A stretch of 64,000 bases of DNA from a virus (lineage: Duplodnaviria; Caudoviricetes), in the IMG/VR virus record IMGVR_UViG_3300017747_003445, positions 2,781 to 66,780 of that record, one strand, 5' to 3'. Of the stretch, positions 1 through 64,000 are shown piece after piece. The translations under genes and the position numbers were made by a program. The notes below the pieces were generated by a model that was not told where the DNA came from, made no database searches, and was given only the letters and a program-made list of their open reading frames with translations. Numbering within the stretch: position 1 is the stretch's first letter; each line of letters begins with the position of its first letter.

Positions 1-1
1 A

Positions 2-85
2 TGGTTCAAAGGTTCGGGATTTAATAGAATATCTAAAAAGACTTTTGAAAATCACCCTAGTTTATATAGGATAAAGGTTAACTGA
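2..85 (+). CDS. Possible 3' end of an ORF entering from outside the window (…WFKGSGFNRISKKTFENHPSLYRIKVN*)
   Basis: Frame 2 is open for 27 codons from the window edge to TGA at 83-85 in AT-rich sequence; the start is not visible. Confidence 0.35.
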   Translation, partial: WFKGSGFNRISKKTFENHPSLYRIKVN

Positions 86-144
86 TGATGGAATTAATTT
101 CCGAAAGGTTCACGAGAATAGTAAAAGCTATTCGCCTCTTAACC
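76..144 (+). ncRNA. Type I hammerhead ribozyme
   Basis: Stem I GGTTAA(76-81)/TTAACC(139-144); core CTGATGA(82-88) plus one extra T; stem II GGAA(90-93)/TTCC(99-102); GAAA(103-106); stem III AGG(106-108)/CCT(135-137) extended by hairpin GAATAGT-AAAA-GCTATTC; NUH triplet CUC(136-138), predicted cleavage after C138. Confidence 0.8.
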
Positions 145-188
145 AAAAAAAAAAGTGGAGTCACCACATAAAAAACTGCAATTGATTT

Positions 189-1094
189 ATGAAAACTTTT
201 AACGACAAATTTTCAGCGAACACCAACGAGCAAGCAGAATCAAAAATTACCTCAATTTTAGCCAATTCTAGACAAGATAATGTCTTGGTGACATCGGAGG
301 TCGTTCCATTGGAGAAACTGACAGGAATGCCATCTAGAAGAGGATTAGAGAATGCTATCATTTGCGAGAATCAAATCGTGAATGTAGTATCCAATTCCTA
401 TGGTCATTTACCTAATGAAAAATTCTTCCTAGGTGTGGAGGAAAAGTTAATTGATGCTGACATCTACTACCAACAACGTAGTATCAATCGTGACAATCGC
501 TCATTCGTTGTGGATTATATCCTAGCAGATGACCGATACAAAATTGAGGTGAAAGGTGACAAGGATATTTTGCGTCCAATGTTACGCTTTGTGAATTCTT
601 ACGATGGTTCATGCAAGACTAGTGGTTCATTCGGATTTTGGCGCAAAGTATGTGACAATGGCTTACACGTAGCGCAAACGCACATAGGATTTAGCGTTAA
701 GCATTCCGGTGCAATCGCTGACATTGTAATGCCTAAATTGGATGAGATTGTAGGTCAGTTTATGGACAATGAATTTTTCACCCTTAAGCGCAAATTTGAG
801 GTGCTTGCTGAACGTCCGGTGTACAACTTGGAGGATTATGTTAAAGTGACCGCAAAGAGCCTAGGAATGTTTAAATATGAGATGTCTGATAAAAACCCAG
901 AACCTAGCGCAAACGCTCGCTTTGTATTGGATGTGATTGACCGCGAATCAAGACAATTGAATACACGCCCTAACCAATGGATTGTATACAATGCATTCAA
1001 TGAATTGTTGCATAGTAAATTGAAGAAAACTTTTGACCAACAACGCACGTTGGATGAGAAGTTATTTGAAACTATCTACGCTGACATTAACTAA
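189..1094 (+). CDS. DUF932/DUF945-family phage/plasmid protein
   Basis: Motif 'FVNSYDGS…GFWRKVCDNGL' and C-terminal 'WIVYNAFNE' are typical of the family; 301 aa. Confidence 0.75.
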   Translation: MKTFNDKFSANTNEQAESKITSILANSRQDNVLVTSEVVPLEKLTGMPSRRGLENAIICENQIVNVVSNSYGHLPNEKFFLGVEEKLIDADIYYQQRSINRDNRSFVVDYILADDRYKIEVKGDKDILRPMLRFVNSYDGSCKTSGSFGFWRKVCDNGLHVAQTHIGFSVKHSGAIADIVMPKLDEIVGQFMDNEFFTLKRKFEVLAERPVYNLEDYVKVTAKSLGMFKYEMSDKNPEPSANARFVLDVIDRESRQLNTRPNQWIVYNAFNELLHSKLKKTFDQQRTLDEKLFETIYADIN

Positions 1095-1102
1095 TATATA
1101 AA

Positions 1103-1126
1103 GGGGAGAGAAATCTCCCCATTTTT
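1103..1126 (+). terminator. Intrinsic terminator
   Basis: GGGGAGA-GAAA-TCTCCCC hairpin followed by ATTTTT, directly after the DUF932 stop. Confidence 0.75.
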
Positions 1127-1147
1127 AAACTTATTAAATTAAACAAA

Positions 1148-1531
1148 ATGAAAAATTTATTAGAAGTTGAAGGAAATTACCATTCAACTTATGCATTCGT
1201 GCAACAAAACAATTTAGAAAATACTGCTACTAAAGTCCTCGGTAAAGGATGGGAAGCAGAAGATGATTGCGGACAAATTCAAGAGATAATTAATTCTCTT
1301 GGTATCGGTAGTTATTCGGTTGTATGCAATGAGCATATTGATTCTGATGGAGATGATATTGAGGTAAGGAAAATATCTGACATAGAAGGAATTGACAAAG
1401 CATTCAAACAATTAATCTCTCTTTATGATGTATGCGATGATTTAGAAAATAATGGCGAAGATAAATCAGCTAAAAAAATGAGAATTACATTAAACAAATT
1501 AGGGGCATTTATACAATCATTAAAAAATTAA
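1148..1531 (+). CDS. Hypothetical early protein
   Basis: 127-aa ORF starting at a repeat motif. Confidence 0.7.
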   Translation: MKNLLEVEGNYHSTYAFVQQNNLENTATKVLGKGWEAEDDCGQIQEIINSLGIGSYSVVCNEHIDSDGDDIEVRKISDIEGIDKAFKQLISLYDVCDDLENNGEDKSAKKMRITLNKLGAFIQSLKN

Positions 1532-1536
1532 ACAAA

Positions 1537-1848
1537 ATGGAAAACACTACTACGCTTGAATCGTCTTGGGGATTTGTAACTATCCTTACACCTACGGGTG
1601 CTATATTAGAAACTAACTGCTCTGATTTGCCTAACGAAAAATGCTACATCTTGGATATAGAGAGATTTGATATAGCAGAATTTAATGATTGGTTTTTTAG
1701 GCGCTATGGATGGCAACCGCCATTGGATTCCATTGATATCCTTGAACTAGGATATTGGTTAAAGGATGGCACATATGTTGCTCCATCTAATTGGAGATAT
1801 GAGATTCGTGAGGAACTAGAAAAGGAAGGAAAACTTATTATTTATTAA
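1537..1848 (+). CDS. Hypothetical early protein
   Basis: 103-aa ORF starting at a repeat motif. Confidence 0.7.
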   Translation: MENTTTLESSWGFVTILTPTGAILETNCSDLPNEKCYILDIERFDIAEFNDWFFRRYGWQPPLDSIDILELGYWLKDGTYVAPSNWRYEIREELEKEGKLIIY

Positions 1849-1867
1849 ACTTATTAAATTAGATAAA

Positions 1868-2068
1868 ATGAAAGATTTATTTGAATGTCCTAATAAATTG
1901 CCTAAAAATATACAAGCTATTTTAAAGCGATTTAACGACCTAGAAATTGAAAGGGGTATACAATATACCGACCTCGTCCAAATGGGCAAGGAATTGGCTA
2001 ATTATGGCTATAGTTTTGATTTCTATCTTGACTGCGTACCTTATAATCTTAAAAAAATAAAAAATTAA
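1868..2068 (+). CDS. Hypothetical early protein
   Basis: 66-aa ORF starting at a repeat motif. Confidence 0.65.
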   Translation: MKDLFECPNKLPKNIQAILKRFNDLEIERGIQYTDLVQMGKELANYGYSFDFYLDCVPYNLKKIKN

Positions 2069-2073
2069 ACAAA

Positions 2074-2265
2074 ATGAAAAAATTTATTACAACTGCAATC
2101 TTATTCGCTCTATTTTTTAGCGCCTCTGCTAATGATATTATTATCAAGGATACCACAATAAACAAAGTAGTTTATTCAATGTATCAAGGTGCTAGAGGTG
2201 GAAGGTATATTATCGTTACAAGCCACAGCGGAACGACATACCGAAAATATTTTAAAAAGAAATAA
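2074..2265 (+). CDS. Small exported basic protein
   Basis: Signal peptide MKKFITTAILFALFFSASA; C-terminal GARGGRY…YRKYFKKK. Confidence 0.65.
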   Translation: MKKFITTAILFALFFSASANDIIIKDTTINKVVYSMYQGARGGRYIIVTSHSGTTYRKYFKKK

Positions 2266-2286
2266 TTAACTATTAAATTAAACAAA

Positions 2287-2559
2287 ATGAAAAACAAAAT
2301 ATTGTGTTCAATTTACAATTTATGTTTTTATATAGACAATAAATTAGGCTATATTGAAAGTTACGATTACGAAACCGCTCCATATTGTGGTCACCATTAC
2401 GATGGACATAAAGGAAAGTTTACTGCTTCGGATTATCACGAAGGAGATGGAGAAAAATATTGTATATTTTTATTTTGGGTAGTTGCAAAATGCACCGAAG
2501 ATAAAAATTGGTATATACAAACAAAAAAGCAATTCAATAAATATTATAAAAGATTTTAA
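2287..2559 (+). CDS. Hypothetical early protein
   Basis: 90-aa ORF starting at a repeat motif. Confidence 0.6.
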   Translation: MKNKILCSIYNLCFYIDNKLGYIESYDYETAPYCGHHYDGHKGKFTASDYHEGDGEKYCIFLFWVVAKCTEDKNWYIQTKKQFNKYYKRF

Positions 2560-2569
2560 ACTAGATAAA

Positions 2570-2833
2570 ATGAAAAACAAAATACCAACCGAAAAATTAG
2601 AAAAATGGATTAGCAATTTACTAAATGATATTGATGCAGATGAATTGTTTAGGATGCTATCCAATGAATGCGACAAAAAACAATTGGGATACCTACATGA
2701 CGCAATTAAAGACGAATTAAGGCTACATGATAAGTATGTCATAGAATGTACCAACCTAATTGATAAGCAGAAATTTGAGGCTTTTATGGAAGATTACAAG
2801 CCATATTACAATGAACAATCACTAATATTTTAA
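2570..2833 (+). CDS. Hypothetical early protein (start revised from 2483 to 2570)
   Basis: The CTAGATAAAATG repeat motif places the start at MKNKIPTEKL and removes the overlap with the upstream ORF. Confidence 0.65.
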   Translation: MKNKIPTEKLEKWISNLLNDIDADELFRMLSNECDKKQLGYLHDAIKDELRLHDKYVIECTNLIDKQKFEAFMEDYKPYYNEQSLIF

Positions 2834-2851
2834 ATTATTAAATTAGATAAA

Positions 2852-3160
2852 ATGACAAATCAAGACGATATGTGGAATTGTTCAGAATGTGGACAATTAC
2901 AAGGCAGACACGATATGTGGTTTGATGGTATATGTGAAAACTGCAATACCAACGCTACAAAAAAAGGGACTTTTTATATAAATGAATTAGCGTGCGAATT
3001 GGCTGATTTATATATAAAACAAACCTATGAGTATACCACCGAAACCATTTGGGAGGATGATGGCGAAGGTGGTAGCAAATACACCGAATTTATGCAAGAG
3101 CAATTTGACATCATGCATGGCAAAATAGAATCCTATTTATTAAGAAACCAATTAAAATAA
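2852..3160 (+). CDS. Hypothetical protein with N-terminal Zn-ribbon-like Cys pairs
   Basis: CSEC…CENC; starts at a repeat motif. Confidence 0.65.
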   Translation: MTNQDDMWNCSECGQLQGRHDMWFDGICENCNTNATKKGTFYINELACELADLYIKQTYEYTTETIWEDDGEGGSKYTEFMQEQFDIMHGKIESYLLRNQLK

Positions 3161-3165
3161 TACCT

Positions 3166-3354
3166 ATGACTAATTTAGAAATCAAAATCAGACTAGAACA
3201 AATCCTAGCTAAAATACAAGACAATATCACATCGGGATGGAATGATGACCTAGAAACCACTTTTGAATGTGTTGTACTTGAGGATGGCAGAGATATTGAG
3301 TACAATGGGTGGATGAGTGAATTAGAAGCCCTACACAACGATATTATTATCTAG
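3166..3354 (+). CDS. Hypothetical acidic protein
   Basis: 62-aa ORF in operon context. Confidence 0.6.
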   Translation: MTNLEIKIRLEQILAKIQDNITSGWNDDLETTFECVVLEDGRDIEYNGWMSELEALHNDIII

Positions 3355-3459
3355 TTCGGTTAACGAGGGGTGCGCATTCGTTATAACGCATAATTTTATT
3401 ATATTATCTAATTTGCTAAATTTAAAAAAACTAAATTTATAATTATTAAATTATCTAAA

Positions 3460-3627
3460 ATGAAAAACATTAAAAAAATACAAAGCCAAATTAGGGTTTT
3501 GAACACTAAAATTCACCTAGGTAAAGTAAAAAATGTATACGCAGTAATGGAGAAAATAAAAAAATTAAAGACACAACTGCAAGTTGAAATTGACCTATAC
3601 AATTGGGAAAACTATCTATCAAAATAA
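3460..3627 (+). CDS. Small hypothetical protein (55 aa, not in the ORF track)
   Basis: MKNIKKIQSQIRVLNTKIHLGKVKNVYAVMEKIKKLKTQLQVEIDLYNWENYLSK*; preceded by a variant of the start repeat. Confidence 0.6.
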   Translation: MKNIKKIQSQIRVLNTKIHLGKVKNVYAVMEKIKKLKTQLQVEIDLYNWENYLSK

Positions 3628-3695
3628 CTTATTAAATTAATTTATTTGCTTAATCAAAAATAGTTTATACCTTCACAAAAAATTTTAAAAAACTT

Positions 3696-3833
3696 ATGCT
3701 TAAAGAATTATCAATTTTTATGTACCAAATGCTCAAGCTATTGGTAATCGGGTTACCTATAGCAATCATTTTGCTTTGTACCGCTAATCTATATTTTGAA
3801 TTTAAAAGAATAATACAATGGATAAAAAAGTAA
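3696..3833 (+). CDS. Small membrane protein (45 aa, not in the ORF track)
   Basis: MLKELSIFMYQMLKLLVIGLPIAIILLCTANLYFEFKRIIQWIKK*; one TM-like segment; A-rich start. Confidence 0.5.
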   Translation: MLKELSIFMYQMLKLLVIGLPIAIILLCTANLYFEFKRIIQWIKK

Positions 3834-4060
3834 ACCAACACCAAATGTTAAGGGACACTATGTATGTCATGTTTAAGGATAAACACCTTCCTTATTGTGA
3901 CATGGAGGATTTTATTGCAATGTGGGAGGCATTAGCGAATAAATGGAACATTCGTATAGATGATGATTTATGGGATGAATTTGCGGAAGAAATAAACTGC
4001 GTAGCATCCAATAGACAAAACTATTTTAACGAAATTTTTGACAAATATTTTAATAATTAA
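3818..4060 (+). CDS. Hypothetical protein
   Basis: 80-aa ORF. Confidence 0.6.
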   Translation: MDKKVNQHQMLRDTMYVMFKDKHLPYCDMEDFIAMWEALANKWNIRIDDDLWDEFAEEINCVASNRQNYFNEIFDKYFNN

Positions 4061-4074
4061 TTAAACTTAAAAAA

Positions 4075-4293
4075 ATGAAAGAAGTAACATTAACCCTTAC
4101 TGAAGGGTACGAAGAAAATTGGTATAGAATATATATAGATGGAGTAGCTTTTAAATCAGTATTATATTTTACTCATGAATCAGATGAAGATAAAGAGAAA
4201 GCCAAACAAAAAGCATTAAAAGCATTTGCAGAAGCAAAATGGTCAATAGCACATCCATCCGTCACTAAAATATTATTACAAGAAACAATATAA
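4075..4293 (+). CDS. Hypothetical protein
   Basis: 72-aa ORF with A-rich start. Confidence 0.6.
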   Translation: MKEVTLTLTEGYEENWYRIYIDGVAFKSVLYFTHESDEDKEKAKQKALKAFAEAKWSIAHPSVTKILLQETI

Positions 4294-4297
4294 ATAA

Positions 4298-4501
4298 ATG
4301 AAAATCAAACAAATAAGCGTAAAGGAATACGCAAGTAAAGTAGACCCTTCTCTATTTAGGTCAAATAGAAAAAATCCAGATGCTTCATTAACACAACAAG
4401 CTATTAAGTATAGGATTAAACACAATATGCATTTGCCCCATGTAATAAAATATAACAGAGTGGGAAAAATCCATGTATTAAGCGTGTTGGCGAATTTTTA
4501 A
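4298..4501 (+). CDS. Small basic, possibly DNA-binding protein
   Basis: 'LTQQAIKYRIK' resembles an HTH recognition helix. Confidence 0.5.
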   Translation: MKIKQISVKEYASKVDPSLFRSNRKNPDASLTQQAIKYRIKHNMHLPHVIKYNRVGKIHVLSVLANF

Positions 4502-4518
4502 TTTAAAATATAAACAAA

Positions 4519-4737
4519 ATGAATAACGAAAATTACAATCAAAGAAATGTAGAATGGATACTTAATTGCATTGCATCTTGCACTAATAATGAACAATTAG
4601 ATTGCTGTGAAGTACTTATTGGATTATTTAGATTTAGACTTATGAAAGATAATACTGATGAAAAAGCGATGCACGATATAGAATGTGAAATTATAGAAGC
4701 ATTTATTAATAAGAGGGCTTTTTTAGAAATTATATAA
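4519..4737 (+). CDS. Hypothetical protein
   Basis: 72-aa ORF with TAAACAAAATG start. Confidence 0.6.
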   Translation: MNNENYNQRNVEWILNCIASCTNNEQLDCCEVLIGLFRFRLMKDNTDEKAMHDIECEIIEAFINKRAFLEII

Positions 4738-4738
4738 T

Positions 4739-4903
4739 ATGAAAAATAACTACGAATTAAAGCAGACAATGTTATTGTCCATAGAAAATGAAACTTTAAG
4801 AGAACGTGTGAAAGAATTAAAATTGGAGATAAAAAAGCTACAAGATGAAAAAAGAGAAAGAATGGTATCGGGCGAAGGGGATAATGCAGTTATTCAAGAA
4901 TGA
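4739..4903 (+). CDS. Small coiled-coil protein (54 aa, not in the ORF track)
   Basis: MKNNYELKQTMLLSIENETLRERVKELKLEIKKLQDEKRERMVSGEGDNAVIQE*; fills the gap between neighbouring ORFs. Confidence 0.5.
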   Translation: MKNNYELKQTMLLSIENETLRERVKELKLEIKKLQDEKRERMVSGEGDNAVIQE

Positions 4904-5030
4904 CAAATTAATAAGGGAATACAGATATAATGATAGTTATAATAGAAGAAGAATATATAAAATATGGATGGTTGAAATAAAGCCTAATGGAATAGATTCT
5001 TATGAATTAATTATTAAACCAGAAATATAG
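4845..5030 (+). CDS. Hypothetical basic protein
   Basis: 61-aa ORF. Confidence 0.5.
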   Translation: MKKEKEWYRAKGIMQLFKNDKLIREYRYNDSYNRRRIYKIWMVEIKPNGIDSYELIIKPEI

Positions 5031-5038
5031 TATCTTTG
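5031..5038 (+). promoter_or_regulatory. Bacteroidota -7 promoter box (TATCTTTG)
   Basis: Exact TAnnTTTG match; no clear -33 TTTG. Confidence 0.45.
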
Positions 5039-5071
5039 TATCCATAGTTGTTAGATTATAGATTTTTTAGT

Positions 5072-5104
5072 AAAAAACTCGCCTCCTTTCTAGGGGGCGT
5101 TTTA
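5072..5104. terminator. Bidirectional terminator between the early (+) and lysis (-) operons
   Basis: AAAAAA-CT-CGCCTCCT-TTCT-AGGGGGCG-TTTT. Confidence 0.75.
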
Positions 5105-5524
5105 ATTTATTGACTTTTGAAAGTAAAGCATCTCCCTACCGCCATATGCGTATTCAGGGGAATAGAATTTAAAGCCTTGTGATATTAAATTATTTACACT
5201 TGGGTAATTATCAATACTTGTATATGTTATAGCCATATGGCAATCATATGCTGACTTAATCCTTAATTTAATCATTTTCTTTTGCAATCCTTGTCCGCGA
5301 TAATCTTTATGTACCCATGCCCTTACAAATATGCAAAGTCCTTGAGCAAACCCACACCCACAATACGCTATTATTTGATTTCCGGAAACTATTACCCACC
5401 AGTCCCTATTTAATTTAAACTCATCATTGCACCCACTGAATACCTTGTAATCCAATTCTATTACTTGCTCGTAAAGATTTGGTTTTAGGACTTTACCTCT
5501 ACTGAATACCTTTATGGTTTTCAT
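5102..5524 (-). CDS. GNAT-family N-acetyltransferase
   Basis: Acetyl-CoA motif A 'VHKDYRGQGLQKKM' and motif B 'NYPSVNNLISQGF'. Confidence 0.85.
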   Translation of the reverse strand: MKTIKVFSRGKVLKPNLYEQVIELDYKVFSGCNDEFKLNRDWWVIVSGNQIIAYCGCGFAQGLCIFVRAWVHKDYRGQGLQKKMIKLRIKSAYDCHMAITYTSIDNYPSVNNLISQGFKFYSPEYAYGGREMLYFQKSIN

Positions 5525-5526
5525 GG

Positions 5527-6519
5527 TTATACAATTTTACCTTTGAATATTCTTTTGTTATTAAATTCAAAGTCCTCCCCATTCGGGTCAAGGTCTACCT
5601 CTGCAAAACCATGATTCCACTTATTTAGAGGCATATAGGCGGGGTGTAATTCAGAAAGGCAACCCAATGACCAAGTAGTTACCATCTTGCCCGTAAGGGT
5701 AGGTTCTGTGTGTTCGGATGTTTGGTGGTTATGCCCTTGGAAGGTGCTGACCTTTGCTTTTAAGAATAATCCCCTTGCAGGGTTTACGGGGGCTGATATT
5801 CCACCTACATATTCATGACCATGAATCCCCCACAGATTATTTAATTTCATAGGTCTTTTGTCCCCTATTATTTCTATACCTCTGGCTCTTGCTTTGATGA
5901 TATTCTCAAATTCAAATTCTTCTATTCCCACTAGTTCACCGGCTTTCTCGTAAAGGAAATGCTCGTACCTCTCTTCGTGGTTACCTATCTTAAAATATAT
6001 CTTACACTTTAATTCCTTTTCAAAGACATCAAATAGCGCTTTGAATGTATCTAGTTCTAGCTTAAAGTTTCGTTTCTTTGGGTCTTTTATGAATCTGCTT
6101 AATCTATGGCAGTCAATGGTATCTCCATTTAATAGTAGTGCATCGGGCTTGGTTTTTTTTGCGTATTCAATCGCAGCCGTTATCGCGCTTATGCTATGGT
6201 AAGGGACATGGATATCAGATAATATTAAAATCTTTTTATGCCCTTTAAATACAAATGGTTCAAATGCAGTTTCATCTGATGATGGTAAATTATATGGATT
6301 TCTAGGGCGTTCGCCTTCTTTTAACAATTCTGGAGTAGCATATTTCCTTTCAGCACTACCTTTTTTTCCCTCAACATACCTCAAACAAGTCCTTGCGCTT
6401 TCCTCATTTTTGAATGTTAAATTATTTTCCGAGTACATTATCCTAGCTAATTTTTTAGTAGGGAAATCGGGATGTTTTGTTCTATATTCTCTTGCTATTT
6501 TTGCGTTGCCATTTTGCAT
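5527..6519 (-). CDS. Calcineurin-like metallophosphoesterase with N-terminal extension
   Basis: SDIH, NGDTID, GNHEE, HGHE and GHNH motifs. Confidence 0.9.
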   Translation of the reverse strand: MQNGNAKIAREYRTKHPDFPTKKLARIMYSENNLTFKNEESARTCLRYVEGKKGSAERKYATPELLKEGERPRNPYNLPSSDETAFEPFVFKGHKKILILSDIHVPYHSISAITAAIEYAKKTKPDALLLNGDTIDCHRLSRFIKDPKKRNFKLELDTFKALFDVFEKELKCKIYFKIGNHEERYEHFLYEKAGELVGIEEFEFENIIKARARGIEIIGDKRPMKLNNLWGIHGHEYVGGISAPVNPARGLFLKAKVSTFQGHNHQTSEHTEPTLTGKMVTTWSLGCLSELHPAYMPLNKWNHGFAEVDLDPNGEDFEFNNKRIFKGKIV

Positions 6520-6523
6520 AAAG

Positions 6524-6994
6524 CTATTTGTATGTTTGGTAGTGAGGTTTCCCGTTTACTCTTGTAGCTTTTAAAATTTGCTTTCTTTGTTTACCGGTAC
6601 TCTCATAAGAAACATGAACCCAATCTGGATTTGCACTTGTTCCAAACTCCCAAATCAATTGGTCAAATTCTAAATTATCCTTGATGTAATTAAATACCAT
6701 TGTGTTGGTAACGCCATTTGCACTGCCATCCATATCTATGTCAACTGCTTCACCTGTGCTATGCTGTGATGTGGGTGATGCGCCCGGCGTACAAGCATTA
6801 AGTTCTTTGCTTCTGTATCCAGAACTAATATGAATAGGACAACGGAAATGATTCCTTACTTTTTCAAATACATTTTCTGCTAACAATTTAAAGTTAGCTA
6901 TGTGTTCTTCTGTTGGCATATTTGAAATGCCATGACGCTTTGCAGTTTCGCTACGGATTACTTCTGATAAGTCTAGGTGTTCGCTGATTTTCAT
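6524..6994 (-). CDS. Endolysin, peptidase M15A (Zn D-Ala-D-Ala-type peptidase)
   Basis: 'ISSGYRS…SQHSTGEAVDI…WVHVSY' motifs. Confidence 0.9.
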   Translation of the reverse strand: MKISEHLDLSEVIRSETAKRHGISNMPTEEHIANFKLLAENVFEKVRNHFRCPIHISSGYRSKELNACTPGASPTSQHSTGEAVDIDMDGSANGVTNTMVFNYIKDNLEFDQLIWEFGTSANPDWVHVSYESTGKQRKQILKATRVNGKPHYQTYK

Positions 6995-6997
6995 ATA

Positions 6998-7222
6998 TTA
7001 TGATTTTGGTTCTTCTTTTTTAAATATCTTTTCTGCTGTAGTTAATCCAAGACATCCAAAAGCCAAACTTGCTACCGCCCAAACCAATGATTCACTAGGT
7101 GCTTTTTCTAATGGGCTAAATGAATTGTGGTACATTGTAATGCATAACGCTACAACGCACAAAAGACCGCAAAGTCTTTTCATACTTAATCTATCATTAT
7201 CTTCTGTAAAAAATTGCTTCAT
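6998..7222 (-). CDS. Holin-like two-TM membrane protein
   Basis: Two hydrophobic helices and a charged C-tail; adjacent to the endolysin. Confidence 0.55.
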   Translation of the reverse strand: MKQFFTEDNDRLSMKRLCGLLCVVALCITMYHNSFSPLEKAPSESLVWAVASLAFGCLGLTTAEKIFKKEEPKS

Positions 7223-7228
7223 TGTCTA

Positions 7229-7642
7229 TTAATTTTTTAAATTGCTTATTGTAGTAAATTGAAATAAGATTATTGCTATAAGGATGATTTTTTGCGCGAA
7301 TTCGAGCTTTTCTTCCGAGTCGTAGCTTCTGGCTTTGGGTCGGGTTCTAAAGAGGTCAACACTTGTTTGATATTTACCTTTCCAAAGATTGATTGAATCT
7401 TCTTTATAATGTATTGCTTTAAATATGCTATCATATTTTTTGTTTTTAATTGTTAATGTATTATTTAATAACCCTATTGAATCGTTATAACTTTTATATA
7501 ATTTATTAATTGTATCTGCTTGTGTAATGGATAGTATTACAACCGAATCTCCTCTAAATACCCGTTTTTGGGGGTATTGGGGATAGCTTGATTTGGATAC
7601 CCATATCAGCATTAACACTATCAAGCCTACCTTTAATTTCAT
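7229..7642 (-). CDS. Membrane protein (spanin-like candidate)
   Basis: N-terminal signal/TM, coiled-coil middle, C-terminal TM; overlaps the upstream lipoprotein gene. Confidence 0.5.
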   Translation of the reverse strand: MKLKVGLIVLMLIWVSKSSYPQYPQKRVFRGDSVVILSITQADTINKLYKSYNDSIGLLNNTLTIKNKKYDSIFKAIHYKEDSINLWKGKYQTSVDLFRTRPKARSYDSEEKLEFAQKIILIAIILFQFTTISNLKN

Positions 7643-7886
7643 TTAATTGTTTTTTTAAATTCTTATTTTCTTCTTTTAATGTTACTATTTTTATTATTGT
7701 TTCCTTTACTATTTTGGTTTGGCTTTCACTTGCTTTTTTCTGAACCTCACTGCTAGCTTGCGTATTAGCTTCTACCTTATCTAATAAATTCTTAAACTTT
7801 GCATCCTCTTTAATATTGTCATTCTCTTGTTGCCCTATTGCTTGGCAACCAAATAAGAATATTAATAAAATAAACCTAATTCTCAT
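7554..7886 (-). CDS. Coiled-coil lipoprotein (spanin-like candidate)
   Basis: Lipobox-like LFGC after a hydrophobic stretch; long heptad region. Confidence 0.55.
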   Translation of the reverse strand: MRIRFILLIFLFGCQAIGQQENDNIKEDAKFKNLLDKVEANTQASSEVQKKASESQTKIVKETIIKIVTLKEENKNLKKQLNEIKGRLDSVNADMGIQIKLSPIPPKTGI

Positions 7887-8188
7887 TTGATAGATTTTAT
7901 TGCGCCCAATTCTTGCAATGTCTTTAATTGCGTAGTAGATACTGCTTTAGCTGAATCGCTTCTTCTTAATGCTTCTTGAACTAAATCTAACCTACCTTCT
8001 ATCTTTTCAATTCTAAAGTCTTGTGATTTAGCTTGTGATTGAAATGTGCTTCTGACATCTAAATACAAACCTGAAATACCACACAAAACTAAAAATAGTG
8101 TAGCTACAATTGGATTTTTAGCAAAAGTTTTAAAATCCATTATCCCTGTTACAGGATTTAAACCTATTTTCTTTTTAGCCGTTGCCAT
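7883..8188 (-). CDS. Single-TM coiled-coil membrane protein
   Basis: TM 'PIVATLFLVLCGISGLYL' followed by a coiled coil. Confidence 0.55.
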   Translation of the reverse strand: MATAKKKIGLNPVTGIMDFKTFAKNPIVATLFLVLCGISGLYLDVRSTFQSQAKSQDFRIEKIEGRLDLVQEALRRSDSAKAVSTTQLKTLQELGAIKSIK

Positions 8189-8740
8189 CTAAAATAACTT
8201 TTTATATAAGCCTATGCTTATGTGATTGGTGGTATAATTAAAAGTGTAACCTTCTTTTTGCTTTTTATAAATAACCCCTACTCCAACTCCTAGTTTTTGG
8301 TCAAACCTTCTGTAATCGCCTATTAACCCCAAGAATAATTCATTTTTAGGCTTGTGGTAAATGTCGTTCTTTATTGTAATTGTTTTTTGTACAAAATGTC
8401 CGCCATAACCTCTGCCTAATATTTTGTTTTGACTGATGGTGTCGCTTACATAAACATATTGAGCTGAATCTATTTTTAGCGTATCGTAATACGCATATGT
8501 ACGGCTATAATCGGATATAATTTTGATTGTATCGTGAATTTCATCTACTTGATAGATTGTGTCTAAAACGACAAAAGGGATGTCTTTCCCTTTCTTATAT
8601 TTGTATATTGTAGTATCCTTTACTAAAGTGTCTATCTTCGTTATTACACGAGTATTTTCTATAGGTTTAGGATTAGATAAAATAAAAAACCCTAAAACTA
8701 ATACTAATAAAACTATTAAAATGTTTTTAGCGGTTGCCAT
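8189..8740 (-). CDS. Membrane-anchored/exported protein of the lysis region
   Basis: N-terminal TM; DT/DS-rich beta segments; C-terminal amphipathic beta strands ending in F. Confidence 0.55.
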   Translation of the reverse strand: MATAKNILIVLLVLVLGFFILSNPKPIENTRVITKIDTLVKDTTIYKYKKGKDIPFVVLDTIYQVDEIHDTIKIISDYSRTYAYYDTLKIDSAQYVYVSDTISQNKILGRGYGGHFVQKTITIKNDIYHKPKNELFLGLIGDYRRFDQKLGVGVGVIYKKQKEGYTFNYTTNHISIGLYKKLF

Positions 8741-8912
8741 CTTTTTTAAGGTGTTTGGTTTTCCAATAATAATATCTCATTGCAAACAAACCTGAAGCGA
8801 TAGCAACTAATCCAGCTGTTAAGCTTACAAATGGCTGAATAGAACTAATGGTAACGACTGCCGATAGTATACTTATAGATGCCGATGCGTCCGCTAAATT
8901 ATGTTGTGTCAT
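8727..8912 (-). CDS. Holin-like small membrane protein
   Basis: Two hydrophobic segments with a basic C-tail; first gene of the lysis operon. Confidence 0.5.
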   Translation of the reverse strand: MTQHNLADASASISILSAVVTISSIQPFVSLTAGLVAIASGLFAMRYYYWKTKHLKKDGNR

Positions 8913-8925
8913 GTCAATTTTTTAC

Positions 8926-8963
8926 CAAATATAATTAATATTTTTATTTTACTAACAAATATA
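8926..8963 (-). promoter_or_regulatory. Tandem -7 boxes (TATATTTG) driving the lysis operon
   Basis: CAAATATA on the + strand at 8926-8933 and 8956-8963. Confidence 0.6.
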
Positions 8964-8997
8964 TAAATCATTTATTTATTAATTAAATTAATTATTC

Positions 8998-9005
8998 TAA
9001 CTTTG
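8998..9005 (+). promoter_or_regulatory. -7 box (TAACTTTG) for the + strand glycan operon
   Basis: Exact TAnnTTTG 13 nt upstream of the ATG at 9019; divergent from the lysis promoters. Confidence 0.65.
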
Positions 9006-9018
9006 CAAAAAACTATTT

Positions 9019-9630
9019 ATGAAATTAAACATCAACCGAATTGATTTAATTAAGAAGATAACAATTGGATTTCCCGATGGTTATGGCGCTGAAATAGGTT
9101 CGTTTAAGGGTGAGTTTGCAAAAGAAATAGTTGAAAATTGGGGTGGCAATTTATTTATGGTAGATGTGTGGATGGGACTCGGGGATGAATATAAGGACGC
9201 AAGTAACCATAATATCCATACAAACGCCTATGCAGATGCAATGAAATCTATAGAAGGATATGAAAATAGAGCAGTAATGGTAAGAGGAAGCTCTGAAGTG
9301 GTATCCGAGATGTTTAGAAATGAATCGCTTAATTTTGTATATATTGATGCCAACCATGCGTATGATTTTGTTATTCAAGATATTGAATTGTGGTATCCAA
9401 AGGTAAAAAAAGGGGGTTATTTACTTGGACATGATTACATAGATATGGATTGGGATAAAGACCCTCATTTTGCAGATTGCTATGGCAAAAACAAGCACAT
9501 ATATTCATCTACAGGGTTTTATTTTGGTGTGTTTGGCGTCAATCCAGCAGTGGATGAATTTTGTAAAACCAACAACTATGAACTTACCCTAACAAATGAG
9601 TGGTTTGGAACATGGATGATTAAAAAATAA
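9019..9630 (+). CDS. Class I SAM-dependent methyltransferase (Methyltransf_24-like)
   Basis: 'GAEIGSFKGEF', 'FVYIDANHAYD', 'VKKGGYLLGHDY'. Confidence 0.85.
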   Translation: MKLNINRIDLIKKITIGFPDGYGAEIGSFKGEFAKEIVENWGGNLFMVDVWMGLGDEYKDASNHNIHTNAYADAMKSIEGYENRAVMVRGSSEVVSEMFRNESLNFVYIDANHAYDFVIQDIELWYPKVKKGGYLLGHDYIDMDWDKDPHFADCYGKNKHIYSSTGFYFGVFGVNPAVDEFCKTNNYELTLTNEWFGTWMIKK

Positions 9631-9633
9631 ATT

Positions 9634-10524
9634 ATGAAATACCCCAAAGCGTATGTCTTATATGCCAATGAAAACTATATAGATATAGTTAATGCTTGTG
9701 CTAAATCAATTAAAACTTTCAGCAACCTTCCTGTTTTTGTCTATCTACTTAATTGTGATAAAACCGTTTTGGAAGCTGATAAAACCATTAATTGGGAGTG
9801 TGATATAGATGCAGATGAAAAAGAAGAAATGTACCTTAAGCAAAGTGATTTAAACTTCTATGTAAATAGGGCTAGTAAAAGAATTTATAGGCTAATAAAA
9901 GAACGACCACTTATTGTAAAGCATGCTCTAAAAATGGCTAATCTTGTGTGTTATGTGGATTGCGACTCCATAGCTACAAAGCATATAGATAGAGCCTTTA
10001 AATTATTTGATGAGCATAGCTTTTATCCATTTTTTTCTGAAGGTATTTATGATTTTTTAATGATGAATGGCAGGGGCGGGGCAACAGGGAATGACCTATC
10101 TACTACATTAGAACATCCAGCTTGTGAATTATTTAGTATTAATCAAAACAATCGTAAAAAATACAGGACATCAAATATATTTGTTGCAGGGCAAAATTGT
10201 ATTGAATTTTTAGACACTTGGTATTGGATGATGATACATCCTAAAATACTTGCAGACCCTGAATTATATGCCCCATTTCAGGATGAAACCATTGCAAACT
10301 GCTTGTTATTTAAACATAATTTTCAAGATGGACTTCCTTATGTTTATACTAATGGTGGATTAGATAGGATAGATGAAGTGCTTAATATTGGATTCAATGG
10401 TTCAGTACAATACATAGCTCAATGGTTTAAGATTCCTGCAAAAGAAGAAGATTTACTACTGTTCCATGGAGAAAAAAGAACTGCTGAAATGAATAAAATG
10501 ATTGAAAAATTAAAAACTATATGA
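9634..10524 (+). CDS. GT-A fold glycosyltransferase-like protein
   Basis: DxD motif 'YVDCDSI', 'QDET' and C-terminal 'FHGEK' as in GT8-like enzymes. Confidence 0.65.
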   Translation: MKYPKAYVLYANENYIDIVNACAKSIKTFSNLPVFVYLLNCDKTVLEADKTINWECDIDADEKEEMYLKQSDLNFYVNRASKRIYRLIKERPLIVKHALKMANLVCYVDCDSIATKHIDRAFKLFDEHSFYPFFSEGIYDFLMMNGRGGATGNDLSTTLEHPACELFSINQNNRKKYRTSNIFVAGQNCIEFLDTWYWMMIHPKILADPELYAPFQDETIANCLLFKHNFQDGLPYVYTNGGLDRIDEVLNIGFNGSVQYIAQWFKIPAKEEDLLLFHGEKRTAEMNKMIEKLKTI

Positions 10525-12566
10525 AGAAAATAAAACTACTTTACTTAATGCCTCATTGCAGTACAGGAGGTATGCCCCAATTTGTTCTTAAGCGTATTCA
10601 AACACTATTAGATTATACAGATGCATTTGAGATATTTGTTATTGAATATCATGATTATGGTAAATCATTTCCTGTTCAACGAAATCAACTTATAGAACTT
10701 TTAGGCAATAATTTTATTAGCTTACAAGAAAATAAAATGCGTGTAATGGAAATTATTCGCACCGAAGAAATAGATATAATTCATTTAGATGAGATGCCAG
10801 AATTAATGGATAATGATAGATTATTTAAAGATTTATATCGTAATGATAGAAAATGGTATATCGTTGAAACTTGTCATAATTCCTCATTCCGCCCTGATAC
10901 AGATAAAAGATTTCATCCTGATTTATATTCTTTTTGTACTCCTTGGCATGAAGATATATTTGGTAATATGGATGCTCAATTTGTTACAATACCATATCCT
11001 ATTGATAAGAAAGACAATCATGCAGTTAAAGAAGGTAAGCATGTTCTTAATGTAGGATTATGGACTTCTGGTAAAAATCAAGGTGAGGGGATTGAAATTG
11101 CACGCAAATACCCTAATATGACATTTCATTTTGTAGGTAATCAAGCTAGTAATTTTTCTGATTATTGGTTACAACTGATGAAGGATTTGCCACCCAATGT
11201 AATTGTATGGGGGGAAAGAAAAGATATAGATACTTTTATGGAGATGGCTGACATATTTATGTTCAATTCTACCTTGGAGTTGAATCCATTGGTACTTCGT
11301 GAAGCTATTGGGTATGGACTTCCAATAATCGCGCGGAATCTTCCGCAATACGCGGGAATGTATGATGATTATATTAATCCTATTGATACTGATTTAAATA
11401 CTTTAGAATGTACTTACAAAGTGCCTACTGACAATACCTCATTGACCTTTGGATTAAGACATGAAGAAGCCTATAAAAAGATATTAGAAAAGCCAATCCA
11501 TCAACAAAAAGTAAAAGTTATTAACTATTATGTGGATAACCCATTTTTAGAAATTAAGGGTGTTTCTGATAGTGATTTTAAGGTGGCATTTTATGATGAA
11601 AAAGATATATGCCATTATGAAAATACCATTAAATCAAATAATTGGGTTAAAGTTAACAGGCAATACTACACAAAATGGACTGCAAAGGTTTGGCAAGATG
11701 GAGAACTAATTTACGAGGACACACTAGACTTAAATAACAAAAGAGTTTACATAGCATTTGAAAGTAAATCATTAGGAGATACCATTGCATGGATGCCGTA
11801 TGTAGAAGAATTTAGAAAGAAACATAATTGTACGGTGATTTGCAGTACATTTTGGAATAGCTTGTTTGACTATCCAGAGATTGAATTTGTGGAACCATCG
11901 TTTGTAGTACCAAATATTTATGCCCTTTATCGTATTGGTTATTTTGATAATTTAGATAAGCTACCATTAAAGCCTGTAACAATACCTCTTCAAAAGGTCG
12001 CTACAGCCATTTTAGGACTTGATTTTAAAGAAATGATACCAATACTAGCTTATAAGCCTAAAGTGGCTAAAATGGGCAAATATGTAACAATAGCGACCAA
12101 TTCCACTTCAGGAATGAAGTTTTGGACTAAAGAGGGGTGGCAAAAGCTTATTAATTGGTTAGTTTCTGATGGGTATGAGGTGTATAATGTTTCCCTTGAA
12201 CCAAATCCATTTGATAATTGCACACAAATAACCACTCCTTCCCTTGAATCTAAAATGGATTGGATTGCAGGAAGTGAATTTTTTATAGGATTATCTTCAG
12301 GTTTAGCTTGGGTTGCTTACGCTATGGGTAAGAGAGTGGTAATGATAGCTAATTTCAGTGAAGAGTTCAATGAGTTCTCTTGCATAAGGATTGTAAAAAA
12401 AGATGTTTGTCATGGTTGCTGGAACAATCCTAATTTTAAATTTGATGCTGGAAATTGGAACTATTGCCCGATTTATCAAGGTAGTGATAGACAATTTGAA
12501 TGTCAAAATTCAATAACAAGTGATATGGTTATAGAAAAAATAAAACTAATGAATGGAAAATTTTAA
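10521..12566 (+). CDS. Fusion: GT4-like glycosyltransferase plus TibC/AAH-type (autotransporter strand-loop-strand) O-heptosyltransferase-like domain
   Basis: N-half 'ADIFMFNSTLELNPLVLREAIGYGLPII' (GT4); C-half 'SLGDTIAWMPYVEEFRKKH', 'FFIGLSSGLAWVAYA' and 4-Cys iron finger 'CHGCW…NYCP…RQFECQNSIT'. Confidence 0.85.
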   Translation: MKKIKLLYLMPHCSTGGMPQFVLKRIQTLLDYTDAFEIFVIEYHDYGKSFPVQRNQLIELLGNNFISLQENKMRVMEIIRTEEIDIIHLDEMPELMDNDRLFKDLYRNDRKWYIVETCHNSSFRPDTDKRFHPDLYSFCTPWHEDIFGNMDAQFVTIPYPIDKKDNHAVKEGKHVLNVGLWTSGKNQGEGIEIARKYPNMTFHFVGNQASNFSDYWLQLMKDLPPNVIVWGERKDIDTFMEMADIFMFNSTLELNPLVLREAIGYGLPIIARNLPQYAGMYDDYINPIDTDLNTLECTYKVPTDNTSLTFGLRHEEAYKKILEKPIHQQKVKVINYYVDNPFLEIKGVSDSDFKVAFYDEKDICHYENTIKSNNWVKVNRQYYTKWTAKVWQDGELIYEDTLDLNNKRVYIAFESKSLGDTIAWMPYVEEFRKKHNCTVICSTFWNSLFDYPEIEFVEPSFVVPNIYALYRIGYFDNLDKLPLKPVTIPLQKVATAILGLDFKEMIPILAYKPKVAKMGKYVTIATNSTSGMKFWTKEGWQKLINWLVSDGYEVYNVSLEPNPFDNCTQITTPSLESKMDWIAGSEFFIGLSSGLAWVAYAMGKRVVMIANFSEEFNEFSCIRIVKKDVCHGCWNNPNFKFDAGNWNYCPIYQGSDRQFECQNSITSDMVIEKIKLMNGKF

Positions 12567-13218
12567 TTGGGGTGACTCACCTGAAGAGTTCAACAAGCTG
12601 ATACACAAAGAGATATTTGAAGATAAGATGTACGAAAAGGTTTTTAAGGTGAAAGAGGGGGATGTCGTTTTTGACATTGGCGCAAGTACAGGGGCTTTTG
12701 CTTATTCTATCTTGGGTGCAAATCCAAGTCATGTTTTTTGCTTTGAGCCTAGTTACAAGGAGTTTATGACATTGGTATTAAATACTAGACAAGCGCCTGT
12801 TACCTGTGTAAACAAAGCCATATCTGGTATAGTAGGGGAGTTTAAATCAGACTATATATTTGATAATGACCAAGATAAGATATATTCTACCACTTTTATG
12901 CAAGTGATAAAAGACTATAATATAAATAAAATAGATTTTTTAAAAATGGATTGCGAGGGTGGTGAGTATGATATTTGCAATGCTAAAAACCTATTATGGA
13001 TAAAAGAAAATGTAAGCCAAATAAGTGGTGAATGGCATTTAAGCACTCCTGAATTAAAAAATAATTTCAGAATATTTAGGGAGAACTATCTAACGGCATC
13101 TAACTATAAAATATATTCACTAGACAATTTTGATATAACAATGGGTGTTTGGTCAGATGAATTTATAGACTATTATACAGAAGTTATCGTACACATAGAA
13201 AATAAAAAAGCAGGTTAA
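12553..13218 (+). CDS. FkbM-family methyltransferase
   Basis: 'VVFDIGASTG', 'CFEP', 'IDFLKMDCEGGEY'. Confidence 0.9.
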   Translation: MENFNWGDSPEEFNKLIHKEIFEDKMYEKVFKVKEGDVVFDIGASTGAFAYSILGANPSHVFCFEPSYKEFMTLVLNTRQAPVTCVNKAISGIVGEFKSDYIFDNDQDKIYSTTFMQVIKDYNINKIDFLKMDCEGGEYDICNAKNLLWIKENVSQISGEWHLSTPELKNNFRIFRENYLTASNYKIYSLDNFDITMGVWSDEFIDYYTEVIVHIENKKAG

Positions 13219-13436
13219 GGTTGTTTCTTCTCTTTTAGACCATAAGTAATCCATCTGTACCAAATACGCTCATGGATGTAGTATTGGATTGGTTTGTAAA
13301 CTAATTCAGCTACTCCAAATGCAGCTCCTACTTTTATAGAACCACTAATACCCCACATGATTCCAAATCCTACGGCTGTACTAATAATTCTATAGCTTAT
13401 AGTCTTGGCTAAATGCCTTTTCTTTTCTACTATCAT
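13215..13436 (-). CDS. DUF2061-like small membrane protein
   Basis: 'RHLAKTISYRIIST…YYIHERIW'. Confidence 0.8.
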   Translation of the reverse strand: MIVEKKRHLAKTISYRIISTAVGFGIMWGISGSIKVGAAFGVAELVYKPIQYYIHERIWYRWITYGLKEKKQP

Positions 13437-13810
13437 AAACCTAATTCTTTTCTAATTTTAGTTGCTGATATTTCTGCCACTTCTGATGGTGGTATATATT
13501 CTATAATGTCATATCCAACTCCTCTACCAAAGTTGACTGAAGAAATATCAGGAACAATAATAACTTGAACGCTTTCATTATCCCAATACTCTTTTGATAT
13601 GTTTTCAAATACCTGCCTTGTAGTAAATGGATTTTTTTCATTAACATCACCATCTCTAACAGCAATACATACCCTTCCTCCGTCATCTAATACTTGCTGA
13701 AATAATTGTTTATGAGCCTCGTGTAAAGGTTGCCAACGACCTATAAACAAAGACCATTGACTATCTTTTCTCTCCATTGAGCTTTTAACATGTACTTTTT
13801 TATTCCACAT
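13433..13810 (-). CDS. HxxH-class nucleotidyltransferase (cytidylyltransferase-like)
   Basis: 'FIGRWQPLHEAH' and 'ISATKIR'. Confidence 0.85.
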   Translation of the reverse strand: MWNKKVHVKSSMERKDSQWSLFIGRWQPLHEAHKQLFQQVLDDGGRVCIAVRDGDVNEKNPFTTRQVFENISKEYWDNESVQVIIVPDISSVNFGRGVGYDIIEYIPPSEVAEISATKIRKELGL

Positions 13811-14237
13811 ATTTCATTATTTTATCTGCTGCTTCTTCAATTGATTGATTATCGGTATTTATTTGCATGAAATTTTCCAATTCTGGTTCTTCAAAATCAG
13901 CAACATGAAAACCTTCTCTACCTCTTGGTTTTGTATAAGTTAAATATATCCATTTAACATCATCACTTAATGAATTAAGATAATCTCTAGCTTCTTTATA
14001 AGGATAGACAACAGATACAATTACATCTTTATTATTCCAGTCTAGATATGCAGCTATATCACTAGCCTTTTGCAAGTTCTTTAACCTACCTTGTCTACTA
14101 AAATCTTTATTCTGAAAAATTTCCCTAAGCTCATCTCCATCAATAAGTTCAGTTGTATATGAATCAAAGTACCCCCTTAACTCATTAGCTAAAGTTGTCT
14201 TACCACTATGTGGCTGTCCAAATAATACTATTATCAT
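13800..14237 (-). CDS. cysC: Adenylyl-sulfate (APS) kinase-like protein
   Basis: P-loop 'GQPHSGKTT', 'IDGDELR', 'FSRQGRLKN', 'FEEP'. Confidence 0.85.
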   Translation of the reverse strand: MIIVLFGQPHSGKTTLANELRGYFDSYTTELIDGDELREIFQNKDFSRQGRLKNLQKASDIAAYLDWNNKDVIVSVVYPYKEARDYLNSLSDDVKWIYLTYTKPRGREGFHVADFEEPELENFMQINTDNQSIEEAADKIMKYVE

Positions 14238-15052
14238 TTTGTATATCTAAATTGTTGAAAAAACCATTGATAATTATCCCAAATCCACCCTGTCACCTCT
14301 TTGCCCAACAGTTGTTTAGCTCTTGATGGAACAGGCTCTAGCTTTGTACGGATGGTATGGTCACCAAAGCTTCCATATACTTCATCATCTTCTTTAGTTA
14401 CTTGCTCTATGTTGTCCCAATCATGTTGGTAATATGGTATGCCTAAATACTCGTATATTTTTACCATTGTGCTATCAGGATATAAACATAAATCCTCAAA
14501 CTTTACAAATAAAACATGCTTGTCTATGTCTAATCTAAACATCTCTTGCAGCCTTTCAATAGCTAATCCTACGGGCTGTGATTGCGACCAAATATCTATA
14601 CGCTTTGGTACTGTCGTTCCCTGCATTTGCGCCCAATTTAAAATAGCATTTGCTTTGTCTGGATTCTTTCTATAGTTGTTTTCCATTGATGCAAACACAT
14701 CTCTTAAATCTCTAACCATCACAATAATTTTTGGGTTAGGTTGTATGAAATTTAAAAAGTCATAGTGTATGCCCCATCCTCTTGATTTGTCTACAATATA
14801 CTTTTTATTTGTAATGGCATTATAATAAGCTTCCATACCAAATCTACAAAAGGCTTGGAAAGCCGTTTTCATTATCGCAGAATCTTGTGCTTGAAATTCA
14901 GGAGAGTCTGTGTAATTACCTCTTGCAGCAAATACTAATTCTAAAACGCCACTTGTAGGCGTTGCATAGATATCTGAATTTTGAGCTAGTATGTTTTGTA
15001 AAAGTGTACTACCACTTCGGGGAAGAGAACTTTGGTAAAATATTTTTTCCAT
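14234..15052 (-). CDS. PAPS-dependent sulfotransferase
   Basis: 5'-PSB 'SLPRSGSTLL' and 3'-PB 'VRDLRDVFAS'. Confidence 0.9.
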   Translation of the reverse strand: MEKIFYQSSLPRSGSTLLQNILAQNSDIYATPTSGVLELVFAARGNYTDSPEFQAQDSAIMKTAFQAFCRFGMEAYYNAITNKKYIVDKSRGWGIHYDFLNFIQPNPKIIVMVRDLRDVFASMENNYRKNPDKANAILNWAQMQGTTVPKRIDIWSQSQPVGLAIERLQEMFRLDIDKHVLFVKFEDLCLYPDSTMVKIYEYLGIPYYQHDWDNIEQVTKEDDEVYGSFGDHTIRTKLEPVPSRAKQLLGKEVTGWIWDNYQWFFQQFRYTK

Positions 15053-15053
15053 A

Positions 15054-15932
15054 TTATTTTTTCAGTGATTCAATAATTTTATTTACATCAAATATCTCCT
15101 CTTCGTTATTATACGGAAACTCCAAAAGATTACCTGAAATATCATACTTCTGCAAGAATGAATGTCTTAACTCTGGCTTTTTTGTTTCATTGTTAGCTAA
15201 AATATTATCATGTATTTCATGTCCAAATACAACAGGTGTATTAACTACCCAACATACTGTGCTTGGCTTATTCATTGCAGCAGCAGCATGGTGAGCAAAG
15301 CTATCCATAAACAATCTTTTCTCACTTAAATCTATAAGAACTGCTAATGCTCTAAAATTATCTGTTACTGAAAATGTTCCATCAAATGATGGTTGGTCAT
15401 CTCTTCTAATATGAATGATGTTGTAATCATTTCTAAATTCTTCAATTACTCTTGCTACAACACTTGTAGGTATATCTCTTGCCCATGAGTATTTTAATTC
15501 TTGTTGAGCTGCGCCACCATTGGTTTGCAATAAAAATATTGGCTTGTCTGAAACAAACTTCTTACTAAAAAAGCTTCGCTCTCTATCGGTAAGAAACAAT
15601 TCTGGACTAGTTGATTCGGGTAAATCTAAACCAAGCATCTTACACCATGTATGTGTTAAATGTTCTGTTTGTAATAAATGCCCTGCTTCTAGGTACGGGT
15701 CGTGTCCAAAGAATTTAAAATCTTTTCCATCAATATAATCTTGGTAAAAATATTGAGTTTGACCAAATGTAAAAGCCCTATCAACGTGTGGATTATCAAG
15801 AAATACTTCAGGATAACCGCTTAACACGATTAATTGGGCTTCAGGATATTGTTTTTTAATTTGTTTGCAAATAACGGTGGACATGATACATTTACCAATT
15901 CCGCCATTAACTTGTAAGATAGCTATCTTCAT
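15054..15932 (-). CDS. GT9-like (heptosyltransferase-fold) glycosyltransferase; start revised to MKIAILQ at 15932
   Basis: 'GGIGKCIMST', 'YPEAQL', 'FMDSFAHHAAAAMNKP'; a -7 box overlaps the track's upstream TTG. Confidence 0.8.
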   Translation of the reverse strand: MKIAILQVNGGIGKCIMSTVICKQIKKQYPEAQLIVLSGYPEVFLDNPHVDRAFTFGQTQYFYQDYIDGKDFKFFGHDPYLEAGHLLQTEHLTHTWCKMLGLDLPESTSPELFLTDRERSFFSKKFVSDKPIFLLQTNGGAAQQELKYSWARDIPTSVVARVIEEFRNDYNIIHIRRDDQPSFDGTFSVTDNFRALAVLIDLSEKRLFMDSFAHHAAAAMNKPSTVCWVVNTPVVFGHEIHDNILANNETKKPELRHSFLQKYDISGNLLEFPYNNEEEIFDVNKIIESLKK

Positions 15933-15950
15933 GAATATTTGGGTTTTGCC

Positions 15951-15958
15951 CAAAGTTA
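15951..15958 (-). promoter_or_regulatory. -7 box (TAACTTTG) for the GT9/sulfation operon
   Basis: CAAAGTTA on the + strand. Confidence 0.6.
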
Positions 15959-15998
15959 TGAAGTAACTATTAAATTAAAAAATTAATTTAATTAAATA

Positions 15999-16328
15999 TT
16001 ATTTTGGTTCTGCTGGAGGTACATAAGCCAACACTTCTGCTGCTAATGTATCTAACAACGCTTGGTCTAGGTTAGCTGCCTCTACTCTAAATGATTCAGC
16101 ATCAGGAGTGTTTGGTAACCAATCAGAAAACAATGTGTTAAAGTTATTAATAGCGTGATATGTTTTTGGACTAGCGTAACCTTCAGGCTTGCCTGCCCAT
16201 ACATTATCAACTACTGCATCAACATCTGCTTGAAAAGCTGAAATTGGTGCTTGTACGTTTTTTGTGTCAGATATTGCTTGAACTGTTCCGAATCCGAAGA
16301 TGTGAAGTGTGTTCCATAAATTTGCCAT
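15999..16328 (-). CDS. Hypothetical protein (possible tail-fibre accessory)
   Basis: 109-aa ORF with its own -7 box at 16351-16358. Confidence 0.6.
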   Translation of the reverse strand: MANLWNTLHIFGFGTVQAISDTKNVQAPISAFQADVDAVVDNVWAGKPEGYASPKTYHAINNFNTLFSDWLPNTPDAESFRVEAANLDQALLDTLAAEVLAYVPPAEPK

Positions 16329-16378
16329 AATTGTTATTTTTATTTATTTACAAATATAATTAATTATAAAGATATTTC

Positions 16379-17992
16379 CTATATTTTAATCCAACTAGAC
16401 CCTCCATTATTAGACCTCCATAATTCATTAGTATTATTACTACTATAATTACAAGTGCCTGCTAATATATATTGACCATCATCTGACGCTGAAATAGCCC
16501 ACCATTGTTTATTTCCGGGTCCCGATACTGCTGTTAGTGGCGTTGCAAAACTAGCTCCACTTTGATAAATTGGATAAGTAGTATTAGCACTATAATAAAG
16601 AGTATAAAATCTATTTGAACCATTATTAAATACAGCGATTCCACGATAAGCTGATGCAACAAAAGTAGAAAAACTACTACCTGAATTAGTAGAGGTATAT
16701 ATATCTGCACCTATTAGCCCAATCACTGAACCACTTGATGTCATTGATATTCCTCTTTTAGAAATGCCTTGTGTTCCAAAAGTAACAGATGTCCAACTAG
16801 CACCATTATTAGTAGATTTAGAAATCCCTGTTTGAGTGCTGATAACCATTAAGGAGCCATCTGAATCTATTTCACTAACAAAAAAACTATTTTGTTCATT
16901 TTGGTCATCTTCGTCAATAGCAAGAGAAAATGATGCTCCAAAGTTATTAGATAAATAACTTCTAGATGTTGGAGTACTAGCACTACATAATGAAGGGAAA
17001 AGACATACTATAATATGCTCTCCATCTCCTGAAATAGATACATTGCTTATAGCTAATGGATTAGGGTAATCACAGGAAGGGATATTGCTTGTTATATCTG
17101 TAAAACTAGCACCATAATCACTAGAGAAAATAAGTTTACCATATTGTTCGCCTGCTACTACATACTCTCCAGTATCTGATATAGCAATTGAACTCCAATA
17201 ACCAATTAATGTAGATTGTTGTCCTCCAACCTTTTGGAAATTTACACCGTAATCAATAGAGCGGTATATATACCCTTGTAAATTATCAAGAAATTGAGGT
17301 CCGACTTTTGCTGAAGCTACTACTTGATATTGTCCTGTTGTTCTACTAACAGCTACTGATGAAATTGGGAATTTTACATCAGTAACTCCATTATTAATTC
17401 CTCCATCTTCTACTACTACTCTAATAGCACTTGGAGCATATATAGTATAAGGAAAAGATAATAATACATATTGTGGTCCACTTGGAAGAAATATATCAGA
17501 TTGGTCTACTATTTGATTGCTTGAGTATATAGTAATATGAGCATAACCTGATGGGCTGCTTATTGTACCATCTATATATAATATAAATCCAAAACCGGCT
17601 CCATTATCTGCATATACTTGAAAATCATAATTAATTGTAGTAATAGTAGTTACATTATATGAAAAAGCGGCAAGATTCCCATTAGTTGAACCTGTAAAAT
17701 AAATACCATAAGCAGGCTCCATAGTTATTGTTCCTGTAGTATATATATCACCTTTTACAACAAGCTGATTTGTAGTTTTATTTGCAAAAGGAGGATATGC
17801 CGCTATAGTTGGATATGATATAGAAAGAGGGGCAAGTATATAATCTTCAAATTCTTGTTTAGTTATTTGCTTTGTACTAACAGGGACAGGATTAGATGGA
17901 AATGCCGGAGCATAAAATGGAGGATTAGTTATTGCATCTTGTAAATTATTACAAGAAACACATTGGTTATCAGCTATACTTGCAAAACTCAT
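16379..17992 (-). CDS. Tail-associated protein with BNR/Asp-box beta-propeller
   Basis: Asp boxes SIDYGVNF, SSDYGASF, SNNFGASF, STNNGASW, STNSGSSF, SNNGGSSW. Confidence 0.75.
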   Translation of the reverse strand: MSFASIADNQCVSCNNLQDAITNPPFYAPAFPSNPVPVSTKQITKQEFEDYILAPLSISYPTIAAYPPFANKTTNQLVVKGDIYTTGTITMEPAYGIYFTGSTNGNLAAFSYNVTTITTINYDFQVYADNGAGFGFILYIDGTISSPSGYAHITIYSSNQIVDQSDIFLPSGPQYVLLSFPYTIYAPSAIRVVVEDGGINNGVTDVKFPISSVAVSRTTGQYQVVASAKVGPQFLDNLQGYIYRSIDYGVNFQKVGGQQSTLIGYWSSIAISDTGEYVVAGEQYGKLIFSSDYGASFTDITSNIPSCDYPNPLAISNVSISGDGEHIIVCLFPSLCSASTPTSRSYLSNNFGASFSLAIDEDDQNEQNSFFVSEIDSDGSLMVISTQTGISKSTNNGASWTSVTFGTQGISKRGISMTSSGSVIGLIGADIYTSTNSGSSFSTFVASAYRGIAVFNNGSNRFYTLYYSANTTYPIYQSGASFATPLTAVSGPGNKQWWAISASDDGQYILAGTCNYSSNNTNELWRSNNGGSSWIKI

Positions 17993-17993
17993 A

Positions 17994-20900
17994 TTATTTC
18001 AATTTAGCTTCTAGTTTAGCAATTCTTTCTTCTAGTTTAGATAGTTTATAAGTATTTACGTGGTTGTAATCAACTTGCTTATATCCCTCTACATTATTGT
18101 GTACTGCATTTGGAAGTACTTTTTCTACTTCTTGTGCTATGTAACCAAAACAAGATTTATTATCCGTATCTTTTTTCCAAGAGAATTGACTAAAATTAAT
18201 ACCATCATAAGCACTAAATGTGTTATGAATATTTTTAAGTCTGCAATCTGATGTTTCAAAAAATGCTGTGGCAAACATACAAGAACAAGCACAAGAGTTA
18301 TTTGTATAAAAAGTACAAGCTGCTGAAGCAGTGATGCTACAACCAAAAGCTCCCGACCAAGCCCCACTAGCGGTATTACTTGAACCTCCTAAAACAGCAG
18401 AACAACCACCTGATGCTGCATTTGAAACACCTCCTACAACTACACTACGATATCCTGAAGCTGTATTACTATCACCACCGCCTACAAAACTTCTACCACT
18501 ACTTGCGGTGTTACTTGCTCCTCCTGCAACTGTTGTAAAATATGTTCCACTAGCTGTGTTTGATGCACCCCCACCTACTGTATTGTAAGCAATACCTGAA
18601 GCTGTGTTACCAACACCGCCTGACACTGTTGAGCTTAAGGTTGAAGCTGTATTACCTGTACCACCTGACACTGTAGAAGTAGCTCCTGAAGATATGTTAC
18701 TAACACCACCCCCTACAACAGAACAAACACCTGATGCTGTATTTGTAACACCTCCTCCTACTGTTGAATAACTATTTGTTACTGTATTAGTACATCCACC
18801 TGCTATTGCTCCCCAAGCACCTGAAACAACATTTGCTCTACCACCACCAATAAATCCGTGACAACCTGCTGATATTACATTTTGATAACCACCTGATATT
18901 GTTGATGCATAGACACCACATATTCTACTGTTATAACCTGCACCAATAAATGAATAATATCCTGAAGCTGTATTGTCTGCTCCTCCTACTACTGCTGCTT
19001 TATAAGGTCCACAAGCTCTATTACCTGTACCTCCAACAACAACAGCAGCCCAAGAAGTAGCATTATTACTATATCCACCACCTACAAAAGTACCGCAATT
19101 TGTTGATGTATTGCCAAATCCGCCTGAAACCACTGATGCACAACCTGAAGCTGTATTAGCATATCCACCTCCTGCTTTTGAAAATACACCTGAAGCTGTG
19201 TTTGATTGTCCACCACCTATTGATGTGTGGCTAGCTGATGCTACACTACCATATCCACCTACAATTGATGCACAAGAACCTGATACATTATTATTTTGAC
19301 CACCACCAATAAATGCACGATATCCTGAATTGGTATTAGTTCTTCCTCCTACAACTACATTTTCTGTTCCTGTAACTCTATTTGCATATCCTCCTGATAT
19401 TGTTGAAGCATAACCACATACTATATTATTATATCCACCACCAATAGTATCATAAGTACCTGATGCTGTATGTGCTCTACCACCTGCTACTGTTGTAGCT
19501 TGACCATTTGATGTGTTACTAATACCACCACCTATTACGGCATAAATAGCTGATGAATTATTTCCGCTACCTCCTGCATTTACTGAAAAACTACCTGATG
19601 CAGCATTACCTCCTCCGCCTCCCGCAAAAGAACAAGCACCTGATGCAGCATTAGCTGCACCACCACTTACTGTACTATGAGTTCCTGAAGCTGTATTTAC
19701 TCTTCCACCTGCTATAACACTTCTGTTACCACTTGCTGTATTAGCTTCTCCACCTCCTATAAAAGAAGAATAGTTTGATACAGTATTATAATATCCACTC
19801 CCAATACCTGACCAAATATAACCAACATTATTACAAATACCTCCTGATACTACAGCATATCCTGCTGAAGCTGTATTTGTTTTACCTCCACCTATAAATG
19901 AACAAGCTCCTGAAGCTGTGTTAAGTGTACCACCTCCTATTGTAGATAAATAACCACTACTTATGTTATTATACCCTCCTGCTATAGTTGAATTTACTCC
20001 TGATGATGTATTTGTTTGCCCTCCTCCAATTGTACTACCAAAACCACTATTATTCACATTTTGATATCCTCCTCCTATTGTACCATAAGGTGCACTATTT
20101 GTATTTTGATATCCACCTATTACTGAAGTATATTGTGCTGTTGCCCTATTCTGAAATCCTCCTCCTATTGTTGAAAACTGACCTGCTGCAAAAAATGTTG
20201 TAGGAGCTACTGAAAAAAATCCATTTGTAGTATTAAATGTACCACCTGATGTGTTGTTTCCAATACCACCTGATATTGTTGTACCTGATGTACATCCTGC
20301 TGCGACAGAACTACAAATATAGTTACAAGTACCTGCACCAATAAATGATGCTGTTGAATTTAAACAGTTTTTATAACCTGCTGATATTGTATTATAATTA
20401 CCACTACTATTATTATACCATCCACCACTAATTGTGTTAGCATAACCACTTGCTGTGTTTGTTTGACCACCACCAATAAATGAACGAGAACCTGATGCTG
20501 TGTTTGATATACCTCCTGAAACTGTAGAAAATTGATTTGAAGCTGTATTAGAACATCCTCCTATAATAGCTGAAGTTGAACCTGATGATATATTATTATT
20601 ACCACCACCTACAAAAGAGTATCCCCCTGAAGATGTATTACCTTTACCACCTGCTATTGTACCTGATGTAGCAGGAGCATTGTTACTCCTACCTCCTGCT
20701 ATTGTAACATAATATCCTGAAGCTGTATTTGATGTTCCACCTCCAATTGTACCACCATATTGACTATTTAATACATTACTTGCACCACCACCAATAGTAC
20801 TTGCAGCATTGGCTCCAATAACACAAACAACGTTAGCTTGACCACCACCTATAGTAGCGAATGCTCCTAATGCTCTATTAGAAATACCACCACCAATAGC

Positions 20901-23900
20901 TGAGCAATTGCCTGAAGCTGTATTACATGCACCACCATTTACTGCACTATGGTTCCCTGAAGCAGTGTGTGCACCTCCTCCTGCTATAACTGAATTTAAT
21001 CCTGAAGCAATATTTGAATCTCCACTTAGTACGGATGAATAATAGCTTCCTGAAGCAGTATTGTTATACCCTCCCCCTACAACGTGAAGACCTTGACCAC
21101 ACGCTCTATTAGTACTACCCCCTCCTATAAAAGAACGACTAGCTGTAATTGAGTTAAGATATCCACCACTTATTGTTGACCAAGCTGTACTTGCTGTATT
21201 ACCACATCCACCAACTACAGCAGAGCAAGCAGCTGATGCAGTGTTACCGTGTCCTCCTGCAACCACTGCTCTATAGCCTGATGCTGTATTGCTATCTCCG
21301 CCACTAACAACACTTCTACCAGCACTCGCAGTATTTGATGCCCCACCTGAAACAGTTGCAAAATATGTTCCACTAGCTGTGTTTGATGCACCACCACTTA
21401 CTGTTGCATAAGCAATACCTGAAGCAGTGTTTTGCTGACCACCACCTACCGTAGAACGATAAGTTGAAGCTGTATTAGTAAAACCACCACTTACTGTAGA
21501 ATGAACTCCCAAAGCTTTATTACAAATACCACCTCCCACAAATGCATGCGCTGCTGTAGAACAGTTTGCAAGTCCCCCTCCAACAAAAGCATAATTTGCA
21601 GAGGCTAAATTTCCATTACCACTTGCTATACCTGAAATATATCCTGATGCTGTATTGTTTACGCCAAATACTACTGAAAAACCACCACTTGCTGTGTTTG
21701 TTCTACCACCTGCTGTTGAGTAGTTTCCTGATGCTGCATTACTACCACCGCCTACTACTGTAGAATTACAACCTGAAGCTGTGTTTAAATTACCACCACT
21801 AACAGTTGCATAAGTTGAATTTGCTGTATTTCCATCTCCTCCAACAACAACAGAAATATATCCTGATGCTGTATTGGCTGAACCGCCACCGTGAAACGCT
21901 CTTGCGCCTGATGCTCTATTGTTTGACCCTCCTACAGAAGTAGCTAAACAAGCTGTTGCACAAACTAATGTGCCTCCACCTACAAACGCATAGTCACCAC
22001 AGCTAATATTCATCCAACCACCTGCAAGAACACCTGCTGTTCCCATAGAATAAAGAGTAGTTGGAGCAGTTGAAAAATATGCAGCACCCATAACACCACC
22101 TGCTGTATTGTTTCCAATACCACCCCCCATAAATGAACCTATACCTGTTGCTCTATTACATATACCTCCTGCAACAGTTGATTGCACTCCTGATGCACAG
22201 TTTCTATATCCTCCTGATACAGTACTACTGTATCCACTTGCTAAATTTACATATCCTCCTCCCACTGCAGAATAAGAATTTGAAGCTGTATTTGCATAAC
22301 CACCACCTATTGATGTGTGATTAGACGATGCTACATTACCATATCCGCCTAAAGCAGCAGAATAATTACCTGATGCACTATTTACAACACCACATCTAAC
22401 AGATGATAATGTACCTGCTCCTAATATAATAACAGCACTAGAACCAACATTTATACCACTAGAACCTGAAGTACCTGCCGTTCCGCTTGTTCCACTAGAA
22501 CCACTTGTCCCACTAGTTCCTGAAGAACCGCTAGTTCCTGTAGTTCCACTTGTCCCAGTCGTTCCTGAAGAGCCAGATGTTCCTGAAGTACCAGATGAAC
22601 CAGAAGTTCCAGAAGTTCCAGATGAGCCACTACTACCACTTGTACCCGTTGTTCCACTAGTACCTGATGAACCTGAAGTCCCTGATGTACCCGTAGAGCC
22701 ACTAGTACCAGTTGTACCGCTTGTTCCAGAAGAACCTGATGTTCCTGTTGTGCCACTAGTTCCAGAAGAACCTGAAGTTCCTGTTGTGCCACTAGTACCA
22801 TTTGTACCATTTATACCGCTAGTTCCTGATGTTCCTGAAGTTCCGCTTGTGCCAGAAGTACCACTTGTTCCCGAAGTTCCTGAAGTTGTACCTACAGCTA
22901 TACCAATTTGTTTTATGTTGGTAATAATTGAAGGTGCTGCTGGTATTGTGCCTGTTGCAGCTACTGCTGTTACCTGAACATCAGATGCATTTGCTTGAAA
23001 ATAAACTTCATAATAATCATTAGCATTTGCACTATCAATAATAGAAACGAATGGTAACTGCTTTGCACTTTGGCTTCTTAAACCTAAGATAGAATCAGTT
23101 CTAATAATATTAGCTCCATTTTTCCTTAACCAAATATTAACATCTGCACCACCACCACCTGTATGTTCTATCTGTAATGAATATGCAATTTCATATATTC
23201 CAGTATGTTGAACAGTAAGTTGTGAACCACTGAAAACAATACCATTACTATATTCATCATTTGTATATGTAATTGCTGTTGGTGTATTTGCCGCAGTTAC
23301 CACTTGAGTAGCTGTACTTGTAAACGCACCATACCAGTTAGCAATAGAAGCTCCTGAAGTACCATCTATACCATTGCGTCCCGAAGTACCTGATGAACCA
23401 CTAGAGCCGCTTGTACCAGATGTTCCAGATGTTCCTGTAGTTCCGCTTGTACCAGATGTTCCACTTGTGCCGCTAGAGCCGCTTGTGCCTGTAGTGCCTG
23501 ATGTTCCCGAAGAGCCATCACCACCACTAGCACCATCCAAGTTTACTACCCATGCAGAATAAGTTCCACTACCCACTGTTCTAGTTGGGGCTGCAAATTG
23601 CAAAGCACCCGTTACACTATTATATGAAATAACCTCACACTCTTGGAAGTTTGAAATATTATAAACTACTATTATTGATTGAGCCACTGTATAAGCAAGT
23701 CCTGTTCCAACAGTTATTGTTGCCGCATTGCCTAATGTAAATGTTGAAGTAGATGTGGTAGCATATTTATCACCTGTGTACCCTGATGTTCCTGCGGTTC
23801 CTGAAGAACCACTTGTACCAGATGTCCCACTCGTTCCATCTGTTCCTGAAGAGCCACTAGTTCCTGTAGAACCAGAAGTACCTGTCGTTCCTGATGTTCC

Positions 23901-24635
23901 GCTTGAACCTGAAGTTCCCGTAGTACCACTTGACCCCGTAGTTCCGCTTGTACCACCTGTTCCGCTTGTACCTGCCGAACCACTCGTTCCTGATGTTCCA
24001 CTAGTTCCGCTTGTGCCATCGCTCCCTGAAGTACCGCTAGTACCTGTAGTACCTGAAGTCCCCGTTGTACCTGAAGTCCCAGTAGTTCCTGAAGTTCCAG
24101 TAGTCCCTGATGAGCCAGAAGAACCGCTTGTTCCTGATGTACCTGTAGTACCTGAAGAACCGCTTGTTCCTGAAGTTCCAGAAGAGCCACTTGTTCCTGA
24201 AGTTCCAGAGCTTCCACTTGAACCACTCGTTCCACTTGTGCCAGTTGTTCCACTTGTTCCGCTTGTTCCATCAGTTCCGCTAGTACCTGAAGTACCACTT
24301 GTTCCATCTGTACCTGAAGTTCCCGAAGTTCCACTAGTTCCGCTCGTACCCGTAGTTCCACTTGTTCCTGTAGTACCAGAAGTTCCTGAAGTACTTGAGC
24401 TACCAGAACTACCGCTTGTTCCTGCTGAACCGCTTGTACCAGAAGTGCCTGTTGTGCCTGAAGTACCTGTTGTTCCACTTGTACCCGTAGTACCACTCGT
24501 ACCACTTGTACCCGAAGAACCTGAAGTTCCTATAGTTCCTGAAGTATCGGCTGCTACTATGCCATTAACGGCAACCAAAATTCCATTTTCATTTCTTATT
24601 TTTATATCCCCCGTAATGAGTGATTGAATAGCCAT
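17994..24635 (-). CDS. Long tail fibre: Gly-Thr-Ser collagen-like blocks, globular inserts, ~14-aa beta-helix repeats and C-terminal S74 intramolecular chaperone
   Basis: (GTS/GSS/GTT)n; xVxGGxxNTASG repeats; 'ETSDCRLKNI…GYIAQEVEKVLP…VDY' followed by a terminal coiled coil. Confidence 0.9.
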   Translation of the reverse strand: MAIQSLITGDIKIRNENGILVAVNGIVAADTSGTIGTSGSSGTSGTSGTTGTSGTTGTSGTTGTSGTSGSAGTSGSSGSSSTSGTSGTTGTSGTTGTSGTSGTSGTSGTDGTSGTSGTSGTDGTSGTSGTTGTSGTSGSSGSSGTSGTSGSSGTSGTSGSSGTTGTSGTSGSSGSSGTTGTSGTTGTSGTTGTSGTTGTSGTSGSDGTSGTSGTSGTSGSAGTSGTGGTSGTTGSSGTTGTSGSSGTSGTTGTSGSTGTSGSSGTDGTSGTSGTSGSSGTAGTSGYTGDKYATTSTSTFTLGNAATITVGTGLAYTVAQSIIVVYNISNFQECEVISYNSVTGALQFAAPTRTVGSGTYSAWVVNLDGASGGDGSSGTSGTTGTSGSSGTSGTSGTSGTTGTSGTSGTSGSSGSSGTSGRNGIDGTSGASIANWYGAFTSTATQVVTAANTPTAITYTNDEYSNGIVFSGSQLTVQHTGIYEIAYSLQIEHTGGGGADVNIWLRKNGANIIRTDSILGLRSQSAKQLPFVSIIDSANANDYYEVYFQANASDVQVTAVAATGTIPAAPSIITNIKQIGIAVGTTSGTSGTSGTSGTSGTSGTSGTSGINGTNGTSGTTGTSGSSGTSGTTGTSGSSGTSGTTGTSGSTGTSGTSGSSGTSGTTGTSGSSGSSGTSGTSGSSGTSGTSGSSGTTGTSGTTGTSGSSGTSGTSGSSGTSGTAGTSGSSGINVGSSAVIILGAGTLSSVRCGVVNSASGNYSAALGGYGNVASSNHTSIGGGYANTASNSYSAVGGGYVNLASGYSSTVSGGYRNCASGVQSTVAGGICNRATGIGSFMGGGIGNNTAGGVMGAAYFSTAPTTLYSMGTAGVLAGGWMNISCGDYAFVGGGTLVCATACLATSVGGSNNRASGARAFHGGGSANTASGYISVVVGGDGNTANSTYATVSGGNLNTASGCNSTVVGGGSNAASGNYSTAGGRTNTASGGFSVVFGVNNTASGYISGIASGNGNLASANYAFVGGGLANCSTAAHAFVGGGICNKALGVHSTVSGGFTNTASTYRSTVGGGQQNTASGIAYATVSGGASNTASGTYFATVSGGASNTASAGRSVVSGGDSNTASGYRAVVAGGHGNTASAACSAVVGGCGNTASTAWSTISGGYLNSITASRSFIGGGSTNRACGQGLHVVGGGYNNTASGSYYSSVLSGDSNIASGLNSVIAGGGAHTASGNHSAVNGGACNTASGNCSAIGGGISNRALGAFATIGGGQANVVCVIGANAASTIGGGASNVLNSQYGGTIGGGTSNTASGYYVTIAGGRSNNAPATSGTIAGGKGNTSSGGYSFVGGGNNNISSGSTSAIIGGCSNTASNQFSTVSGGISNTASGSRSFIGGGQTNTASGYANTISGGWYNNSSGNYNTISAGYKNCLNSTASFIGAGTCNYICSSVAAGCTSGTTISGGIGNNTSGGTFNTTNGFFSVAPTTFFAAGQFSTIGGGFQNRATAQYTSVIGGYQNTNSAPYGTIGGGYQNVNNSGFGSTIGGGQTNTSSGVNSTIAGGYNNISSGYLSTIGGGTLNTASGACSFIGGGKTNTASAGYAVVSGGICNNVGYIWSGIGSGYYNTVSNYSSFIGGGEANTASGNRSVIAGGRVNTASGTHSTVSGGAANAASGACSFAGGGGGNAASGSFSVNAGGSGNNSSAIYAVIGGGISNTSNGQATTVAGGRAHTASGTYDTIGGGYNNIVCGYASTISGGYANRVTGTENVVVGGRTNTNSGYRAFIGGGQNNNVSGSCASIVGGYGSVASASHTSIGGGQSNTASGVFSKAGGGYANTASGCASVVSGGFGNTSTNCGTFVGGGYSNNATSWAAVVVGGTGNRACGPYKAAVVGGADNTASGYYSFIGAGYNSRICGVYASTISGGYQNVISAGCHGFIGGGRANVVSGAWGAIAGGCTNTVTNSYSTVGGGVTNTASGVCSVVGGGVSNISSGATSTVSGGTGNTASTLSSTVSGGVGNTASGIAYNTVGGGASNTASGTYFTTVAGGASNTASSGRSFVGGGDSNTASGYRSVVVGGVSNAASGGCSAVLGGSSNTASGAWSGAFGCSITASAACTFYTNNSCACSCMFATAFFETSDCRLKNIHNTFSAYDGINFSQFSWKKDTDNKSCFGYIAQEVEKVLPNAVHNNVEGYKQVDYNHVNTYKLSKLEERIAKLEAKLK
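18330..22400 (-). repeat. Degenerate ~14-aa repeat array (e.g. STVSGGISNTASG)
   Basis: Dozens of GG-xx-NTASG units in the fibre translation. Confidence 0.9.
22455..24545 (-). repeat. Three Gly-X-Y (X,Y = Thr/Ser) triplet blocks
   Basis: About 23780-24545, 23350-23525 and 22455-22890; Gly every third residue with variable synonymous codons. Confidence 0.9.
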
Positions 24636-24649
24636 TTAAATTTTTTTTC

Positions 24650-25165
24650 TTAATAAACTAAAATTCTAACAAATTCTCCAGTTGAAAAAGGAACCGTAGA
24701 TGCAACTGTTAATGTACCTACTGCGGTATCCCATTTAATATCATTTCCTGTAGGCGTGCCACTAAATATAATTTCACCGACACCTTGACCACCACGAGTT
24801 GCAGAAAGTAATGATTTATTAATTGCTTGTGAAAATGCTATTGAAGTATTTCCAGTACCTGCATATTTTCCTAATGGTATTGGAACCAATGCACCACCTG
24901 AAGCCGGATTAACAACAATACCACCTGTACCAATTAAACCTTCTGCTTCATAAGCATACCCACCACACATTCCATAAACATAATTAGTAAACCCATTTAT
25001 ATTTATTCCTGTATAACTATTAGAATATACCCACTGAAGCAAATAAACTTCTGTAGATAATTTTTTAGGTAAATTTAAATCATTTTCTTGTTGGTTTTCA
25101 ATAGCCTTAATAACTAATGATATCGAAACCTTCGCTATCTCTATAACATCTGCTGTACTTGGCAT
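24650..25165 (-). CDS. Putative virion/tail protein
   Basis: Directly upstream of the fibre gene in the structural operon; beta-rich C-terminus. Confidence 0.55.
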   Translation of the reverse strand: MPSTADVIEIAKVSISLVIKAIENQQENDLNLPKKLSTEVYLLQWVYSNSYTGININGFTNYVYGMCGGYAYEAEGLIGTGGIVVNPASGGALVPIPLGKYAGTGNTSIAFSQAINKSLLSATRGGQGVGEIIFSGTPTGNDIKWDTAVGTLTVASTVPFSTGEFVRILVY

Positions 25166-25701
25166 TAGAATACAAGTTTAGGATTGTCAATAATGAATTT
25201 CGCTTTATTTAAAGATAATTGTGCAATTGTTATACCAGCTCCTAATGATATAGCATCATCCGCCGCTCTAATATAAGTTGTCAATGCAAATTTTGTAGAT
25301 AGCCAATTATCTCCATCTAATAAAGATGGACTTGAAACTTGAGCTTTAGATAATTTTACATCATATATTTTTGAGTAAGTTGAAAAACAATAATCAACTG
25401 TTTTACTATATAACACGACGTAATCTCCAATTGTAGAAGTAACACTTCCCCATTCTACGGTAATAGTTAATGCGTAATCTTTATCAAGAACATCATAACT
25501 TATTGTATTGCCAGATGCTAAAGGGAATAATTCATAATTTGTAGTTGTGCCCTCTTCAACAAGATATGTTCCATCTGATTTTCGCATATATACTCTTCTG
25601 CTTGTAATAGCAGCGTCTGTGCCAGTGCTTGTATCCGTAATTACAATCAAATTAGGCACTGAAATATATTGCGTTGCGGTAAAATTTTCTAAAAATGGCA
25701 T
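25165..25701 (-). CDS. Putative virion/tail protein
   Basis: Structural operon context; -7 box at 25716-25723. Confidence 0.55.
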   Translation of the reverse strand: MPFLENFTATQYISVPNLIVITDTSTGTDAAITSRRVYMRKSDGTYLVEEGTTTNYELFPLASGNTISYDVLDKDYALTITVEWGSVTSTIGDYVVLYSKTVDYCFSTYSKIYDVKLSKAQVSSPSLLDGDNWLSTKFALTTYIRAADDAISLGAGITIAQLSLNKAKFIIDNPKLVF

Positions 25702-25746
25702 AATATAACTTTTATCAAAAATACCAAAAAATAATAGTATTATAAA

Positions 25747-25782
25747 TAAAAAGCTCCTACTTTTTTTTAAGTAAGAGCTTTC
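25747..25782 (-). terminator. Probable terminator downstream of the capsid operon
   Basis: AAAGCTC-CTACT…AGTAA-GAGCTTT imperfect hairpin with an A-run (U-tail on the - strand). Confidence 0.5.
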
Positions 25783-25801
25783 TCGTAAATAATTAAATTA
25801 A

Positions 25802-26704
25802 TTATACCGTTTCTGGTTCAGTTAATTGTTTATTGATATTATCTAAAACTTGTTTACCATTCTTTGCAGAATTAATAAATTGAGTTAAAGCTTCTGTAAC
25901 ATTTCCTCTATCTTCTTTTGATATAGTTGTTATTTCTTGAGAACCAAGAGTAACTTTTCCTGTTGCAATATCAAATTTAAGAACATCAGAATCTAATGCT
26001 TTTCTAACAGATGCTTTAATTGGTTTATTAGGGTCATTATAAACTCTTAAAAACTCTTCAGGTTTAGTGCGAGCTAAATCAGCTACTTGAGCTAAAATAA
26101 CTTCATCATCAGTAAATTCATTCCAATTTAATGATGCACCAATTTGACGAGCTTCAGAAGGTTTTAATTTGGTAACAATATTAATTGCCTCTTTTAATGT
26201 ATTAAAGCCAGTCATAACTTTTTGACTCGTAACTTTTTGATTAATAACTTTGCACATAGGAGCTTTGCTTTTATCTCTTCCTCCTTCTCCTATAATACTA
26301 TCTTGATTCCAATTTGAAATCATTAAAAACTCATACAACTCTTCATCTTTTTGATTACCACCGGTTAATGAAAATTTGCCTCCGAATTTAAAATCTCCAG
26401 AGCCATCACTAATCCCCGGCATAAAAAATCTTTCTCTAGGATTGCCATCTCTATCCCATGAATCAGCAACTACTATATCTACCCAAGAGCTTCCTTCTTT
26501 AATATAAGGGTCTTTGATTCTATCCCTTAAAGGAATATTTGCTTTAGGATAAAGCATAGGACTTTTTTGTCTTTCTTTTTCATCAGGGTCATTGTTCTTT
26601 TGACCGGTAAGCATTTCAAATGTGATTGTTTGACCAACCTCCAATGCAGGAATTTGATTTTTTAATTCCTCTGAAATTGCGTTGAATTTTCCAACTACTT
26701 GCAT
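25802..26704 (-). CDS. Hypothetical capsid-adjacent protein
   Basis: 300-aa ORF immediately downstream of the major capsid gene. Confidence 0.6.
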   Translation of the reverse strand: MQVVGKFNAISEELKNQIPALEVGQTITFEMLTGQKNNDPDEKERQKSPMLYPKANIPLRDRIKDPYIKEGSSWVDIVVADSWDRDGNPRERFFMPGISDGSGDFKFGGKFSLTGGNQKDEELYEFLMISNWNQDSIIGEGGRDKSKAPMCKVINQKVTSQKVMTGFNTLKEAINIVTKLKPSEARQIGASLNWNEFTDDEVILAQVADLARTKPEEFLRVYNDPNKPIKASVRKALDSDVLKFDIATGKVTLGSQEITTISKEDRGNVTEALTQFINSAKNGKQVLDNINKQLTEPETV

Positions 26705-26726
26705 ATTGTGTGTTTTTTATTATGAA

Positions 26727-26758
26727 AATAAAGGGCGGCTTTTTACACCGCCCCTTTT
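26727..26758 (-). terminator. Terminator/attenuator after the major capsid gene
   Basis: AAAGGGCGG…CCGCCCCTTTT hairpin. Confidence 0.65.
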
Positions 26759-26766
26759 AGTTTGTA

Positions 26767-28119
26767 TTAAGATAATACTTGTTGACGCAAGAAATGTTGA
26801 ACACCTAAACACTCAAGACCTTGAGCAGTTGTCCAAGAACATGTCCAGTTCATCGCATCTCCGTTAGGATTAACAGGAGATAATGCTCCTGTATGGATTT
26901 CACCAATCATGTCATTACCGTACTTGGTTTGAGCAGGTACGTATCTTACGCGCATTGCTGAATCATAACCACCGCCTTCAACTTTAACTCTATTGTTATA
27001 AGGAATGTAGTAAACACTCTTATTGATAGTAGTTTGGCTGAATAATACCGGTTGGTCTTGAATTGGCATTGCCATGTAATGTAAATCAAACCCACCGTAG
27101 CTAACTTTGTCTACAGTCAAATCTAATTCTTTACCATCAACTACAATACGTACTGATTGAACACCAGAAGAACCTAAAGCCTTCCAATATGTATCATGCG
27201 CACGCTTTGCAGCAGAAGAACCAAATACTAAATAATCTTTAGGAGAACGTTGAGAAATCAACACATCTAAAGCGTTATCAATATTTGTTTGTTGTACTGT
27301 ACCTAAAGTACCATTTACTAATGTAGAACCATACATTTCAATGTATTTGTTCAATCCACGAGTAGTTTGTACCGGTCCACCGCCATCTCCGCCAGAAGTG
27401 TTAGCATCAGTCAAGATAGGGTTGCTATCGCTGAAAGTTGTAACTGACATATCACCTGCAATATAAGCAGCATTGATTTGTCCTTTCAAACGGATTGCTT
27501 TCTCTAAATGGTCTTTAACGATAAACTTGTTTTGTCCGTTAAATTCTACCTCGATTGTAGCAGCGTTTTGTACATCTGTGATTTTAGAGATTTCTCTAAA
27601 GATTTGATACTTGTTAGTGTAACGAGTCAAACCGAAACGTAAGTTGCTTTGAGAAACAGAATTCTCACCAACTGCTACAGAGAATAAAGATAATTTATCA
27701 CCAGCAGTTAAAGTAGCGTTAGCTCCAGAAACTGTCTTAATGTAAACTGTATCAATACCTGAAGTAGATACTACGTTTGTAACGATAGCAGAAATAGCAC
27801 CAGTAGGAACTAACACTAAATCATCTTTACGAGCTTGACCTGAAGTCGCTGCTGTACAAGTGAAGTTTAATGAAGTTGTACCTGTACCATTAACTGTACC
27901 ACCTGTTGTATCTAACAATTTAAATAAACTTTCATTTACAAATGTGTAGTACAAAGGTTGACCTGTTGCGATTGGTTTTTTTCTATCTCCCAACCATAAA
28001 ATGTCGGTTAATGCATCTTCGTTTTGGATGTCAGTAACTAACTTGTTAATCTCTCTCGTGTCAAGCACTGGGTCAATAGCGCTGACGTAGGCTTTGGTTA
28101 TATTTCCAATATTTGCCAT
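26767..28119 (-). CDS. Major capsid protein (HK97 fold)
   Basis: 'YTNKYQIFREISKIT' and 'TTRGL' motifs; 450 aa; follows the scaffold and portal genes. Confidence 0.85.
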   Translation of the reverse strand: MANIGNITKAYVSAIDPVLDTREINKLVTDIQNEDALTDILWLGDRKKPIATGQPLYYTFVNESLFKLLDTTGGTVNGTGTTSLNFTCTAATSGQARKDDLVLVPTGAISAIVTNVVSTSGIDTVYIKTVSGANATLTAGDKLSLFSVAVGENSVSQSNLRFGLTRYTNKYQIFREISKITDVQNAATIEVEFNGQNKFIVKDHLEKAIRLKGQINAAYIAGDMSVTTFSDSNPILTDANTSGGDGGGPVQTTRGLNKYIEMYGSTLVNGTLGTVQQTNIDNALDVLISQRSPKDYLVFGSSAAKRAHDTYWKALGSSGVQSVRIVVDGKELDLTVDKVSYGGFDLHYMAMPIQDQPVLFSQTTINKSVYYIPYNNRVKVEGGGYDSAMRVRYVPAQTKYGNDMIGEIHTGALSPVNPNGDAMNWTCSWTTAQGLECLGVQHFLRQQVLS

Positions 28120-28149
28120 TTTGTTTTGTTTTTAAGGGTAAAATAAATT

Positions 28150-29298
28150 CTACCTGCCTAGTGTGCTTACTTTAGCTCTTGTTTTAATAGCTTCAGCAAA
28201 CGATTCATTGGGTTGGGCAGGCGTATTACCTATTGGTCTTCGTGCGTTTTGCCCTTCTTCCACAATAGCTTTCAGCCCCAATGATTTACCATAGTTCACT
28301 AAATCTCTCTCGTAGTTTGGATTCATTGCCACTAATGCAATTTTTTGCAATTTAGCGACATCTGGAATAAGCTTACTCACATCTGCCTCTTGCGGATTTA
28401 CTGATATTGCTCTTTGCCATTTTTCCGAATCTAACGCTACTGACATTAGATTTTCAGGTTTATCAATATTGAAATTGAATTTACCATTATCACCCAAATC
28501 AATAGCAACTCTCTTGCTTTGATATAAGTTTTTAGTGGCTTCGTGTTCCTGAAAAAATTGAATAATCTTTTGTGATTGGTCTATTTCTAACTTCCGCTGC
28601 TCTTCATACATTGCCTGCGTATTCGCCTCTTGCGTTCTTGCAGGGTCTGGTATTTGGAATTGCTTCTGTTCGGTAACTCTTTTTTGTCTTACAAGTTCTG
28701 CATCTGCCTCTAATTGAATTAATCCAATTTCTCTATCTTCATCAGATGCCATATCTGATTGCTTGTATTTAGACTGATATAATCTTTCAACCTTATCTTC
28801 AGTTAGATGTGGGTATTGCGCCTTTAATTCATCTAAAATCAAATCCTGATGCGATACAGTTTCCCAATCAAATGCTCTTGCTTCTAAATATTTATACGCA
28901 TCTCCTCCATTCTTTCTATACTCTGCAAATTCTGCTAAAAAATCATCATATCCTAATTCTTTTAAAATATCTTTTGGATTTGCTTTTTTTAACTCTTCCT
29001 TCCAATCGGCAATTACAGCACTTGCTGAATTGGCTTCTCCTTCTGCTTCTCCATCAAGTGATGGCATCGTGAATGAAGATGCATTTTCTTCAGGTGGCGT
29101 ATTGTCATTGTCGCTAGCTGTAGTGTTCTCATTTTGAACAGTTTGTGTTTGCGGTTCTACTTGCGCTTCGTTTTCTTCGGCTTTAAAGTTATGACTTTCG
29201 GCTTCTCTGTAATCATCTACGCTTGGGATACCCGTACTAGCTTTGTAAACCGGTTTTGTTTCTTCTTGTGTTGTTTGTTGATTTTGTTCTTCTGACAT
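28150..29298 (-). CDS. Putative scaffold/head assembly protein
   Basis: Acidic low-complexity N-terminus, helical body, basic C-tail; lies just upstream of the MCP gene. Confidence 0.65.
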   Translation of the reverse strand: MSEEQNQQTTQEETKPVYKASTGIPSVDDYREAESHNFKAEENEAQVEPQTQTVQNENTTASDNDNTPPEENASSFTMPSLDGEAEGEANSASAVIADWKEELKKANPKDILKELGYDDFLAEFAEYRKNGGDAYKYLEARAFDWETVSHQDLILDELKAQYPHLTEDKVERLYQSKYKQSDMASDEDREIGLIQLEADAELVRQKRVTEQKQFQIPDPARTQEANTQAMYEEQRKLEIDQSQKIIQFFQEHEATKNLYQSKRVAIDLGDNGKFNFNIDKPENLMSVALDSEKWQRAISVNPQEADVSKLIPDVAKLQKIALVAMNPNYERDLVNYGKSLGLKAIVEEGQNARRPIGNTPAQPNESFAEAIKTRAKVSTLGR

Positions 29299-29327
29299 GT
29301 TTGTGTTTTTTCGTTACGAAATTATAT

Positions 29328-29822
29328 TTAAGGAACATCGTTGATATGTTGGTCGAATTCTAATATCTCTTTAGTTGCTTCAGCTGTTTCATATTTTGCA
29401 AGCAAATCACCATAATGACCTACTGCTTTTCTTTGTATTTCCAAAAATTGTAATAAGAATTGCCCTACTACACAATCTTCATCTTCTGCTTTTTTGTAGA
29501 ACTCTTTATATTTATTATACACTTCAAGCTCCATTTCATATCCTATTTCTAAAGATTCTCCAATAGTCTTTACTTTATCTTTAATAGCTTCAATTGAAGG
29601 CATGTCGGCGCAATCACCCATGTCATTTTGGAATTCAACATGCATTTGATAATGCGTTAATTCTTCAGCGCTTTCTGTTAAAAAATATTTTTGTGTACCA
29701 AAGAAGCCATATTGTTGCATTTGGTTAGCCAAAGCTTTCCATAAATTAGATTGATATAACTCTAGATATAACGCCTCTTGCAAGACGCTTTTCATACTTT
29801 TCGATAATAAGGATTTTACCAT
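29328..29822 (-). CDS. ftnA: Ferritin (FtnA-like, partially degenerate ferroxidase centre)
   Basis: Aligns by eye to E. coli FtnA: LELY (E17), EELTH (E49/E50/H53), EMEL (E94), IQ (Q127). Confidence 0.8.
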   Translation of the reverse strand: MVKSLLSKSMKSVLQEALYLELYQSNLWKALANQMQQYGFFGTQKYFLTESAEELTHYQMHVEFQNDMGDCADMPSIEAIKDKVKTIGESLEIGYEMELEVYNKYKEFYKKAEDEDCVVGQFLLQFLEIQRKAVGHYGDLLAKYETAEATKEILEFDQHINDVP

Positions 29823-29823
29823 T

Positions 29824-32190
29824 TTATTTTGTTTTCATTGTTTGTACTTGCTTTCTGTCACTTACCGCTATTCTAGCATCTGCTGCTATTCTTTGAGCGA
29901 TAACTTTTGCTTCTTTTTGTATTTCAGCTTCTTGAATATCTTTATCCTTCTTGCCCATTTGAATAATATATTCCCATTGTTTTTCGGCATTAATTTTAGC
30001 TATATCTGCATTTAATTGGTCTTGCAATGTGATACGCTTTTCTTGTTCAGCTGTTTGAACTGCCATTGCATTACCTTGAGAAGCTTCTCTTACCTTCTGT
30101 AATTCATATTCCTGCATCTTCTCTCTACGCTTCTTAATCTTATATGCAAGTATCATTGATGCCATTTTTAAATTACGGCAACTCATTACAAGTATTTTAT
30201 CTTCAGGCTCAATCAATCCTTGAGAATCTCTAATGTTTAATTCTTGTATTAGTTGTTGTCTTTCGTAATCAGATGGGCTATCTTCAATAAATATACCAAA
30301 CTCATGAATAGATAAATCAGGATTAATTTGGAAAAATTTAACGGTTTCCGTACCCAATGCTCTACCATAACCTTCTACCTTACCTAACTTGACAGCTATC
30401 TGTACTTTTGCAACAATAGCGTCAGCAACATTTTGTACCAATTGCTTGTCCGCAAAACTTAATAAGTATAAAGCATTATTAGTGCTTTCCATTGCAGCGT
30501 TTGCAACTGGAACTAATGTTTTTGCATTTGGAGTAGAACCATCTGTCAATTCATTTAATCCTGATATTTGACGCATCATATCAATAGTGTTTTGCAACTC
30601 TTGATACAATTGACCAAATACAGCTAATTGCCCTGAAGCTTCAATGCTTACTGGCTTGTAGTTTGGATTTTGACTTAACAAATCTGTTGAACGATAAGGT
30701 ACAACAAAATTAGAAAATATAAAATCCATAACCTTTGTTGGATTCATCTTATCACCACCACCACCAAAATCAACTCCTTCTAATGCATTTAAATCTATAT
30801 TTATTAAATACGGAATTAATTTATTAGACATATTTTGAAGCCTGAACCAAGCTAAACAAGCTTTATCTTCTAATGGAATCAATCTTTCTGTAATGCCTGC
30901 GAAACGCATTTTATAGAAATTCCATGAGTATAATTGGATGTTTAATTTTGTATCCCACCAAGACGAAGGCTGTCTAATTTGATTTTCAGACATACCCCAA
31001 TCATACATATAATCGGTTTGAATTAACCATTTGCATTTATAAACAACCTTTTTAGTAACAGGCATATATACAGGCTCGGCTTGTCCTTTGCTTTTTGAGT
31101 CAACTAAACTAGGTACAGAACCTGCGTAGTCAAACTTTTCAATAGTGCCTTTCTCGTTAACCGCCAAGTCCATTTTGCTTGAATCCTGATACTTTGTTTT
31201 ACCAAAGCGAGCATTACCTCTGTTATCTATTTCTTCTTTATAAGTGTAATCATTCCATGATAGGAATTCAAAATCTAAAATAAGCACCTTAAAACGATTC
31301 CAATATTTTGAATAGTCTGTGCCATACATAAAATTAGATGGGTTACCAAAACGTCCGGCTACAGATTGAACTATCAAATTTAATTGGTCGGGGGAAAAAT
31401 AAGGTGCTAGGTCCCCTACATATACTTCTCTAACTTCTCCGAAATGTACTAAATCGGAAAAGTCATTTTTTGCGCAATACGATAATACTAAATTTTCAGG
31501 ATTAACTTCTCTTACATTCACCGCACCATTCTCATCTATATATTCAGTATATCCACCAATACCAAAATCAAATAAATTTTCAATAGTTCTTTTTCTTTTC
31601 TCGTCAAATTTATTTTTATACATTGTCAAAGCAATAGCACATTCTGCTTCCATTGCCATAACATGTTTGTAACCAAATTGTTGTTCCATTAACAACTGCT
31701 CCATATCTTCAGGCTCACCCTCCATTGGTTTTAATACTGGGCTATTAGCTAATTGCTCATTACCTGCCTTTATTGCAGCTTCACGCATCATCACCTTAAC
31801 TTTCATTTCATTAAAGCGTTCATCTTCTTCACTTTTAGCCAAAGGGTCAACTGCAAATGCTTGCAAATCATAACGCCTTTGAACAAGTTTTGAAATAGCT
31901 ATCTCTCTATACTTTGTTAAAAATGATGGTGGAGTCCAATCCGTATTAAGCCATGTTTTATCTGTTTGCTCATCTACATTCAAAAGTTTTTTATACTTTG
32001 TAGTGCTTTGTCTTCCTAATGCATACTCTCTTATTTCATTCATTTTTGATTGACCGAAATTCAACATATTATTTGGCACATAACCACGGGAATCACCCCA
32101 TGCCGCTTTGCAATATTGAAGTATCCAATCATATCCTTTTTCCCTTGGGTCAATCTGTTGATTAGGGTATGTATTTGTAGCTTGTTGCAT
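29824..32190 (-). CDS. Portal protein
   Basis: 788 aa upstream of scaffold/MCP; portal-like 'ENLFDFGIGG', 'VREVNPENL', 'ISGLNELTDGSTP' and C-terminal coiled coil. Confidence 0.85.
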   Translation of the reverse strand: MQQATNTYPNQQIDPREKGYDWILQYCKAAWGDSRGYVPNNMLNFGQSKMNEIREYALGRQSTTKYKKLLNVDEQTDKTWLNTDWTPPSFLTKYREIAISKLVQRRYDLQAFAVDPLAKSEEDERFNEMKVKVMMREAAIKAGNEQLANSPVLKPMEGEPEDMEQLLMEQQFGYKHVMAMEAECAIALTMYKNKFDEKRKRTIENLFDFGIGGYTEYIDENGAVNVREVNPENLVLSYCAKNDFSDLVHFGEVREVYVGDLAPYFSPDQLNLIVQSVAGRFGNPSNFMYGTDYSKYWNRFKVLILDFEFLSWNDYTYKEEIDNRGNARFGKTKYQDSSKMDLAVNEKGTIEKFDYAGSVPSLVDSKSKGQAEPVYMPVTKKVVYKCKWLIQTDYMYDWGMSENQIRQPSSWWDTKLNIQLYSWNFYKMRFAGITERLIPLEDKACLAWFRLQNMSNKLIPYLINIDLNALEGVDFGGGGDKMNPTKVMDFIFSNFVVPYRSTDLLSQNPNYKPVSIEASGQLAVFGQLYQELQNTIDMMRQISGLNELTDGSTPNAKTLVPVANAAMESTNNALYLLSFADKQLVQNVADAIVAKVQIAVKLGKVEGYGRALGTETVKFFQINPDLSIHEFGIFIEDSPSDYERQQLIQELNIRDSQGLIEPEDKILVMSCRNLKMASMILAYKIKKRREKMQEYELQKVREASQGNAMAVQTAEQEKRITLQDQLNADIAKINAEKQWEYIIQMGKKDKDIQEAEIQKEAKVIAQRIAADARIAVSDRKQVQTMKTK

Positions 32191-32211
32191 TAACTAAATA
32201 AAATTTATTAC

Positions 32212-32244
32212 CAAAATTAATTAAAAGTAAATAAAAAAAACAAA
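32212..32244 (-). promoter_or_regulatory. Bacteroidota sigma-A promoter for the portal-capsid operon
   Basis: TTTG(32241-32244)-N21-TAATTTTG(32212-32219). Confidence 0.65.
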
Positions 32245-32263
32245 ATATATTTTATTAATTAAA

Positions 32264-32809
32264 TTAATATAATTCCCGTCCTATTAAAAGGTCATCATAA
32301 TTCATTTCCATTTTTGTATTATAGGAAAATCCATTGTGTTGAATTGCTATAAAAGGGACAGATACATAATACTTTCCAAGACCTGCCAATGCCCTGTCAA
32401 TATGAGCATCATCCGGTAAAGATAAGTAAGTTTCATAGAATTTTTTATTTACAATGTAGCAATGAAATCCGGAAAACTCTTTTACTGAATTATCCTTTAA
32501 AATCTCTCCTAAATAAATACCACTTAAATATACATCAAAATCTTCAGGTTTATGCTCTAAAAAATAAGAAAAACTATTTTTGTTAGTAAAACGAACATCG
32601 TCTTCCATTATGCATATTTCAGGCAATTTATTATCTAAAGCATACCTGACGCATTGTTTGTGTGCTAAATTTATAGCTTTCTTAACCGAATGACTATCAT
32701 GAACTGCCGGAAAAAATTTAAAATCTCTTATGCCTTGAGTCTTAAATTCCTGCATTAACATATCAAATCTAGTAGCTGAATCAAAATTATGGATTACTGC
32801 TATTTGCAT
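32264..32809 (-). CDS. GT25-like glycosyltransferase
   Basis: 'INLAHKQCV…ICIMEDDV', 'GFHCYIV', 'HIDRAL'. Confidence 0.75.
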   Translation of the reverse strand: MQIAVIHNFDSATRFDMLMQEFKTQGIRDFKFFPAVHDSHSVKKAINLAHKQCVRYALDNKLPEICIMEDDVRFTNKNSFSYFLEHKPEDFDVYLSGIYLGEILKDNSVKEFSGFHCYIVNKKFYETYLSLPDDAHIDRALAGLGKYYVSVPFIAIQHNGFSYNTKMEMNYDDLLIGRELY

Positions 32810-33605
32810 TTAGAATGTTTTTAATCTTGTTAAAAGCCCCTTCGTATGTATAATATTCATTGTATATCTCCTTGATTTTTAACTGCTTATCTACTATCTG
32901 TAAATCAGTGTAGCTTTTTAAAATTTCCTCTATTTTACTTGAATCCTTTTCTTCTATTATAATTCCATAGTCTTCAAAATTAGCATCAAAGCAACTAATA
33001 AATTCATCTGAAATATATACAGGGATGGTTTCGTATTGCATACATTCTGCTATTCTAAAACTATTCAATCCATACCCCCTTGGACATAATCCGAATAATG
33101 AATGAGAGATTATATCGCAAAATGATTGTATGTCATGCTGCTTATCGGAAATATAAAAATCCTTATTCTGTATGTTAAATACATTTTCCCTAATTGGATG
33201 CGTATGTGTACCAATAAATGATGCAAATATTGACTTGCTATGATTCCACTCGTATGAATGTGGCTTACACAATAAAGGAATTTCAACCCCCGTCTTTTTG
33301 CTCATACTGAAGACTAAAATATCTAAATCTTTAAAATCAGTCAGTACCCCGTCATCGTATTGGCAAATAGTCCAATATTTCAAATCTTTAGGTAACTTAT
33401 CTACATAGTCTTGTAATTGCTTTCTTGCTACAGGATTATTACCATAATTATTATTTACATGATATGCTGTCCATTGAATTGGAAGGTAATGCCTTTCAGT
33501 GTTTGGGATATGCTCGTGTGAAACCCAATCTTCAAATATAATATCATTTTCCCAAGGATATATTGTATTTATTGTTGGAGTAAATTCTTCTGGTATGTGT
33601 ATCAT
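32787..33605 (-). CDS. Exostosin-like (GT47) glycosyltransferase
   Basis: 'SLFGLCPRGYGLNSFRIAECMQYETIPVYISD'. Confidence 0.85.
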   Translation of the reverse strand: MIHIPEEFTPTINTIYPWENDIIFEDWVSHEHIPNTERHYLPIQWTAYHVNNNYGNNPVARKQLQDYVDKLPKDLKYWTICQYDDGVLTDFKDLDILVFSMSKKTGVEIPLLCKPHSYEWNHSKSIFASFIGTHTHPIRENVFNIQNKDFYISDKQHDIQSFCDIISHSLFGLCPRGYGLNSFRIAECMQYETIPVYISDEFISCFDANFEDYGIIIEEKDSSKIEEILKSYTDLQIVDKQLKIKEIYNEYYTYEGAFNKIKNILNANSSNP

Positions 33606-34237
33606 ATTTTGTATTTACGGATATATAATGCATCTGTCCACGTTTCGGCTACCCACTCCCCCGTTTCAACTCTTTCAAATCCTCTTTGCAACATGAAATA
33701 ATCAAGCTCCTCTATCAACATGCACCCCTTATACGTTTCTTTCATATTCACCTCAAGCAATGCGTAATCAATATTTTTAATCAAATCGCCCATCCCTTCT
33801 ATTGCTAAATGCTCCGCACCTTGTAAGTCTACATTCAGGAAATTTATAGTAGATACATCTACATCTTTTAGCAATGTATCTACTCTTTGTGTTTTCATAG
33901 CTATTTGTTCTACATAATGCACTTCAGGATGAATCAATGCATGAACTCCTAATTCCAAAATTGATGAACTTTGACTTTCATTATTTGATACATTGAATAC
34001 AACTTCATCGCCATCCACATTACTCAAGCAAGCATTATATGCTGTTTGTTGTGGGTATGGTTTTATATTATGCTGGAGGTCTAAATAAACTTTAGGTATA
34101 GCCTCTACCCATATAACTTTCCCCTTGCAATAATTGTCATAGGCATCTCTTTCCTGTCCGGTAGAAGCTCCTAAATGCAACACCCCGTTTATATCTAACT
34201 TATGCTTGTTGACTAAATAGTCAAATGAAATCATCAT
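33602..34237 (-). CDS. FkbM-family methyltransferase
   Basis: 'VLHLGASTGQE', 'WVEAIP', 'FLNVDLQGAEH'. Confidence 0.9.
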   Translation of the reverse strand: MMISFDYLVNKHKLDINGVLHLGASTGQERDAYDNYCKGKVIWVEAIPKVYLDLQHNIKPYPQQTAYNACLSNVDGDEVVFNVSNNESQSSSILELGVHALIHPEVHYVEQIAMKTQRVDTLLKDVDVSTINFLNVDLQGAEHLAIEGMGDLIKNIDYALLEVNMKETYKGCMLIEELDYFMLQRGFERVETGEWVAETWTDALYIRKYKI

Positions 34238-35241
34238 ATACTTGCGTTTTTATTAACTTGATTATCTATCCAAACATATAAATTTTCTAACCCTGTTTTT
34301 AAAGGCTTTGATGGTCGCCACCCTAAAACTTCTTGTATTAACTCATTATTTGAATTTCTTCCTCTTACGCCTATTGCGTTAGATTCTATATTTTTAATTT
34401 TTATATTTTTACCCGAAATGCTAATTACTAATTTAGCTAAATCGTTAATAGATATAATTTCATCAGAACCAATATTAACTGGTTTTCTATAATCAGATTC
34501 AAGCAATCTCATCACACCTTCTATACATTCATCTATATATAAAAAAGACCTTGTTTGTAAACCATCTCCCCATATTTCTATTTCCCCTCCATCTTTAGTT
34601 TCGCATACTTTTCTAGTAACAGCGGCTGGAGCTTTTTCTTTACCACCAATCCATGTACCATCTTCTCCAAATATATTATGAAATCTAGCTATTCTTATAT
34701 CAAGACCATAATTTCTATGAAAAGAATCAAATAGTATTTCGCTAAATATCTTTTCCCATCCATACGGGCTATCTGGGTTAGCTGGGAAACAATCGCTTTC
34801 TTTTAAACCTTTGTTATCTGTAGACTCTTGTATTTCTTGTGGGTATGCGCAAGCGCTTGATGAAAAGAATAATTTTTTAACGCCACATTTCGAAGCATAA
34901 AATGCAATATTTAAATTTACCAATGCAGAGTTATGCATAACATTTGCATCATTATCTCCTGAAAAAATATACCCTGCACCCCCCATATCCGCCGCCATTT
35001 GAATTACTAAATCAAATGCATTATCCTTATCTAATAAATTATGTTGTTTTGGCGACCATAAAACCCTGCTAACTAATTGCTCATCTCTTAAATCCCCAAC
35101 GATAAATTCATCTGCTTTTGTTTCAGAATGTTCTGGGTATTTCAAATCTACGCCTCTAACCCAATAACCATCTTTTTTTAATCTTTTAACCATATGGCTA
35201 CCTATAAATCCACCTGCGCCACAAACTAAAGCTGTTTTCAT
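34234..35241 (-). CDS. NAD-dependent epimerase, GDP-mannose 3,5-epimerase-like
   Basis: 'GAGGFIGSH', 'MAADMGGAGYI', 'SSSACAYP', 'YGWEK', 'GGKEKAPAA'. Confidence 0.85.
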   Translation of the reverse strand: MKTALVCGAGGFIGSHMVKRLKKDGYWVRGVDLKYPEHSETKADEFIVGDLRDEQLVSRVLWSPKQHNLLDKDNAFDLVIQMAADMGGAGYIFSGDNDANVMHNSALVNLNIAFYASKCGVKKLFFSSSACAYPQEIQESTDNKGLKESDCFPANPDSPYGWEKIFSEILFDSFHRNYGLDIRIARFHNIFGEDGTWIGGKEKAPAAVTRKVCETKDGGEIEIWGDGLQTRSFLYIDECIEGVMRLLESDYRKPVNIGSDEIISINDLAKLVISISGKNIKIKNIESNAIGVRGRNSNNELIQEVLGWRPSKPLKTGLENLYVWIDNQVNKNASI

Positions 35242-35243
35242 TT

Positions 35244-35843
35244 TTATTTATTTAATTTTAAATACCATTGTTTCTTAAACCACCATAATCCCCAACTATT
35301 CAAAGTATCCTCTGAATGTAAAATATCTTCTGGATTAAAGGTCTGCCCATTTAATTCATCTCTTAAAAAAACTTTAGGAACTACTTCATCAACCGCTCTC
35401 ATTACTTCAGGAGCATTGTAATCATGCCCTGCTAATATGTTTTCATCTTTTACCTTTGGATACCAAGCTTTTATTTCTTTTTTAGTTTCCTCGTAGGTAT
35501 GTGACGAATCAATGTAACAAAAATCAAGATAACCATCATTAAATAATTTTACAGCCTCTAAACTTTCAAATGGAACTACTTCAATAAACTCCCCTAATCC
35601 ACTTTTTATAATGTTTTGATATATAGTTTTCATTTGTAAATAACCGCCATAATCCATGTTATCTACCATATACAATTTAAACTTTTTGCCAAGTCGGTTT
35701 ATTTCTTGTGCTAAATAAATGGCACTATCGCCATTAGCAACACCAACTTCACAAACTTTGCAATCGTCAGGAAGCTCTTTTGCAATTCTTCGGTAGAAAT
35801 GCTGAAAATCAAACATAAGTAATTCACTCATAATTTTATCCAT
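35244..35843 (-). CDS. Class I SAM-dependent methyltransferase (Methyltransf_24-like)
   Basis: 'CEVGVANGDS', 'FCYIDSSHTYE', 'LAGHDY'. Confidence 0.85.
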   Translation of the reverse strand: MDKIMSELLMFDFQHFYRRIAKELPDDCKVCEVGVANGDSAIYLAQEINRLGKKFKLYMVDNMDYGGYLQMKTIYQNIIKSGLGEFIEVVPFESLEAVKLFNDGYLDFCYIDSSHTYEETKKEIKAWYPKVKDENILAGHDYNAPEVMRAVDEVVPKVFLRDELNGQTFNPEDILHSEDTLNSWGLWWFKKQWYLKLNK

Positions 35844-36565
35844 TCAGGTTTTACAATATCGCTTGTATCTAATCCGCACCATCCTTCGCTAAACCAAAAT
35901 TGCGGGAATATTACTTTTTTATTTTCGTTTCTGTTTAAATAAGCTCCCCACCAACTAAATGTAGACGGGCTACATATTTGATGCTCACACCAACTCATTT
36001 CTATTAAATCACTTTGCTCATCTGTATTTCCGGAATATTCGCAATCATTTCTATGTTTAAACGCATCCATACACCAAGCAATGTCATCAGAGAAAAACTT
36101 AAATTTATAATCAGGAAACATAGCCATAGCTTTTTCATACCATTCAATAGTAACTTCAGGATGTTTTTCTCTTAAAGTAACATAATCCCCTCTTCTTACA
36201 TGAACTGCGACATATCCCTCTTTTTTTACCCAATCAAATTTTAATAAATATAAAATCTCACTTCTGTATTCATCAAAATATTTTGCAGTTTGTCGGTATC
36301 CTTCTACAATAATATTTTTATCTCTCCAAGATTCTTCAAATGGCAACTCCTCGTAAGAGTGCTTACCTTCCCATAATTGTATTTTTTCTAAACTTGGATT
36401 ATATGTATTATCAATTAAATGATGACAATAAATAGGACTCCATTTTGGATTGCTTGTTTCTAATGGGACTGTAAATTCTAAATCATGTTTTATAGCATAA
36501 GCTATGGCTGTCGCACATTCAAATAAAAAATTACCCATTCTTCCTGCGTTTGTAAAAGATACCAT
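35828..36565 (-). CDS. GT11 alpha-1,2-fucosyltransferase-like protein
   Basis: 'GRMGNFLF', 'GYRQ', 'VAVHVRRGDY', 'FFSDD', 'STFSWWGAYL'. Confidence 0.9.
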   Translation of the reverse strand: MVSFTNAGRMGNFLFECATAIAYAIKHDLEFTVPLETSNPKWSPIYCHHLIDNTYNPSLEKIQLWEGKHSYEELPFEESWRDKNIIVEGYRQTAKYFDEYRSEILYLLKFDWVKKEGYVAVHVRRGDYVTLREKHPEVTIEWYEKAMAMFPDYKFKFFSDDIAWCMDAFKHRNDCEYSGNTDEQSDLIEMSWCEHQICSPSTFSWWGAYLNRNENKKVIFPQFWFSEGWCGLDTSDIVKPEWIKL

Positions 36566-36582
36566 AAGTAAAATTAATTAAT

Positions 36583-37278
36583 TTAATTTAATTTCCTAAT
36601 CTTTTCTAATAATATTTCTCTAAAATCACCTGTTCTTTGAACATTATTTATATAATGAGATTGATTGTGAACCAAATGATTATACCTTAACTCGTGAACA
36701 ATATGAATATACCTACCTGACATTAACCAATTGTAATTTTGAAATAAGCTATCACTTGTTACGGGGTCTGTTGTAGCATCCCAAACATCACAATAAGCAT
36801 TTTTGTTTACAAAATAATTCATACAATTTAAGCAAGTTTCAAACATTGGCTTATCTATGTATTCTTTTAAGTTGTCTTTGCTAACTATTAAATCTGAATA
36901 TTCTGTATAATTGAATGTTGGTTTTGCCCAATCAGGAGCTAAAATCATATCTTCCGCCCATTCTTGTTCAAAAATTTTATCAAGGTATGATTTATCTATT
37001 TGATTATCAGAGTCTAATATAATGCAATAGTCGGTAGGAGATAAACTAATAGATATATACTTATTAGCATAACAATCTCTATTAGTCAAATTTCTATATA
37101 ATTTAACTTTAGATAATTTATCACACTCCTCCTTTAATTTGTTATAAATATGCATTTCGCTTGCATCATCTACAATGATAATAGCTTCTACCCTGTCATC
37201 ATTGTAAACTTCTTTAAAACTATTTAATGTCATTTCTACTCTATTCCAAGTAGGTATGCAGATTGATAATGTTCTCAT
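36583..37278 (-). CDS. GT2 glycosyltransferase
   Basis: 'ICIPTWNR', 'IIVDDAS', 'ILDSDN'. Confidence 0.85.
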   Translation of the reverse strand: MRTLSICIPTWNRVEMTLNSFKEVYNDDRVEAIIIVDDASEMHIYNKLKEECDKLSKVKLYRNLTNRDCYANKYISISLSPTDYCIILDSDNQIDKSYLDKIFEQEWAEDMILAPDWAKPTFNYTEYSDLIVSKDNLKEYIDKPMFETCLNCMNYFVNKNAYCDVWDATTDPVTSDSLFQNYNWLMSGRYIHIVHELRYNHLVHNQSHYINNVQRTGDFREILLEKIRKLN

Positions 37279-37901
37279 GGTTGTATTTCTCCTAGTTTTT
37301 GATAGTATCTGTTTTCTATGAATGGTCGCCAGTCTATAAATTGACCGCCTATATCAGACATTCCTTCTTTCTGTGTGCAAAGTAACGGATATGTTATGTA
37401 AGTTTGCTGCATAGGTTGTATTTTTTCAACAATACAATTATCTATCGGAGCATATAGCCCTTGAATTAATATCTCTTTCATCCCTTGCAATGACAAAGCC
37501 CAAGCGTGGGTAGCGAAAGCCTTTTCTACTCTTAATAAATTAGGGGATGTTCTTGCTCTAAAACCGCCAGTAACCTGCGCTCCTAATAGTAATATATGCC
37601 AAGCTTCGGGTAGTTGTTTTACTACCTTTTCCATTGTTTCATTAGGGTTGCCACACGATTCAACAAACATTGCATCGTCTTCAAAAATTAATACTGAATC
37701 CCATTTGTTTTCAATTGCTTTTTCAAATATACCCTGCACTGTAAGGCGTAGTCCTTCTGCTCCTTTTTCATGCTTAATAGCATTAACTAGCTCATACGGA
37801 ATACTCCATTTATCTAATTCGCCGGCTATATCTAATAACCTATCAGTTCTTTCGGGTAAATTTATAACGAATATTTTCGTAAAAAAGTCTGTCCACGCCA
37901 T
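37275..37901 (-). CDS. GT25 glycosyltransferase
   Basis: 'FVINLPERTDR', 'LIFEDDA', 'ATHAWALS', 'PIDN'. Confidence 0.85.
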   Translation of the reverse strand: MAWTDFFTKIFVINLPERTDRLLDIAGELDKWSIPYELVNAIKHEKGAEGLRLTVQGIFEKAIENKWDSVLIFEDDAMFVESCGNPNETMEKVVKQLPEAWHILLLGAQVTGGFRARTSPNLLRVEKAFATHAWALSLQGMKEILIQGLYAPIDNCIVEKIQPMQQTYITYPLLCTQKEGMSDIGGQFIDWRPFIENRYYQKLGEIQP

Positions 37902-39949
37902 TATGCTATTTTTGTTTGTTTAAAAAAGTCTGTGATTTTAATTCTATCTTCTGATTTCTTAAAAATTGCTCGTTTAAAATAGTCAGCAACAAGCGTCCAC
38001 CCGCCTCCCATTACAAGGTCACTTACTTCGGTTTCATTCACATTAAATTTAAGAAGTCCATCGTACTTATCATCTATCAATTCCGGATATATCAATTTAC
38101 CTTCCTTGCCATGCGTTAAGATATACTGCTCCCATAGGTTTACCATAAGTGCTTTATTATCGGCATTAGGGTCAATACCATAATTTGCTTTATCAGGCAA
38201 TCTCATTAGAAATGCTTCACAGTTATTATCTATAAAAAATTTACGCAAACCCCCATCCATTTTAGCCTCTATCAACATTTGTCCGCCATAAGCAAAGCAT
38301 TGTAAAACCATATCCATATGAAATAACTCTACCATTCTAGGTCTTGCATGATACTTACTAACAAACATCATGTTATACACTGGGTCATTGTTACCTATGT
38401 CATATCTATTTAACACCAAGCTTGTGGCTTTAGAGCCTTCGCCATATTCGACAACTGAATTCTGAAACGGGTCACATCCCATAATAAATTGAACAGGATT
38501 TTTAGGTAAAAATAAAGACCCCCTAGTTATGTATGTTTCGCCTTCGGGTCGCTTAAAGTTTTTAGCTATAGTCCATCTACCATTCTCTTTTGTTGTAGGA
38601 TGCCATTCCGCCTCTGTAAAAGGTTTGCCATCTTTCCACATCCAATTGCCATATTCTAATACTTCCTTTTCGTTTATTTTAGATATTTCATACAAATCAT
38701 TCAGCAATACAGCATCAAAATGACAATTATTATTCCGAAGCATAAACATCTCCCTCTCATCAAAAGGGTTCATCCTTATCTCTTCCTCTAATTGTACGCT
38801 TTCTAAAATCTTTCTTTTCTCTTTTAAATATTCTTTTGCGCCTAATTTAATATCTTCTTCATTAAGGTCACCTGCGCCTACATAATTATCAACTAAAAAT
38901 TTATATTGCTCTTCGTTTGGCGGGTCAATGACACTCATCCCGTATCTATCTATAAAACCCAAGTACCCGTCATAAGCCGGAGAAAAATATTTAGCAAGTC
39001 TATTAGGAGTTTTTGAGTATTTAGTATGGTCTGCGTTATCCCAGACAATCTTAAATTCTTCTCCTCCACTAGTCATTGAATTGGATGTTGATGGACATTC
39101 TATAAATCCTACCCTTTTAGCACCCTTTACAAGTGTCTTGCTTACAATTGATATAAATGTCGAGAATGGGTTTTCTTTTGCCCATTTTCCGCCTTCATCA
39201 AACAATCCACGACTTAACCTTCCGGAGTCATAAGAGTTCAAGGAAGGCGCTCTGTAATCAATTTTAGACCTATGTCCGGTATCTGTGTCAATTGTACTTC
39301 CTTTTCCACCTTTTACTTCTACAGACTTATGCGCAAATACAAGTTCACTTACGCTGTCTTTGTTGTTTAATTGCTTTGGTTTTAAGAACACGGGCAATTG
39401 CCTATATCCAAAAGAAATCATATTTGTAAATGCAGCTTTGGCATCTATCTGCGTTTTGCTTGTTAATCCGCAAAAGCTATTTTTATAGAAGATACACTCA
39501 TAAACGATATTTGATGTCGCTTGCGAGGTTGCACCCTCTCTACGCTTTTTACCCCTAACAACACCTAAACACCAAGGAGTCTTCTCCCAATGGTCTAAAA
39601 ACAAAAAATAACGCCTATCCGCATCCCTAAAATCGCCATAAATATCATCTTCTAATTTCCACCATTGAAGATAAAAATAATGCTTACCTGTAAGAAAAGT
39701 TGGCACCCCATTGTTGTAGAACCAAAACCCTTTTCTACATCTATCTACCTCTCTTGCTGCAAATTCAGATTGCTCTAAATCCAATAGCGCATTACCTTCT
39801 TTATCATATTCTACCGATTCAAAAAATTTAGGCAATTCTTTTCTTCTCCAATACTGCTCACTAGCAATATCAGCTCCCCAATCTTCAATTTCATCAGGGA
39901 CGGGAGGTAGATTAATTTCTACCCCGTATATTTTTATTTTATCAGACAT
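37901..39949 (-). CDS. terL: Terminase large subunit
   Basis: ATPase 'KKRREGAT' and Walker B 'GLFDEGGK'; RNase H-like nuclease 'IMGCDPF…DLVMG'. Confidence 0.9.
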   Translation of the reverse strand: MSDKIKIYGVEINLPPVPDEIEDWGADIASEQYWRRKELPKFFESVEYDKEGNALLDLEQSEFAAREVDRCRKGFWFYNNGVPTFLTGKHYFYLQWWKLEDDIYGDFRDADRRYFLFLDHWEKTPWCLGVVRGKKRREGATSQATSNIVYECIFYKNSFCGLTSKTQIDAKAAFTNMISFGYRQLPVFLKPKQLNNKDSVSELVFAHKSVEVKGGKGSTIDTDTGHRSKIDYRAPSLNSYDSGRLSRGLFDEGGKWAKENPFSTFISIVSKTLVKGAKRVGFIECPSTSNSMTSGGEEFKIVWDNADHTKYSKTPNRLAKYFSPAYDGYLGFIDRYGMSVIDPPNEEQYKFLVDNYVGAGDLNEEDIKLGAKEYLKEKRKILESVQLEEEIRMNPFDEREMFMLRNNNCHFDAVLLNDLYEISKINEKEVLEYGNWMWKDGKPFTEAEWHPTTKENGRWTIAKNFKRPEGETYITRGSLFLPKNPVQFIMGCDPFQNSVVEYGEGSKATSLVLNRYDIGNNDPVYNMMFVSKYHARPRMVELFHMDMVLQCFAYGGQMLIEAKMDGGLRKFFIDNNCEAFLMRLPDKANYGIDPNADNKALMVNLWEQYILTHGKEGKLIYPELIDDKYDGLLKFNVNETEVSDLVMGGGWTLVADYFKRAIFKKSEDRIKITDFFKQTKIA

Positions 39950-40260
39950 TATCTTCTTGACTCTGCTATAGTTTCAACAAATGGTTTTTTGACTACATCT
40001 TTCTGCTCATCCCCAGTAACGCCCGCTGAAATGCCTAATTCCTTAATGGCTGCGGAAATACTAGCGCTGTCGTTCCAGATAACTTTTAGTCTTTCAAATG
40101 TTTTGTCTTTAGGGTCATCAAGTAACAAATTGCTTATATTGGTTTTATTCAATAAATCAGCCATCTCATTCGCCTTTCTATTTAAAGCGTAAAATAATTT
40201 GGCTGCGCCATTTTGTTCATAAAGTGAAAGTTTGTGTTTTAATTCTTCTAGTGTTTCCAT
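39949..40260 (-). CDS. Putative terminase small subunit
   Basis: Small helical protein directly upstream of and abutting terL; positional call only. Confidence 0.45.
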   Translation of the reverse strand: METLEELKHKLSLYEQNGAAKLFYALNRKANEMADLLNKTNISNLLLDDPKDKTFERLKVIWNDSASISAAIKELGISAGVTGDEQKDVVKKPFVETIAESRR

Positions 40261-40273
40261 GTTTTGTTTTTAG

Positions 40274-43200
40274 TTATTCTTCCTCATCTGCGTTGAATTC
40301 AGATTTAGCTTCTTTTGTTGCGGCTGATTTTGCTTTCATAATAGCCGCTGTAATATTTTCTGGTGTTGATTTTTTGATTGGTACATATTCTCCTGCTTCT
40401 GCATCATATATACCTTCTTCATACAACTCTTTCATTTTCTCTTCAATTAGCTCATCACGCAATTTAGCAAATTCCTTGAATTCACTCATAGTTATATCTT
40501 CTCTAATTGATTTAGGGTCTAATTCATCACTATTTTGCGCTCTTTGTATCATTTCTTCCATAGGCTTCATATTCTTATCAGAATAATAACTACCAAAACC
40601 TATTCCCAAAATATTTGGCATTAATACAGTTAATAAAGAAACCATCCCATCTTCTTTAAATGCATTGTAAACATCATCTGCATACATAGGATATATTTTG
40701 ACTATTTCCATTGGGTCAAAATCTTCACCTATTGTATTCTTTCCAACAAATGCATTTACTCCATAAGACCAGTTTGGAGCTAATTTATTTCTAAAAAATC
40801 TAACAGCACTGCTCAAAGCAAAATCACGAGATTTAGCAGTTTCAAAATTGCTTTTATTTTTATTAGCTGCATTAACTCCATATTCAAGTATTCTTAAAAA
40901 TGTTCTAATATACGAAGCTTGTCCAGCAGTAAAGTCATACACTTTCTTGCCAAATCTAACTTGTAAAAATTCAGGGTCATCAGGGTCCATTGATACAGCA
41001 CCGCCTGCTGCTGCCAAAGCTAATGTTGACATAATTACAGTAGAAGTATATGCTGCCATATCTTTCATTGCCATTTTTCTTACTTCTGGAGGCATTTTTG
41101 CATAGTAAACCGGATTTAAAGTATTGAAATTTGCTGCCATCAATCTAGCACCATAAAATATAGACCCAGCAGCTCGCTTCCCTTCAGGTGTTTCTAAAAT
41201 CTTTAACATATTGCCACTACCAGTACTATTCATTACAAATTTAGCCATTGCCTCATATTCTTTAGGGTCACTTTCTCTTGTAATGCCTCTACTTAATAAA
41301 AATTTCTTATTTTTTTGATAAAGCTCATATCGGGCGACATTCATAGAAGCATCAGCTATTCTTTGAGATGCAATCATTATATTTCTAATAATAGGTATTT
41401 TATAAACAATATTTCGAGGGTTTGTAAATTCATTTGTATTTTTAGAATCAATTGCATTTAATTCATTAAATCTAATACCATCTTTCACCATTTCTTTATA
41501 ATCAGGTGATTGCTCTATTCCATACATTAATCTATCATAATTCTTTTGACTAAATATGGATTGAGAGCCTGCATATATAAATTTTGAAGCAATATCCCAC
41601 TTTCTAGGATTTAATGTCAATTTTGCTAATTGTCTAAACCAAATAGAAGCATCAATAGAAGTTTGAACTATTCTCCTTATTCCCATTGTATTTTCTACAA
41701 AATCCCATGCTTTTTGCCACCATTTCAAGTTTCTTTTTTGCTCATTATATCTTTCTACAGCAAGTGCTTTTTCAAGCTCAATGACTTTATCCATTTTTTG
41801 CTTTGTCTTTTTAGACATCGTATATTTAGGAGTCTCTTTTGGTTCTTTATCGTAATTCTTATTTTTTAAATCACTTTCTAATTGTGCAATTTTTTTATCT
41901 AAAAATTTTTGTCTTTTTTCATTGTATTCAGTATCTGTTAAATTTTCTTTAAAAGCTTCTGTAACTCCTTCTTCTTCTAATTGTTTAACCTTATACAATC
42001 TCTTTACCTCTTTTATTTTATCTTCTAATTCCTGAATTCTTTTCCCTTTTTCTTGAATTTGGGCTTCAGATTTAGCTTCCTCTTGACCTAATCTTGCTTT
42101 TTCAAGTAACCCTAGCAATTCAGCCTCTCTGCGTAACATTCTAATTCCAGCACTTATGTCGTTAGCTGTTTTCTTTTTAAGATTATACTTACCTGCAATC
42201 ACATCTAATACATCTCTTTTTGTTAATCCTTCAATTAATCCAGAAAATTCTTTATGAACTTCGGTAACAATATCATCTAATTTAGAAACACCTTCAGCAA
42301 ATAAACTTTTAACATATTTATTCATATGAGGAGCTACTGCAAATAATTGAGGCAATCCCGGTGCAGAAACCATTAATCCGCCACCACCTTTATTAACTTT
42401 TTTTACGGCTTCTTTTGCAGCAGCTAATGCATCTTTTCTTTCTTTTACAAATTCTTCGTGAGATTTTTTAGCTTTTGTTTTACCCTCTTCTTTTAATTCC
42501 ATTTCAACTGATACTGCCAATTGTTCTATAATATCATTAGCAGCAGATTCTTGTAATTGTTCCTTTGCTTCTTGTATTTTTTCAAATCTAGCAGTTTCTT
42601 CTATCATCATTTTAGGAGTCAATGGATATCCCTTATCTTCTTGTCTACTTAATAAAAAGTTTGATAATGTGTTAGCTTCGTTAAGCTTTTTTATTATTTT
42701 TAAACTTTCTAACGCCTTACCAGTTTGAGATGCACTTTGTTGAAATATATCAGCAAATTCAGTAATCTTGGCTAATAATTCTGCTGAAGGATTATTTTTT
42801 AATTCCAAATCTAATGCAGCTCTATATTCAGCCATAAACGCATTTTCGTAATTAGTTAAAATCTTTCCTAATTTTATTTTATCATACAAAGATTCAACGC
42901 TTACGCCTTTTTTAATCATCTCTTGGGCTGCCTCTCTTAACATTTCATGAGTTTCAAGAGGTAATCCCTTGTATGGTGGAAGCCCAAGACTTTTTCTTAA
43001 TTCACCTATATCTGCTGCTGTTATTCTAACATAATCTACATCACCATTATCCAATCCTACATTTTCAATTTCTTCTGGGATTTCCGTAGTACTTTCGGGC
43101 TGTGTTGCTTCTGTGCCTTCACCCTCTCCGGTAGTTGTTTCCCCTTCGACTCTTGGTTCCATTCGTTTACGTCCACCCCCTGCTTCTCCAGTTTCTGCTT

Positions 43201-46200
43201 GTTCTGGTTGAAGTATTTCCTCTGTGCTTCGCTTTTGTACGGCATCTTTTATATTTTTAAATGTTGGCAAATCAAAGTCTGACTTTGCGATTTCAATTAA
43301 ATCCTGTTCTGTAAAATCAAGTTCATCTATCGCTTTTTTATCTTCTTCATTTTTTAAATTATCCTTTATGAAATTTTTTTTATTTTTAAAGCTTTTTATT
43401 CCTTTTAGCTTATCAACTGCTGCTACTTGCTCTTCTTGACTAACAATATCTGCAACTACTTTTTTAGAAAATTCATCTAATGTCATATTAGATATTTGTT
43501 CAGCAGTCATATTTCTAATTCCAAAATGAATTGCAATTGTATCCCATAAATCTTTTAACCATTGTTTAAAATCAGCTTTTTGTGCAGCAGTTACAAATTT
43601 TTCTCCATTATCACCTATAGCTTTTGCAAGAGCTTCTGATTTAAAATAATTTTCTCTTTCTAATTCAGGTAATTTAGATGCATTTTCTTGGTAAACTGGA
43701 TTATTCTTAACATCGGAAAGATATTTAGAACCTTCTATTTTACCCATTCCAGCATCATGCAAATCTTCTCTATTTTCTTTAGCCCAACTTAACCATAAAT
43801 GACCTGCTTCATGGAATGGAGTATTACCATTCATTACATCAGCATTTAATACAATTTTGCCATTTTGCTCAAAACCATAAATCGTTCCTGTAGCATCTGT
43901 CATCATATTAACACCACTAGGATGTTCAGAAGCTGGTTTAACTACTCCTTTAGCCATCCCAATTTGATTACTACCAAATTTACCCGCCCCTCCCCTTTTA
44001 TCTACAGCATTATTATTTGCATCATTTAATATATCTGTAACGTGTTGAGATTCTTTTAATACATTTAATACCGGTTTAACTTTATTGCCATTTTCATCAA
44101 ATTGTTGCAAATGAAATGGATAACTTTCATGACCTTCTTCTTTACCACTTAAATCAACAACTTTTACTGGATGTTTTATTTCAATAGTTGCATATGCTTC
44201 ACTATTTTTTACTCCAACGGTCATGTTGTCTGATAGTAAATGACCAATAGCATCAATTATACCTTCTTTAGCAAAACTAATCTCTCCTGTTTTTCTTTCT
44301 GTTGATTGTGGTAAAGCTTCAGTATTAAGTAATTCTCTTATTTTACCAATATTCTCTTTAGCGCTTTTACTATTTTTAGCTAAATGGTCAATAATATCTT
44401 GTACAAAAAAACCTCTTTTTGAAAATGTAGAATCATTTACACCAAAGAATTTTTTAGATATATCATCGTGAATAGCTTTAGCATCTAATCTACCATCAAA
44501 ATCTATATTATATTTTTTACCAACTTCAGTTAATGCTTTTCTAAAATCAGATAAAGAAACTAATTTTTTATCTACAAAATATTCTAAAACTTTCATTGCA
44601 GCTTTAGCACCTGTATGAGATGTTAAAGATTTTGATAAATCTCCTTTTGTAACAACAACATGAATTGTACCATTTCCACCAGCATCGATGTCCTTTTGTC
44701 TAGCTTCATTTATATATTTAGCTAAAGTATTAGCTGTAGCATTATCAGAAGATGCCCAAACATCACCAAATTTAGTAACAAAGTTTATACCACCATTACC
44801 ATCTACAATCGGTTTACCATTTTTTGTAATAACTTCTCCCGTAAGCATATTATCAGGATTAATAACTACTACTGGTTTCCCTTCTAATCCTTTTATGTCA
44901 AAATTTAATTTAACAGTACCATCATCAATTAATTTTTTCCATTGAGGTGATTCTTCAAATCCTTTTTTCTCAAACCCGCCCCAAGATTGCAAATTAGCCC
45001 CACCTGTTTTAATAGCATCTTCTAATGCTTTTGCAAAGTTTTTACCCTTTAAGACACTTATTTTAGCTTTATCACTTAATTTTTGAATACCCTTTCTTAT
45101 TTTATCAACTATAGGATTATATACCTCTTTTGGTATTTCAACAGGTTTTGTTTCTTCAGCTACTTCAGTTGGTTTATAAGCCAATAATTGGTCAGGAGTG
45201 TAACTCCTTAACATTTCAACAGAAGTGACTTCTACAGGTTCTTCATCTTGTTCTGTTACTGCAAATATTCTTTCTCCATTACTACGTCTTCTTTCAGCTT
45301 CTAATGTGCTTCCTATTGGTTCACCTTTTTCTTCTAAATCAAGTGGTATTTCTACTACTTCAACTGGCTCAACTTCTTCTTTTACTTCAACAACTGGTTC
45401 AACAACTGGTTCAACATTTTCTGTTGGTTGCATGGGTTCTTCAACAACTGTTGTTTCTACTTCTGCTTTAGGCTCATTTTTACTTTTTTCTTTCAAGTTT
45501 ATTTGATAAGCTATATCTTCAGCTATACTTCCTTTAAATGTTCTCTTTTTACCATCTGCTGTTTCCAAATTAACGGAAACTATATTTCCATTTTCATCTT
45601 TATTAATAGCTTTTAATGGATTTGAATATCTGTTTATGTAAGGCTTTTCTCTTACACTTATATTGCCTTTATCGTCAACTGCAACTAAAGACTCGTCATA
45701 TTTAATATCAAATTCTGACGCTGGTTTCTCTTGTATTTCATCCGCCTTACCTACTTCATATTTTTCTCCTGAAGCTTCATTCTTAAATACGATATTATCA
45801 CCTTCTTGCAAGAAAGTTCCTTTTTCGTTTTTGTATGTACCTTTTTTATCTACAATCTCGCCTATTGTAATATCCTTTTCTACAGGCGGATTTATGGCTT
45901 CTATAAAAGATGCTTCCGTACCCATCTCATCTTCAGCAATTTCTCCTGTTTCTTTGTACTTTTTTGCTCTTTTGTATAAATCAGACAAATAATTAGGGTC
46001 GCTATCTATTTTCTTATTAAACTCTTCAAATGAATTAGGAAAATCAAATTCTGGGTTGTTTGACTTAACACCATATAATATATCAAATTGCTCTACTCTT
46101 CTGCGTCTGTTTTCATCAACAGGAGCTTTCTTTCTGCTATCTTCTTTTTTAATTGCTTTAGCTAAATCATAACGAGCTTGACTTATTGGGGTCTTATCTC

Positions 46201-47851
46201 CATTTTCATCAACTTTATAATAGGTAGCTTCTTCTCCTTTTCTACCATCTCTTTTGATGTATCTTGGCTTCTTTCCTGTTGCAAGACCTTCTAAATAATC
46301 GCCTGTTTCATCTATTTTAGCTTGTATTAAATCAACTTGGTCTTGCTTTTCTTTTCTAAATATAGGGTCAACATCCATCATCTCTTCACGAGCTTTTTGC
46401 AAATCTTGTTGTAAGCTATTTCTTTGAGAAATACCACCTATAATTTTATACTTATCTTCTTTTGATACTGTTGTAGGTATCTTCCCTGCAATCTCTGCGT
46501 ATTGTTGCGCAGTAATGTTTGCTGCTTCTGCTTCTTCTGGGGTTAAGTTACCTTCTTCTACTTGCTTGTTGATTTGGTCTTGTATATTCTGCAAATCAGT
46601 GGTAACTTTTTTGTTACCTGTAGATTGACCAAACTCCTTTTCTGTTACTTCTTTATCATCAACATAAAACTTCTTTTCACCTGTTGCATTAGCAATCTCT
46701 TGTCTAATCGCCTTGTCAGTACTATTTAAGCCCTGTAAACCTGCTCCGGTTGCTCCGCCCATTGCAGCACCCATAATAGCATTATTAACAACATTTTTCC
46801 AAAAGTTTTTATTTATATCTTCTTCATTAAAAACTTCTTTTTCTGCTATTTTATTAGTTGCTACTTTTATAGCATCCGAAGCCGCTTGCTGAATGCCTTC
46901 TGTACTTCCTTCCACAAAAGCACTTTCTACTCCTTTTATACCTACATTTTTTAATTTAGTAGATAGTTTAGCTGCTTTTTTAACCATCTCATCTTGAACT
47001 TCTTTTGCAGTAGCTTTTATGCCTTTTTGAGCAAACCCTTCAATAACCTCTGCTGTAATTTTCTTTTCTATACTTTTAGCTAAACCTGTATTTTTTAATA
47101 TTTTATCTATAGAAAATTTTTCAAGAGCTGCTTGAGCTGCTGCTTGTGCAAATAAATATCCTACTTTTTGAACATCAGTTAATTTTTTACCTTGCCCGCT
47201 TTCTTCTAATTCTTTTGCATTGTCGTTAACTGATTGTTGAGCAAATGTTAAACCACCGGACATACTTCCTGCAGCCATTTCTAACAATGTTTTAGGCGCT
47301 TGAAACGCCAACCCTCTAACATCTTCCCAATCCACTCCACTCATCAAGCCTCCACCTTCTGTTGGGGTAACATCAAATTGACTTTGTTGTTGCTCAAATT
47401 CTTTACTTGACCTTGATGAACGAGCTTGCTCTATAAAATCAACGGCTTTCTTCCTATCTGCTTCTGCAGTTGCAACCCTTACATTTAAAGGCATATAAGG
47501 TTGAGCGCCAAGTATATCAGCCATATAGGTAAATCCGCCCGAAATTGATGCTAAACTTCCAACCAATGTATTATATACACCAGCTATATTGCTGCCTTTT
47601 ATCTTATCTTTCTGAATAGCTTTACCTATTGGACTTTTATATCCAATAGTAGCCACTTCTTCTCCTATATCAAATTTATCTTGAGATGGTAATGGTGTAA
47701 CCGAATATCCTGAAGGTGTAGCTTTTTTTTTTACACCAAACACCTCATCTGGAGTAGGTATTCTTTTTTTAGTTCCAAATACTTCGTCTGGAGTAGGTAT
47801 TCTTCTTTTAGGTTGCGCTTGGTCTTGGTCTTGTTCTATTTCTAAAGCCAT
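40274..47851 (-). CDS. Giant (2525 aa) virion ejection / polyvalent protein with zincin-like metallopeptidase motif
   Basis: Gly/Ala-rich hydrophobic helices near the N-terminus, long coiled coils, 'TPFHEAGHLW' HExxH motif (about 43799-43813), C-terminal hydrophobic segment. Confidence 0.7.
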   Translation of the reverse strand: MALEIEQDQDQAQPKRRIPTPDEVFGTKKRIPTPDEVFGVKKKATPSGYSVTPLPSQDKFDIGEEVATIGYKSPIGKAIQKDKIKGSNIAGVYNTLVGSLASISGGFTYMADILGAQPYMPLNVRVATAEADRKKAVDFIEQARSSRSSKEFEQQQSQFDVTPTEGGGLMSGVDWEDVRGLAFQAPKTLLEMAAGSMSGGLTFAQQSVNDNAKELEESGQGKKLTDVQKVGYLFAQAAAQAALEKFSIDKILKNTGLAKSIEKKITAEVIEGFAQKGIKATAKEVQDEMVKKAAKLSTKLKNVGIKGVESAFVEGSTEGIQQAASDAIKVATNKIAEKEVFNEEDINKNFWKNVVNNAIMGAAMGGATGAGLQGLNSTDKAIRQEIANATGEKKFYVDDKEVTEKEFGQSTGNKKVTTDLQNIQDQINKQVEEGNLTPEEAEAANITAQQYAEIAGKIPTTVSKEDKYKIIGGISQRNSLQQDLQKAREEMMDVDPIFRKEKQDQVDLIQAKIDETGDYLEGLATGKKPRYIKRDGRKGEEATYYKVDENGDKTPISQARYDLAKAIKKEDSRKKAPVDENRRRRVEQFDILYGVKSNNPEFDFPNSFEEFNKKIDSDPNYLSDLYKRAKKYKETGEIAEDEMGTEASFIEAINPPVEKDITIGEIVDKKGTYKNEKGTFLQEGDNIVFKNEASGEKYEVGKADEIQEKPASEFDIKYDESLVAVDDKGNISVREKPYINRYSNPLKAINKDENGNIVSVNLETADGKKRTFKGSIAEDIAYQINLKEKSKNEPKAEVETTVVEEPMQPTENVEPVVEPVVEVKEEVEPVEVVEIPLDLEEKGEPIGSTLEAERRRSNGERIFAVTEQDEEPVEVTSVEMLRSYTPDQLLAYKPTEVAEETKPVEIPKEVYNPIVDKIRKGIQKLSDKAKISVLKGKNFAKALEDAIKTGGANLQSWGGFEKKGFEESPQWKKLIDDGTVKLNFDIKGLEGKPVVVINPDNMLTGEVITKNGKPIVDGNGGINFVTKFGDVWASSDNATANTLAKYINEARQKDIDAGGNGTIHVVVTKGDLSKSLTSHTGAKAAMKVLEYFVDKKLVSLSDFRKALTEVGKKYNIDFDGRLDAKAIHDDISKKFFGVNDSTFSKRGFFVQDIIDHLAKNSKSAKENIGKIRELLNTEALPQSTERKTGEISFAKEGIIDAIGHLLSDNMTVGVKNSEAYATIEIKHPVKVVDLSGKEEGHESYPFHLQQFDENGNKVKPVLNVLKESQHVTDILNDANNNAVDKRGGAGKFGSNQIGMAKGVVKPASEHPSGVNMMTDATGTIYGFEQNGKIVLNADVMNGNTPFHEAGHLWLSWAKENREDLHDAGMGKIEGSKYLSDVKNNPVYQENASKLPELERENYFKSEALAKAIGDNGEKFVTAAQKADFKQWLKDLWDTIAIHFGIRNMTAEQISNMTLDEFSKKVVADIVSQEEQVAAVDKLKGIKSFKNKKNFIKDNLKNEEDKKAIDELDFTEQDLIEIAKSDFDLPTFKNIKDAVQKRSTEEILQPEQAETGEAGGGRKRMEPRVEGETTTGEGEGTEATQPESTTEIPEEIENVGLDNGDVDYVRITAADIGELRKSLGLPPYKGLPLETHEMLREAAQEMIKKGVSVESLYDKIKLGKILTNYENAFMAEYRAALDLELKNNPSAELLAKITEFADIFQQSASQTGKALESLKIIKKLNEANTLSNFLLSRQEDKGYPLTPKMMIEETARFEKIQEAKEQLQESAANDIIEQLAVSVEMELKEEGKTKAKKSHEEFVKERKDALAAAKEAVKKVNKGGGGLMVSAPGLPQLFAVAPHMNKYVKSLFAEGVSKLDDIVTEVHKEFSGLIEGLTKRDVLDVIAGKYNLKKKTANDISAGIRMLRREAELLGLLEKARLGQEEAKSEAQIQEKGKRIQELEDKIKEVKRLYKVKQLEEEGVTEAFKENLTDTEYNEKRQKFLDKKIAQLESDLKNKNYDKEPKETPKYTMSKKTKQKMDKVIELEKALAVERYNEQKRNLKWWQKAWDFVENTMGIRRIVQTSIDASIWFRQLAKLTLNPRKWDIASKFIYAGSQSIFSQKNYDRLMYGIEQSPDYKEMVKDGIRFNELNAIDSKNTNEFTNPRNIVYKIPIIRNIMIASQRIADASMNVARYELYQKNKKFLLSRGITRESDPKEYEAMAKFVMNSTGSGNMLKILETPEGKRAAGSIFYGARLMAANFNTLNPVYYAKMPPEVRKMAMKDMAAYTSTVIMSTLALAAAGGAVSMDPDDPEFLQVRFGKKVYDFTAGQASYIRTFLRILEYGVNAANKNKSNFETAKSRDFALSSAVRFFRNKLAPNWSYGVNAFVGKNTIGEDFDPMEIVKIYPMYADDVYNAFKEDGMVSLLTVLMPNILGIGFGSYYSDKNMKPMEEMIQRAQNSDELDPKSIREDITMSEFKEFAKLRDELIEEKMKELYEEGIYDAEAGEYVPIKKSTPENITAAIMKAKSAATKEAKSEFNADEEE

Positions 47852-47891
47852 TATTTCGGTTTTTCAAATATACAAAATATTATTTTCCCTT

Positions 47892-49607
47892 TTATTTTTT
47901 ATTTTCTGCAATTCTGAATCTCTTCACTTCTTCAGTATTAAGACTTTTTAATTTTTTTATATCTGCATCAGTCCAATCGTTCTCTATTAAATCATCATAA
48001 TCATATATTTGGTCTGACATTCCAATACTTTTACCGCTAACAAGATATACTTTTACATTAGGAGCCTTATCCCCTCCTGCTCTAAACTTTTTTATCTCTT
48101 CGCTTGTAGCACTTGGTTCCTTCGTAGCGCTTGGTTCCTTCGTAGCGATTGGCTCTTTTACTTTTGGAGAAGCTTGATTTAAATTTGGTAAATTTTCAAT
48201 TTCTGCCGCACTTTCACTACCAGATATTTGTTGATAAGAACCCTGAAGCTTATCTCTTAAGTACGGGTCAGTTGCCTTAATAATATCACCACCTATTATT
48301 TTTCCTTTGCTATCTGCATATTTCAATTGTACCCCAGTAACTACGCCATCTGGTCTTTTATATACTTCTATTTTAGAAAATCTTGACTTCCCGCCACCTA
48401 AACCATAAAGTTTACCAGCTAAAGCTTTTATACTATCTACATTATTAGATTTAATAGCTTGCGTAAATGTATCTAAATATTCTCCAATTTTACCAGCTTT
48501 TCTTTCGCCTTCTGTTGGCTTTGAGCCGCTATATGATGGAGGAGGATTATATCCAACTTCGCCTATTCCTGCAAAACCATCTCTATCTTTATCTTTCAAA
48601 TAATTATATAAAGCGTTTCTATTAGCAAATTCTTTTTCTTGCGGAGTGAAACTTTTGTAAGTTGGGAATTGTTTTTGCGCTAATGCAATGATTTCAGATT
48701 TACCTTGATTTCCGCCATCAGTTGTAAATTTCTGATATACACCTTCTGGAACCATATCTAATGGCTTATCAACTCCTTTTAATGAATTAGCCGGAAGAGG
48801 CTCATTTGCTATTTCTGTACCAGTATTCGTCATAGATGGAGTTTTTCCACCTTTCTTTATAAAACCCATAGAGTCTGTTTCAAATGTTGGTTTAGCCCAA
48901 AAACCAACTTGACCTCCATAAGTAGTATATTGTTGAGGAGAGCCAAGTTTAGCCCTAATAGGCGTACTAGATTGCTTGCTACTCATGACTTTATCCAAGG
49001 CGTTGTATTCTGTAATATATTTGGATAAATTTTCCGGATTTGATAATTGAGCAATAAGCGCAGAGTCTTCTACTTGATTTGGGTCAACAAATTGCCCTTC
49101 TTTAATTCTTCTAGTTCTAACATCGTTTTTTAAGTCATTTTTAAGTGCAGCCACATCTATTGAAGGATAATTTTTTGCATATTGATTTACAATTTCATCA
49201 ATATTATTATGTTCTAAAATAAATGTATTTGATGCTCTTGTAATACCCTTCATTGCATCATCTATTTCTGTCTGCAATGCAATTGGGTCGTACCCTTTAT
49301 TATTACTTAATTTAGCCATTAGGTTAGATTTAACTCTTGACACAGCATCTTGCGCTACCATATAAGCCTGTTCGTCAGCGGGCATCCTATCTAATCTAGC
49401 TCCAGATTGAATCATTGCCATACCTCTTTGCCTTTCCGCTTCTAATTCTTTGGCTTTTCTTTCTTCTGCTTGTTGATTTCTAAAATTAGCCGCTTCTTGT
49501 CTTTCTAAATCTCTTTCTTTTTTAGCAGATAAAGCTTGCAAAGCTTCGCCCGGAGATTGAAATATCTTTGGAAGATTTACCGCATAACTACCTAAATTTT
49601 CTGCCAT
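47892..49607 (-). CDS. Putative ejection (internal virion) protein
   Basis: 571 aa, helical and Q/E/K-rich; between the pilot-like gene and the giant gene. Confidence 0.55.
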   Translation of the reverse strand: MAENLGSYAVNLPKIFQSPGEALQALSAKKERDLERQEAANFRNQQAEERKAKELEAERQRGMAMIQSGARLDRMPADEQAYMVAQDAVSRVKSNLMAKLSNNKGYDPIALQTEIDDAMKGITRASNTFILEHNNIDEIVNQYAKNYPSIDVAALKNDLKNDVRTRRIKEGQFVDPNQVEDSALIAQLSNPENLSKYITEYNALDKVMSSKQSSTPIRAKLGSPQQYTTYGGQVGFWAKPTFETDSMGFIKKGGKTPSMTNTGTEIANEPLPANSLKGVDKPLDMVPEGVYQKFTTDGGNQGKSEIIALAQKQFPTYKSFTPQEKEFANRNALYNYLKDKDRDGFAGIGEVGYNPPPSYSGSKPTEGERKAGKIGEYLDTFTQAIKSNNVDSIKALAGKLYGLGGGKSRFSKIEVYKRPDGVVTGVQLKYADSKGKIIGGDIIKATDPYLRDKLQGSYQQISGSESAAEIENLPNLNQASPKVKEPIATKEPSATKEPSATSEEIKKFRAGGDKAPNVKVYLVSGKSIGMSDQIYDYDDLIENDWTDADIKKLKSLNTEEVKRFRIAENKK

Positions 49608-49629
49608 AATGATTTTTTTTTAAATTGCT

Positions 49630-50409
49630 TTATTGTCGTCCCCAAGATGGTATATATGGGATTCCAGTTGTGCCGGCTGACGCCATAGGTATTCCTCTGT
49701 AATTAGGCGTTATATTTGGCATTCTGCCTGCAAATTCACGAGGGGCGCTATATTTGCCTGTTATTGGCGCATATCTTTGCTGTGCTACAATACTACTATC
49801 AAGACCGCTTAATGGACGACTAGCAAGGGAAGAAGCCGCGCCCGCGCCTTTACCCATCATACCTCCTGCTTGTATCATACCGCCAGCAACATCACTAATA
49901 CCACCAAATATATTATTCATACCTGATTCTCTTAATGCAGATTGAGCTTGAGAATCTAATTGATATTTCATTAACTTATTTGCTTGTACTTTATCGCCTT
50001 CGTTAATAGACATTGCATAAGCTCTGCTTAAATTATCCAAAACGCCTGCTTGTTGTTGAGCTTCCTGACCAGCTAAATTTGAAAAAGCTTGATTAGCATT
50101 TTCGGCAGCGCCTGCTCCTGTAGCTAATAAGGTAGCCGAATCTGTTGCGTTTCTTTGAGCATTAGACATTTGGTTTGATTGCGCTTGTCTAATATTAGCT
50201 TCAGCTTGTGTAAACGCACGATTTTTACCATAAAACAAATTTTGAGTAGCGCCTAGATTTTGTCCAGCTAATTTGTTTTCTTCGTATTTAGCCCACTCTG
50301 GCTTTATTTGTTTAGCCTTATTCATTTGACTAATACCAAAAATTGATTTCCCGACTCCTCCCAAGCCGCCGATAATCATTCCTGCTGTTGCTAATCCTCC
50401 TAATGGCAT
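49630..50409 (-). CDS. Putative ejection/pilot protein
   Basis: Gly/Ala/Gln-rich with N-terminal 'GGLATAGMIIGGLGG', typical of podovirus internal proteins. Confidence 0.6.
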   Translation of the reverse strand: MPLGGLATAGMIIGGLGGVGKSIFGISQMNKAKQIKPEWAKYEENKLAGQNLGATQNLFYGKNRAFTQAEANIRQAQSNQMSNAQRNATDSATLLATGAGAAENANQAFSNLAGQEAQQQAGVLDNLSRAYAMSINEGDKVQANKLMKYQLDSQAQSALRESGMNNIFGGISDVAGGMIQAGGMMGKGAGAASSLASRPLSGLDSSIVAQQRYAPITGKYSAPREFAGRMPNITPNYRGIPMASAGTTGIPYIPSWGRQ

Positions 50410-50825
50410 AAAATATATTTTAATTTTGTTACATTCTCTAATTTACAATAATCCTCTTCCATCCCACATTTTTTTAACCAATTGATAGCTCTTTTATTTC
50501 TTTCCCACATATAACATTCAAAATAACCATCAAATTCATTTTTTATAATATCAAAAACTTTTTTCAAAGTTTCTTTATTTCTATGATTCTTATTTATTCC
50601 AAAACTTACTAATACGTATTGAAAACAAAAAAAGAACCCAATTAATTCACCATCAATTACTAAATCAACAAACTTGCAAGCCCCTATTTGTTCGTGTTCT
50701 AATAATTTATCATACACACTCAAAACCAATTCATCAATAGTAGCATCTTTATATTCTGCATCACAATACTTGTTTATATCATTGTCATCCTTAAAAGCAT
50801 ACTCTATTGTACTTAATTTAATCAC
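50400..50825 (-). CDS. GNAT-fold-like protein in the virion module
   Basis: 'YMWERNKRAINWLKKCGM' resembles GNAT motif B; position analogous to T7 gp13. Confidence 0.45.
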   Translation of the reverse strand: MIKLSTIEYAFKDDNDINKYCDAEYKDATIDELVLSVYDKLLEHEQIGACKFVDLVIDGELIGFFFCFQYVLVSFGINKNHRNKETLKKVFDIIKNEFDGYFECYMWERNKRAINWLKKCGMEEDYCKLENVTKLKYILCH

Positions 50826-50840
50826 TTAAAATTAAACAAT

Positions 50841-53800
50841 TTATTGATTTCCAAGAATAAAATTTTGTCCTCTTGACAAATTAAATCCTACATCAACAAA
50901 ATTAACATAAATTATTGATTCGTAAGATTGAAATTCAGTCATAATTTGAGGAATTTGAGAAAGCACAACATCTCCGGTATTAAGCTTTTGGTCTGCCGTT
51001 CCTGTTGTATTTGGCGATAACCTATCCCTCAATATTCTAGCATACAAAATACCTTCTTGATTTGTAAAATCGGAACTTGTTAAATCGGTAATTTGCGTAT
51101 TTGGCAATGTCGTGTAAATAACCGTAAAATTAGGCGCTTGACTGCCTTCTATTACAATTTCAGCCATATCCTTTAATCCGCTTAATGGTTTATTTAAAAC
51201 CCAACAGATTCTTACAGGGTATTGCTGCCCAAACCAAGTGTTCCACGTAGAGCTATTTGTATTAAACTCATATAAAGCGCCATTTTTCCATCCAAACATT
51301 CTGTTGTCAAAATAGTCGTATTGTTCTGCAATGAATTGATAATCACTTACCCATTTATTTTCTTGAATATTAAAAGTTACCGTTTTAGCCAATCCATCAG
51401 ACATATCAAATCTATTAATAATAGAAGAAGCGTAAGATGGCACTGAAGAGTAACTAGGCAGTGTATCGGCATAGTTTTCATAAATCAATCCGGGCAATGT
51501 TACACCAAATTCTTTGTGATAAGGGTCGACATATGTTGGAATATGGTGAAATCCATTAATATTATCTAAATTACCGTCGCTTGCTGCTAAATACCCTTTT
51601 GCATAATTTTTAAACAACTTTTCTTGCTTATAAGAGCTTACTGGAAATAATCCATTTGAGCTATATTGAACAATAGTTCCATTATTTAAATCATACCAAA
51701 ATATTACACCCAAATATTCAACTACGGTTTCTGGAGCTGTAGTTCCAAACATTCCTTTTAACACATTAATTGTACCTATTACAGCAGTATCTTGAACTAA
51801 AGACGAATTAGAAGAAGAACCAACTAATTGAACTTCACCCAAGTAGCATGATGCTGTTTGGAAAGAACCAATAGATAACATTACAACACCCTGTTCTGTT
51901 GTTTTTGAAGCTAATTGTAGCTTTTGTATGCTACCTGTACCCAATGGAACTGTTTTAAAATTCAAAGCCTCAAATGTGCTTAATCCATTACTTTGAGTTC
52001 CTGCTGCAAACACATTAGAATATCTAATTTCATGTTCGTTTCTATTTTGACCTAATAAAATAACAAAATTTGGGAATCCTTGGTCAGTAAACCAATTTTT
52101 ATAAAAAAGGTCATTTGGCGACATTGCTTCTACATAATAATACACGGTAGAATTAAATTGCCTTTGGAATACAAAAACATCACCAATTAAGCTACCCGAT
52201 AATGTAGAATACTGCCTGTTAACATTTCCCCCATTTGTTATTGGGTATATATTGCCAACTTCATAAAAAGGTTCATTTTCCCCTTTTATATATGGGGTAT
52301 ATATTTCGTATATAAATGGAATATTTAATAGTGAATTTACTATATAAGCTGAACTCAATAATATATACGCTCCATCTTGCCCTATGACCGGCAATTCATA
52401 TCTAGCATCATTAGTATCAACAAGCACACAAACATCTCCCTCTTTATAATTATATCCTAATCCTGATTGTAATAATATAGTCGAATCTACTGCAACCGCA
52501 CTGGTTGTAGTAGCACTCCAAGTATCCGAATATGTATAAAGTCCAGTAGTTACATTTTTAGATGCATACTTGTTAGTACTACTATAAGAATCTATAAAAT
52601 ATCTTGTTTTTAAATTTGCTGTTCTTAAAATAGAATAATAATGCGCCCAATCTGGTATTTCATTTAATCTATTGGTATTACTTAATGTCCAATCTAAAGT
52701 TTCTACATTACTTGCAGCGCTACTAGATGCTGCAATAGTAAAAGGAGACCCCCCATAACATTCCAATTCACAAATACCCGCACTTATAAATTGAACTTGA
52801 AATACATCACCAATTGTTATAGCATAATTGTTTAAAGTCAAGGTAGAATTAAAATAATATGGCAACCCCATTGATGCTGTATCAATGAATTGCTCTGCAA
52901 TAGCTGGTATAGAGTAATTTTTAAGTATCCTAATCCTAAATACCGTAAATCCCGGCGTCAATGCTGTTACATTACCAATTATATTTACAGACATATCAGC
53001 AGTAAAAGAGGATGTAGCTGTAAATGAAGTTCCATTTCCGGGTGCGCCTCCGCTTGCGGTAAAATTACCCAATTGAACAACTTCAAATTCAAAATTATTA
53101 TCAACAGCAAAATCATAATTTGCTATTATAGGGTTTACATTAAAATCACTATTTGGAGTAAACACCTTTGGCGGAGTGGTAGTAATATTACTACTTTTTG
53201 TTATAACCCCCGACTTTCTTCTTGCTTTATCATAAAAAGCAACACCTAATTGATAAGAGGATTCGCTTTTAAAAAACCTTTTATTAGCACCTGCTATTGC
53301 TGTTGTTTGCGAAACAGCTAATGATGTTGTAGTTGGAGTATCATAACCTGACAAATTATTAGCTAAAAACATTCTATTTGTTGCGCTTTCCATTGTAGTT
53401 GAAAGTAAGGGAACGCTATCAAATGGCTTTGAAGCAATTGAACTGGGGATAGTAGCTCCTGTTACATCGCCGTAATAATCAAAAGAAAGCTGTGTTGCTC
53501 CGCTATTATGAGCTATGAATGGTTGTTCGTCTATTAATTTATCAAATGTCTTAATTACATTTGCCGAATTGGTAAGTTCATCTTTAGCAACAAGTCTTAT
53601 TATTCTTGTAGTTTGTGGTATTTTCTCTAATAGATTTAAAGTACAATATATATGATTATATAACTCTGGCACACCTAATTCTACTAAATTTAACATAGAA
53701 GCAACCGAATATTCACCAAGAACACTTTCTTCTCCATCAAAATAAACATATTGCCACGCAAATAACCAAGAACGATTTGCTATAAAATTATTTATAAATT

Positions 53801-54383
53801 GGTTGTCGTATTGCTTTTCTATTGAAGGAGCATATACAGGAGGTCTTCTTATTAACATAATCTCGTAAGAGTCAGTTAAAGTTGTATAAGCTCTAGCATC
53901 AGTATTGTATGATGGGTAATTCAATTTTATACCACTATTAATATTAATCTTTTTAGGTTCATTGTAATTATCTGTCCAATAAAGTAAACCTTGATTAACT
54001 TTGCAATTTTTATCAATCCTATGATTTTTATTAAAATTTAATCCGCCCTGAACCTGACTATCATATAATACAGCATATGTCGTAGAAGTTGCAAAATCAA
54101 ATGCATAAATTCCATGGTCATCAAATGTATTATATACAAACCAAATTAATCTTTGACCTTCAATGTCTACACAGCTTCCTATACATATATTTGTTCCATA
54201 AGGAGGATATACTGATTGCGTTATAGAGGTAGTTCCGGGTACACCTTCTACACGATAATTTTTACCATATTGAGTAATCCCAACACGCCCGTTCATTAGC
54301 CTCAAGTATTGAGCATCATCCAATAAATGCAATGAGTCATCTTGATTTGTTCCGCCAGTAAATAATTTTTTATCTCTTAACAT
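50841..54383 (-). CDS. Tail nozzle/stabilisation protein
   Basis: 1180 aa; N-terminus 'FTGGTNQDDSLHLLDDAQY…NGRV' and beta-propeller-like C-terminus; follows the ring genes. Confidence 0.7.
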   Translation of the reverse strand: MLRDKKLFTGGTNQDDSLHLLDDAQYLRLMNGRVGITQYGKNYRVEGVPGTTSITQSVYPPYGTNICIGSCVDIEGQRLIWFVYNTFDDHGIYAFDFATSTTYAVLYDSQVQGGLNFNKNHRIDKNCKVNQGLLYWTDNYNEPKKININSGIKLNYPSYNTDARAYTTLTDSYEIMLIRRPPVYAPSIEKQYDNQFINNFIANRSWLFAWQYVYFDGEESVLGEYSVASMLNLVELGVPELYNHIYCTLNLLEKIPQTTRIIRLVAKDELTNSANVIKTFDKLIDEQPFIAHNSGATQLSFDYYGDVTGATIPSSIASKPFDSVPLLSTTMESATNRMFLANNLSGYDTPTTTSLAVSQTTAIAGANKRFFKSESSYQLGVAFYDKARRKSGVITKSSNITTTPPKVFTPNSDFNVNPIIANYDFAVDNNFEFEVVQLGNFTASGGAPGNGTSFTATSSFTADMSVNIIGNVTALTPGFTVFRIRILKNYSIPAIAEQFIDTASMGLPYYFNSTLTLNNYAITIGDVFQVQFISAGICELECYGGSPFTIAASSSAASNVETLDWTLSNTNRLNEIPDWAHYYSILRTANLKTRYFIDSYSSTNKYASKNVTTGLYTYSDTWSATTTSAVAVDSTILLQSGLGYNYKEGDVCVLVDTNDARYELPVIGQDGAYILLSSAYIVNSLLNIPFIYEIYTPYIKGENEPFYEVGNIYPITNGGNVNRQYSTLSGSLIGDVFVFQRQFNSTVYYYVEAMSPNDLFYKNWFTDQGFPNFVILLGQNRNEHEIRYSNVFAAGTQSNGLSTFEALNFKTVPLGTGSIQKLQLASKTTEQGVVMLSIGSFQTASCYLGEVQLVGSSSNSSLVQDTAVIGTINVLKGMFGTTAPETVVEYLGVIFWYDLNNGTIVQYSSNGLFPVSSYKQEKLFKNYAKGYLAASDGNLDNINGFHHIPTYVDPYHKEFGVTLPGLIYENYADTLPSYSSVPSYASSIINRFDMSDGLAKTVTFNIQENKWVSDYQFIAEQYDYFDNRMFGWKNGALYEFNTNSSTWNTWFGQQYPVRICWVLNKPLSGLKDMAEIVIEGSQAPNFTVIYTTLPNTQITDLTSSDFTNQEGILYARILRDRLSPNTTGTADQKLNTGDVVLSQIPQIMTEFQSYESIIYVNFVDVGFNLSRGQNFILGNQ

Positions 54384-54388
54384 TTCTA

Positions 54389-55183
54389 TTATGATTTAGG
54401 CGCTGCCATTGTATTCTTTTGTACAATCCTCTTAATTTTTTCAACACTCCAATCAGCTTTTCTTGCTCTCAATATTTTTCTTTCGCGAATGTATTCGTTT
54501 TGCGATAATTGCTTTTCACCCATATTATAATTTCTATTATGAGCTTTTAATTGAGAATCAATATATGCTTGAATTGTTTTTATTGCATAAGGGTCTACTA
54601 ATGTTGCAGCATCTGCTGACTGACCATCTGAAATATATTGCAATACCACATTCTCAACATATAATTTTTGGTCTATTTGAATTTGATTTCTTTCTTTAAA
54701 AACTTGAAAAGTATCTTCTTGATACCCTGCACCTAAACCAAAAAACCTACCGATGTTTTCACCAAAATCATTGTAGTGAACCGTAAACCATTGAGCATAA
54801 GGCAATGCGCCATAATACAATTGAGCTTGTCCGTTGTTTGAATCCGGAGGCGTTAAATTATCTGTCCAATCCTGTGGGTTAAAGTTACTATTTGTATCTA
54901 AACTTGTTAACGGGTTTAATGTTAAAGTAGGCACTAATGGTCGTATTCTTTGCCCAACCATAACGCTAACATTAACATAATCCTGATAATCTTCAGGTAA
55001 TTCTGCTGTATTAATAGCCTGATTTACCGGAAGTATTTTTGTATTTATAACACGCAAGTCGTCAAATGTTATATCACGAAGACAATCTGATGCGTAAACC
55101 ATAAATTGCATATACCAATGCAATGGGTATCCTTTTTTTAAAAGGAAATTTTTAACTATATAATCTAAACTTGCTGTAGTCAT
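54389..55183 (-). CDS. Tail ring / head-tail adaptor protein
   Basis: 'ELPEDYQDYVNV', 'VVLQYISDG' and position. Confidence 0.6.
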   Translation of the reverse strand: MTTASLDYIVKNFLLKKGYPLHWYMQFMVYASDCLRDITFDDLRVINTKILPVNQAINTAELPEDYQDYVNVSVMVGQRIRPLVPTLTLNPLTSLDTNSNFNPQDWTDNLTPPDSNNGQAQLYYGALPYAQWFTVHYNDFGENIGRFFGLGAGYQEDTFQVFKERNQIQIDQKLYVENVVLQYISDGQSADAATLVDPYAIKTIQAYIDSQLKAHNRNYNMGEKQLSQNEYIRERKILRARKADWSVEKIKRIVQKNTMAAPKS

Positions 55184-55185
55184 TT

Positions 55186-55827
55186 CTAATTAATTTTTTG
55201 TGTTGCTGAACTATAATTGTTAACTATGCCCGTTTCAGGAATGACTGTAGCAAATTTAGCAAACGCTTTCTCTACAATTTCTTCTTCCATACTTGCAGGT
55301 ATTGGTAATGGGTCAGTGTTTGAGTACAATGATATATCCATTACAATCAAATACATATTCACCGTATCAATGCCAAGCAATAAAATATCTTTTGAAAAAA
55401 TAACAACATTTTTTCTTATTTCAAACCAAACATTACCAAGCAAATCATTTAATAATTTATCAGCTCTCAACAATGCTCCTTGCCCTAATGGGACAGGAAT
55501 AAAATCATTATCTTTGTTATCTGTAACCCTATAAACACCCATATTTCTTGGTAAAGAAATTGGGATAATTGGTAGCTCGGCTTGCGATTTATCGCCAAGA
55601 GTTGTTACAGGTATATTTTCGTAAAAAGCTATCATTAGATTATCTGGGATAGTTTCTCCTGTTGGCAATGTAGCATTGTAATACTGCATTTGAAACATAG
55701 AGTTGATAATCTGCTCTATTGCTTTAACTATATCTTCATTTTGTACAGGTTGATTTGCATCCCTGAATCCACCAGCTAATCTAGTTTGTACTTGTTCAGC
55801 CAAAAGGTATTTAGTGCTATTAGCCAT
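55186..55827 (-). CDS. Tail ring / adaptor protein
   Basis: 'PLPIPASMEEEIV' adaptor-like C-terminus; tandem with paralog-like neighbours. Confidence 0.55.
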   Translation of the reverse strand: MANSTKYLLAEQVQTRLAGGFRDANQPVQNEDIVKAIEQIINSMFQMQYYNATLPTGETIPDNLMIAFYENIPVTTLGDKSQAELPIIPISLPRNMGVYRVTDNKDNDFIPVPLGQGALLRADKLLNDLLGNVWFEIRKNVVIFSKDILLLGIDTVNMYLIVMDISLYSNTDPLPIPASMEEEIVEKAFAKFATVIPETGIVNNYSSATQKIN

Positions 55828-55829
55828 TT

Positions 55830-56471
55830 CTATTTAGTTTCTTGCGTTTGATTTTGTGCAAATGCCTGAATATCTTGTTCAGCCATATTGATGCCCCAAA
55901 ACTTTAATGCTATTGAAATAATATTATTAATATAAACATCTGTAAATTCTAACTGCGTACTTGTAGCGTTATCGTATGTTATTGTTCTTCCTGATGTAGT
56001 ATAACCATAAACAGGTTTTAATGGTCTTCTTAAGTAATTATAAAAACCGGTTTGAGCAACTTGTGGATATATTTGGAATCCGGTTGCTGTATCCCTAGCT
56101 ATTGGCAATGAAGTACTTACCGGTCTTAATTGACTTTTTAAAGCTAATGCTACCTCGTCTTCATTTACAAATCTTATTGAATTTATAGTACTACCCGTGA
56201 CAGTATATGCACCACCAATCATATGTAAGTAATTGGAAGCAAAATCTACTTGCCCGTCTGATGTAGAAGTGAATTGAACTTGTGAACGAAGTTTTCTTAT
56301 AGCATCATGAATTTTTTGCGTTGTACCATATAATTCAAACCAATCCGATACAGCTTCTATTTGTGCGTTATCAAGTGTTGACTCAAATTCAGGTATTGTA
56401 ACAAATACACCTCTTTCTTTACGCACAATAAAGACCATGAAGTTGTATATTTCGTTTAAATTGTATGCCAT
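55830..56471 (-). CDS. Tail ring / adaptor protein
   Basis: 'NYLRRPLKP…YINNIISIAL'; position. Confidence 0.55.
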   Translation of the reverse strand: MAYNLNEIYNFMVFIVRKERGVFVTIPEFESTLDNAQIEAVSDWFELYGTTQKIHDAIRKLRSQVQFTSTSDGQVDFASNYLHMIGGAYTVTGSTINSIRFVNEDEVALALKSQLRPVSTSLPIARDTATGFQIYPQVAQTGFYNYLRRPLKPVYGYTTSGRTITYDNATSTQLEFTDVYINNIISIALKFWGINMAEQDIQAFAQNQTQETK

Positions 56472-56472
56472 A

Positions 56473-57321
56473 TTAATTTTCCTCCCAAATTCCTAATGCT
56501 CTATAGGATTTTATTAAATAATAAGATTTATCTCCATATTCATATTTCTCAAGGTACTGCGGTTCAAAACCAACAACATCTCCTTTTTCCAAGCCAGAAT
56601 CTTCGGGAGCTGATAGTACTTTTGCTCTATCTCCAAGTCTAACTTTTGCATCAATAGTATCAACAATACCCATTTGCTTTATTACATCTTTTGGTATATT
56701 TTCATCAATTGGTTCTAGAATAATTCTATCGCCAACTGTTGTAAGTTCATCATTTTCTATTTTAGCATATATATCCCTGTAGTAAGCTTTCCAAACATCT
56801 TTGTCGTTTATATCAATTAAATTTTTAAATAAAAACCTTTGGGTTTCACCAAAACTAAATTGAGATTTCCATCTACTTATATCGTGTTCAGACCCTTGGC
56901 ATCCATCAACAAAGTTACCTCTTTTATCATGCAATGTACCTACCCATATATGGGTTATCTTTCCCGGCATTGCTACAATAAGCAATCTTTCTCCTTTACC
57001 ATTTGTAAATTTTTGGTAATAAGGGCTATCTTTTGTTATTTCAGTAAAACTTCCACCATCTGATTCAAATTTTCTTTCCGCAACTACAGAATAATCAAAC
57101 AAAACCTTATCTCCATTTTTAAGTTTAGAAACAACTTTTGAATTATCTCCTTTTGGATTTTTTGGCAATCCGTAAATTTCACCTACTACTGTAGCGTTCC
57201 ATTCAGGTCTGTACGACCCGTCAAGATATAACTCTAAATCACCTACCTTGATTGTATCTTGAATAGGTTTTGTTAAGCTTAAAAAAATATGATTTACCGG
57301 TTGTGCTTGCATATATGGCAT
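56473..57321 (-). CDS. Extended protein with GroES-like segments
   Basis: N-terminal 'HIFLSLTKP…TVVGEIYGLP…KNGDKVLF' and C-terminal 'GDRIILEP…LEKGDVVGF…YYLIK' both resemble Cpn10. Confidence 0.55.
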   Translation of the reverse strand: MPYMQAQPVNHIFLSLTKPIQDTIKVGDLELYLDGSYRPEWNATVVGEIYGLPKNPKGDNSKVVSKLKNGDKVLFDYSVVAERKFESDGGSFTEITKDSPYYQKFTNGKGERLLIVAMPGKITHIWVGTLHDKRGNFVDGCQGSEHDISRWKSQFSFGETQRFLFKNLIDINDKDVWKAYYRDIYAKIENDELTTVGDRIILEPIDENIPKDVIKQMGIVDTIDAKVRLGDRAKVLSAPEDSGLEKGDVVGFEPQYLEKYEYGDKSYYLIKSYRALGIWEEN

Positions 57322-57351
57322 AAAATTAGACTTTTTTATTTATTAAAAATT

Positions 57352-57386
57352 AAAATGCCCCCAAAAATTTTGAAGGCATTTTTTTA
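57352..57386. terminator. Probable bidirectional terminator
   Basis: AAAATGCC…GGCATTTT inverted repeat with A/T runs. Confidence 0.5.
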
Positions 57387-57388
57387 AA

Positions 57389-57649
57389 TTAAATCACAGC
57401 GTCGATATAACTTTCGTCTGGGATTAACCTTAACTTTTCTCCATCGACTTCAATATCTACCCCTACGCTATGGGCAAACATTATTCTATCGCCTTCTTTA
57501 ACAAGCGCAGCTTCAGTTCCAACAGCAATTACCTTGCCTGTTGAAAAATCATTTTGAGCTGTTTGCGGAAGATAGATTCCCGCATCTGTTTGCATTTTTG
57601 CTTCGTCAAGCTTTACTAATACCCTTTTGTTTAATGGTTTAAATTTCAT
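57389..57649 (-). CDS. groES: Co-chaperonin GroES
   Basis: 'FKPLNKRVLV…GIYLP…GKVIAVG…VKEGDRIMF'. Confidence 0.9.
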   Translation of the reverse strand: MKFKPLNKRVLVKLDEAKMQTDAGIYLPQTAQNDFSTGKVIAVGTEAALVKEGDRIMFAHSVGVDIEVDGEKLRLIPDESYIDAVI

Positions 57650-57680
57650 TTTTAATTTAATTTTTGTGTTTTTTAATTAA

Positions 57681-57800
57681 TTAACGCCCTTGACCTCGGT
57701 AAGCCTTTGGTCTTGGATTACTTTTATTGTAAGATTTTTTTGCTCTCCCTGATTTTTTTGTTCCAAATGTAACTTTGGATGAATTGGTTAGTTTTGCCAT
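57681..57800 (-). CDS. 39-aa highly basic microprotein ending YRGQGR (not in the ORF track)
   Basis: MAKLTNSSKVTFGTKKSGRAKKSYNKSNPRPKAYRGQGR*; TAATG-coupled to the upstream ORF. Confidence 0.7.
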   Translation of the reverse strand: MAKLTNSSKVTFGTKKSGRAKKSYNKSNPRPKAYRGQGR

Positions 57801-58024
57801 TATTTTTTGTTTTTGAAATAATCTTTATCTAATTCCCCGCCGTCCATTTTATTGGGGTAAACAAGTATGTCTGTGTCGTAAAAGTTCCTAACCATACCGT
57901 TGTGCTGTAATATGACTTTCCAAACAGTGTTGATTTCGGTTCCGTAGTCAATCCAAGCGATTGCTTTTCCTTTACCAAGAGGGGTTTCGACATCTATAAT
58001 ATTTTTAAGTTCGTGAATATACAT
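57800..58024 (-). CDS. Hypothetical phage protein
   Basis: 74-aa ORF translationally coupled to ssb. Confidence 0.6.
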   Translation of the reverse strand: MYIHELKNIIDVETPLGKGKAIAWIDYGTEINTVWKVILQHNGMVRNFYDTDILVYPNKMDGGELDKDYFKNKK

Positions 58025-58365
58025 TAAAAATTGTTTTCTTCTTTATTACTACTTGATAATAATTGTATTGTTGATACTCTACAATGTAATTGAGGAACGG
58101 TTTCGTTTGTCTTATTGTTTTGATAAGACTTTGCTTCAGGCTTACCTTCTGTATAAACTAGCGTTCCTTTCTTTAAATAGTTGGATACATTAAGTTTATC
58201 TGTCCAGTAGGCGCAAGAAACCCAAGTTGTTCTTTCGGTATCTTCTCCTTGTTGGTTTTTAAATTTTTCGCTGTAAGCTACTGAAAAATTAATTACACTT
58301 TTACCATTGACATTGTTTACGACTGCGTCTTGTCCTAATCTTCCGATTACAGAAATTCTAATCAT
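58024..58365 (-). CDS. ssb: Single-stranded DNA-binding protein
   Basis: 'IGRLGQDA…NFSVA…TTWVSC…LKKGTLVYTEG'. Confidence 0.9.
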   Translation of the reverse strand: MIRISVIGRLGQDAVVNNVNGKSVINFSVAYSEKFKNQQGEDTERTTWVSCAYWTDKLNVSNYLKKGTLVYTEGKPEAKSYQNNKTNETVPQLHCRVSTIQLLSSSNKEENNF

Positions 58366-58381
58366 TGTTTTTGTTTTTATA

Positions 58382-60241
58382 TTAAAAATTTACATCTTCT
58401 CCGTTGTCATCCTTATAAGGTACCCAATTATCAAATGTCTTTTGAACTGCCACATCTGGTCTTAAAATTATATTTTTATCGTTTATAATCTTCTGCAATG
58501 AATCTAATCCATTAAATAAAAACCTTCTAGTTTGGAAAAACATTTGGAACAAAATAAAGCCTTTTTTACCAACAATCTTTTGCCTTCTTATTTTTTTACT
58601 ATGAAATTCACATGATGGGTTTTGCGGGTCTGTTTGCGCAAATGGTCTATGATACACAAGGATATTATCCATCTTATTATTCCACATAGCTCCATCGGTT
58701 AAATCAAATACATCAGGACATGGATAGTTACCATCGGCTGCTTTTTGCATTTTTGTTGGATGCGCAATTATCCAAAAGAAAATATTGTTTATTTGAGAAA
58801 ATCTTGAAAACACTGACAATACCCACTCCAAATACTTATCACTTCTTTGAAACTTTTGATATTCGTTTGTCAATTGGTTAAACGGGTCAATATCAACACC
58901 ATCAACATTCTCCTTAACAATTAATTCTAAAAATACTTCCATTATGTATTGTGGCGTAGGTGATACATCCTTTGGGTAAACATAAAATACATGATGACAA
59001 ACCAAGTCATAAACATACTCGTACACTTGCTTACTTGGTCTGTGTGGATTGGCAGGACTACAATCACATCCTAATATTATCTCAACAAAGTCGTGGTAAT
59101 ATTCTTCAGGTGGATTATCCTCTGGCGAGAATGTAGCAAACTTCTCTCCGTACAACATAATCCTCATTGCTTGATACCATTTTTTAAATGAAGATTTACC
59201 ATAGTTTCCTATTCCGGTAAGTACGGTAATTTCTCCTCTCTTTGGTTTAAATCTTTCATCTAATTCTGGAACTCCAATACCATCAACCCTAGCATATCCT
59301 TCATCATAAATTTTTAAAGCCTGCTCCTTTACATCAATTCCGTAAATAACATCCTTCAACTTTAACCCTTCATCAAATACAGCTTTTTCAACTTCAACTT
59401 CCCTTCTTGAAACTTTATCTATTAAAATTTCTTTGTCAAAAGATGCGCTACCAAAATTACCCGAATTAGCTTTATATGCTGAACGGATTGCCCTATTAGC
59501 TTCATTTTTTGTAAATTCAGAATTAGTTAAAAACTCCGAATGAATCATTGAATTAGCTGTGATTTCATTGATACCAAATCGGCAACAAGCGGATGCTAAT
59601 TTAAAAATAAAATTATTCCTTTCTCCTGTTACAAACGCCTCGTTTTTATTTGAAAGCCAAGTAACAATATTTTTAAATGTCTTTTCATCATTATCATTCT
59701 TTTCATAAACAACAACCTTCTCTGTTTTCTTAATTTTCTTAAATACTTCAGCATTTTCGTTTATGTAAATTTCAGTGTCATAACTTTCATAACAAACCCG
59801 ACTTACATTAATCCCGCTTCGGTCAATTTCAGGGAAAACTTCTTGCAAAGCTTGAAAGTGTTCTCTATGCTTTGCTCCATTAGCTATTTTTACCAATGCC
59901 TTCAATCCATTTCCAGAAGGACTAATCCAACAAGCATAAACAAACGGATTTGATATTATTTCGGTTTGCTTTTCCCTTAATTCAAAGATATTGTCAAAAT
60001 CAAGCACAACAAAACCACTATGTTGAATTAATTGGGCATCAGTTCTATCTGCTCCAAATTTTCCACTAAAGCAAATAGACGGAAGGTTTAATTTTATCTT
60101 ATTTGCCTTCTCTTTATCAATCGTTTTTCTAATTTCCTCTACTGTTGTTTTACTTTTACCTTGCTGTATCCTATTTAGCGCAGCTTCAACTGAAATGTAA
60201 TTTGGTTCTTTTGAAAAAATGTTATTAAAAATGGTAATCAT
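58382..60241 (-). CDS. Primase-helicase (VirE_N/BT4734-like N-terminus, PriCT-like middle, SF4 DnaB/Twinkle-like helicase)
   Basis: 'LPSICFSGKF…VVLDFD…SPSGNGLK', 'GERNNFIFKLA', Walker A 'TGIGNYGKS', 'IDPFN', 'IIAHP'. Confidence 0.85.
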   Translation of the reverse strand: MITIFNNIFSKEPNYISVEAALNRIQQGKSKTTVEEIRKTIDKEKANKIKLNLPSICFSGKFGADRTDAQLIQHSGFVVLDFDNIFELREKQTEIISNPFVYACWISPSGNGLKALVKIANGAKHREHFQALQEVFPEIDRSGINVSRVCYESYDTEIYINENAEVFKKIKKTEKVVVYEKNDNDEKTFKNIVTWLSNKNEAFVTGERNNFIFKLASACCRFGINEITANSMIHSEFLTNSEFTKNEANRAIRSAYKANSGNFGSASFDKEILIDKVSRREVEVEKAVFDEGLKLKDVIYGIDVKEQALKIYDEGYARVDGIGVPELDERFKPKRGEITVLTGIGNYGKSSFKKWYQAMRIMLYGEKFATFSPEDNPPEEYYHDFVEIILGCDCSPANPHRPSKQVYEYVYDLVCHHVFYVYPKDVSPTPQYIMEVFLELIVKENVDGVDIDPFNQLTNEYQKFQRSDKYLEWVLSVFSRFSQINNIFFWIIAHPTKMQKAADGNYPCPDVFDLTDGAMWNNKMDNILVYHRPFAQTDPQNPSCEFHSKKIRRQKIVGKKGFILFQMFFQTRRFLFNGLDSLQKIINDKNIILRPDVAVQKTFDNWVPYKDDNGEDVNF

Positions 60242-60244
60242 CGT

Positions 60245-60919
60245 TTATATTGGTTTAAAGGCGTTTCTAGCGTTTTCTAATTCGTTCTGATATTTATTAC
60301 TAATCTTGGAAGAAGATGGCTGAATCGGCTTCTTAACGGCATCCACAACCCATCTCTTAATAGTTAGATAATCTGATTTTGTTTTATAGGATTTTTCAAC
60401 TTTATAGGAAGAAAGAAAATCAAAACATTTCTGAACAATATCTTCCCCAAATTCTAAATCAAGTTTTATTTTTTCTTTTTCAAGCAAAGAAATATTATCC
60501 CTGTATTTTATTTCCTTTATTTCCTTTCCTTTCCTTTCCTTTATAGCATTACTATCGGATTGCGATTGCAATGCGTTCGCATTATTCCATCTCTTATTAG
60601 CTGATTCTCTTGCTTTTATGCTTTTATCATTTCTTTCATCTAGTCTTTTTTGTACTGATAGACTTCCAAATGTATTAACATCAAAAACAAATAAATCAAA
60701 ATCATTTATTACAGAAAAAACAGTGTCGCTATCTGACCTTAAATCATACGCAATGCCATCGTAATCCAATCGCAATGCGTTCGCATTATTATATAAATCT
60801 TCAACTATAGACCAAAACACGCCATATCCTTGCATGCCATGTTTTCTAATAAGCCTTTTTATCTTTTCGTCATTACGAGCATTATAGTCGTGAGAAAAGT
60901 AGAATGTGTCTTTTGGCAT
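60245..60919 (-). CDS. Replication initiator-like protein (DUF4373/Lin1244-type N-terminus)
   Basis: 'YFSHDYNARNDEKI…GMQGYGVFWSIVE', 'SVQKRL', low-complexity linker and C-terminal DnaD-like domain. Confidence 0.75.
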   Translation of the reverse strand: MPKDTFYFSHDYNARNDEKIKRLIRKHGMQGYGVFWSIVEDLYNNANALRLDYDGIAYDLRSDSDTVFSVINDFDLFVFDVNTFGSLSVQKRLDERNDKSIKARESANKRWNNANALQSQSDSNAIKERKGKEIKEIKYRDNISLLEKEKIKLDLEFGEDIVQKCFDFLSSYKVEKSYKTKSDYLTIKRWVVDAVKKPIQPSSSKISNKYQNELENARNAFKPI

Positions 60920-60928
60920 TTTATATGC

Positions 60929-61126
60929 TTAATCGTTAATAAAATCGGTTTTCAAAGCCTCGTTAATACGAGTTATTTCAGCATCGGTAAATAATAATTT
61001 ACCCTGCATCTTTCGTGATAATTCCGATTCTGGGATTTTAGCATTTAGTGATAACCACCTTTGTGTACGCCCATCTAAAGCCTCTTTAATTCTCTCGTGG
61101 AGTCTTAATTCAGTTTTGATTTCCAT
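60929..61126 (-). CDS. Cro/XRE-like HTH protein
   Basis: 'RTQRWLSLNAKIPESELSRKMQG…FTDAE'. Confidence 0.7.
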   Translation of the reverse strand: MEIKTELRLHERIKEALDGRTQRWLSLNAKIPESELSRKMQGKLLFTDAEITRINEALKTDFIND

Positions 61127-61151
61127 AAATTTGTTTTTGATTATTGAGGAA

Positions 61152-61238
61152 CAAAAATAGTCTTATTTTTTATATCCCCAAATATTTTTAACTTTTTTTT
61201 AAAATTATTTTGTGTTTTAATTAAATTAATTATCTTTG
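61152..61238. promoter_or_regulatory. Divergent Bacteroidota promoters
   Basis: Minus strand: TTTG(61179-61182)-N19-TATTTTTG(61152-61159). Plus strand: TTTG(61209-61212)-N18-TATCTTTG(61231-61238). Confidence 0.7.
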
Positions 61239-61258
61239 CTAAAACATTAAAACAAAAA

Positions 61259-61492
61259 ATGAGTCAAAAATTACAGGTGCTTAATCACCTTAAAAAAGCA
61301 ACCCTAACACCATTAGTGGCATTAAGAAATTATGGTACATTTAGATTAGCGGCTATTATATTTAATCTTCGTGATGAAGGTTATATAATTGAAACTAATA
61401 GCACTAATGTAGGTACAAAGAAAAAACCTAAATATGTAGCTAATTATAAATTGATTACGGCAGAGCAAAATAATAAACAAGATGGCATATAG
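61259..61492 (+). CDS. Winged HTH protein
   Basis: 'QVLNHL…LTPLVAL…GTFRLAAIIFNLRDEGYII'. Confidence 0.75.
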   Translation: MSQKLQVLNHLKKATLTPLVALRNYGTFRLAAIIFNLRDEGYIIETNSTNVGTKKKPKYVANYKLITAEQNNKQDGI

Positions 61493-61991
61493 TACAATAA
61501 TAGTTAAGAAAAAACAACTTAAATGTGGTTGTTATGATTACAACTTTAGCAAGAGCAGATGTAAAAAACACGCAACACTTGAGGATACAGCTAATAGAAT
61601 AATAAAATATAGGCACGAAAATATAAAAGAAGATAAAGAGCAATTATGGGATTGGTTTAAAGAAAAAAGAAAAGAAATGAAGGGAGTATGTTCTAATTGC
61701 AATAACCCTTCATCAAAAAAAGATGATGAAAAGTTTCATTATAGCATAGCACATATATTGCCAAAAAGATTATTCCCATCCGTAGCCACGCATCCGGATA
61801 ATTGGATAGAGCTTTGTTTTTGGGGTAATAGTTGCCATACTAATTTTGACAATAGCGTTATTGACCTTATAGATATGAATTGTTTTGATGAAATAATAGA
61901 AAAATTTATAAGGATATATCCAAATGTTGCTGAAGAAGAAAAAAGAAAAATACCACAAATATTAATTGAATACTATAACCAAAACAAATAA
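61482..61991 (+). CDS. HNH/NinG-like Zn-binding nuclease
   Basis: 'CSNC…AHILPK…HPDNWIELC…CHTNFD'. Confidence 0.65.
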   Translation: MAYSTIIVKKKQLKCGCYDYNFSKSRCKKHATLEDTANRIIKYRHENIKEDKEQLWDWFKEKRKEMKGVCSNCNNPSSKKDDEKFHYSIAHILPKRLFPSVATHPDNWIELCFWGNSCHTNFDNSVIDLIDMNCFDEIIEKFIRIYPNVAEEEKRKIPQILIEYYNQNK

Positions 61992-61994
61992 CCT

Positions 61995-62210
61995 ATGAAA
62001 ATTATTGTACAAAAAAACTTAGAAAATGCTAAGGTAGAAATTGATACTAAAAATTGTTCTTATCAATGGGGTTTTAGAGATGCTCTTATTTTAGCAATGG
62101 AAATAGAAGGATTCCATAAAAGCTTTATTGACCAAGTATTTAACCAAGAGGAAATAAAAATAGTATCAGAGGCAATGAGTGATGATGATTGTAATGTGCC
62201 ATCAAATTAA
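61995..62210 (+). CDS. Hypothetical protein
   Basis: 71-aa ORF. Confidence 0.55.
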   Translation: MKIIVQKNLENAKVEIDTKNCSYQWGFRDALILAMEIEGFHKSFIDQVFNQEEIKIVSEAMSDDDCNVPSN

Positions 62211-62229
62211 CCAAAACAAATAAACTAAA

Positions 62230-62483
62230 ATGAAAAAGCTACTAATTGCACTATTTTTTTAAGTTGTAACTCTAAAGGAGAATTTACAACACTAGATTAC
62301 AAGTATGTAAACACATTTACTGAAAGCAGTCTTTATGATGACAGTCCTAACACAACAAACTACCAATGCGTATTTGTTGGTACAGATGGGGTAAGTTACG
62401 AGGTTGATACCTTGCAGTTTCCAAAGTACAAAGAAGGTGATACAATTTATATTAAAGAACTACTTAAGATGAGAATGAAATAA
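62230..62483 (+). pseudogene. Lipoprotein gene frameshifted at a T7 tract (84 aa if T8)
   Basis: MKKLLIALFF then stop; adding one T at 62254-62260 gives MKKLLIALFFLSC (lipobox) open to TAA at 62481-62483. Confidence 0.7.
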
Positions 62484-62510
62484 AAAAACCCTCCTAAAAA
62501 GGAGGGCTTC
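62482..62510 (-). terminator. Intrinsic terminator
   Basis: CCCTCCT-AAAA-AGGAGGG with an A7 run (U-tail on the - strand). Confidence 0.7.
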
Positions 62511-62575
62511 AACTAAAAATCAATCAAAAAAACACAGAACTTTGTAAAAGTAGTATTTTTTTAAAATAAATTTAA

Positions 62576-63154
62576 TTATTTTTTATAAACAGATATAATT
62601 GTTCCTACGGGGTAGGGCGCACCAATTGGAGCTTGTGTTACAGATGTTTCACCGGGGAATACTCTCATTGCCCTGCGAAGTGGAACAGCGGCTTCGTTAA
62701 TCGGACCGAAACACTTTGCTAATGTTACGCCATTAACTTTTTTTGGCAAAACTTGACAGGGCATGCAAAACATATTACTCATGCCGCCTCCGGGACTTCT
62801 TGTGACTACAAACGAGCGATTTACTGTAGGCAATGTTTTCCAAGTTGGAGCTTGAGGAACTGAATCATAATACCAAAAGAATGACCAAACAGTTTTATCG
62901 GTGCCATCGGGTGTAATATACGGATTCCCTACTAGCATAGTGTTTGCGATAGAGGGTCCCTCCATAACTGGACATATTGAAACGCCCAAAATGAATTTTT
63001 TGCCTTGTACTATAATCGTATCTTTTGTTCTTTCAGCGCCAGACGCGCCGCAAAAAGCAAATTTGCCGTTGTAAATTTTTAACGCTTTTTGTTGAGAAAA
63101 AGAGTTTTCAACTAAACTTAATAGCATTAAGGCTATTAATAATGTTTTTTTCAT
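62576..63154 (-). CDS. Exported Cys-containing protein of unknown function
   Basis: Signal peptide MKKTLLIALMLLSLVENSFS; five Cys. Confidence 0.65.
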   Translation of the reverse strand: MKKTLLIALMLLSLVENSFSQQKALKIYNGKFAFCGASGAERTKDTIIVQGKKFILGVSICPVMEGPSIANTMLVGNPYITPDGTDKTVWSFFWYYDSVPQAPTWKTLPTVNRSFVVTRSPGGGMSNMFCMPCQVLPKKVNGVTLAKCFGPINEAAVPLRRAMRVFPGETSVTQAPIGAPYPVGTIISVYKK

Positions 63155-63181
63155 ATTTAATATTTTATGCTAAATTAGTGA

Positions 63182-63511
63182 TTATTTACAATTTTCAGAC
63201 TTCCAAATAACTAAATCTATCCCTTTTAAGCCCTTTGGCGGCGTTTTATGGTTTTCAACTGGTATTTGTTCCAATTTGGAACTAACGACTGATTTTGGGC
63301 TGTTTCTGTCATAAGGAGGCATATTTTTAAATGGTGCGCCTCTTTTAGCTAAAACATTAGGCACGCCATATGCAAATTCAAGTGAAATACTTTTGTACCC
63401 ATCTAAAAAATAATTTACCACTGCTTGTGGTGATGCCAAGTTTTGTTCTTTTTGGATTAATTCTAACTTTTCCAAGTCAAATCTTACTCCAATTGGTTTG
63501 CTTTTTGCCAT
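63182..63511 (-). CDS. Putative ribbon-helix-helix DNA-binding protein
   Basis: N-terminal alternating strand 'KPIGVRFD' followed by two short helices. Confidence 0.5.
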   Translation of the reverse strand: MAKSKPIGVRFDLEKLELIQKEQNLASPQAVVNYFLDGYKSISLEFAYGVPNVLAKRGAPFKNMPPYDRNSPKSVVSSKLEQIPVENHKTPPKGLKGIDLVIWKSENCK

Positions 63512-63514
63512 AAA

Positions 63515-63781
63515 TTAATAAGTATTTACGAAAATGGGAGTTTGTTCGCCAACATAGGCACAAAATGTGTTGAATTCAAGAAATTCCCATGCATCCTCTT
63601 CTGAAAGTTCTTTATCATCTTCTCTCAAAAGGTCAACCATAATTTCTTTTGAATAAACCAATTGACCATTATCAGTAATTCCCAAAATTGCCTTGTCATA
63701 TCCATCTGGGTTTTCTGGGGATAAATTTGGTTTAAGAGCTAAACAATCTTCTGCCATTTGTAAAATTAATTCTAAATCCAT
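63515..63781 (-). CDS. Conserved-looking phage hypothetical protein
   Basis: 'DGYDKAILG…VYSKE…EEDAWEFLEFN…AYVGEQTPIF'. Confidence 0.65.
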   Translation of the reverse strand: MDLELILQMAEDCLALKPNLSPENPDGYDKAILGITDNGQLVYSKEIMVDLLREDDKELSEEDAWEFLEFNTFCAYVGEQTPIFVNTY

Positions 63782-63804
63782 AGTGTTTTTTTTAAATTTT
63801 TAAA

Positions 63805-63879
63805 TTGTAGCTACAAAGTTAATATAATTTTTGAATTGTAGCTACAAAATTAACATAATTTTTTTGAAATGTAGCTACA
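63805..63879. promoter_or_regulatory. Three TGTAGCTACA palindromes overlapping tandem -7 boxes (operator array)
   Basis: Copies at 63806-63815, 63837-63846 and 63870-63879; minus-strand TAACTTTG (63814-63821) and TAATTTTG (63845-63852) overlap the first two. Confidence 0.7.
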
Positions 63880-64000
63880 CTATTAACTAAATACTTTAGT
63901 AATACCTACATCCTTACCAATACCATAACACCCCACATATAGCACCATATAGATAGGCTAGCACATACATAGTATACCCCATTACCCTAGGTGATAAGTG

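Follow-up and report, generated by a model that had tools for sequence, protein, structure and literature searches.

Since 2011, hammerhead ribozymes have been known to lie between the genes of phages. Clusters of them flank single genes in prophages and in the intergenic regions of phages, and some of these ribozymes cleave in vitro and in vivo (PMC3088659); the clustered prophage hammerheads have been proposed to cut long phage transcripts into mRNAs of single genes (Perreault et al., 2011, PMC3088659). A variation of the core is described for the (+) hammerhead of the viroid CChMVd, which has an extra A at the A9/G10.1 site; as summarised in two reports, this A lowers the rate of the ribozyme and is kept for another role (PMC1636495, PMC3705267). 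In the same reports, a change of the extra A to U is reported to increase the rate of trans-cleavage 3-4 fold, while C or G at this site is detrimental (De la Pena and Flores, 2001; PMC3705267, PMC1636495).

Our analysis shows a large and uncatalogued family of hammerheads in freshwater phages of Bacteroidota, placed between small genes that are presumably early. The member studied here is found in a stretch of viral DNA of 64,000 nucleotides (the window), corresponding to bases 2781-66780 of a 66,780-base record with inverted terminal repeats; positions are those of the window unless the record (G000) or another locus is named, and the element and the genes beside it are on the + strand. The core and helices occur at 76-144 in exactly the order given by an earlier reading of this DNA made from its letters alone (the sequence-only reading). 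The 5' strand of helix I, GGUUAA (76-81), preceded by a flanking A at 75 and pairing with 139-144, leads into the catalytic core CUGAUGA (82-88; C3 U4 G5 A6 N7 G8 A9), an extra U between A9 and G10.1 (89), helix II (90-102; GGAA at 90-93 paired with UUCC at 99-102 around the 5-nt loop UUAAU) and the core bases G12, A13 and A14 (GAA, 103-105), which are invariant in the family. Helix III (106-137) opens with A15.1-U16.1 (A106-U137), G107-C136 and G108-C135, followed by an internal loop and, in the predicted fold, a distal stem (116-122/127-133) closed by the loop AAAA. C17 (138) then precedes the 3' strand of helix I, UUAACC, with its invariant flanking A (139-145), which would form the 5'-OH end of the downstream RNA. 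The predicted cleavage position (138|139) was placed by the sequence-only reading after C138, 50 nt before the DUF932 ATG at 189, and our coordinates agree.

In its minimum free energy fold, the element forms the three-way junction of a hammerhead and leaves the core unpaired; the fold energy of this single sequence is unremarkable (z -1.44). Both this fold and the consensus fold described below have the type I topology, with helix I open and helices II and III closed by loops. As expected of a hammerhead, A15.1 and U16.1 are paired and H17 is a C, not a G; the G10.1-C11.1 pair is present as G90-C102, but does not directly follow A9 since U89 is inserted. By these defining features, as far as sequence and predicted fold allow such a judgement, the element at 76-144 is a type I hammerhead, and comparison with other copies shows it to be more than a chance match.

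The same genome carries a second copy 1.85 kb upstream (record 1001-1068) that is 84% identical to the window copy. All catalytic bases and all pairs are kept between the two, and the differences are confined to N7, H17, the loops and three compensatory pairs: in helix II, A93-U99 becomes G-C with both sides changed, and in helix III, G107-C136 becomes U-A and A117-U132 becomes G-C. C17 is replaced by A, an allowed change, and the sole alteration of CUGAUGA falls on its free position, N7. When nine substitutions were placed randomly in 200,000 trials, core and pairing survived in 0.03% of them (p ~3e-4), and survival together with at least three double changes occurred in 0.0005% (p ~5e-6). 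With a family-specific model (see below), the window copy obtains 53.5 bits and its paralogue 49.4 bits, and nothing else in the genome matches.

An IUPAC pattern search returned matches in 44 IMG/VR contigs, many of them with 2-3 copies. A covariance model built from 17 short family members was then run over 64 loci and gave 135 matches, 93 of them distinct. The sequence-only reading had pointed to covariation in related phages as a check on its proposal, and the outcome is overwhelmingly in its favour: in the 93 distinct sequences, standard pairs fill 99.4% of pair cells and both-sided changes are seen in 12 of the 15 pairs, as counted on an alignment that was fitted to the family model. The covariation score is 0.526, compared to 0.111 with shuffled partners and at most 0.07 with partners slid by 1-3 columns, and RNAalifold, run on a MAFFT alignment made without regard to structure, arrives at the same 15 pairs. 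The identification as a type I hammerhead is thus upheld by the paralogue, by 93 distinct relatives with strong covariation and by recovery of the same fold.

The catalytic core is invariant across the family apart from N7 (U46 C30 A13 G4, n=93). Position 17 is C in 70/93 and A in 18/93; the other 5/93 rows are truncated, mis-aligned, a variant with a U15.1-A16.1 swap, or a degenerate copy. The A15.1-U16.1 pair is AU in 89 cases and UA in 1, and G10.1-C11.1 is a GC pair in 87/90. An apparent swap of the helix III closing pair to U15.1-A16.1 is seen at L004:3890-3948, and a variant of this kind has been found to retain self-cleavage (Perreault et al., PMC3088659). Two members of 106 nt (L008:3512-3617 and L009:1962-2067) have an insertion of ~60 nt in helix III, and the model truncates both.

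The three helices differ in how they vary, with helix I near-constant and helices II and III drifting. In helix II, pairs 10.2-10.4 covary, one of them being CG in 43 sequences, AU in 26, GC in 18 and UA in 6, and the loop keeps the pattern U-N-A-N-U; in helix III every pair shows double changes. Compensatory variants of helix I appear in more distant members (GUGUGA/UCACAC, GAUUAA/UUAAUC, GGUUGA/UCAACC and GGCAAA/UUUGUC), and an A stands on each side of the helix in 89/89 distinct relatives. Fast natural hammerheads usually depend on a tertiary contact of loop II with stem I. The candidates for such a contact are the U-N-A-N-U loop and the A's flanking helix I, among which there is no covariation.

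The extra base after A9 is present in 52/93 distinct relatives, where it is always U, the other 41/93 being canonical, and the two forms are found side by side within the same genomes. The view that this nucleotide is a tolerated variant is borne out by these relatives and by the published kinetics, and the exclusive use of U matches the rate result reported for the viroid. Rfam cmscan of 3 kb and of 141 nt around the window element yielded no hammerhead match at E<=10, and the same search with a minimal 51-nt extra-U relative gave no hammerhead match; only weak snoRNA-like matches came up, which were discarded as noise. A canonical sibling (L025:5577-5627) matches the Hammerhead_1 model RF00163 end-to-end with 29.2 bits (E=3.5e-5), the best score of a canonical sibling, and all the copies tested are below the RF00163 gathering score of 34 bits. 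The window copy has no match because of the extra U after A9: the curated models leave canonical members just under the cut-off and lose extra-U members entirely. The lack of an Rfam hit, which the sequence-only reading would have held against its own assignment, is therefore not a valid refutation, given that canonical siblings reach only 29.2 bits, that the family model gives the window copy 53.5 bits and that the covariation is so clear; the identity stands. In the literature, a search for papers with the exact phrase 'A9 and G10.1' together with hammerhead found none, and one for hammerhead ribozyme, Flavobacterium and phage found nothing relevant.

The gene context required one revision. 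DUF932 had been called the first early gene, which is an artefact of the window's edge: it appears first because the window begins at record base 2781, and about nine small + strand ORFs and the sister hammerhead lie upstream. This upstream part of the record consists of a conserved non-coding region, a promoter-like site (TTGACA-16 nt-CACAAT, record 662-689) and the ORF array, in which the small ORFs are separated by gaps of 4-17 nt and the sister ribozyme follows the first of them. The ORF preceding the window element (record 2674-2865) encodes 63 aa and its 3' end takes up window 1-85, such that its UGA stop (83-85) sits inside the CUGAUGA core. On the other side, the DUF932 leader (146-188) is followed by the DUF932 gene itself (189-1094, 301 aa; Pfam PF06067, 56 bits) and, right after it, by a terminator-like hairpin, GGGGAGAGAAAUCUCCCC, with a U-run (1103-1120; record 3883-3900). 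Several relatives have a second hammerhead in place of this hairpin. A Pfam search with the small flanking ORFs returned no families. The suggestion that the ribozyme processes an early polycistronic RNA fits this context, where both 'early' and 'polycistronic' are read from the gene layout alone. One freshwater metatranscriptome run holds short contigs of the phage, and both ribozymes fall outside those contigs.

The DUF932 leader contains a small hairpin, GUGG-AGUCA-CCAC (155-167), which is kept in relatives together with the subsequent AUAAAAAACUGCA (155-180 for the two). Its stem has variants that look compensatory, for example GGUG...CACC in L004. In L006, L008 and L009 the hairpin is found ahead of the gene that follows DUF932 as well; it has a weak Rfam match to the Bacteroidetes 'DUF805 RNA' motif (17.7 bits, against a cut-off of 51). 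Elsewhere in the window, the portal gene is at 29824-32190 and that of the large terminase at 37901-39949. Among the structural genes is an ORF of 2525 aa (40274-47851, minus strand) for which neither Pfam nor PHROG gave a match, and another of 2213 aa (17994-24635, minus strand), which combines collagen triple-helix repeats with a Peptidase_S74 chaperone domain at its C-terminus, is probably a tail fibre.

The arrangement around the window element recurs throughout the family. The stop codon of the upstream ORF is within the first 10 nt of the ribozyme in 61/88 cases, as the UAA of GGUUAA (38), the UGA of CUGA (13) or a UAG formed with G1 (10). After the predicted cleavage site comes a constant UUAACCA and an A-rich leader, and the next ATG is mostly 13-18 nt past helix I, with a second class at ~38 nt that has a small hairpin between. 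Among loci with DUF932 homologues (down to ~65% protein identity), 15/18 have a hammerhead directly upstream of the gene, and several have a further ribozyme directly downstream. Four whole related genomes contain 4, 5, 1 and 7 copies, all located within about 6-7 kb of one genome end and on the inward-reading strand. Although no ribozyme precedes the first gene of the array, the leader AUA-UUAACCA-A-rich is present there too, at the expected start of a primary transcript made from the promoter-like site. The leader also occurs without a ribozyme before other genes of related phages, and there are about 20 such leaders in the related loci. A ribozyme-less UUAACCA leader is also found at window 62207, before a + strand ATG close to the genome's right end. 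We considered whether separate UUAACCA sites of this kind might be cleaved in trans and ruled this out on topology: the loop-closed helix III keeps the cleaved nucleotide on the ribozyme strand, so that a separate UUAACC would not be cut.

A non-coding region of ~170 nt before the first array gene (L066:560-720, record G000 upstream of the window) is conserved in relatives. It shows some predicted pairing, with double changes in 9/33 pairs among 5 sequences only, and Rfam gave nothing for the conserved region upstream of the first array gene. A repeated promoter motif was also considered and dropped: a search of the window for another copy of the conserved ACACAATAGCCAAACATA, which precedes the first array gene, found none.

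The window element is very probably a type I hammerhead with the extra U typical of its family, one of two copies in this genome, which would cut the RNA of the array. As proposed for the clustered prophage hammerheads, its likeliest role would be to cut a polycistronic early transcript into single-gene mRNAs. We infer that the small + strand genes at the left genome end are transcribed as one long RNA, in which each ribozyme would fold and cut after position 17 (C17 in the window copy). Owing to the type I topology, the ribozyme and the upstream stop would remain on the upstream fragment, which would thus retain the entire body of the ribozyme along with the ORF and its stop codon, and would end in a 2',3'-cyclic phosphate behind a compact structure. 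The downstream fragment would start with 5'-OH-UUAACCA, followed by the A-rich leader and the ATG, and in the window it would carry the DUF932 gene up to the terminator-like hairpin. Translation initiation in Bacteroidota does not rely on Shine-Dalgarno pairing. The benefit to the phage may be a set of separate single-gene mRNAs, each with a uniform, unstructured leader suited to Shine-Dalgarno-free translation. Owing to the regularity of the layout, with the stop in the ribozyme, a constant leader and a fixed distance to the ATG, 'mRNA processing' becomes a specific and testable model, and the family adds a link to the Bacteroidota.

Other explanations account for parts of these observations. 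The missing Rfam match and the ordinary fold energy of the single sequence are what a chance hammerhead-like match in AT-rich intergenic DNA would give; this is refuted by the comparison with the paralogue, the 93 distinct relatives and the covariation in all three helices, and we attach next to no credence to it. It is quite improbable, in our estimate, that the extra-U version is catalytically weak or dead and acts as a stable 3' structure or as a spacer, blocking 3' exonucleases or uncoupling translation. The insertion does lie in the core, the Rfam models fail to score the copies that have it, and several natural core insertions lower activity (Perreault et al., PMC3088659). However, the catalytic bases show no variation either among the 52 extra-U copies or among the 41 canonical ones, both core forms co-occur in one genome, and the insert is always U, the one base that is reported to raise and not to lower the rate; a purely structural hairpin, moreover, has no need of G5, G8 or G12, or of a position 17 other than G.

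We also regard it as unlikely that the main role of the elements is at the DNA level, with their constant ends (AGGUUAACUGA and UUAACCA) acting as homology patches for the swapping of early-gene cassettes and RNA cleavage being secondary, even though part of the comparative evidence points this way. The window and L003 share DUF932 (99% protein identity) and its leader, and in the comparison of window 1-260 with L003:3740-4090 they part exactly at the helix I 3' strand, upstream of which neither the body of the ribozyme nor the preceding gene is related; the window copy is closer to its paralogue in the same genome than to its positional counterpart in L003. In a DNA contig from a related population, from another lake metagenome, the sequence 7 nt after ribozyme 1 is joined to record position 2651. 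This junction (L066:1075-2651) skips 1575 bases of small genes, with 30 letters on its shorter side, and weakly suggests the gain or loss of a cassette in the array. Recombination nevertheless leaves the invariant catalytic bases and the compensatory changes unexplained, the junction evidence comes from few comparisons, and DNA and RNA roles are compatible with each other. Since the similarity between the window and L003 ends at the helix I 3' strand, the elements also mark mosaic junctions.

A more elaborate version of the processing model can be offered only tentatively, and we consider it more doubtful than not. Each element might be a three-in-one junction, with a stop built into helix I or the core, self-cleavage and a constant leader, in which cleavage gives internal cistrons the 5' end of a primary transcript. 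The three frames of U-A-GGUUAACUGA offer UAG, UAA and UGA as stops. As the first array gene has the same leader without a ribozyme, cleavage may equalise the 5' ends of the cistrons, and it is a matter of speculation that the ribozymes supply internal cistrons with the 5' end of the first. A role of the leader may be the reason for helix I being near-constant while helices II and III drift. If this were true, a uniform 5' end would matter for Shine-Dalgarno-independent translation in Bacteroidota, and the constant ends could in addition drive the shuffling of cassettes.

The host of this tailed phage is probably a member of the Bacteroidota. Sequencing runs containing DNA of the window are lake and freshwater metagenomes, and a megablast search of window 1-3000 against cultured phages gave no match. 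The nearest cultured homologues of DUF932 are from phages of Flavobacterium psychrophilum (54.7%), and the whole genome of one such phage, 6H, has no family member. In a pattern scan of prokaryote genomes, Bacteroidota members were found in a Paraflavitalea chromosome and in Niabella, Agriterribacter, Pedobacter and uncultured Bacteroidetes; further members turned up in some differently labelled MAG contigs, and these may be phage DNA that was mis-binned. A single member, with 34 bits, is present in the cultured Flavobacterium phage vB_FspP_elemoA (MT497069.1, about 16398-16455, minus strand); its helix I is GGCAAA/UUUGUC and its flanking A's are kept. In vB_FspP_elemoA_15-9B (MT497069.1; L079:5975-6082), where the hammerhead is in a gap between + strand genes, a minus-strand CDS of 35 aa annotated as 'hypothetical protein' overlies it; this annotation is probably spurious. 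With Flavobacterium sp. BAL314 as its host, phage vB_FspP_elemoA offers a cultured system for experiments. More broadly, since curated models miss the extra-U core, phage genomes probably contain more copies of this sort than have been counted, and the family itself provides a large natural sample of this core.

Four described systems are closest to the family. In topology and core it is the same as RF00163 (Hammerhead_1), from which it is set apart by the scores given above, all tested copies being below 34 bits and the extra-U copies unmatched at E<=10. With RAGATH-1 (RF03152), it shares the type I topology, a short helix I ending in ..UUA/UAA.. and a bacterial or phage context. We nevertheless rejected this identity on score, hairpin and helix II: siblings match RF03152 weakly, with 26.1 and 19.9 bits against a gathering score of 56.3, and the RAGATH-1 model has an upstream hairpin and a helix II of 1 bp, whereas helix II of the family has 4 bp and a conserved 5-nt loop, and the sequences upstream of its members are the ends of unrelated ORFs and are not conserved. 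CCUA...UAGG at window 56-70 was considered as a counterpart of the upstream hairpin and set aside, with nothing comparable being conserved in relatives. The CChMVd (+) hammerhead is alike in having one extra base between A9 and G10.1, but the viroid base is A and the phage base, in 52/93 distinct copies, is always U.

The prophage arrays of Perreault et al. are similar in that several hammerheads occur in one co-directional block of phage genes, each beside a small gene, and the proposed processing role is the same. The adjoining genes there include ardA (anti-restriction), compared to DUF932 here (PMC3088659). The present arrays belong to a different host group, being from Bacteroidota phages of lakes; every copy is of type I, helix I hardly varies and stands between flanking A's, over half of the copies have the extra U, and the arrays have the upstream stop embedded in the ribozyme and the constant UUAACCA leader afterwards. 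While the placing of hammerheads between phage genes is of a known kind, the family itself, the natural occurrence of the extra-U core in more than half of its members and the layout of stop, ribozyme and constant leader in Bacteroidota phages are new.

Follow-up and report, generated by a model that had tools for sequence, protein, structure and literature searches.

The enzymes that add sugars, methyl groups and sulfate, to which this freshwater phage gives about one fifth of its 67-kb genome, are encoded in three independently inherited units and not in one pathway. The island adjoining the tail fiber gene very probably acts on the fiber, because it includes a member of the TibC/Aah family and because its modules co-occur with both kinds of fiber repeat in many unrelated phages. 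On balance, we consider it probable that the phage modifies its own fiber through separate kits of enzymes, every kit serving a single repeat type. Soluble phage enzymes would carry out these modifications in the cytoplasm of the host, either ahead of assembly or while it proceeds. The assignment of the acceptor is one of guilt by association, drawing on family memberships, conserved catalytic residues, domain fusions and gene-neighborhood statistics that we observed directly. The original prediction, in which the phage decorates its own virion with one branched glycan built by all eight of its glycosyltransferases, stands in part: the pairing of the fiber-side island with the fiber is supported, while the single pathway and the inclusion of a second island between terminase and portal are not.

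Enzyme inventory of the phage genome

The window analyzed is a 64,000-nucleotide stretch of a genome recovered as a single 66,780-bp phage contig, and all coordinates refer to this window. The large terminase (phrog_6681) and portal (phrog_6547) have their best similarity, at 29% identity, to Flavobacterium and Cellulophaga podoviruses. The enzyme list of the original prediction was borne out, comprising eight glycosyltransferase (GT) genes that carry nine GT domains, four SAM methyltransferases (Methyltransf_24 at 9019-9630 and 35244-35843; FkbM at 12553-13218 and 33602-34237), a GDP-mannose 3,5-epimerase, a sulfotransferase and a short APS-kinase-like gene. Six of the GT genes pass Pfam cutoffs (10521-12566, 32264-32809, 32787-33605, 35828-36565, 36583-37278 and 37275-37901), and the two without a Pfam match (9634-10524 and 15054-15953) were confirmed by fold using AlphaFold models and Foldseek.

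The GTs had been described as free of transmembrane anchors and the genome as free of a flippase, Wzy or undecaprenyl transferase, and our scans agree on both counts. A Kyte-Doolittle scan (19-residue window, threshold at least 1.6), a crude method standing in for SignalP or TMHMM, predicted a membrane helix in none of the enzymes, and none of the genome's real genes has several hydrophobic segments, so there is no candidate flippase, Wzy-type polymerase or polyprenyl-phosphate transferase. The further step, that enzymes without an anchor must have a cytoplasmic acceptor, is not supported. LPS-core and O-antigen GTs of the same families (GT2, GT4, GT9, GT11 and GT25) are soluble and use lipid-linked acceptors at the inner membrane face, and the lack of membrane helices is normal among them.

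Alternatively, some or all of the enzymes may remodel the host envelope by acting on lipid-linked LPS or LOS core, O-antigen or capsule at this membrane face, with host flippases exporting an altered glycan that could, for example, block superinfection or the sticking of progeny to debris. We give this reading a modest chance of being right in some form and consider it unlikely for all of the enzymes. The GT2, GT4, GT9, GT11 and GT25 families are the usual ones of LPS and O-antigen synthesis, and weak NCBIfam matches (WcaA, PglI and EpsD for the GT2 gene; heptosyltransferase III and RfaQ for the GT9-like gene) point in the same direction, but the phage itself has no gene for an initiating polyprenyl-phosphate transferase, a flippase or a polymerase, and the two repeat-specific pairings described below would be left without explanation. 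Furthermore, the key enzyme of the fiber-side island is of a family whose members are known solely as protein glycosyltransferases (PMC4358343). Because Pfam and PHROGs scans found no integrase, the phage looks lytic; with its enzyme genes in or beside the late operon, an envelope change would have little time to matter.

DNA hypermodification, in which the GTs would glycosylate modified phage bases against restriction as in T4, seems highly improbable. Base glycosylation is a frequent task of phage GTs (10.1101/2023.12.21.572611; PMC12619734), but among the window's larger genes Pfam and PHROGs scans turned up neither a pyrimidine hydroxymethylase nor a TET/5mYOX-type dioxygenase, and no DNA methyltransferase or further enzyme that prepares bases for modification. 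Nor do known DNA pathways accommodate a sulfotransferase, O-methyltransferases, a GDP-sugar epimerase or a TibC-type enzyme, and the genes are placed with late structural rather than replication genes. A known system with similar features is the O-glycosylation of mycobacteriophage virions (Freeman et al. 2023, Cell Host Microbe, as cited in PMC12619734), in which phage GTs, few in number, decorate the phage's own structural proteins in the host, placing glycans on the C termini of capsid and tail-tube subunits. Here, by comparison, the candidate acceptors are fiber repeat arrays, and the enzymes belong to other families and are joined by methylation and sulfation genes.

The TibC-like unit and collagen-like repeats

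The fiber gene (17994-24635, minus strand) encodes a 2213-residue protein with Pfam Collagen, Peptidase_S74 and LbR_Ice_bind matches, and the many hundreds of Ser/Thr residues ascribed to it amount to 701 (386 Ser and 315 Thr). Its sequence features mark it as a chimera of collagen-like and beta-roll repeats, in a phage that has both of the matching kits. The collagen-like part is made of Gly-Thr/Ser-Ser blocks at residues 33-290, 368-430 and 586-729 (nt 22449-24539); Gly-X-Y periodicity is uninterrupted in four blocks totaling 462 residues, encoded by mixed codons, and Pfam Collagen matches nine stretches (E=7e-57). Among the 154 Gly-X-Y triplets, Thr occupies X in 113 and Ser in 32, while Y is taken by Ser in 112 and by Thr in 25; Pro is absent and Lys occurs once. 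Pro/Hyp or charged pairs that would stabilize the helix at X and Y were not found in these triplets; with no helix-stabilizing Pro, a stabilizing modification is an attractive idea, and stabilization of a proline-free triple helix is one role that a glycan may have here. Like trimeric phage tail fibers that have an intramolecular chaperone, the fiber carries a Peptidase_S74 chaperone at its C terminus (PF13884, 30.3 bits, residues 2129-2179). Directly behind its gene lies that of a 537-residue BNR/Sortilin-type beta-propeller (16379-17992, minus strand; PF15902, 36.2 bits), which is probably a distal fiber or receptor-binding component and whose homologs come after collagen-like fibers in other lineages.

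The unit that we pair with the collagen-like repeats lies on the plus strand (9019-13218). Its central gene (10521-12566) encodes a two-domain enzyme with an N-terminal GT4-type half (Pfam Glycos_transf_1, 40 bits, residues ~160-290) and a C-terminal half (residues 349-675) that matches TIGR04414 at 239.9 bits, against a cutoff of 200, over profile positions 25-372 of 374; the match to TibC structure 4RAP has E=5e-41. The enzyme keeps an Asp aligned to TibC D110, in a column that differs in the D110A mutant chain 4RB4, and four Cys near the C terminus aligned to TibC C339, C342, C358 and C370 (numbering of the catalytic Asp and iron-finger Cys from PMC4358343). The PDB alignment begins at TibC residue 61, the N-terminal beta-barrel of TibC spanning residues 1-97, and Pfam TibC_1st is seen weakly in homologs (E ~5e-4 in L058 and Mel-JY01). 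Judged by sequence, the C-terminal half is a true TibC/Aah family member and a putative protein O-glycosyltransferase.

The unit begins with a CmcI-like SAM methyltransferase of the Methyltransf_24 type (9019-9630; PF13578, 59.1 bits), a variable accessory that is missing in close relatives G001-G004. Between it and the TibC-like gene lies a GT-A fold enzyme (9634-10524; GT8/GT6/GT24-like, no Pfam match) with an invariant DxD motif (D109, D111), whose AlphaFold model (pLDDT 88) has the UGGT catalytic domain, glycogenin and ABO transferases as top Foldseek matches, and an FkbM-type methyltransferase (12553-13218; PF05050, 40.3 bits) follows at the far end. In most other phages the GT-A enzyme is fused with the GT4-TibC-like protein, in forms of 997-1229 aa, and single polypeptides of the order FkbM-GT-A-GT4-TibC-like (L034) or GT-A-GT4-TibC-like-FkbM (L058) tie all four activities into one pathway. 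In this pathway the TibC/Aah-type domain would put the first sugar on Ser/Thr of the Gly-Thr/Ser-Ser blocks, extension would fall to the GT4 domain fused to it and to the neighboring GT-A enzyme, and capping of the glycan to the two methyltransferases, a scheme in which we infer both the sugars and the order of steps.

TibC/Aah enzymes glycosylate Ser residues of repeat proteins in the cytoplasm (PMC4358343). The E. coli pairs TibC-TibA and Aah-AIDA-I (TIGR04414; 4RAP/4RB4) share with the phage system the family, the catalytic Asp and the four-Cys iron finger, as well as the arrangement of a soluble cytoplasmic enzyme encoded beside a long, Ser-rich, surface-bound repeat protein. Unlike these, the present enzyme is phage-encoded and fused to GT4, in other phages also to GT-A and FkbM, and its neighbor is a proline-free collagen-like fiber instead of a beta-helical autotransporter. 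Since no autotransporter was found in the 66.8-kb genome and the conserved neighbor is a collagen-like fiber, family membership is kept in a system that, taken whole, is not of the TibC-TibA type. TibC uses ADP-heptose as donor and forms a dodecameric ring; Pfam, NCBIfam and PHROGs scans of the phage found no recognizable heptose-pathway gene. Known TibC/Aah substrates are beta-helical autotransporters and not collagen-like chains, which counts against the collagen-like blocks as target, and the beta-roll of the fiber resembles these substrates more than its collagen-like part does.

The pairing of TibC-like enzymes with collagen-like proteins was seen from both directions. The 80 viral contigs with a TibC-like gene fall into 43 clusters at 90% identity; in 29 of these the locus also encodes a Gly-X-Y protein that is free of Pro and rich in Ser/Thr. 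Where at least 7 kb is present on both sides, 19 of 24 clusters have such a neighbor, usually 0-5 kb away, and five do not. In the reverse search a TibC-like enzyme was present in 17 of 79 Gly-Thr-Ser loci; many of the remaining loci end early, and the majority of loci with intact flanks have no TibC-like enzyme within 10 kb. An independent sample of 44 fiber loci gave five with both features, one with each alone and 37 with neither (Fisher p=3e-5), although p-values for both pairings overstate independence, as the loci are phylogenetically related. The pairing spans unrelated backbones, including jumbo contigs, a 735-kb megaphage, the cultured Microcystis phage Mel-JY01 and an L014-type lineage whose terminase is only 26% identical and whose TibC-like enzyme is the sole GT seen in a 21-kb locus. 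Close relatives of this phage retain collagen fibers and the TibC-like enzyme and have no beta-roll.

Giant viruses offer a further parallel (PMC9614988). They encode autonomous, soluble, multidomain GTs with methyltransferase domains, as in the A064R/A061L machinery of chlorovirus PBCV-1, where A064R is GT-GT-MT; a collagen-like protein is a glycosylation target in Mimivirus (L230/L71); and the fibril cluster of Tupanvirus (Megavirinae) holds many GTs, methyltransferases and SAT/APS kinase. However, the hosts of these viruses are eukaryotic, the sequence relationship to the enzymes described here extends to broad fold classes only, and L230 acts through hydroxylysine, which is not on offer in a Pro-free, nearly Lys-free fiber.

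The sulfation module and beta-roll repeats

The second part of the fiber is a beta-roll of 15-residue repeats that covers ~1350 residues (residues ~750-2100, nt ~18336-22388), each repeat having an invariant Ser and often Tyr. The kit that we pair with it (13433-15953 plus a 109-aa gene) is on the minus strand, co-directional with the late structural operon. Directly behind the fiber genes, the gene of the 109-aa protein (15999-16328) travels with the module; copies 66-88% identical lie between fiber and GT9-like gene in other phages. The GT9-like GT-B glycosyltransferase (15054-15953, likely start ATG at 15932) has no iron finger and no Pfam match, and its model (pLDDT 70) has WaaF 1PSW, GT9 structure 3TOV, TibC and WaaC as top Foldseek matches. 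Next comes a PAPS-type sulfotransferase (14234-15052; PF13469, 74.6 bits against a cutoff of 27; PF00685, 55.2 bits) with a P-loop-like PRSGST motif at residues ~11-16. The short APS-kinase-like P-loop kinase of 145 aa (13800-14237), whose sequence shows the P-loop and a DGD..R motif, scores 46.4 bits against a Pfam cutoff of 21.1 (PF01583) but over profile positions 4-101 of 152 only, and its 56.6 bits to NCBIfam APS kinase are below the cutoff of 127. Last is an HxxH nucleotidyltransferase of 125 aa (13433-13810; PF01467, 23.8 bits).

We propose the beta-roll repeats as the substrate of both the GT9-like enzyme and the sulfotransferase. The phage APS kinase would make more of the sulfate donor PAPS available, possibly with the aid of the small nucleotidyltransferase. 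The latter was considered as an ATP sulfurylase and rejected, having no similarity to Sat or CysD and a profile that matches only NMN adenylyltransferases and related HxxH enzymes (E 4.5e-8 against NMNAT structures). It constantly accompanies the APS kinase and sulfotransferase, and this gene company is what suggests an APS-forming role, which we offer as a hypothesis. The truncation of the kinase and the NMN-adenylyltransferase-like character of its neighbor count against this kit.

A sulfated glycan in particular had been predicted. Among solved structures, the sulfotransferase comes nearest to protein-tyrosine sulfotransferases, at a weak match (TPST1, E 6e-4), and Tyr is common in the beta-roll repeat, so tyrosine sulfation is as open as sulfation of a sugar. 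Loci that combine sulfate activation with sulfotransferases include the rhizobial NodPQ/NodH/NoeE and Xanthomonas RaxST with RaxPQ. The phage gene has a weak NoeE match, and its locus likewise sets a sulfotransferase and its own PAPS-supply gene beside the genes of the presumed substrate. Unlike those loci, this one has a truncated kinase, an ATP-sulfurylase step that is missing or done by the NMNAT-like 125-aa protein, and a phage-fiber context in which the candidate acceptor is a sugar or tyrosine.

Beta-roll fibers occur in 20 of 192 loci, all 20 with a sulfotransferase, and in none of the 145 loci that have no sulfotransferase (nominal p=1e-14). A second sample, obtained by searching with the beta-roll segment alone, yielded 26 untruncated clusters. 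The sulfotransferase is present in 19 of these and so is its constant partner, the GT9-like gene, with identities of 34-90%. A TibC-like gene accompanies just five of the 26; this kit mostly occurs without the TibC-like unit. We found no paper describing either enzyme-repeat pairing.

Because the loci are related and the enzyme genes sit beside the 3' end of the fiber gene, these associations could partly reflect co-inheritance of a DNA block. Taken further, the enzyme genes might be accessory cargo hitch-hiking in a recombination-prone fiber region that lies beside fibers simply because phages can absorb insertions there, with small molecules or other proteins as substrates, which we regard as quite improbable. 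The fiber-side island is indeed highly mosaic and as variable as the fiber: the TibC-like enzyme is only 45-60% identical among phages with 96-99% identical terminases, the sulfation module with its sulfotransferase is 73-92% identical across otherwise unrelated backbones (terminases ~26% identical), and collagen-like genes are missing from some TibC-like loci. Yet cargo gathered at random would not divide according to the type of repeat, whereas both pairings were recovered starting from the enzyme and starting from the repeat, and both still hold at enzyme identities of 34-50%, far too low for a recent block transfer.

The island between terminase and portal

The third unit lies between terminase and portal, as originally placed, and consists of eight minus-strand genes, neighbors overlapping or abutting. 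It runs from a GT25 glycosyltransferase whose start overlaps the terminase stop (37275-37901; PF01755, 36.1 bits) through a GT2 enzyme (36583-37278; PF00535, 46.1 bits), a GT11 enzyme of the alpha-1,2-fucosyltransferase family (35828-36565; PF01531, 80.6 bits) with close relatives confined to this phage clade, a Methyltransf_24 SAM methyltransferase (35244-35843; PF13578, 61.9 bits), the epimerase homolog (34234-35241), an FkbM methyltransferase (33602-34237; PF05050, 58.6 bits) and an exostosin-like GT47 enzyme (32787-33605; PF03016, 43.9 bits) to a second GT25 enzyme that is present in all clade members (32264-32809; PF01755, 27.2 bits).

This island is fixed in the phage's clade and tracks the conserved head genes. 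It was found in none of ~280 fiber, TibC-like and sulfotransferase neighborhoods of other phages, and one relative keeps it together with a fiber that has no collagen repeats, on a contig where no TibC-like gene was seen. The co-occurrence of glyco-islands with Ser/Thr-rich fibers, expected in the original prediction, therefore applies to the fiber-side modules and not to this island, for which we found no link to any virion protein. The same observations speak for envelope remodeling by this island, whose enzymes come from families typically engaged in LPS and O-antigen synthesis. For the island by itself we consider it about equally likely that the acceptor is a host envelope glycan or one of the conserved components of the virion, the capsid for example.

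The island would make an O-methylated glycan of the L-galactose or fucose type. Its epimerase homolog matches the plant GDP-mannose 3,5-epimerase 2C59 over the full length (E=1.7e-88, 300 bits), with the next family at only 92 bits, and would make GDP-L-galactose or GDP-L-gulose. Within the clade this gene falls into two allele classes, with 58-99% identity varying independently of the flanking genes, and the FkbM methyltransferase is represented in part of the clade by a divergent allele of 31% identity.

A chimeric fibre and the enzymes around it

The phage genome is a single contig of 66,780 bases with a G+C content of about 32%, and the window covers 64,000 of them. Between about 60.9 and 13.4 kb the genes lie on the minus strand in one tightly packed late block. 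PHROG family matches identify the large terminase (37901-39949; E=1.8e-74) and the portal (29824-32190; E=6.5e-67), and for most structural and island genes PHROGs yield no function. Among cultured phages, podoviruses of Flavobacterium and Cellulophaga come nearest, with a terminase identity of only 29%, and at the DNA level megablast found no close relative among them.

The fibre (17994-24635, minus strand) has 2213 residues, including 386 Ser and 315 Thr, and combines two kinds of repeat. Four Gly-X-Y blocks totalling 462 residues (amino acids 33-290, which hold two blocks, 368-430, and 586-729) carry mainly Thr at X and mainly Ser at Y, no Pro, and mixed codons. A beta-roll of about 1350 residues is built from a 15-residue repeat with the core Gly-Gly-x-x-Asn-Thr-Ala-Ser-Gly, in which Ser is invariant and Tyr frequent, and the C-terminus is a Peptidase_S74 chaperone of the type found in trimeric fibres.

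The original prediction listed eight glycosyltransferase genes, four methyltransferases, an epimerase, a sulfotransferase, and an APS kinase, and Pfam, predicted folds, and profile matches show this inventory to be correct. Six of the glycosyltransferase genes and the four SAM methyltransferases pass Pfam: a Glycos_transf_1 domain with a GT9-type C-terminal half (10521-12566), two GT25 genes (32264-32809 and 37275-37901), GT47 (32787-33605), GT11 (35828-36565), and GT2 (36583-37278) all lie above the cut-off, while the sulfotransferase scores 74.6 bits and the APS-kinase domain 46.4 bits. Because 9634-10524 and 15054-15953 had no Pfam match, their folds were predicted. The former adopts a GT-A fold (pLDDT 88) with an invariant DxD motif, resembling most closely the UGGT catalytic domain, glycogenin, and ABO transferases; the latter adopts a GT-B fold (pLDDT 70), with the GT9 heptosyltransferases WaaF and WaaC and TibC as its best matches. 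Profile searches against PDB sequences gave one marginal match for the GT-A gene and nothing for the GT9-like gene. The predicted absence of membrane anchors from the transferases also held in a Kyte-Doolittle hydropathy scan, the sole means by which membrane helices were judged: no 19-residue window reached 1.6 in any enzyme, and no real gene of the genome encoded a protein with several hydrophobic segments.

Outside the islands lie two GNAT-type acetyltransferase-like genes on the minus strand, one above Pfam cut-offs (5102-5524) and one with a weak match (50400-50825), which could be further tailoring enzymes or unrelated. Pfam and PHROGs also reveal a replication region with a primase/helicase-like protein (58382-60241, minus strand), an SSB, and a Lin1244-like protein. 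They recognised no DNA polymerase among window ORFs of at least 100 aa (one 86-aa ORF was left out), and the phage may rely on a host polymerase or on an unrecognised one.

Collagen-like repeats and the TibC-like enzyme

In the first fibre-side unit (9019-13218), the gene at 10521-12566 joins a GT4 half to a half that resembles TibC. Residues 349-675 of its product match TIGR04414 (Aah/TibC autotransporter O-heptosyltransferase) with 239.9 bits against a cut-off of 200, and the C-terminal half aligns with the structure of TibC (E=5e-41). It conserves the Asp that was replaced in the D110A crystal form, together with all four iron-binding Cys, following the TibC numbering of the catalytic Asp and the iron-finger Cys (PMC4358343). 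Judged by its sequence, the enzyme is a genuine member of this protein-glycosyltransferase family. To our knowledge, TibC/Aah enzymes have so far been known only from pathogenic E. coli-type adhesins; this is the closest enzyme family and the window enzyme belongs to it, but the acceptor type differs.

A scan of viral contigs returned at least 93 TibC-like relatives, and the 80 loci retained form 43 clusters at 90% identity. A Pro-free, Ser/Thr-rich Gly-X-Y protein shares the locus in 29 of the 43 clusters. Where flanks of 7 kb or more are present on either side (24 clusters), 19 have such a protein, usually less than 5 kb from the enzyme gene and often convergent with it, as in the window. 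The reverse search, starting from the Gly-Thr-Ser repeat, recovered the enzyme in 17 of 79 loci, many of the other 62 ending inside the repeat. Among 44 beta-roll fibre loci, a sample picked for neither the enzyme nor collagen blocks, five have both, one has only the enzyme, one has only the blocks, and 37 have neither (Fisher p=3e-5).

This pairing spans unrelated phage backbones. In one lineage (67.7 kb; terminase 26% identical and adjacent to the portal), the fusion is the sole transferase in a 21-kb locus and adjoins a 1722-aa collagen-like fibre. The pairing is also present in a 735-kb megaphage and in the cultured Microcystis phage Mel-JY01, where a 1226-aa GT4-TibC-like protein is encoded 1.7 kb from a Gly-Thr/Ser-Ser open frame. 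Most phages encode the GT-A and GT4-TibC-like parts as a single fusion, to which an FkbM methyltransferase is often joined at one end or the other, and therefore these activities belong to one pathway.

Four close relatives of the window phage (terminase 86-99% identical) retain collagen-like fibres and a diverged GT4-X-TibC-like enzyme, and lack both a beta-roll and sulfation genes. In a more distant relative the fibre is free of Gly-X-Y blocks, and no TibC-like gene occurs on the 51-kb contig, not even behind the fibre. The beta-roll was also weighed as an acceptor for the TibC-like enzyme because it resembles autotransporter beta-helices; as a general acceptor it was rejected, since most enzyme-bearing phages have collagen-like fibres without a beta-roll.

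In three of the close relatives (G001, G003, and G004; loci L197, L201, and L203, about 15035-17894, minus strand), the GT4-TibC-like version has 934-957 aa and carries in its middle an extra domain of some 250 residues with a weak DUF5648 match. Between the window's portal and putative scaffold lies a ferritin-like gene (29328-29822, minus strand; PF00210, 55 bits), conserved at 72-99% identity in most of the clade; a copy 70% identical occurs in an unrelated contig about 8 kb from that contig's TibC-like gene, and a link to the iron-finger enzyme would be speculation.

Beta-roll repeats and the sulfation block

The second fibre-side unit (13433-16328) comprises a nucleotidyltransferase, a kinase, a sulfotransferase, the GT9-like enzyme, and a 109-aa protein, and recurs as a block directly behind the fibre genes in other phages. 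Among 192 loci collected for other reasons, the sulfotransferase accompanies the beta-roll fibre in all 20 loci that have one, and the fibre occurs in none of the 145 that lack the sulfotransferase. Because the block could be co-inherited with the 3' end of the fibre gene, the beta-roll segment alone was used as a query. In the resulting 26 untruncated, non-redundant loci, the sulfotransferase and the GT9-like gene were each found in 19, at identities down to 34-50%, and the TibC-like gene in only five, which makes this an old pairing that does not depend on the first unit.

The nearest solved relatives of the sulfotransferase are protein-tyrosine sulfotransferases, a weak match that makes Tyr, instead of a sugar, a possible acceptor. 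The APS-kinase-like protein is short (145 aa) and falls under NCBIfam cut-offs, and the 125-aa nucleotidyltransferase beside it resembles NMN adenylyltransferases, not ATP sulfurylase.

The window fibre holds both repeat types, and the window phage carries both kits. The enzyme genes might simply have hitch-hiked with the fibre, an explanation contradicted by the way in which the enzymes sort by repeat type. We consider it likely that the fibre-side island decorates the fibre.

The terminase-portal island and the possible coats

The eight genes of the terminase-portal island (32264-37901) overlap or abut, the first overlapping the terminase stop. For the epimerase gene (34234-35241), the match to the plant GDP-mannose 3,5-epimerase reaches E=1.7e-88, and the enzyme class that follows scores only 92 bits. 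All 31 contigs found via the GT11 gene carry the island, as does every portal-related contig of sufficient reach, and it is complete and in the same order wherever the locus extends far enough. Its divergence keeps step with that of the head genes, while the fibre-side island diverges like the fibre. Allele replacement is seen in two island genes. In a comparison with loci L161-L191, the epimerase of phages otherwise 95-99% identical falls into two allele classes (about 58-61% and 88-99% identity), and an FkbM methyltransferase (33602-34237) drops to 31% in one subclade. These patterns suggest gene-sized recombination inside the island, which could change the glycan made.

The original prediction joined all eight transferases in a single armour glycan on the phage's own fibre or capsid. 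Three units inherited separately do not support a single glycan; fibre decoration by the fibre-side island is likely given its repeat-specific pairings, while the terminase-portal island shows no fibre link. Likewise, the expected co-occurrence with (GTS)n fibres holds for the TibC-like unit and fails for the terminase-portal island, which is missing from all of the roughly 280 loci of other phages collected for TibC-like, collagen, sulfotransferase, or beta-roll genes and is retained in the relative that lacks both collagen repeats and the TibC-like gene. The island might also extend the fibre glycan, a role that its distribution speaks neither for nor against.

That this island is inherited with the conserved head genes speaks mildly for an acceptor among conserved virion components, and its enzyme families fit host LPS-type glycans equally. 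Remodelling of host glycans is possible for this unit, and the missing membrane anchors, offered earlier as a reason to expect a cytoplasmic acceptor, leave it so. The same explanation leaves the repeat-specific pairings of the two fibre-side units unaccounted for. Glycosylation of DNA is unlikely, since the window yielded no precursor enzyme for base modification.

Our statements on the acceptors are inferences throughout; in their most far-reaching form, which we regard as rather improbable as a whole, the phage would wear three separate self-made coats. A methylated O-glycan primed by the TibC-type enzyme would let the Pro-free Gly-Thr-Ser chain fold as a stable collagen triple helix; glyco-sulfate or tyrosine-sulfate would cover the beta-roll of the same fibre, drawing on the phage's own PAPS supply; and the terminase-portal island would place an L-galactose-type methylated glycan on the capsid. 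Fibre modularity would then consist of repeats together with dedicated modification kits travelling with each repeat type.

One scan of bacterial and archaeal genomes with a GT11 alignment found no cellular counterpart or context and returned a single contig, L286 (CAZYEM010000001.1; 63.6 kb, GT11 82% identical), which had been assigned to an "uncultured Bacteroides sp." MAG. The contig evidently belongs to a phage of the window phage's clade, and therefore the bin is probably phage-contaminated or made of a phage genome; as a pointer to a Bacteroidota host it is weak at best. The distant relative (G005, L206) has three extra genes in its island, one of them a further FkbM methyltransferase. 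Another of the three (9313-10023, minus strand), with a PD-(D/E)XK endonuclease domain and a sigma-70 region-4-like helix-turn-helix, looks like a homing-endonuclease-type insertion.

Chloroviruses, mimiviruses, and a few mycobacteriophages are known to encode the glycosylation of their own particles, which is considered a rarity among phages. The nearest parallel in phages is the virion glycosylation of mycobacteriophages (Freeman et al. 2023, cited in PMC12619734). Giant-virus systems come closest in complexity, with the three-domain A064R, L230 acting on collagen-like proteins, and a Tupanvirus fibril cluster of many transferases, methyltransferases, and SAT/APS kinase (PMC9614988). In literature on phage TibC-like enzymes, glycosylated collagen-like fibres, and virion sulfation, we found no paper describing the TibC-collagen or sulfotransferase-beta-roll pairing and no report of sulfate on phage particles; a phage heptosyltransferase is annotated in one paper as belonging to LPS synthesis (PMC10747093).

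If these proposals are true, chemical modification of the fibre by the phage itself would extend to hundreds of aquatic phages that infect Bacteroidota and cyanobacteria, some adding sulfate. The reading of fibre sequences for host-range prediction would change because the binding surface would be partly glycan. Such coats would offer a natural answer to the stabilisation of Pro-free collagen helices, and would provide biotechnology with soluble protein-glycosylating enzymes that have defined repeat acceptors. Since Mel-JY01, a carrier of the TibC-like/collagen pairing, is already in culture, the idea is directly testable. The Mel-JY01 record (L160, PP395634.1) holds at 1-3052 a plus-strand Gly-Thr/Ser-Ser open frame of at least 1016 residues that runs into position 3052, where the deposited annotation gives minus-strand "hypothetical protein" CDS at 1-651 and 739-2298 with Pro/Val/Glu-rich products. 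The true gene probably lies on the plus strand, perhaps extending across the start of the record.

Follow-up and report, generated by a model that had tools for sequence, protein, structure and literature searches.

To our knowledge, the TibC/AAH-type protein O-glycosyltransferases (BAHT enzymes) are known solely in partnership with the virulence autotransporters of Proteobacteria. In the TibC-TibA and AAH-AIDA-I pairs of E. coli, a soluble, cytoplasmic enzyme is encoded beside a long, repetitive Gly/Ser-rich surface protein, and bona fide plasmid BAHT genes lie directly upstream of AIDA-I-type genes. TibC recognises strand-loop-strand elements of a beta-helix, where it glycosylates Ser adjoining Gly but leaves Thr unmodified, and peptides are also accepted; the beta-hairpin thumb, with F265/V266 at its tip, builds the active dodecamer, whereas Arg286 contacts adenine N1 and is the basis of ADP-sugar specificity. 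The iron finger of TibC is a 1Fe-0S center held by C339, C342, C358, and C370 (PMC4358343). BimC of Burkholderia, whose partner BimA is a trimeric autotransporter, has an essential iron finger, through which it is reported to act in polar targeting. Mycobacteriophage glycosyltransferases are described as O-glycosylating their own structural proteins, namely the capsid and the tail-tube C-termini (Freeman et al. 2023, as summarised in PMC12619734), and BclA of Bacillus and the BclA3-SgtA system of C. difficile are described as collagen-like Gly-X-Thr filaments of spores in which a dedicated glycosyltransferase, encoded next to the filament gene, O-glycosylates the Thr residues (PMC7157674).

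Here, we compare with these systems a phage locus in which a TibC/AAH-type domain is fused to a GT4 domain. The stretch of DNA analysed (the window; 64,000 nucleotides) comes from an IMG/VR virus record, which is 66,780 bp long and carries inverted terminal repeats, and is part of a ~67-kb uncultured phage. Indeed, portal, large terminase, SU10-like capsid protein, and primase/helicase genes are all present in the window, in agreement with the initial annotation, which had called the enzyme phage-encoded from the sequence alone. The host is probably a member of Flavobacteriia. A scan of bacterial genomes returned only 12 short MAG contigs, which gave a weak hint of a Bacteroidota host and no cellular context; these are probably viral DNA binned into MAGs.

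The reading frame at 10521-12566 (+) is open, and its product of 681 residues is a true TibC/AAH-family domain fused to a GT4 domain (Table 1). For the N-terminal half, PF00534 (GT4) matched residues 162-281 with 40 bits (cutoff, 26.4) and PF13692 with 37.4 bits (cutoff, 27), and Foldseek placed the model of this half next to the GT4 enzymes BshA, PimA, and PglA (E, 1e-8 to 1e-10), so that the proposed fusion to a GT4 holds. Within the GT4 motif E253-x7-E261, E253 is invariant and E261 is at least 90% conserved among relatives. TIGR04414 gave 239.9 bits (E, 4e-71; curated cutoff, 200) over profile positions 25-372 of 374, and 240.8 bits in a six-frame search; phmmer against TibC (4RAP) gave E 5.4e-41, and the identity of the TibC-like domain to the TibC/AAH enzymes of E. 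coli is ~30-37%. Moreover, the AF2 model of the fusion protein (pLDDT, 90.2) matched 4RAP/4RB4 in Foldseek with E 2.6e-27, TM 0.82-0.85 (TibC-normalised), and rmsd 2.3-3.4 Å over ~372 columns, and it predicts the strands of an N-terminal flattened beta-barrel at residues 332-401 (nt 11514-11723). The profile search and the structural comparison, both named in the initial annotation as checks on its TibC/AAH assignment, agreed with it. No PHROGs family matches the fusion protein, megablast against deposited phages returned a 136-bp match only, and a literature search turned up no publication on TibC homologues in phages.

Table 1 Features of the glycan operon, the fibre operon, and the second glycan cluster (positions in the window).
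Feature	Position	Strand	Basis
Class-I SAM methyltransferase (Methyltransf_24; CmcI/rhamnosyl O-methyltransferase-like)	9019..9630	+	PF13578 E 9e-16; weak PF04989 match
GT-A-fold glycosyltransferase, 296 aa	9634..10524	+	AF2 model and Foldseek
GT4 (retaining GT-B) domain, aa 1-330	10521..11510	+	PF00534, PF13692 above cutoff; Foldseek
TibC/AAH-type (BAHT, GT9-like) protein O-glycosyltransferase domain, aa 332-681	11514..12566	+	TIGR04414, 4RAP, Foldseek
Four-Cys iron finger C630, C633, C649, C661	12408..12503	+	Aligned to TibC C339, C342, C358, C370 of 4RAP
FkbM-family methyltransferase	12553..13218	+	TIGR01444 56.6 bits (cutoff 37.7); PF05050
Accessory block, co-transcribed, downstream of fibre	13433..15953	-	PF01467, PF01583, PF13469; NCBIfam
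Small nucleotidyltransferase	13433-13810	-	Accessory block
APS-kinase-like P-loop kinase	13800-14237	-	Accessory block
Sulfotransferase	14234-15052	-	Accessory block
299-aa protein without assigned family	15054-15953	-	Accessory block
Tail fibre, 2213 aa, proposed substrate	17994..24635	-	PF01391, PF13884
Peptidase_S74 intramolecular chaperone	18099..18251	-	PF13884 E 5e-7, 30.3 bits (cutoff 22)
xVSGGxxNTASG array, aa 730-2100	18336..22448	-	phmmer, periodicity
Gly-X-Y region of fibre, four runs (24396-24539, 23766-24386, 23346-23534, 22449-22880)	22449..24539	-	Periodicity count
Second glycan cluster, portal-terminase interval: GT25, GT47, FkbM methyltransferase, SDR epimerase/GDP-fucose-synthase-like, Methyltransf_24, GT11, GT2, GT25	32264..37901	-	Profile matches

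As in TibC and AAH, the phage domain combines a beta-barrel with a GT-B core and keeps the catalytic Asp, the Thr/Lys phosphate contacts, the Trp sugar contact, and the four-Cys finger. D420, T529, K533, and W597 are the equivalents of TibC D110 (catalytic base) and of T226, K230, and W305 (donor contacts), all invariant in the 39 phage clusters compared. The motif CHGCW...YCP...RQFEC, noted as an intact four-Cys motif at about 12407-12503, is indeed complete, and the four finger Cys are kept in 38-39 of the 39 clusters. One may suppose that the TibC-like domain is non-catalytic, its iron finger serving to bind, position, or chaperone the fibre and the chemistry being left to the GT4 domain, much as the described role of BimC is the iron-finger-dependent targeting of BimA; the truncation of a thumb that TibC requires for activity would fit this. 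However, invariance of all four active-site equivalents would not be expected of a module that only binds, and we regard this explanation as highly improbable. The resemblance to BimC-BimA lies in the pairing of a BAHT protein with a trimeric YadA/UspA1-type surface fibre, whereas the phage enzyme differs in the strict conservation of its catalytic residues and in its fused extension enzymes.

Two features of TibC are altered in the phage enzyme. The dodecamer thumb is shortened around residues 558-568, with a 9-residue gap at TibC V266-G273 in the alignment to 4RAP, and only a loop occupies its place (residues 557-574) in the AF2 model; the gap is present throughout the clade of the window, and a longer thumb occurs in some other phage lineages, including the divergent GT4-fused loci L048 and L053. 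In addition, the adenine-contacting Arg286 is replaced by Lys578, and across the phage clusters this position is T in 24, V in 5, R in 4, K in 2, A in 2, and another residue in 2. Given the shortened thumb and the lack of conservation at the adenine-contacting Arg, both ring (dodecamer) assembly and the use of ADP-heptose as donor appear doubtful for the phage enzyme. Thus, of the Fe-containing oligomer that the initial annotation had carried over from TibC and AAH, the iron-finger Cys stand, whereas the element that builds the dodecamer is truncated; its caution that the donor need not be ADP-heptose is supported by the change of Arg286 to Lys, or to Thr/Val in most phage relatives, and by the absence of gmhA and rfaE-type (rfaE-domain-II) genes from the phage record. 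The position of TibC Pro300 is Ser in the fusion protein, the state reported for Ser294 of AAH. Truncation of a thumb needed for the active TibC dodecamer also counts against the fibre-glycosylation reading preferred below.

The fusion gene belongs to a tight operon of four overlapping genes that is convergent on the fibre operon, with the Methyltransf_24 gene first and the FkbM gene last; its ATG overlaps the upstream stop (ATGA at 10521-10524), and its 3' end runs past position 12553, where the following gene begins. The 296-residue enzyme encoded upstream has no Pfam or NCBIfam match, and its AF2 model (pLDDT, 93.2) matched GT6 ABO transferases, GT8 glycogenin, and GT24 UGGT in Foldseek (E ~1e-6, TM ~0.5), with an invariant DxD (D109, D111). 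This GT-A gene is separate here, and in 37 related loci it is fused N-terminally to GT4-TibC; the GT-A + GT4 + TibC architecture in one ORF (n = 37) stands beside GT4-TibC (n = 19), and we count these fusions as Rosetta-stone evidence for the preferred reading. In some relatives, and also in Microcystis phage Mel-JY01, the FkbM methyltransferase is likewise fused to TibC-like domains. The fusion protein has no transmembrane segment, its longest hydrophobic run being 6 residues, and like TibC and AAH it is taken to be soluble and cytoplasmic and is encoded near a long, repetitive, Gly/Ser-rich surface protein. The system differs from TibC and AAH in that the enzyme is phage-encoded and fused to GT4, in relatives also to GT-A, that its truncated thumb makes a dodecamer unlikely and its Arg286 is not conserved, and that its neighbour, in place of an autotransporter, is a tail fibre whose Gly-X-Y tracts are free of Pro.

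The fibre consists, in order, of Gly-X-Y tracts, globular inserts, a beta-roll array, and a C-terminal S74 intramolecular chaperone, the last of which marks it, as judged from domain content, as a predicted trimeric fibre. PF01391 (Collagen) matched nine stretches (E, 7e-57), and the four Gly-X-Y runs hold 154 triplets in which X is Thr in 113 and Ser in 32, Y is Ser in 112 and Thr in 25, and Pro does not occur. The predicted triple helix of these tracts is atypical, being devoid of Pro and charged residues, and a collagen-type helix is an acceptor geometry unlike the beta-helix recognised by TibC, which moreover modifies Ser and not Thr; both points speak against the tracts as acceptors. The long xVSGGxxNTASG array recorded in the initial annotation is also real, with a 15-residue period and ~90 turns, and phmmer related it to the head of UspA1, a trimeric autotransporter adhesin (3PR7, E 2e-19; 3NTN, E 2e-7). 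Pfam YadA_head gave no match on the fibre at E < 0.01, where only a sub-threshold LbR_Ice_bind beta-roll match appeared, and neither an autotransporter barrel nor a YadA-anchor domain was found in the fibre or its neighbours. Since no anchor is present, the array is, by homology, best described as a left-handed beta-roll module related to the UspA1 head and not as an autotransporter, consistent with the earlier remarks that no autotransporter is present and that the array resembles autotransporter repeats in composition.

Two regions of the fibre may be weighed as acceptors, and their distribution across phages distinguishes them. A large Gly-X-Y ORF lies 4-8400 bp from the enzyme in 38 of the 39 informative fusion loci (those with at least 8 kb of flank), and the X/Y positions of these ORFs are 67-97% Ser/Thr with ~0% Pro. 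The array accompanies relatives of the enzyme in only 5 of 80 loci by phmmer and 8 of 80 by regular expression; as the expression was too narrow, phmmer was run for each fibre module, and the conclusion was unchanged (5 vs 8 loci). The enzyme is kept at 45-94% identity in loci without the array, which instead tracks the sulfation block described below. If the array were the principal or only acceptor, as the beta-helix of TibA is for TibC, its UspA1-head homology, the likeness of its unit V-S-GG..NTA-S-G to the acceptor sites mapped in TibA (QN-S-GG and NT-S-AA), the pairing of BimC with a trimeric autotransporter, and the strand-loop-strand geometry for which the family is named would all be accounted for. 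A conserved enzyme, however, needs a conserved substrate; we consider a principal role of the array quite unlikely, although it is a possible second acceptor region. Thus, the array that the initial annotation had proposed as the target is a genuine adhesin homologue but not the conserved partner of the enzyme, and the sequence data suggest the Gly-X-Y tracts as the best-supported putative acceptor region.

The coupling of enzyme and tracts was also seen in the reverse direction and on unrelated backbones. Among 43 viral records picked solely for tracts of at least eight Gly-[S/T]-[S/T] triplets, TIGR04414 was found in 20 (19 above cutoff; genomes of 24-548 kb), against a TibC-family match in 4 of 50,697 deposited phages, a base rate that refers to the deposited collection and not to a random IMG/VR sample; the TibC gene was not found in the other 23 records, many of which are fragments. 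Among TerL relatives, all six enzyme-bearing records carry tracts and all three complete distant relatives have neither, and the pair recurs on complete 118-kb and 321-kb genomes without detectable TerL or capsid-protein similarity. The co-occurrence may reflect linkage within a mobile fibre module. Because 18 of 23 non-GT4 TibC-like loci lack Gly-[S/T]-[S/T] tracts, as does the cultured phage Mel-JY01 despite its TibC-like domain, the TibC-like family is not universally tied to a tract substrate. For want of such tracts, Mel-JY01 was ruled out as a cultured model for the clade of the window.

The phage encodes at least nine GT domains together with methyltransferases and a sulfotransferase. 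The four accessory-block genes occur together in 9 of 11 loci and probably form a PAPS/sulfation module: the nucleotidyltransferase and the kinase are read as a PAPS route because the kinase resembles APS kinases and both genes co-occur with that of the sulfotransferase. Their assignment as heptose activators was rejected for this window on the same kinase similarity and the absence of any rfaE/gmhA signal. The 299-residue protein was also considered as a second TibC/GT9-like enzyme and left unassigned, its GT9 matches being sub-threshold and similarity to the fusion protein absent. So rich a repertoire exceeds what a single fibre glycan may need, and it would suit enzymes acting off the fibre. 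Their target might then be a capsid or decoration protein of the virion, as in mycobacteriophages, or else a protein or an envelope glycan of the host, in the last case for example blocking superinfection or progeny loss on debris. Known phage virion glycosylation hits the capsid and tail-tube C-termini, as summarised in PMC12619734, and distant TibC-like phage enzymes lack Gly-X-Y neighbours. Yet the BAHT family is known solely as protein-Ser transferases, the proteins are soluble and without membrane segments, the genes lie within late structural operons, and the two-way statistical coupling with Ser/Thr Gly-X-Y fibres is strong; action off the fibre thus seems unlikely. Glycosylation of DNA by GT-B and GT-A enzymes is known from phages (reviewed in PMC12619734), but hypermodification of phage DNA was judged extremely unlikely here, with no thymidylate-synthase-type hydroxymethylase in the record, a protein-specific TibC family, and genes placed in structural, not replication, operons.

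Collectively, the reading we prefer, with a probability of roughly 55%, is that a soluble, cytoplasmic two-enzyme O-glycosyltransferase glycosylates the phage's own trimeric tail fibre, mainly on its Gly-Thr-Ser tracts. As we infer the acceptor residues, order of action, donor, and role, the fusion enzyme would be made late in infection and modify the fibre before assembly. In the TibC-like domain, D420 would act as general base, T529 and K533 would hold the donor phosphate, and W597 would lie on the sugar, with the four-Cys metal finger contributing to structure and to contact with the substrate. This domain would transfer the first sugar from a nucleotide sugar to Ser hydroxyls, perhaps also Thr, principally in the 154 Pro-free Gly-Thr-Ser triplets and possibly at Ser-Gly sites of the beta-roll array. 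The division of labour suggested in the initial annotation, priming of Ser by the TibC-like domain and extension by the GT4, would be kept, the fused GT4 and the upstream GT-A enzyme lengthening the glycan. Presumably, the two flanking methyltransferases would cap it, and the sulfation block and the second glycan cluster may decorate it further. BclA glycans carry methylated terminal sugars, and glycosylated Thr stabilises the triple helix in some animal cuticle collagens. The likely role of the modification would be to stabilise the Pro-free triple helix or to shield or tune the fibre. The BclA and BclA3 systems differ in their Pro-rich (GPT) triplets, in enzymes that are not BAHT, and in being cellular rather than viral. 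The mycobacteriophage system shares phage-encoded glycosyltransferases, proposed targets among the phage's own structural proteins, and action in the host cytoplasm, whereas, in the summary cited above, its enzymes have no reported BAHT domain, its targets are others, and its hosts are Actinobacteria.

More tentatively, these loci may represent a widespread, undescribed phage system, somewhat less probable than the reading for this phage, in which a BAHT-type enzyme fused to extension glycosyltransferases hyper-glycosylates Pro-free Gly-Ser/Thr fibres, the glycans taking over from Pro/hydroxyproline in stabilising the triple helix or forming a mucin-like coat. Such a system would range from 60-kb podovirus-like phages to 548-kb megaphages. 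In the locus described here, the BAHT catalytic machine is phage-encoded, occurs within multi-enzyme fusions, and shows a statistical association with an unusual class of fibre, whose Pro-free Gly-X-Y sequence would not be expected to fold unaided into a conventional collagen helix. If the wider system exists, a BAHT would for the first time be glycosylating proteins outside the biology of autotransporters, and phage virion glycosylation would gain a second kind with a mechanism of its own. Confirmation would also carry virion glycosylation well beyond mycobacteriophages. The natural, compact GT-A + GT4 + BAHT single-chain fusions would be useful for protein glyco-engineering. Fibre glycosylation by this enzyme would further give the BAHT fold a new class of acceptor and possibly a new donor, and would explain the stabilisation or shielding of Pro-free Gly-X-Y fibres, which are common in aquatic viromes.

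The open frame encoding the 681-residue fusion protein overlaps the stop codon of the upstream gene at its start (ATGA) and the next gene at its 3′ end. Its C-terminal half matched the TIGR04414 profile (hepto_Aah_TibC) with 239.9 bits against a cutoff of 200, covering 348 of 374 profile positions, and the sequence of the solved TibC (4RAP) with an E value of 5e-41, while its N-terminal half exceeded the GT4 thresholds of Pfam. With 41 homologues as input, AlphaFold2 gave a model (mean pLDDT, 90.2) that superposed on TibC with a TM score of 0.82–0.85 (rmsd, 2.3–3.4 Å), and the structural matches of its N-terminal half were the retaining GT4 enzymes BshA, PimA, and PglA. The initial annotation as a TibC/AAH-type enzyme fused to a GT4 is thus borne out, since neither of the two outcomes named as refuting it, a missing TIGR04414 match and a missing structural match to TibC, occurred.

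The TibC-like domain was further compared with TibC in an alignment of 39 phage clusters (80% identity clustering) and three bona fide plasmid BAHTs, each having an AIDA-I-type autotransporter gene directly downstream. The catalytic and iron-finger residues are kept, whereas R286 and the thumb are not; the catalytic apparatus and the four-Cys metal finger are intact, but the comparison lends no support to ring assembly or ADP specificity. Of the Fe-containing oligomer described for TibC and AAH, the finger is retained but the dodecamer thumb is truncated, being a plain loop in the model. Ser at the P300 position is also the state given for AAH (Ser294) (PMC4358343). The replacement of the adenine-contacting Arg by K578 and the finding of no gmhA or rfaE-type genes in the phage record agree with the earlier view that the donor need not be ADP-heptose.

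TibC residues with assigned roles (PMC4358343) and their counterparts in the fusion protein
TibC residue (role)	Fusion protein	39 phage clusters
D110 (catalytic base)	D420	kept in 39/39
T226, K230 (β-phosphate contacts)	T529, K533	kept in 39/39
W305 (sugar O4 contact)	W597	kept in 39/39
C339, C342, C358, C370 (iron finger)	C630, C633, C649, C661	kept in 38–39/39
R286 (adenine N1 contact)	K578	T 24, V 5, R 4, K 2, other 4
P300 (heptose stereoselectivity)	S592	S 22, G 11, N 6
F265/V266 (tip of β-hairpin thumb, dodecamer contact)	9-residue gap	truncated across the window clade

The gene lies in a tight plus-strand operon in the order Methyltransf_24, an unknown 296-residue protein, GT4::TibC-like, and FkbM methyltransferase. 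Although no Pfam family was found in any of 25 homologues of the 296-residue protein, its model (pLDDT, 93) shows a GT-A glycosyltransferase fold like GT6, GT8, and GT24, and its DxD motif is invariant. At 37 related loci, this protein and GT4-TibC form a single in-frame fusion that follows the gene order of the present operon, which is strong evidence that the three transferases act together. An extreme multi-enzyme fusion was observed in a viral locus (L065:258–8846), where a 2863-residue open frame contains several FkbM-like and GT-A-like domains followed by a TibC-like domain. Another viral record (G087, behind locus L211; 4622–6558) carries two TibC-family matches back to back; the second has an in-frame TAA and may be a duplicated decaying copy or contain a recoded stop.

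The window is phage DNA, carrying portal, large terminase, SU10-like capsid protein, and primase/helicase genes, and the 66.8-kb IMG/VR record has inverted terminal repeats. The terminase is similar only to podoviruses of Flavobacterium, Cellulophaga, and Tenacibaculum (29% identity), which, together with the GC content of 33%, suggests a host in Flavobacteriia.

Features of the window
Feature	Position	Strand	Content
Fusion gene	10521–12566	+	GT4 and TibC-like halves
Putative sulfation block	13433–15953	-	small nucleotidyltransferase, APS-kinase-like kinase, sulfotransferase, unknown 299-aa protein
537-aa protein, directly downstream of fibre	16379–17992	-	Sortilin/Vps10 (BNR β-propeller-like) match, weak glycosylhydrolase hint
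Fibre	17994–24635	-	Gly-X-Y tracts, array
Second glycan cluster, between portal and terminase	32264–37901	-	GT25, GT47 (exostosin-like), FkbM methyltransferase, SDR epimerase/GDP-fucose-synthase-like, Methyltransf_24, GT11 (fucosyltransferase family), GT2, GT25
Giant ORF	40274–47851	-	2525 aa
Giant ORF	50841–54383	-	1180 aa; matches virion structural protein PHROG

Convergent on the glycan operon is the fibre operon (fibre, Sortilin/BNR-like protein, two unknowns, sulfotransferase, APS-kinase-like kinase, and small nucleotidyltransferase). The 2213-residue fibre contains 154 Gly-X-Y triplets in four runs (X, Thr 113 and Ser 32; Y, Ser 112 and Thr 25; no proline), the long xVSGGxxNTASG array noticed initially (15-residue period, ~90 turns), and a C-terminal S74 intramolecular chaperone domain, which is typical of trimeric fibres. 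The array shares homology with the head of UspA1 (E = 2e-19), a trimeric autotransporter adhesin, so the fibre has an autotransporter-type passenger module, but the phage, as previously stated, has no autotransporter. The 537-residue protein possibly binds a receptor or degrades glycans in association with the fibre. Of 11 related loci, 9 carry the whole putative sulfation block and two are truncated; the block also occurs in all 8 loci regex-positive for the array, an association that could alternatively arise from physical linkage. These observations suggest that the phage encodes PAPS supply and sulfates the fibre or the attached glycan; heptose activation by the nucleotidyltransferase and kinase was set aside, because these genes travel with the sulfotransferase and 299-residue protein genes as one block. 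The six GTs counted in the second cluster, which also has two methyltransferases and one epimerase, and those of the glycan operon bring the phage to a total of nine or more GT domains.

The fusion protein is abundant in metagenomes (>100 protein clusters, 62–95% identity) and occurs in 57 IMG/VR loci. The array lies near the enzyme in 5 (phmmer) or 8 (regex) of 80 loci, whereas a large Gly-X-Y ORF (Ser/Thr at X/Y, 67–97%; Pro, ~0%) lies within 8.4 kb in 38 of the 39 fusion loci whose downstream flank is 8 kb or longer. Among the terminase relatives, all six enzyme-bearing records have the tracts, three complete, more distant records have neither, and nine tract-only records are fragments, in each of which gene-order arithmetic puts the enzyme gene past the contig end. 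The pair is also found on complete genomes of 118 kb and 321 kb, for which no terminase or capsid-protein similarity was detected. Conversely, 20 of 43 viral records picked solely because they contain an unbroken run of 8 or more Gly-[S/T]-[S/T] codon triplets had a TIGR04414 match (19 above the cutoff), the positive genomes spanning 24–548 kb; among 50,697 deposited phage genomes, only four matched the fusion protein at all. Judging from this co-occurrence, the conserved acceptor of the enzyme clade would be the Gly-X-Y tracts. The array, originally proposed as the acceptor, rarely accompanies the enzyme, but in this particular phage it is a chemically plausible acceptor: its unit resembles the TibC sites mapped in TibA (QN-S-GG and NT-S-AA), and TibC accepts peptides and modifies Ser, not Thr.

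The link between enzyme and tracts is not universal across the TibC-like family, as the tracts are absent at 18 of 23 non-GT4 loci and from the genome of the cultured cyanophage Mel-JY01 (Microcystis phage, PP395634.1). The latter encodes a 1226-residue protein (4750–8430), annotated only as 'methyltransferase FkbM', whose C-terminal third is TibC-like (38% identity); in the absence of the tracts from this genome, the substrate of the protein must differ. TibC-like relatives in 'cellular' genomes (L086–L097) are all on short MAG contigs, in bins from Pacearchaeota, Nitrosotalea, and Dehalococcoidia to Bacteroidota, and are most likely mis-binned viral contigs.

Full-text literature searches yielded no publication that connects TibC or BAHT enzymes with phages, or phage collagen-like fibres with glycosylation; phage virion glycosylation is known from the mycobacteriophage case (Freeman et al. 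2023, as cited in PMC12619734). Presumably, the BAHT domain would prime the acceptor, the GT4 and GT-A enzymes would extend the glycan, and the methyltransferases would cap it.

Follow-up and report, generated by a model that had tools for sequence, protein, structure and literature searches.

All sulfate assimilation and all PAPS-dependent sulfation begin with ATP sulfurylase, and to our knowledge the known types of this enzyme are only Sat and CysDN. In the bifunctional human PAPS synthases PAPSS1/2 (1x6v) and in the Sat/APS kinase of Aquifex aeolicus (2gks), an HxxH adenylyltransferase is coupled or fused to APS kinase. CysDN has an unrelated fold and consists of a PAPS-reductase-like CysD and the GTPase CysN, and its homologues appear in the rhizobial Nod-factor genes nodH-nodP-nodQ, a dedicated sulfate-activation set joined to a sulfotransferase for one glycan. 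Within Sat, sulfate and the α-phosphate are bound by the QXRN (RNP) loop, which directly precedes the HXXH motif, while the GRD loop contacts the ribose and sulfate (PMC3779200).

The window analyzed here is a stretch of 64,000 nucleotides from a Caudoviricetes virus (IMG/VR record IMGVR_UViG_3300017747_003445, positions 2,781 to 66,780), and it contains a lake-water phage cassette that probably makes its own PAPS and uses it. Its nucleotidyltransferase (NT) is coupled to an APS kinase, and the fusions found among NT relatives place the kinase at the N-terminus, as in animal PAPSS. Unlike the PAPS synthases, in which Sat spans ~390 residues, NT has 125 residues, descends from the NMNAT branch and has no PUA-like domain, QXRN loop or PF01747. 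NT also occupies the operon slot that CysDN holds beside CysC and DUF2061, such that a Bacteroidota DUF2061-CysC-CysD order parallels APS kinase-NT-DUF2061, but a GTPase partner is missing from the phage cassette. The nodH-nodP-nodQ set is likewise comparable, and the phage sulfotransferase is weakly NoeE-like; however, NodPQ are CysDN/CysC homologues, whereas NT stands in that place here, and the context is a phage.

Gene organization of the cassette

Five minus-strand ORFs fill positions 13215-15932, and all five overlap or abut, so the module that the preliminary description had drawn is confirmed, with junctions ranging from a 1-nt gap to an 11-nt overlap. A GT9-fold (GT-B) glycosyltransferase (15054..15932, minus strand) is separated by 1 nt from a predicted PAPS-dependent sulfotransferase of 272 residues (14234..15052, minus strand), which overlaps by 4 nt a short-lid APS kinase (CysC) of 145 residues (13800..14237, minus strand). 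The kinase gene in turn overlaps by 11 nt that of NT, an HxGH nucleotidyltransferase and candidate non-orthologous ATP sulfurylase (13433..13810, minus strand), and NT overlaps by 4 nt the gene for DUF2061, a small predicted membrane protein of 73 residues (13215..13436, minus strand). The first ORF was listed from a TTG at 15953, but the ATG at 15932 yields the N-terminus common to homologues and a protein of 292 residues. Because all five families co-occur in 17 of 80 viral loci and in loci L004, L005, L010 and L016, the five-gene arrangement is not due to chance. A blastn search of the cassette region against the phage collection gave no match.

The glycosyltransferase could be placed by fold search only, because sequence models and a profile search gave nothing firm: there was no Pfam match (PF01075 included), NCBIfam returned only heptosyltransferase III/RfaQ at E ~0.005, and a profile of 18 homologues found no match among PDB sequences. 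Its AlphaFold2 model (pLDDT 89.9, pTM 0.89) retrieved the GT9 structure 3tov as the best Foldseek match (3.9e-12, TMq 0.60-0.68) and WaaF 1psw as the second (1.4e-11), followed by WaaC and TibC. These matches to the model support a GT9 assignment at the level of fold, that is, a GT-B protein nearest to GT9 structures.

Sulfotransferase and APS kinase

The sulfotransferase matches Sulfotransfer_3 (PF13469; 1.8e-20, 74.6 bits against a gathering threshold of 27) and Sulfotransfer_1 (PF00685; 8.8e-15, 55.2 bits against 22), as well as phrog_27463 at 6.9e-41 and a NoeE-like model at 2.2e-08. Among solved structures it is closest to protein-tyrosine sulfotransferases (E ~6e-4), and its PRSGST loop for the 5'-phosphosulfate and RDxRD loop (RDLRD) for the 3'-phosphate line up with their counterparts in TPST1. 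The kinase matches PF01583 (5.4e-12, 46.4 bits against 21.1) over profile positions 4-101 of 152 only; its eight top PDB matches are all APS kinases, such as 2yvu at 7.5e-11, and its translation contains a Walker A motif (GQPHSGKT), DGD and FS..R..N. PAPS use, as proposed earlier, is supported by the sulfotransferase family with its standard PAPS-binding loops and by the family match of the adjacent kinase. Two properties of the kinase were counted against the sulfation reading, namely the missing canonical lid segment (the KGLYKKA region) and its scores against the NCBIfam adenylyl-sulfate kinase models, which reach 3e-15 yet lie below the cut-offs (56.6 against 127 and 51.6 against 138.7). 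Full-lid APS kinases do occur adjacent or fused to NT at other loci.

Ancestry of the nucleotidyltransferase

Where would the APS for this kinase come from? Across the phage record, no match was found to PF01747 (Sat), although positive controls were detected, or to PF01507 (PAPS_reduct, for CysD). NT itself matches PF01467 (CTP_transf_like) at 5.5e-05, and its motifs GRWQPLHEAH and ISATKIR are the NMNAT-type GRxQPxHxGH and ISxTxxR, both invariant in the family. The family pattern is G-R-[WYF]-Q-P-x-H-x-[GA]-H, with HEAH as the HXXH of the phage protein, and the invariant residues are G24, R25, Q27, H30, H33, R52, G95, R96, T117 and R120. With the AlphaFold2 model (pLDDT 89.8), VIA-align gave Z-scores of 9.7 for NMNAT 1f9a and 9.6 for PPAT, and of 7.7 for the Thermus ATP sulfurylase 1v47 (110 residues aligned, 24% identity), a similarity at the superfamily level only; other Sats scored 5.6-5.9 and HldC (5x9q) 5.9.

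The closest relatives are NMNAT and NadM (1f9a, 1ej2, 2qjt, 2qjo), which share GRxQPxHxGH, NPFT and ISxTxxR with NT. Compared with these proteins of ~165-180 residues, NT is ~45 residues shorter, having lost both the stretch that follows the PDI strand and the C-terminal helices by which NMNATs close the NMN site. With HMMER, alignments to 1ej2 and 2qjt stop at residues 77-93, and the 40-50 C-terminal residues of NMNATs are absent. NT also has an invariant Arg-Asp/Glu in place of the Gly-Ser that follows NMNAT strand 2, and an added invariant loop, GRGVGY, that contains G95-R96-G97. Scores against the NMNAT/NadM models are far under the cut-offs (NF002243, 31.2 bits against 127; TIGR01527, 24.2 against 181.2). 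NT is a cut-down relative of the archaeal/NadM NMN adenylyltransferases and is not descended from Sat. The premise of the preliminary description, that NT and Sat belong to one HxxH superfamily, has to be amended on one point: NT belongs to the NMNAT/NadM branch of that superfamily.

Two observations were counted against an ATP sulfurylase: the closest matches by sequence and fold are NMNAT, NadM and PPAT, with Sat lower in the generic superfamily range, and the QXRN sulfate-binding loop of Sat was not found in the NT family alignment. A PDB profile search with the NT fusions matched Sat entries solely via the APS-kinase-like domain. In the literature searched, we found no description of this enzyme.

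Genomic context and distribution

The search for longer NT homologues found 691 proteins, mostly fusions of PF01583 (APS_kinase) and PF01467. In two of them, P0138 and P0173, the CysC is canonical and complete, with both KGLYKKA and FTGI present. The kinase portion of the fusion profile matches the APS kinase of human PAPSS1 at 6e-45, and phrog_10255 is an APS kinase-NT fusion. APS kinase adjoins NT in 72 of the 80 viral loci; of 80 cellular NT loci, 62 have it as a neighbor and a further 7 as a fusion (69/80 together). In cells, the NT loci are polysaccharide clusters; Sulfotransfer_5 is present in 13 of them, Sulfotransfer_1/3 in 8 and a CysQ-like Inositol_P phosphatase in 9. The genomic partners of NT, in contrast to those of NMNAT/NadM, are APS kinase, sulfotransferases and CysQ rather than NAD genes.

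Among 50 NT-bearing genomes, Sat was found in 4 and CysD in 1; most NT-bearing genomes are MAGs or SAGs that span 0.7-3.8 Mb and are incomplete, so absence from any single genome is not secure. As controls, 151 randomly drawn Bacteroidota genomes, not matched to the NT carriers for completeness, were searched, and APS kinase was present in 61, of which 45 also have CysD. Sat was detected in four of the five APS-kinase-positive, CysD-negative controls that were tested, and the NT profile matched none of these five genomes. Sat or CysD is thus present in 5/50 NT carriers as compared with at least 49/61 APS-kinase-positive controls (Fisher exact p = 2.8e-14, with completeness unmatched). The NT-adjacent APS kinase is the sole APS kinase in all five NT genomes checked, one of which is a closed 0.97-Mb chromosome. 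On this distribution, NT appears to replace Sat and CysDN in many bacteria and archaea. The earlier proposal of a minimal APS-forming enzyme gains in silico support because of the 691 longer proteins, the adjacency to APS kinase and the distribution complementary to Sat/CysD, and the 125-residue NT probably represents an ATP sulfurylase of a very small, undescribed kind.

Two groups of loci were counted against APS formation and sulfation. Five Nitrospirales/Nitrospiraceae loci encode a longer NT with APS kinase not nearby, and Sat is also present in all three such Nitrospiraceae genomes tested. Sanovirus phages encode the kinase-NT fusion next to NADAR and MazG genes and lack a sulfotransferase within 6 kb of it. 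At the jumbo-phage loci L012-L015, a 131-aa ORF overlapping DUF2061 is not detectable as NT.

Could NT act in sulfonucleotide metabolism without forming APS, as a regulatory or non-catalytic kinase partner, an APS interconverter or the maker of another donor? Fusion and adjacency show a link to APS kinase rather than the reaction itself, and the three Nitrospiraceae genomes possess both Sat and NT. However, the invariant HxxH and ISxTxxR argue against a non-catalytic role, 45 of the 50 carriers show no other source of APS for their only APS kinase, and the phage sulfotransferase has standard PAPS loops, and we regard such a role as unlikely. We consider it quite improbable that NT is an NMN/NaMN or other NAD-related adenylyltransferase that raises the NAD supply, with the sulfation genes adjacent by an accident of assembly. 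Its best sequence and fold matches, the motifs shared with NMNAT/NadM and the NADAR-domain gene of Sanovirus would fit this function, but the model scores, alignments that end by residue 93, the missing C-terminal part and the substituted Gly-Ser speak against it, and it leaves unexplained both the adjacency or fusion to APS kinase in ~90% of loci and the carriers devoid of Sat/CysD. Activation of a sugar phosphate for the GT9-fold or TibC-like transferase, for example heptose-1-phosphate to ADP-heptose as by HldC/RfaE domain II, was the alternative offered in the preliminary description and is highly improbable, since the two nearby heptosyltransferase-like enzymes and the superfamily membership of HldC are outweighed by the rarity of a GT9-like gene beside NT (21/80 viral and 3/80 cellular loci, against 72 and 69 for APS kinase), by profile searches that detected neither a GmhA-type isomerase (PF13580) nor a PfkB kinase in the phage record, and by the fold search, where NMNAT, PPAT and Sat all rank well above HldC. 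A sulfotransferase is present in 18 of the 21 viral loci that have the GT9-like gene.

Proposed model for phage-encoded sulfation

Given these comparisons of sequence and gene order, we estimate a probability of roughly 70% that the operon is a self-sufficient sulfation cassette, in which NT would form APS, the kinase would form PAPS and the sulfotransferase would consume it. In the first step, NT would move AMP from ATP onto sulfate to yield APS and pyrophosphate. As an ATP sulfurylase, NT would have arisen from an NMN-adenylyltransferase-like ancestor by loss of the nicotinamide-binding C-terminal part, and its acceptor site would have gained the invariant arginines R52 and R96. In the second step, the translationally coupled short-lid kinase, assigned by family, would phosphorylate the 3'-OH of APS to give PAPS, and this consumption would pull the unfavorable APS-forming reaction forward. 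In the third step, the sulfotransferase would use PAPS, and its likely acceptor is a sugar that the neighboring GT9-fold enzyme attaches. DUF2061 may assist sulfation, sulfate entry being our best guess. The same-strand fiber genes upstream and the facing TibC-type transferase and methyltransferase make a phage fiber glycan a candidate target, which is a guess, and a host surface polysaccharide is the other candidate.

A more far-reaching version joins several of these elements. NT would have evolved independently as a third class of ATP sulfurylase and would be the sole APS route in many Marinimicrobia, Flavobacteriales, marine group III archaea and Saccharibacteria; DUF2061 would be an unrecognized membrane component for sulfate entry or handover; and the phage would use both to decorate its own tail fiber with a heptose glycan, sulfated and methylated, that the TibC-type O-heptosyltransferase begins. 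We judge it distinctly unlikely that all of this holds together. A third ATP sulfurylase type of 110-160 residues, if true, would change metabolic reconstructions of abundant aquatic microbes that are scored as sulfate-activation-negative, would explain why sulfated-polysaccharide clusters contain sulfotransferases and orphan cysC genes, and would provide enzymatic sulfation in biotechnology with a very small component for regenerating PAPS. The finding further suggests that the whole path from sulfate to a sulfated product is phage-encoded, in which case sulfation would join the known decorations of virions and host surfaces.

Transcription

The cassette is preceded by an AT-rich gap of 66 nt (15933..15998, minus strand), a possible promoter region, and the preliminary description had given the genes their own promoter. 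A scan of the cassette strand found no sigma-70-like site in this gap, and the scan total did not exceed that of shuffles. The gap contains one TAACTTTG at 15951-15958, a Bacteroidota-type -7 motif, but the window as a whole shows no enrichment of TAnnTTTG (115 observed against 104.6 expected). Therefore, a promoter of its own cannot be claimed for the cassette, and its genes may equally be transcribed by read-through from the upstream same-strand fiber genes. Contigs from two lake metatranscriptome runs are perfect matches to segments of three cassette genes (NT, sulfotransferase and GT9-like), with DNA carry-over possible; these RNA-library contigs, which give neither strand nor co-transcription and are uninformative for the uncovered stretches, hint weakly at transcription of the cassette.

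DUF2061 and outward neighbors

DUF2061 matches PF09834 at 1.4e-15 (57.9 bits against a gathering threshold of 23.1) over profile positions 1-51 of 52, and it comes after NT in 46 of the 80 viral loci. In Bacteroidota, DUF2061 occurs in an operon of the order Rrf2-DUF2061-CysH-CysD-CysN-sulfite reductase and in another of the order DUF2061-CysC-CysD, and a genome search found one DUF2061::CysC fusion. Searching with the phage protein retrieved DUF2061 proteins of greater length (129-214 aa), which contain PF09834 only and none of which is fused to a sulfation enzyme. DUF2061 is also encoded at a Mesorhizobium nod locus that has nodH, nodP and nodQ (bioRxiv 10.1101/2022.04.26.489235). Of the earlier suggestion that DUF2061 supplies sulfate or a membrane anchor, what is supported, by the cys-operon context and the single CysC fusion, is a predicted link to sulfate activation.

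Convergent with the cassette lies an FkbM-family methyltransferase gene (12553..13218, plus strand; TIGR01444 at 3.8e-15, PF05050 at 4.8e-10), which overlaps the DUF2061 stop by 4 nt. An FkbM gene adjoins the APS kinase-NT-DUF2061 run in locus L061 too, and the enzyme possibly belongs to the same decoration pathway. A second convergent gene (10521..12566, plus strand) encodes a GT1 domain (Glycos_transf_1, 3.9e-10) fused to a TibC/Aah-type protein O-heptosyltransferase (TIGR04414 over residues 349-675, 239.9 bits against a cut-off of 200). This O-heptosyltransferase possibly starts the glycan, and a TibC-type neighbor likewise follows the cassette in loci L005 and L061.

Five-gene cassette downstream of tail-fibre genes

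Between positions 13215 and 15932 the minus strand holds five consecutive ORFs. In gene order, the first two are separated by 1 nt, and at the following junctions the genes overlap by 4, 11 and 4 nt in turn. Pfam families could be assigned to four of the five products (Sulfotransfer_3/1, APS_kinase, CTP_transf_like and DUF2061), and the ORFs, junctions and families together bear out the run of overlapping or abutting genes described earlier. For the first gene the most probable start is ATG 15932, in line with the preliminary description, and not the TTG picked by the ORF lister. The GT9 label previously given to its product holds at the level of fold, where an AlphaFold2 model (pLDDT 89.9) has GT9 structures as its nearest neighbors (3tov, WaaF, WaaC and TibC), but not at the level of family, where no Pfam match was found. 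How would the cassette be transcribed? Promoter-motif scans did not bear out a promoter of its own. An AT-rich gap of 66 nt is all that separates the cassette from the tail-fibre genes, which precede it on the same strand, and for this reason it may belong to the late transcription unit.

In the 145-aa kinase (13800-14237) a Walker A loop and DGD are accompanied by an FS..R..N segment of the kind seen in APS kinases, and all of its top PDB matches are APS kinases. It is without the lid segment, matches profile positions 4-101 of 152 and no others, and scores under the NCBIfam equivalog cut-offs. This short-lid form is the usual partner of the adjoining nucleotidyltransferase (NT) in phages and Marinimicrobia; in Flavobacteriales and some fusions that place is taken by a full-lid CysC. 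Both PAPS-binding loops are present in the sulfotransferase, for which the closest solved structures are, weakly, protein-tyrosine sulfotransferases and the closest NCBIfam model is NoeE.

A candidate ATP sulfurylase

From where would the kinase obtain its APS? The 125-aa NT (13433-13810) is probably an ATP sulfurylase, a reading of sequence and gene context that agrees with the earlier proposal of an APS-forming enzyme within a phage PAPS pathway and that is favored by kinase fusions, gene order, cellular context and a distribution complementary to that of Sat and CysD. The NT family comprises 5,881 members about as long as this NT, plus 691 longer proteins, the majority of which combine PF01583 with PF01467. 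Some kinase-NT fusions hold a complete canonical CysC, and a profile of the fusions matches, through its kinase half, the APS kinase of human PAPSS1 at 6e-45. An APS kinase adjoins NT in 72 of 80 IMG/VR loci examined (at least 428 were confirmed), and of 80 loci examined among the 165 confirmed in GTDB species genomes, 62 have the kinase as a neighbor of NT and 7 have it fused to NT. These cellular loci belong to Marinimicrobia, Flavobacteriales, marine group III and Poseidoniales archaea, and Saccharibacteria. They are polysaccharide clusters in which flippases, UDP-glucose dehydrogenase, GT1 enzymes and Wza-like exporters are encoded together with Sulfotransfer_5 or Sulfotransfer_1/3 proteins and with a CysQ-like phosphatase, which removes PAP, the by-product of sulfotransferases.

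Among 50 NT-bearing genomes, most of them incomplete MAGs or SAGs, Sat is present in 4 and CysD in 1. In a control of 151 randomly drawn Bacteroidota genomes, an APS kinase was found in 61; CysD is present in 45 of these 61 and Sat in 4 of 5 others tested, which gives a Fisher p of 2.8e-14 for Sat/CysD in NT carriers versus a control that is unmatched for genome completeness. In five NT genomes, one of them a closed 0.97-Mb chromosome, the NT neighbor is the sole APS kinase. Since an APS kinase would make no sense without a source of APS, and NT is the one conserved candidate, NT would be read as that source. The exception is a group of five Nitrospirales/Nitrospiraceae MAG loci (L056, L057, L068, L076 and L090) with no APS kinase nearby, in which NT is extended at its C-terminus to 165-178 aa; all three of these genomes that were searched (L056, L057 and L068) also encode Sat, as an ORF of ~585 aa. 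A further APS kinase-NT pair (locus L029, 9577-10342) occurs on a contig of 18.9 kb in a Pelagibacteraceae bin, and neither Sat nor CysD was found in the 0.8-Mb assembly that holds it.

An alternative hypothesis is that NT acts in sulfonucleotide metabolism in a role other than APS formation, which we consider unlikely though not negligible. The fold brings in a second alternative. NT is confidently modeled (pLDDT 89.8) as a Rossmann-like HxGH fold, nearest by sequence and structure to archaeal/NadM NMN adenylyltransferases and PPAT (Z 9.7-8.4), with Thermus ATP sulfurylase next in the fold ranking (Z 7.7). Assignment as Sat was ruled out (no PF01747 match, QXRN loop absent), as was assignment as a standard NMNAT (scores far under the cut-offs, ~45 residues shorter). 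The alignment of NT with NMNATs stops near residue 93, the Gly-Ser that follows strand 2 in those enzymes is an invariant Arg-Asp/Glu in NT, and after strand 3 NT has an invariant GRGVGY loop. Two invariant arginines on the acceptor side of NT (R52 and R96) would suit a small anion. An NAD-related role as an NMN adenylyltransferase is improbable, in that it leaves the partners and distribution of NT unexplained. Activation of a sugar for the GT9-like enzyme, the other activity raised in the preliminary description, is very improbable: the GT9-NT co-occurrence counts speak against it, and neither a GmhA-type nor a PfkB-type gene is present in the record.

A literature search found no paper on this NT enzyme or on DUF2061 function. 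Other domain combinations occur among NT homologues: P0121 is fused to an N-terminal half containing NUMOD3, P0122 to one without a recorded Pfam family, and P0137, at the C-terminal end, to a PF01883 (Fe-S assembly-like) domain. In Stenotrophomonas phage Bhz60 (L001, 5482-6324), an APS-kinase-NT fusion adjoins NADAR-domain and MazG-like genes, a setting shared by other Sanovirus phages, with no sulfotransferase within 6 kb.

DUF2061 and sulfate activation

DUF2061 follows NT in 46 of the 80 viral loci, and the two genes form a pair alone in seven loci. None of the truly cellular NT loci examined carries DUF2061, so NT does not depend on it. Bacteroidota chromosomes contain sulfate-assimilation operons headed by DUF2061, for example Rrf2-DUF2061-CysH-CysD-CysN-sulfite reductase, and a second operon order is DUF2061-CysC-CysD. 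One such chromosome encodes a DUF2061::CysC fusion in a single ORF (L106, 1477-2331, plus strand) followed by CysD, and this fusion and the cys-operon settings make up 6 of 10 chromosomal DUF2061 loci. At one nod locus of Mesorhizobium, too, nodH, nodP and nodQ are accompanied by a DUF2061 gene (bioRxiv 10.1101/2022.04.26.489235). Based on operon context, CysC fusion and nod locus, the link of DUF2061 to sulfate activation is real. The earlier suggestion that DUF2061 supplies sulfate stands as far as this link, and its acting in sulfate entry is a guess. A long form of DUF2061 (135-153 aa) occurs in jumbo phage contigs (L012, 6924-7767; L015, 7619-8408), where it is preceded and overlapped by a 131-aa ORF with no detectable similarity to NT, and where the neighbors are HAD_SAK_2 and dTDP-sugar isomerase genes.

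Target of sulfation and phage context

What would the cassette modify? The GT9-like gene and the sulfotransferase gene tend to occur together: of 21 viral loci with the former, 18 also have the latter. Convergent with the cassette is a GT1::TibC/Aah-type autotransporter protein O-heptosyltransferase gene (10521-12566, plus strand; TIGR04414, 239.9 bits versus a cut-off of 200). The gene for an FkbM methyltransferase also faces the cassette. The same neighbors appear again at loci L005 and L061, with the O-heptosyltransferase after the cassette. Directly upstream on the same strand lies the gene for a 2213-aa fibre (17994-24635, minus strand) in which Gly-Thr/Ser-Ser triplets form long runs and NTASG-type repeats are numerous. 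A 537-aa beta-propeller-like protein is also encoded upstream. This fibre is one candidate for the acceptor on which the glycosylation and sulfation enzymes would act, and a sulfated glycan on it would be plausible; modification of a host surface polysaccharide instead is equally possible.

Why would a single phage carry all of these steps? In a Flavobacteriaceae assembly (G032), the chromosomal pathway is without CysC, and we infer from this one example that such hosts would lack PAPS of their own. The only APS kinase of G032 lies on a 62.6-kb contig (C9), which holds this sulfation cassette and a terminase 30% identical to that of this phage. In all, G032 contains five homologues of the phage terminase, at 28-30% identity, on C7 (two places), C9, C10 and C21.

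The window makes up most of a 66.8-kb IMG/VR virus record that has inverted terminal repeats and whose large terminase shares ~29% identity with its counterparts in Flavobacterium, Cellulophaga and Tenacibaculum podophages. Near-identical DNA was found in more than 20 lake-water metagenome runs dated 2019 to 2024, and the host is probably a lake Bacteroidota. In one lake DNA run, the DUF2061-NT-kinase part (13060-14250) is covered by short contigs at lower depth, with its flanks on long contigs, and the same run holds an alternative form of the cassette in which 13960-14188 is swapped for 221 other letters. Together these observations suggest that this part of the cassette varies within the population.
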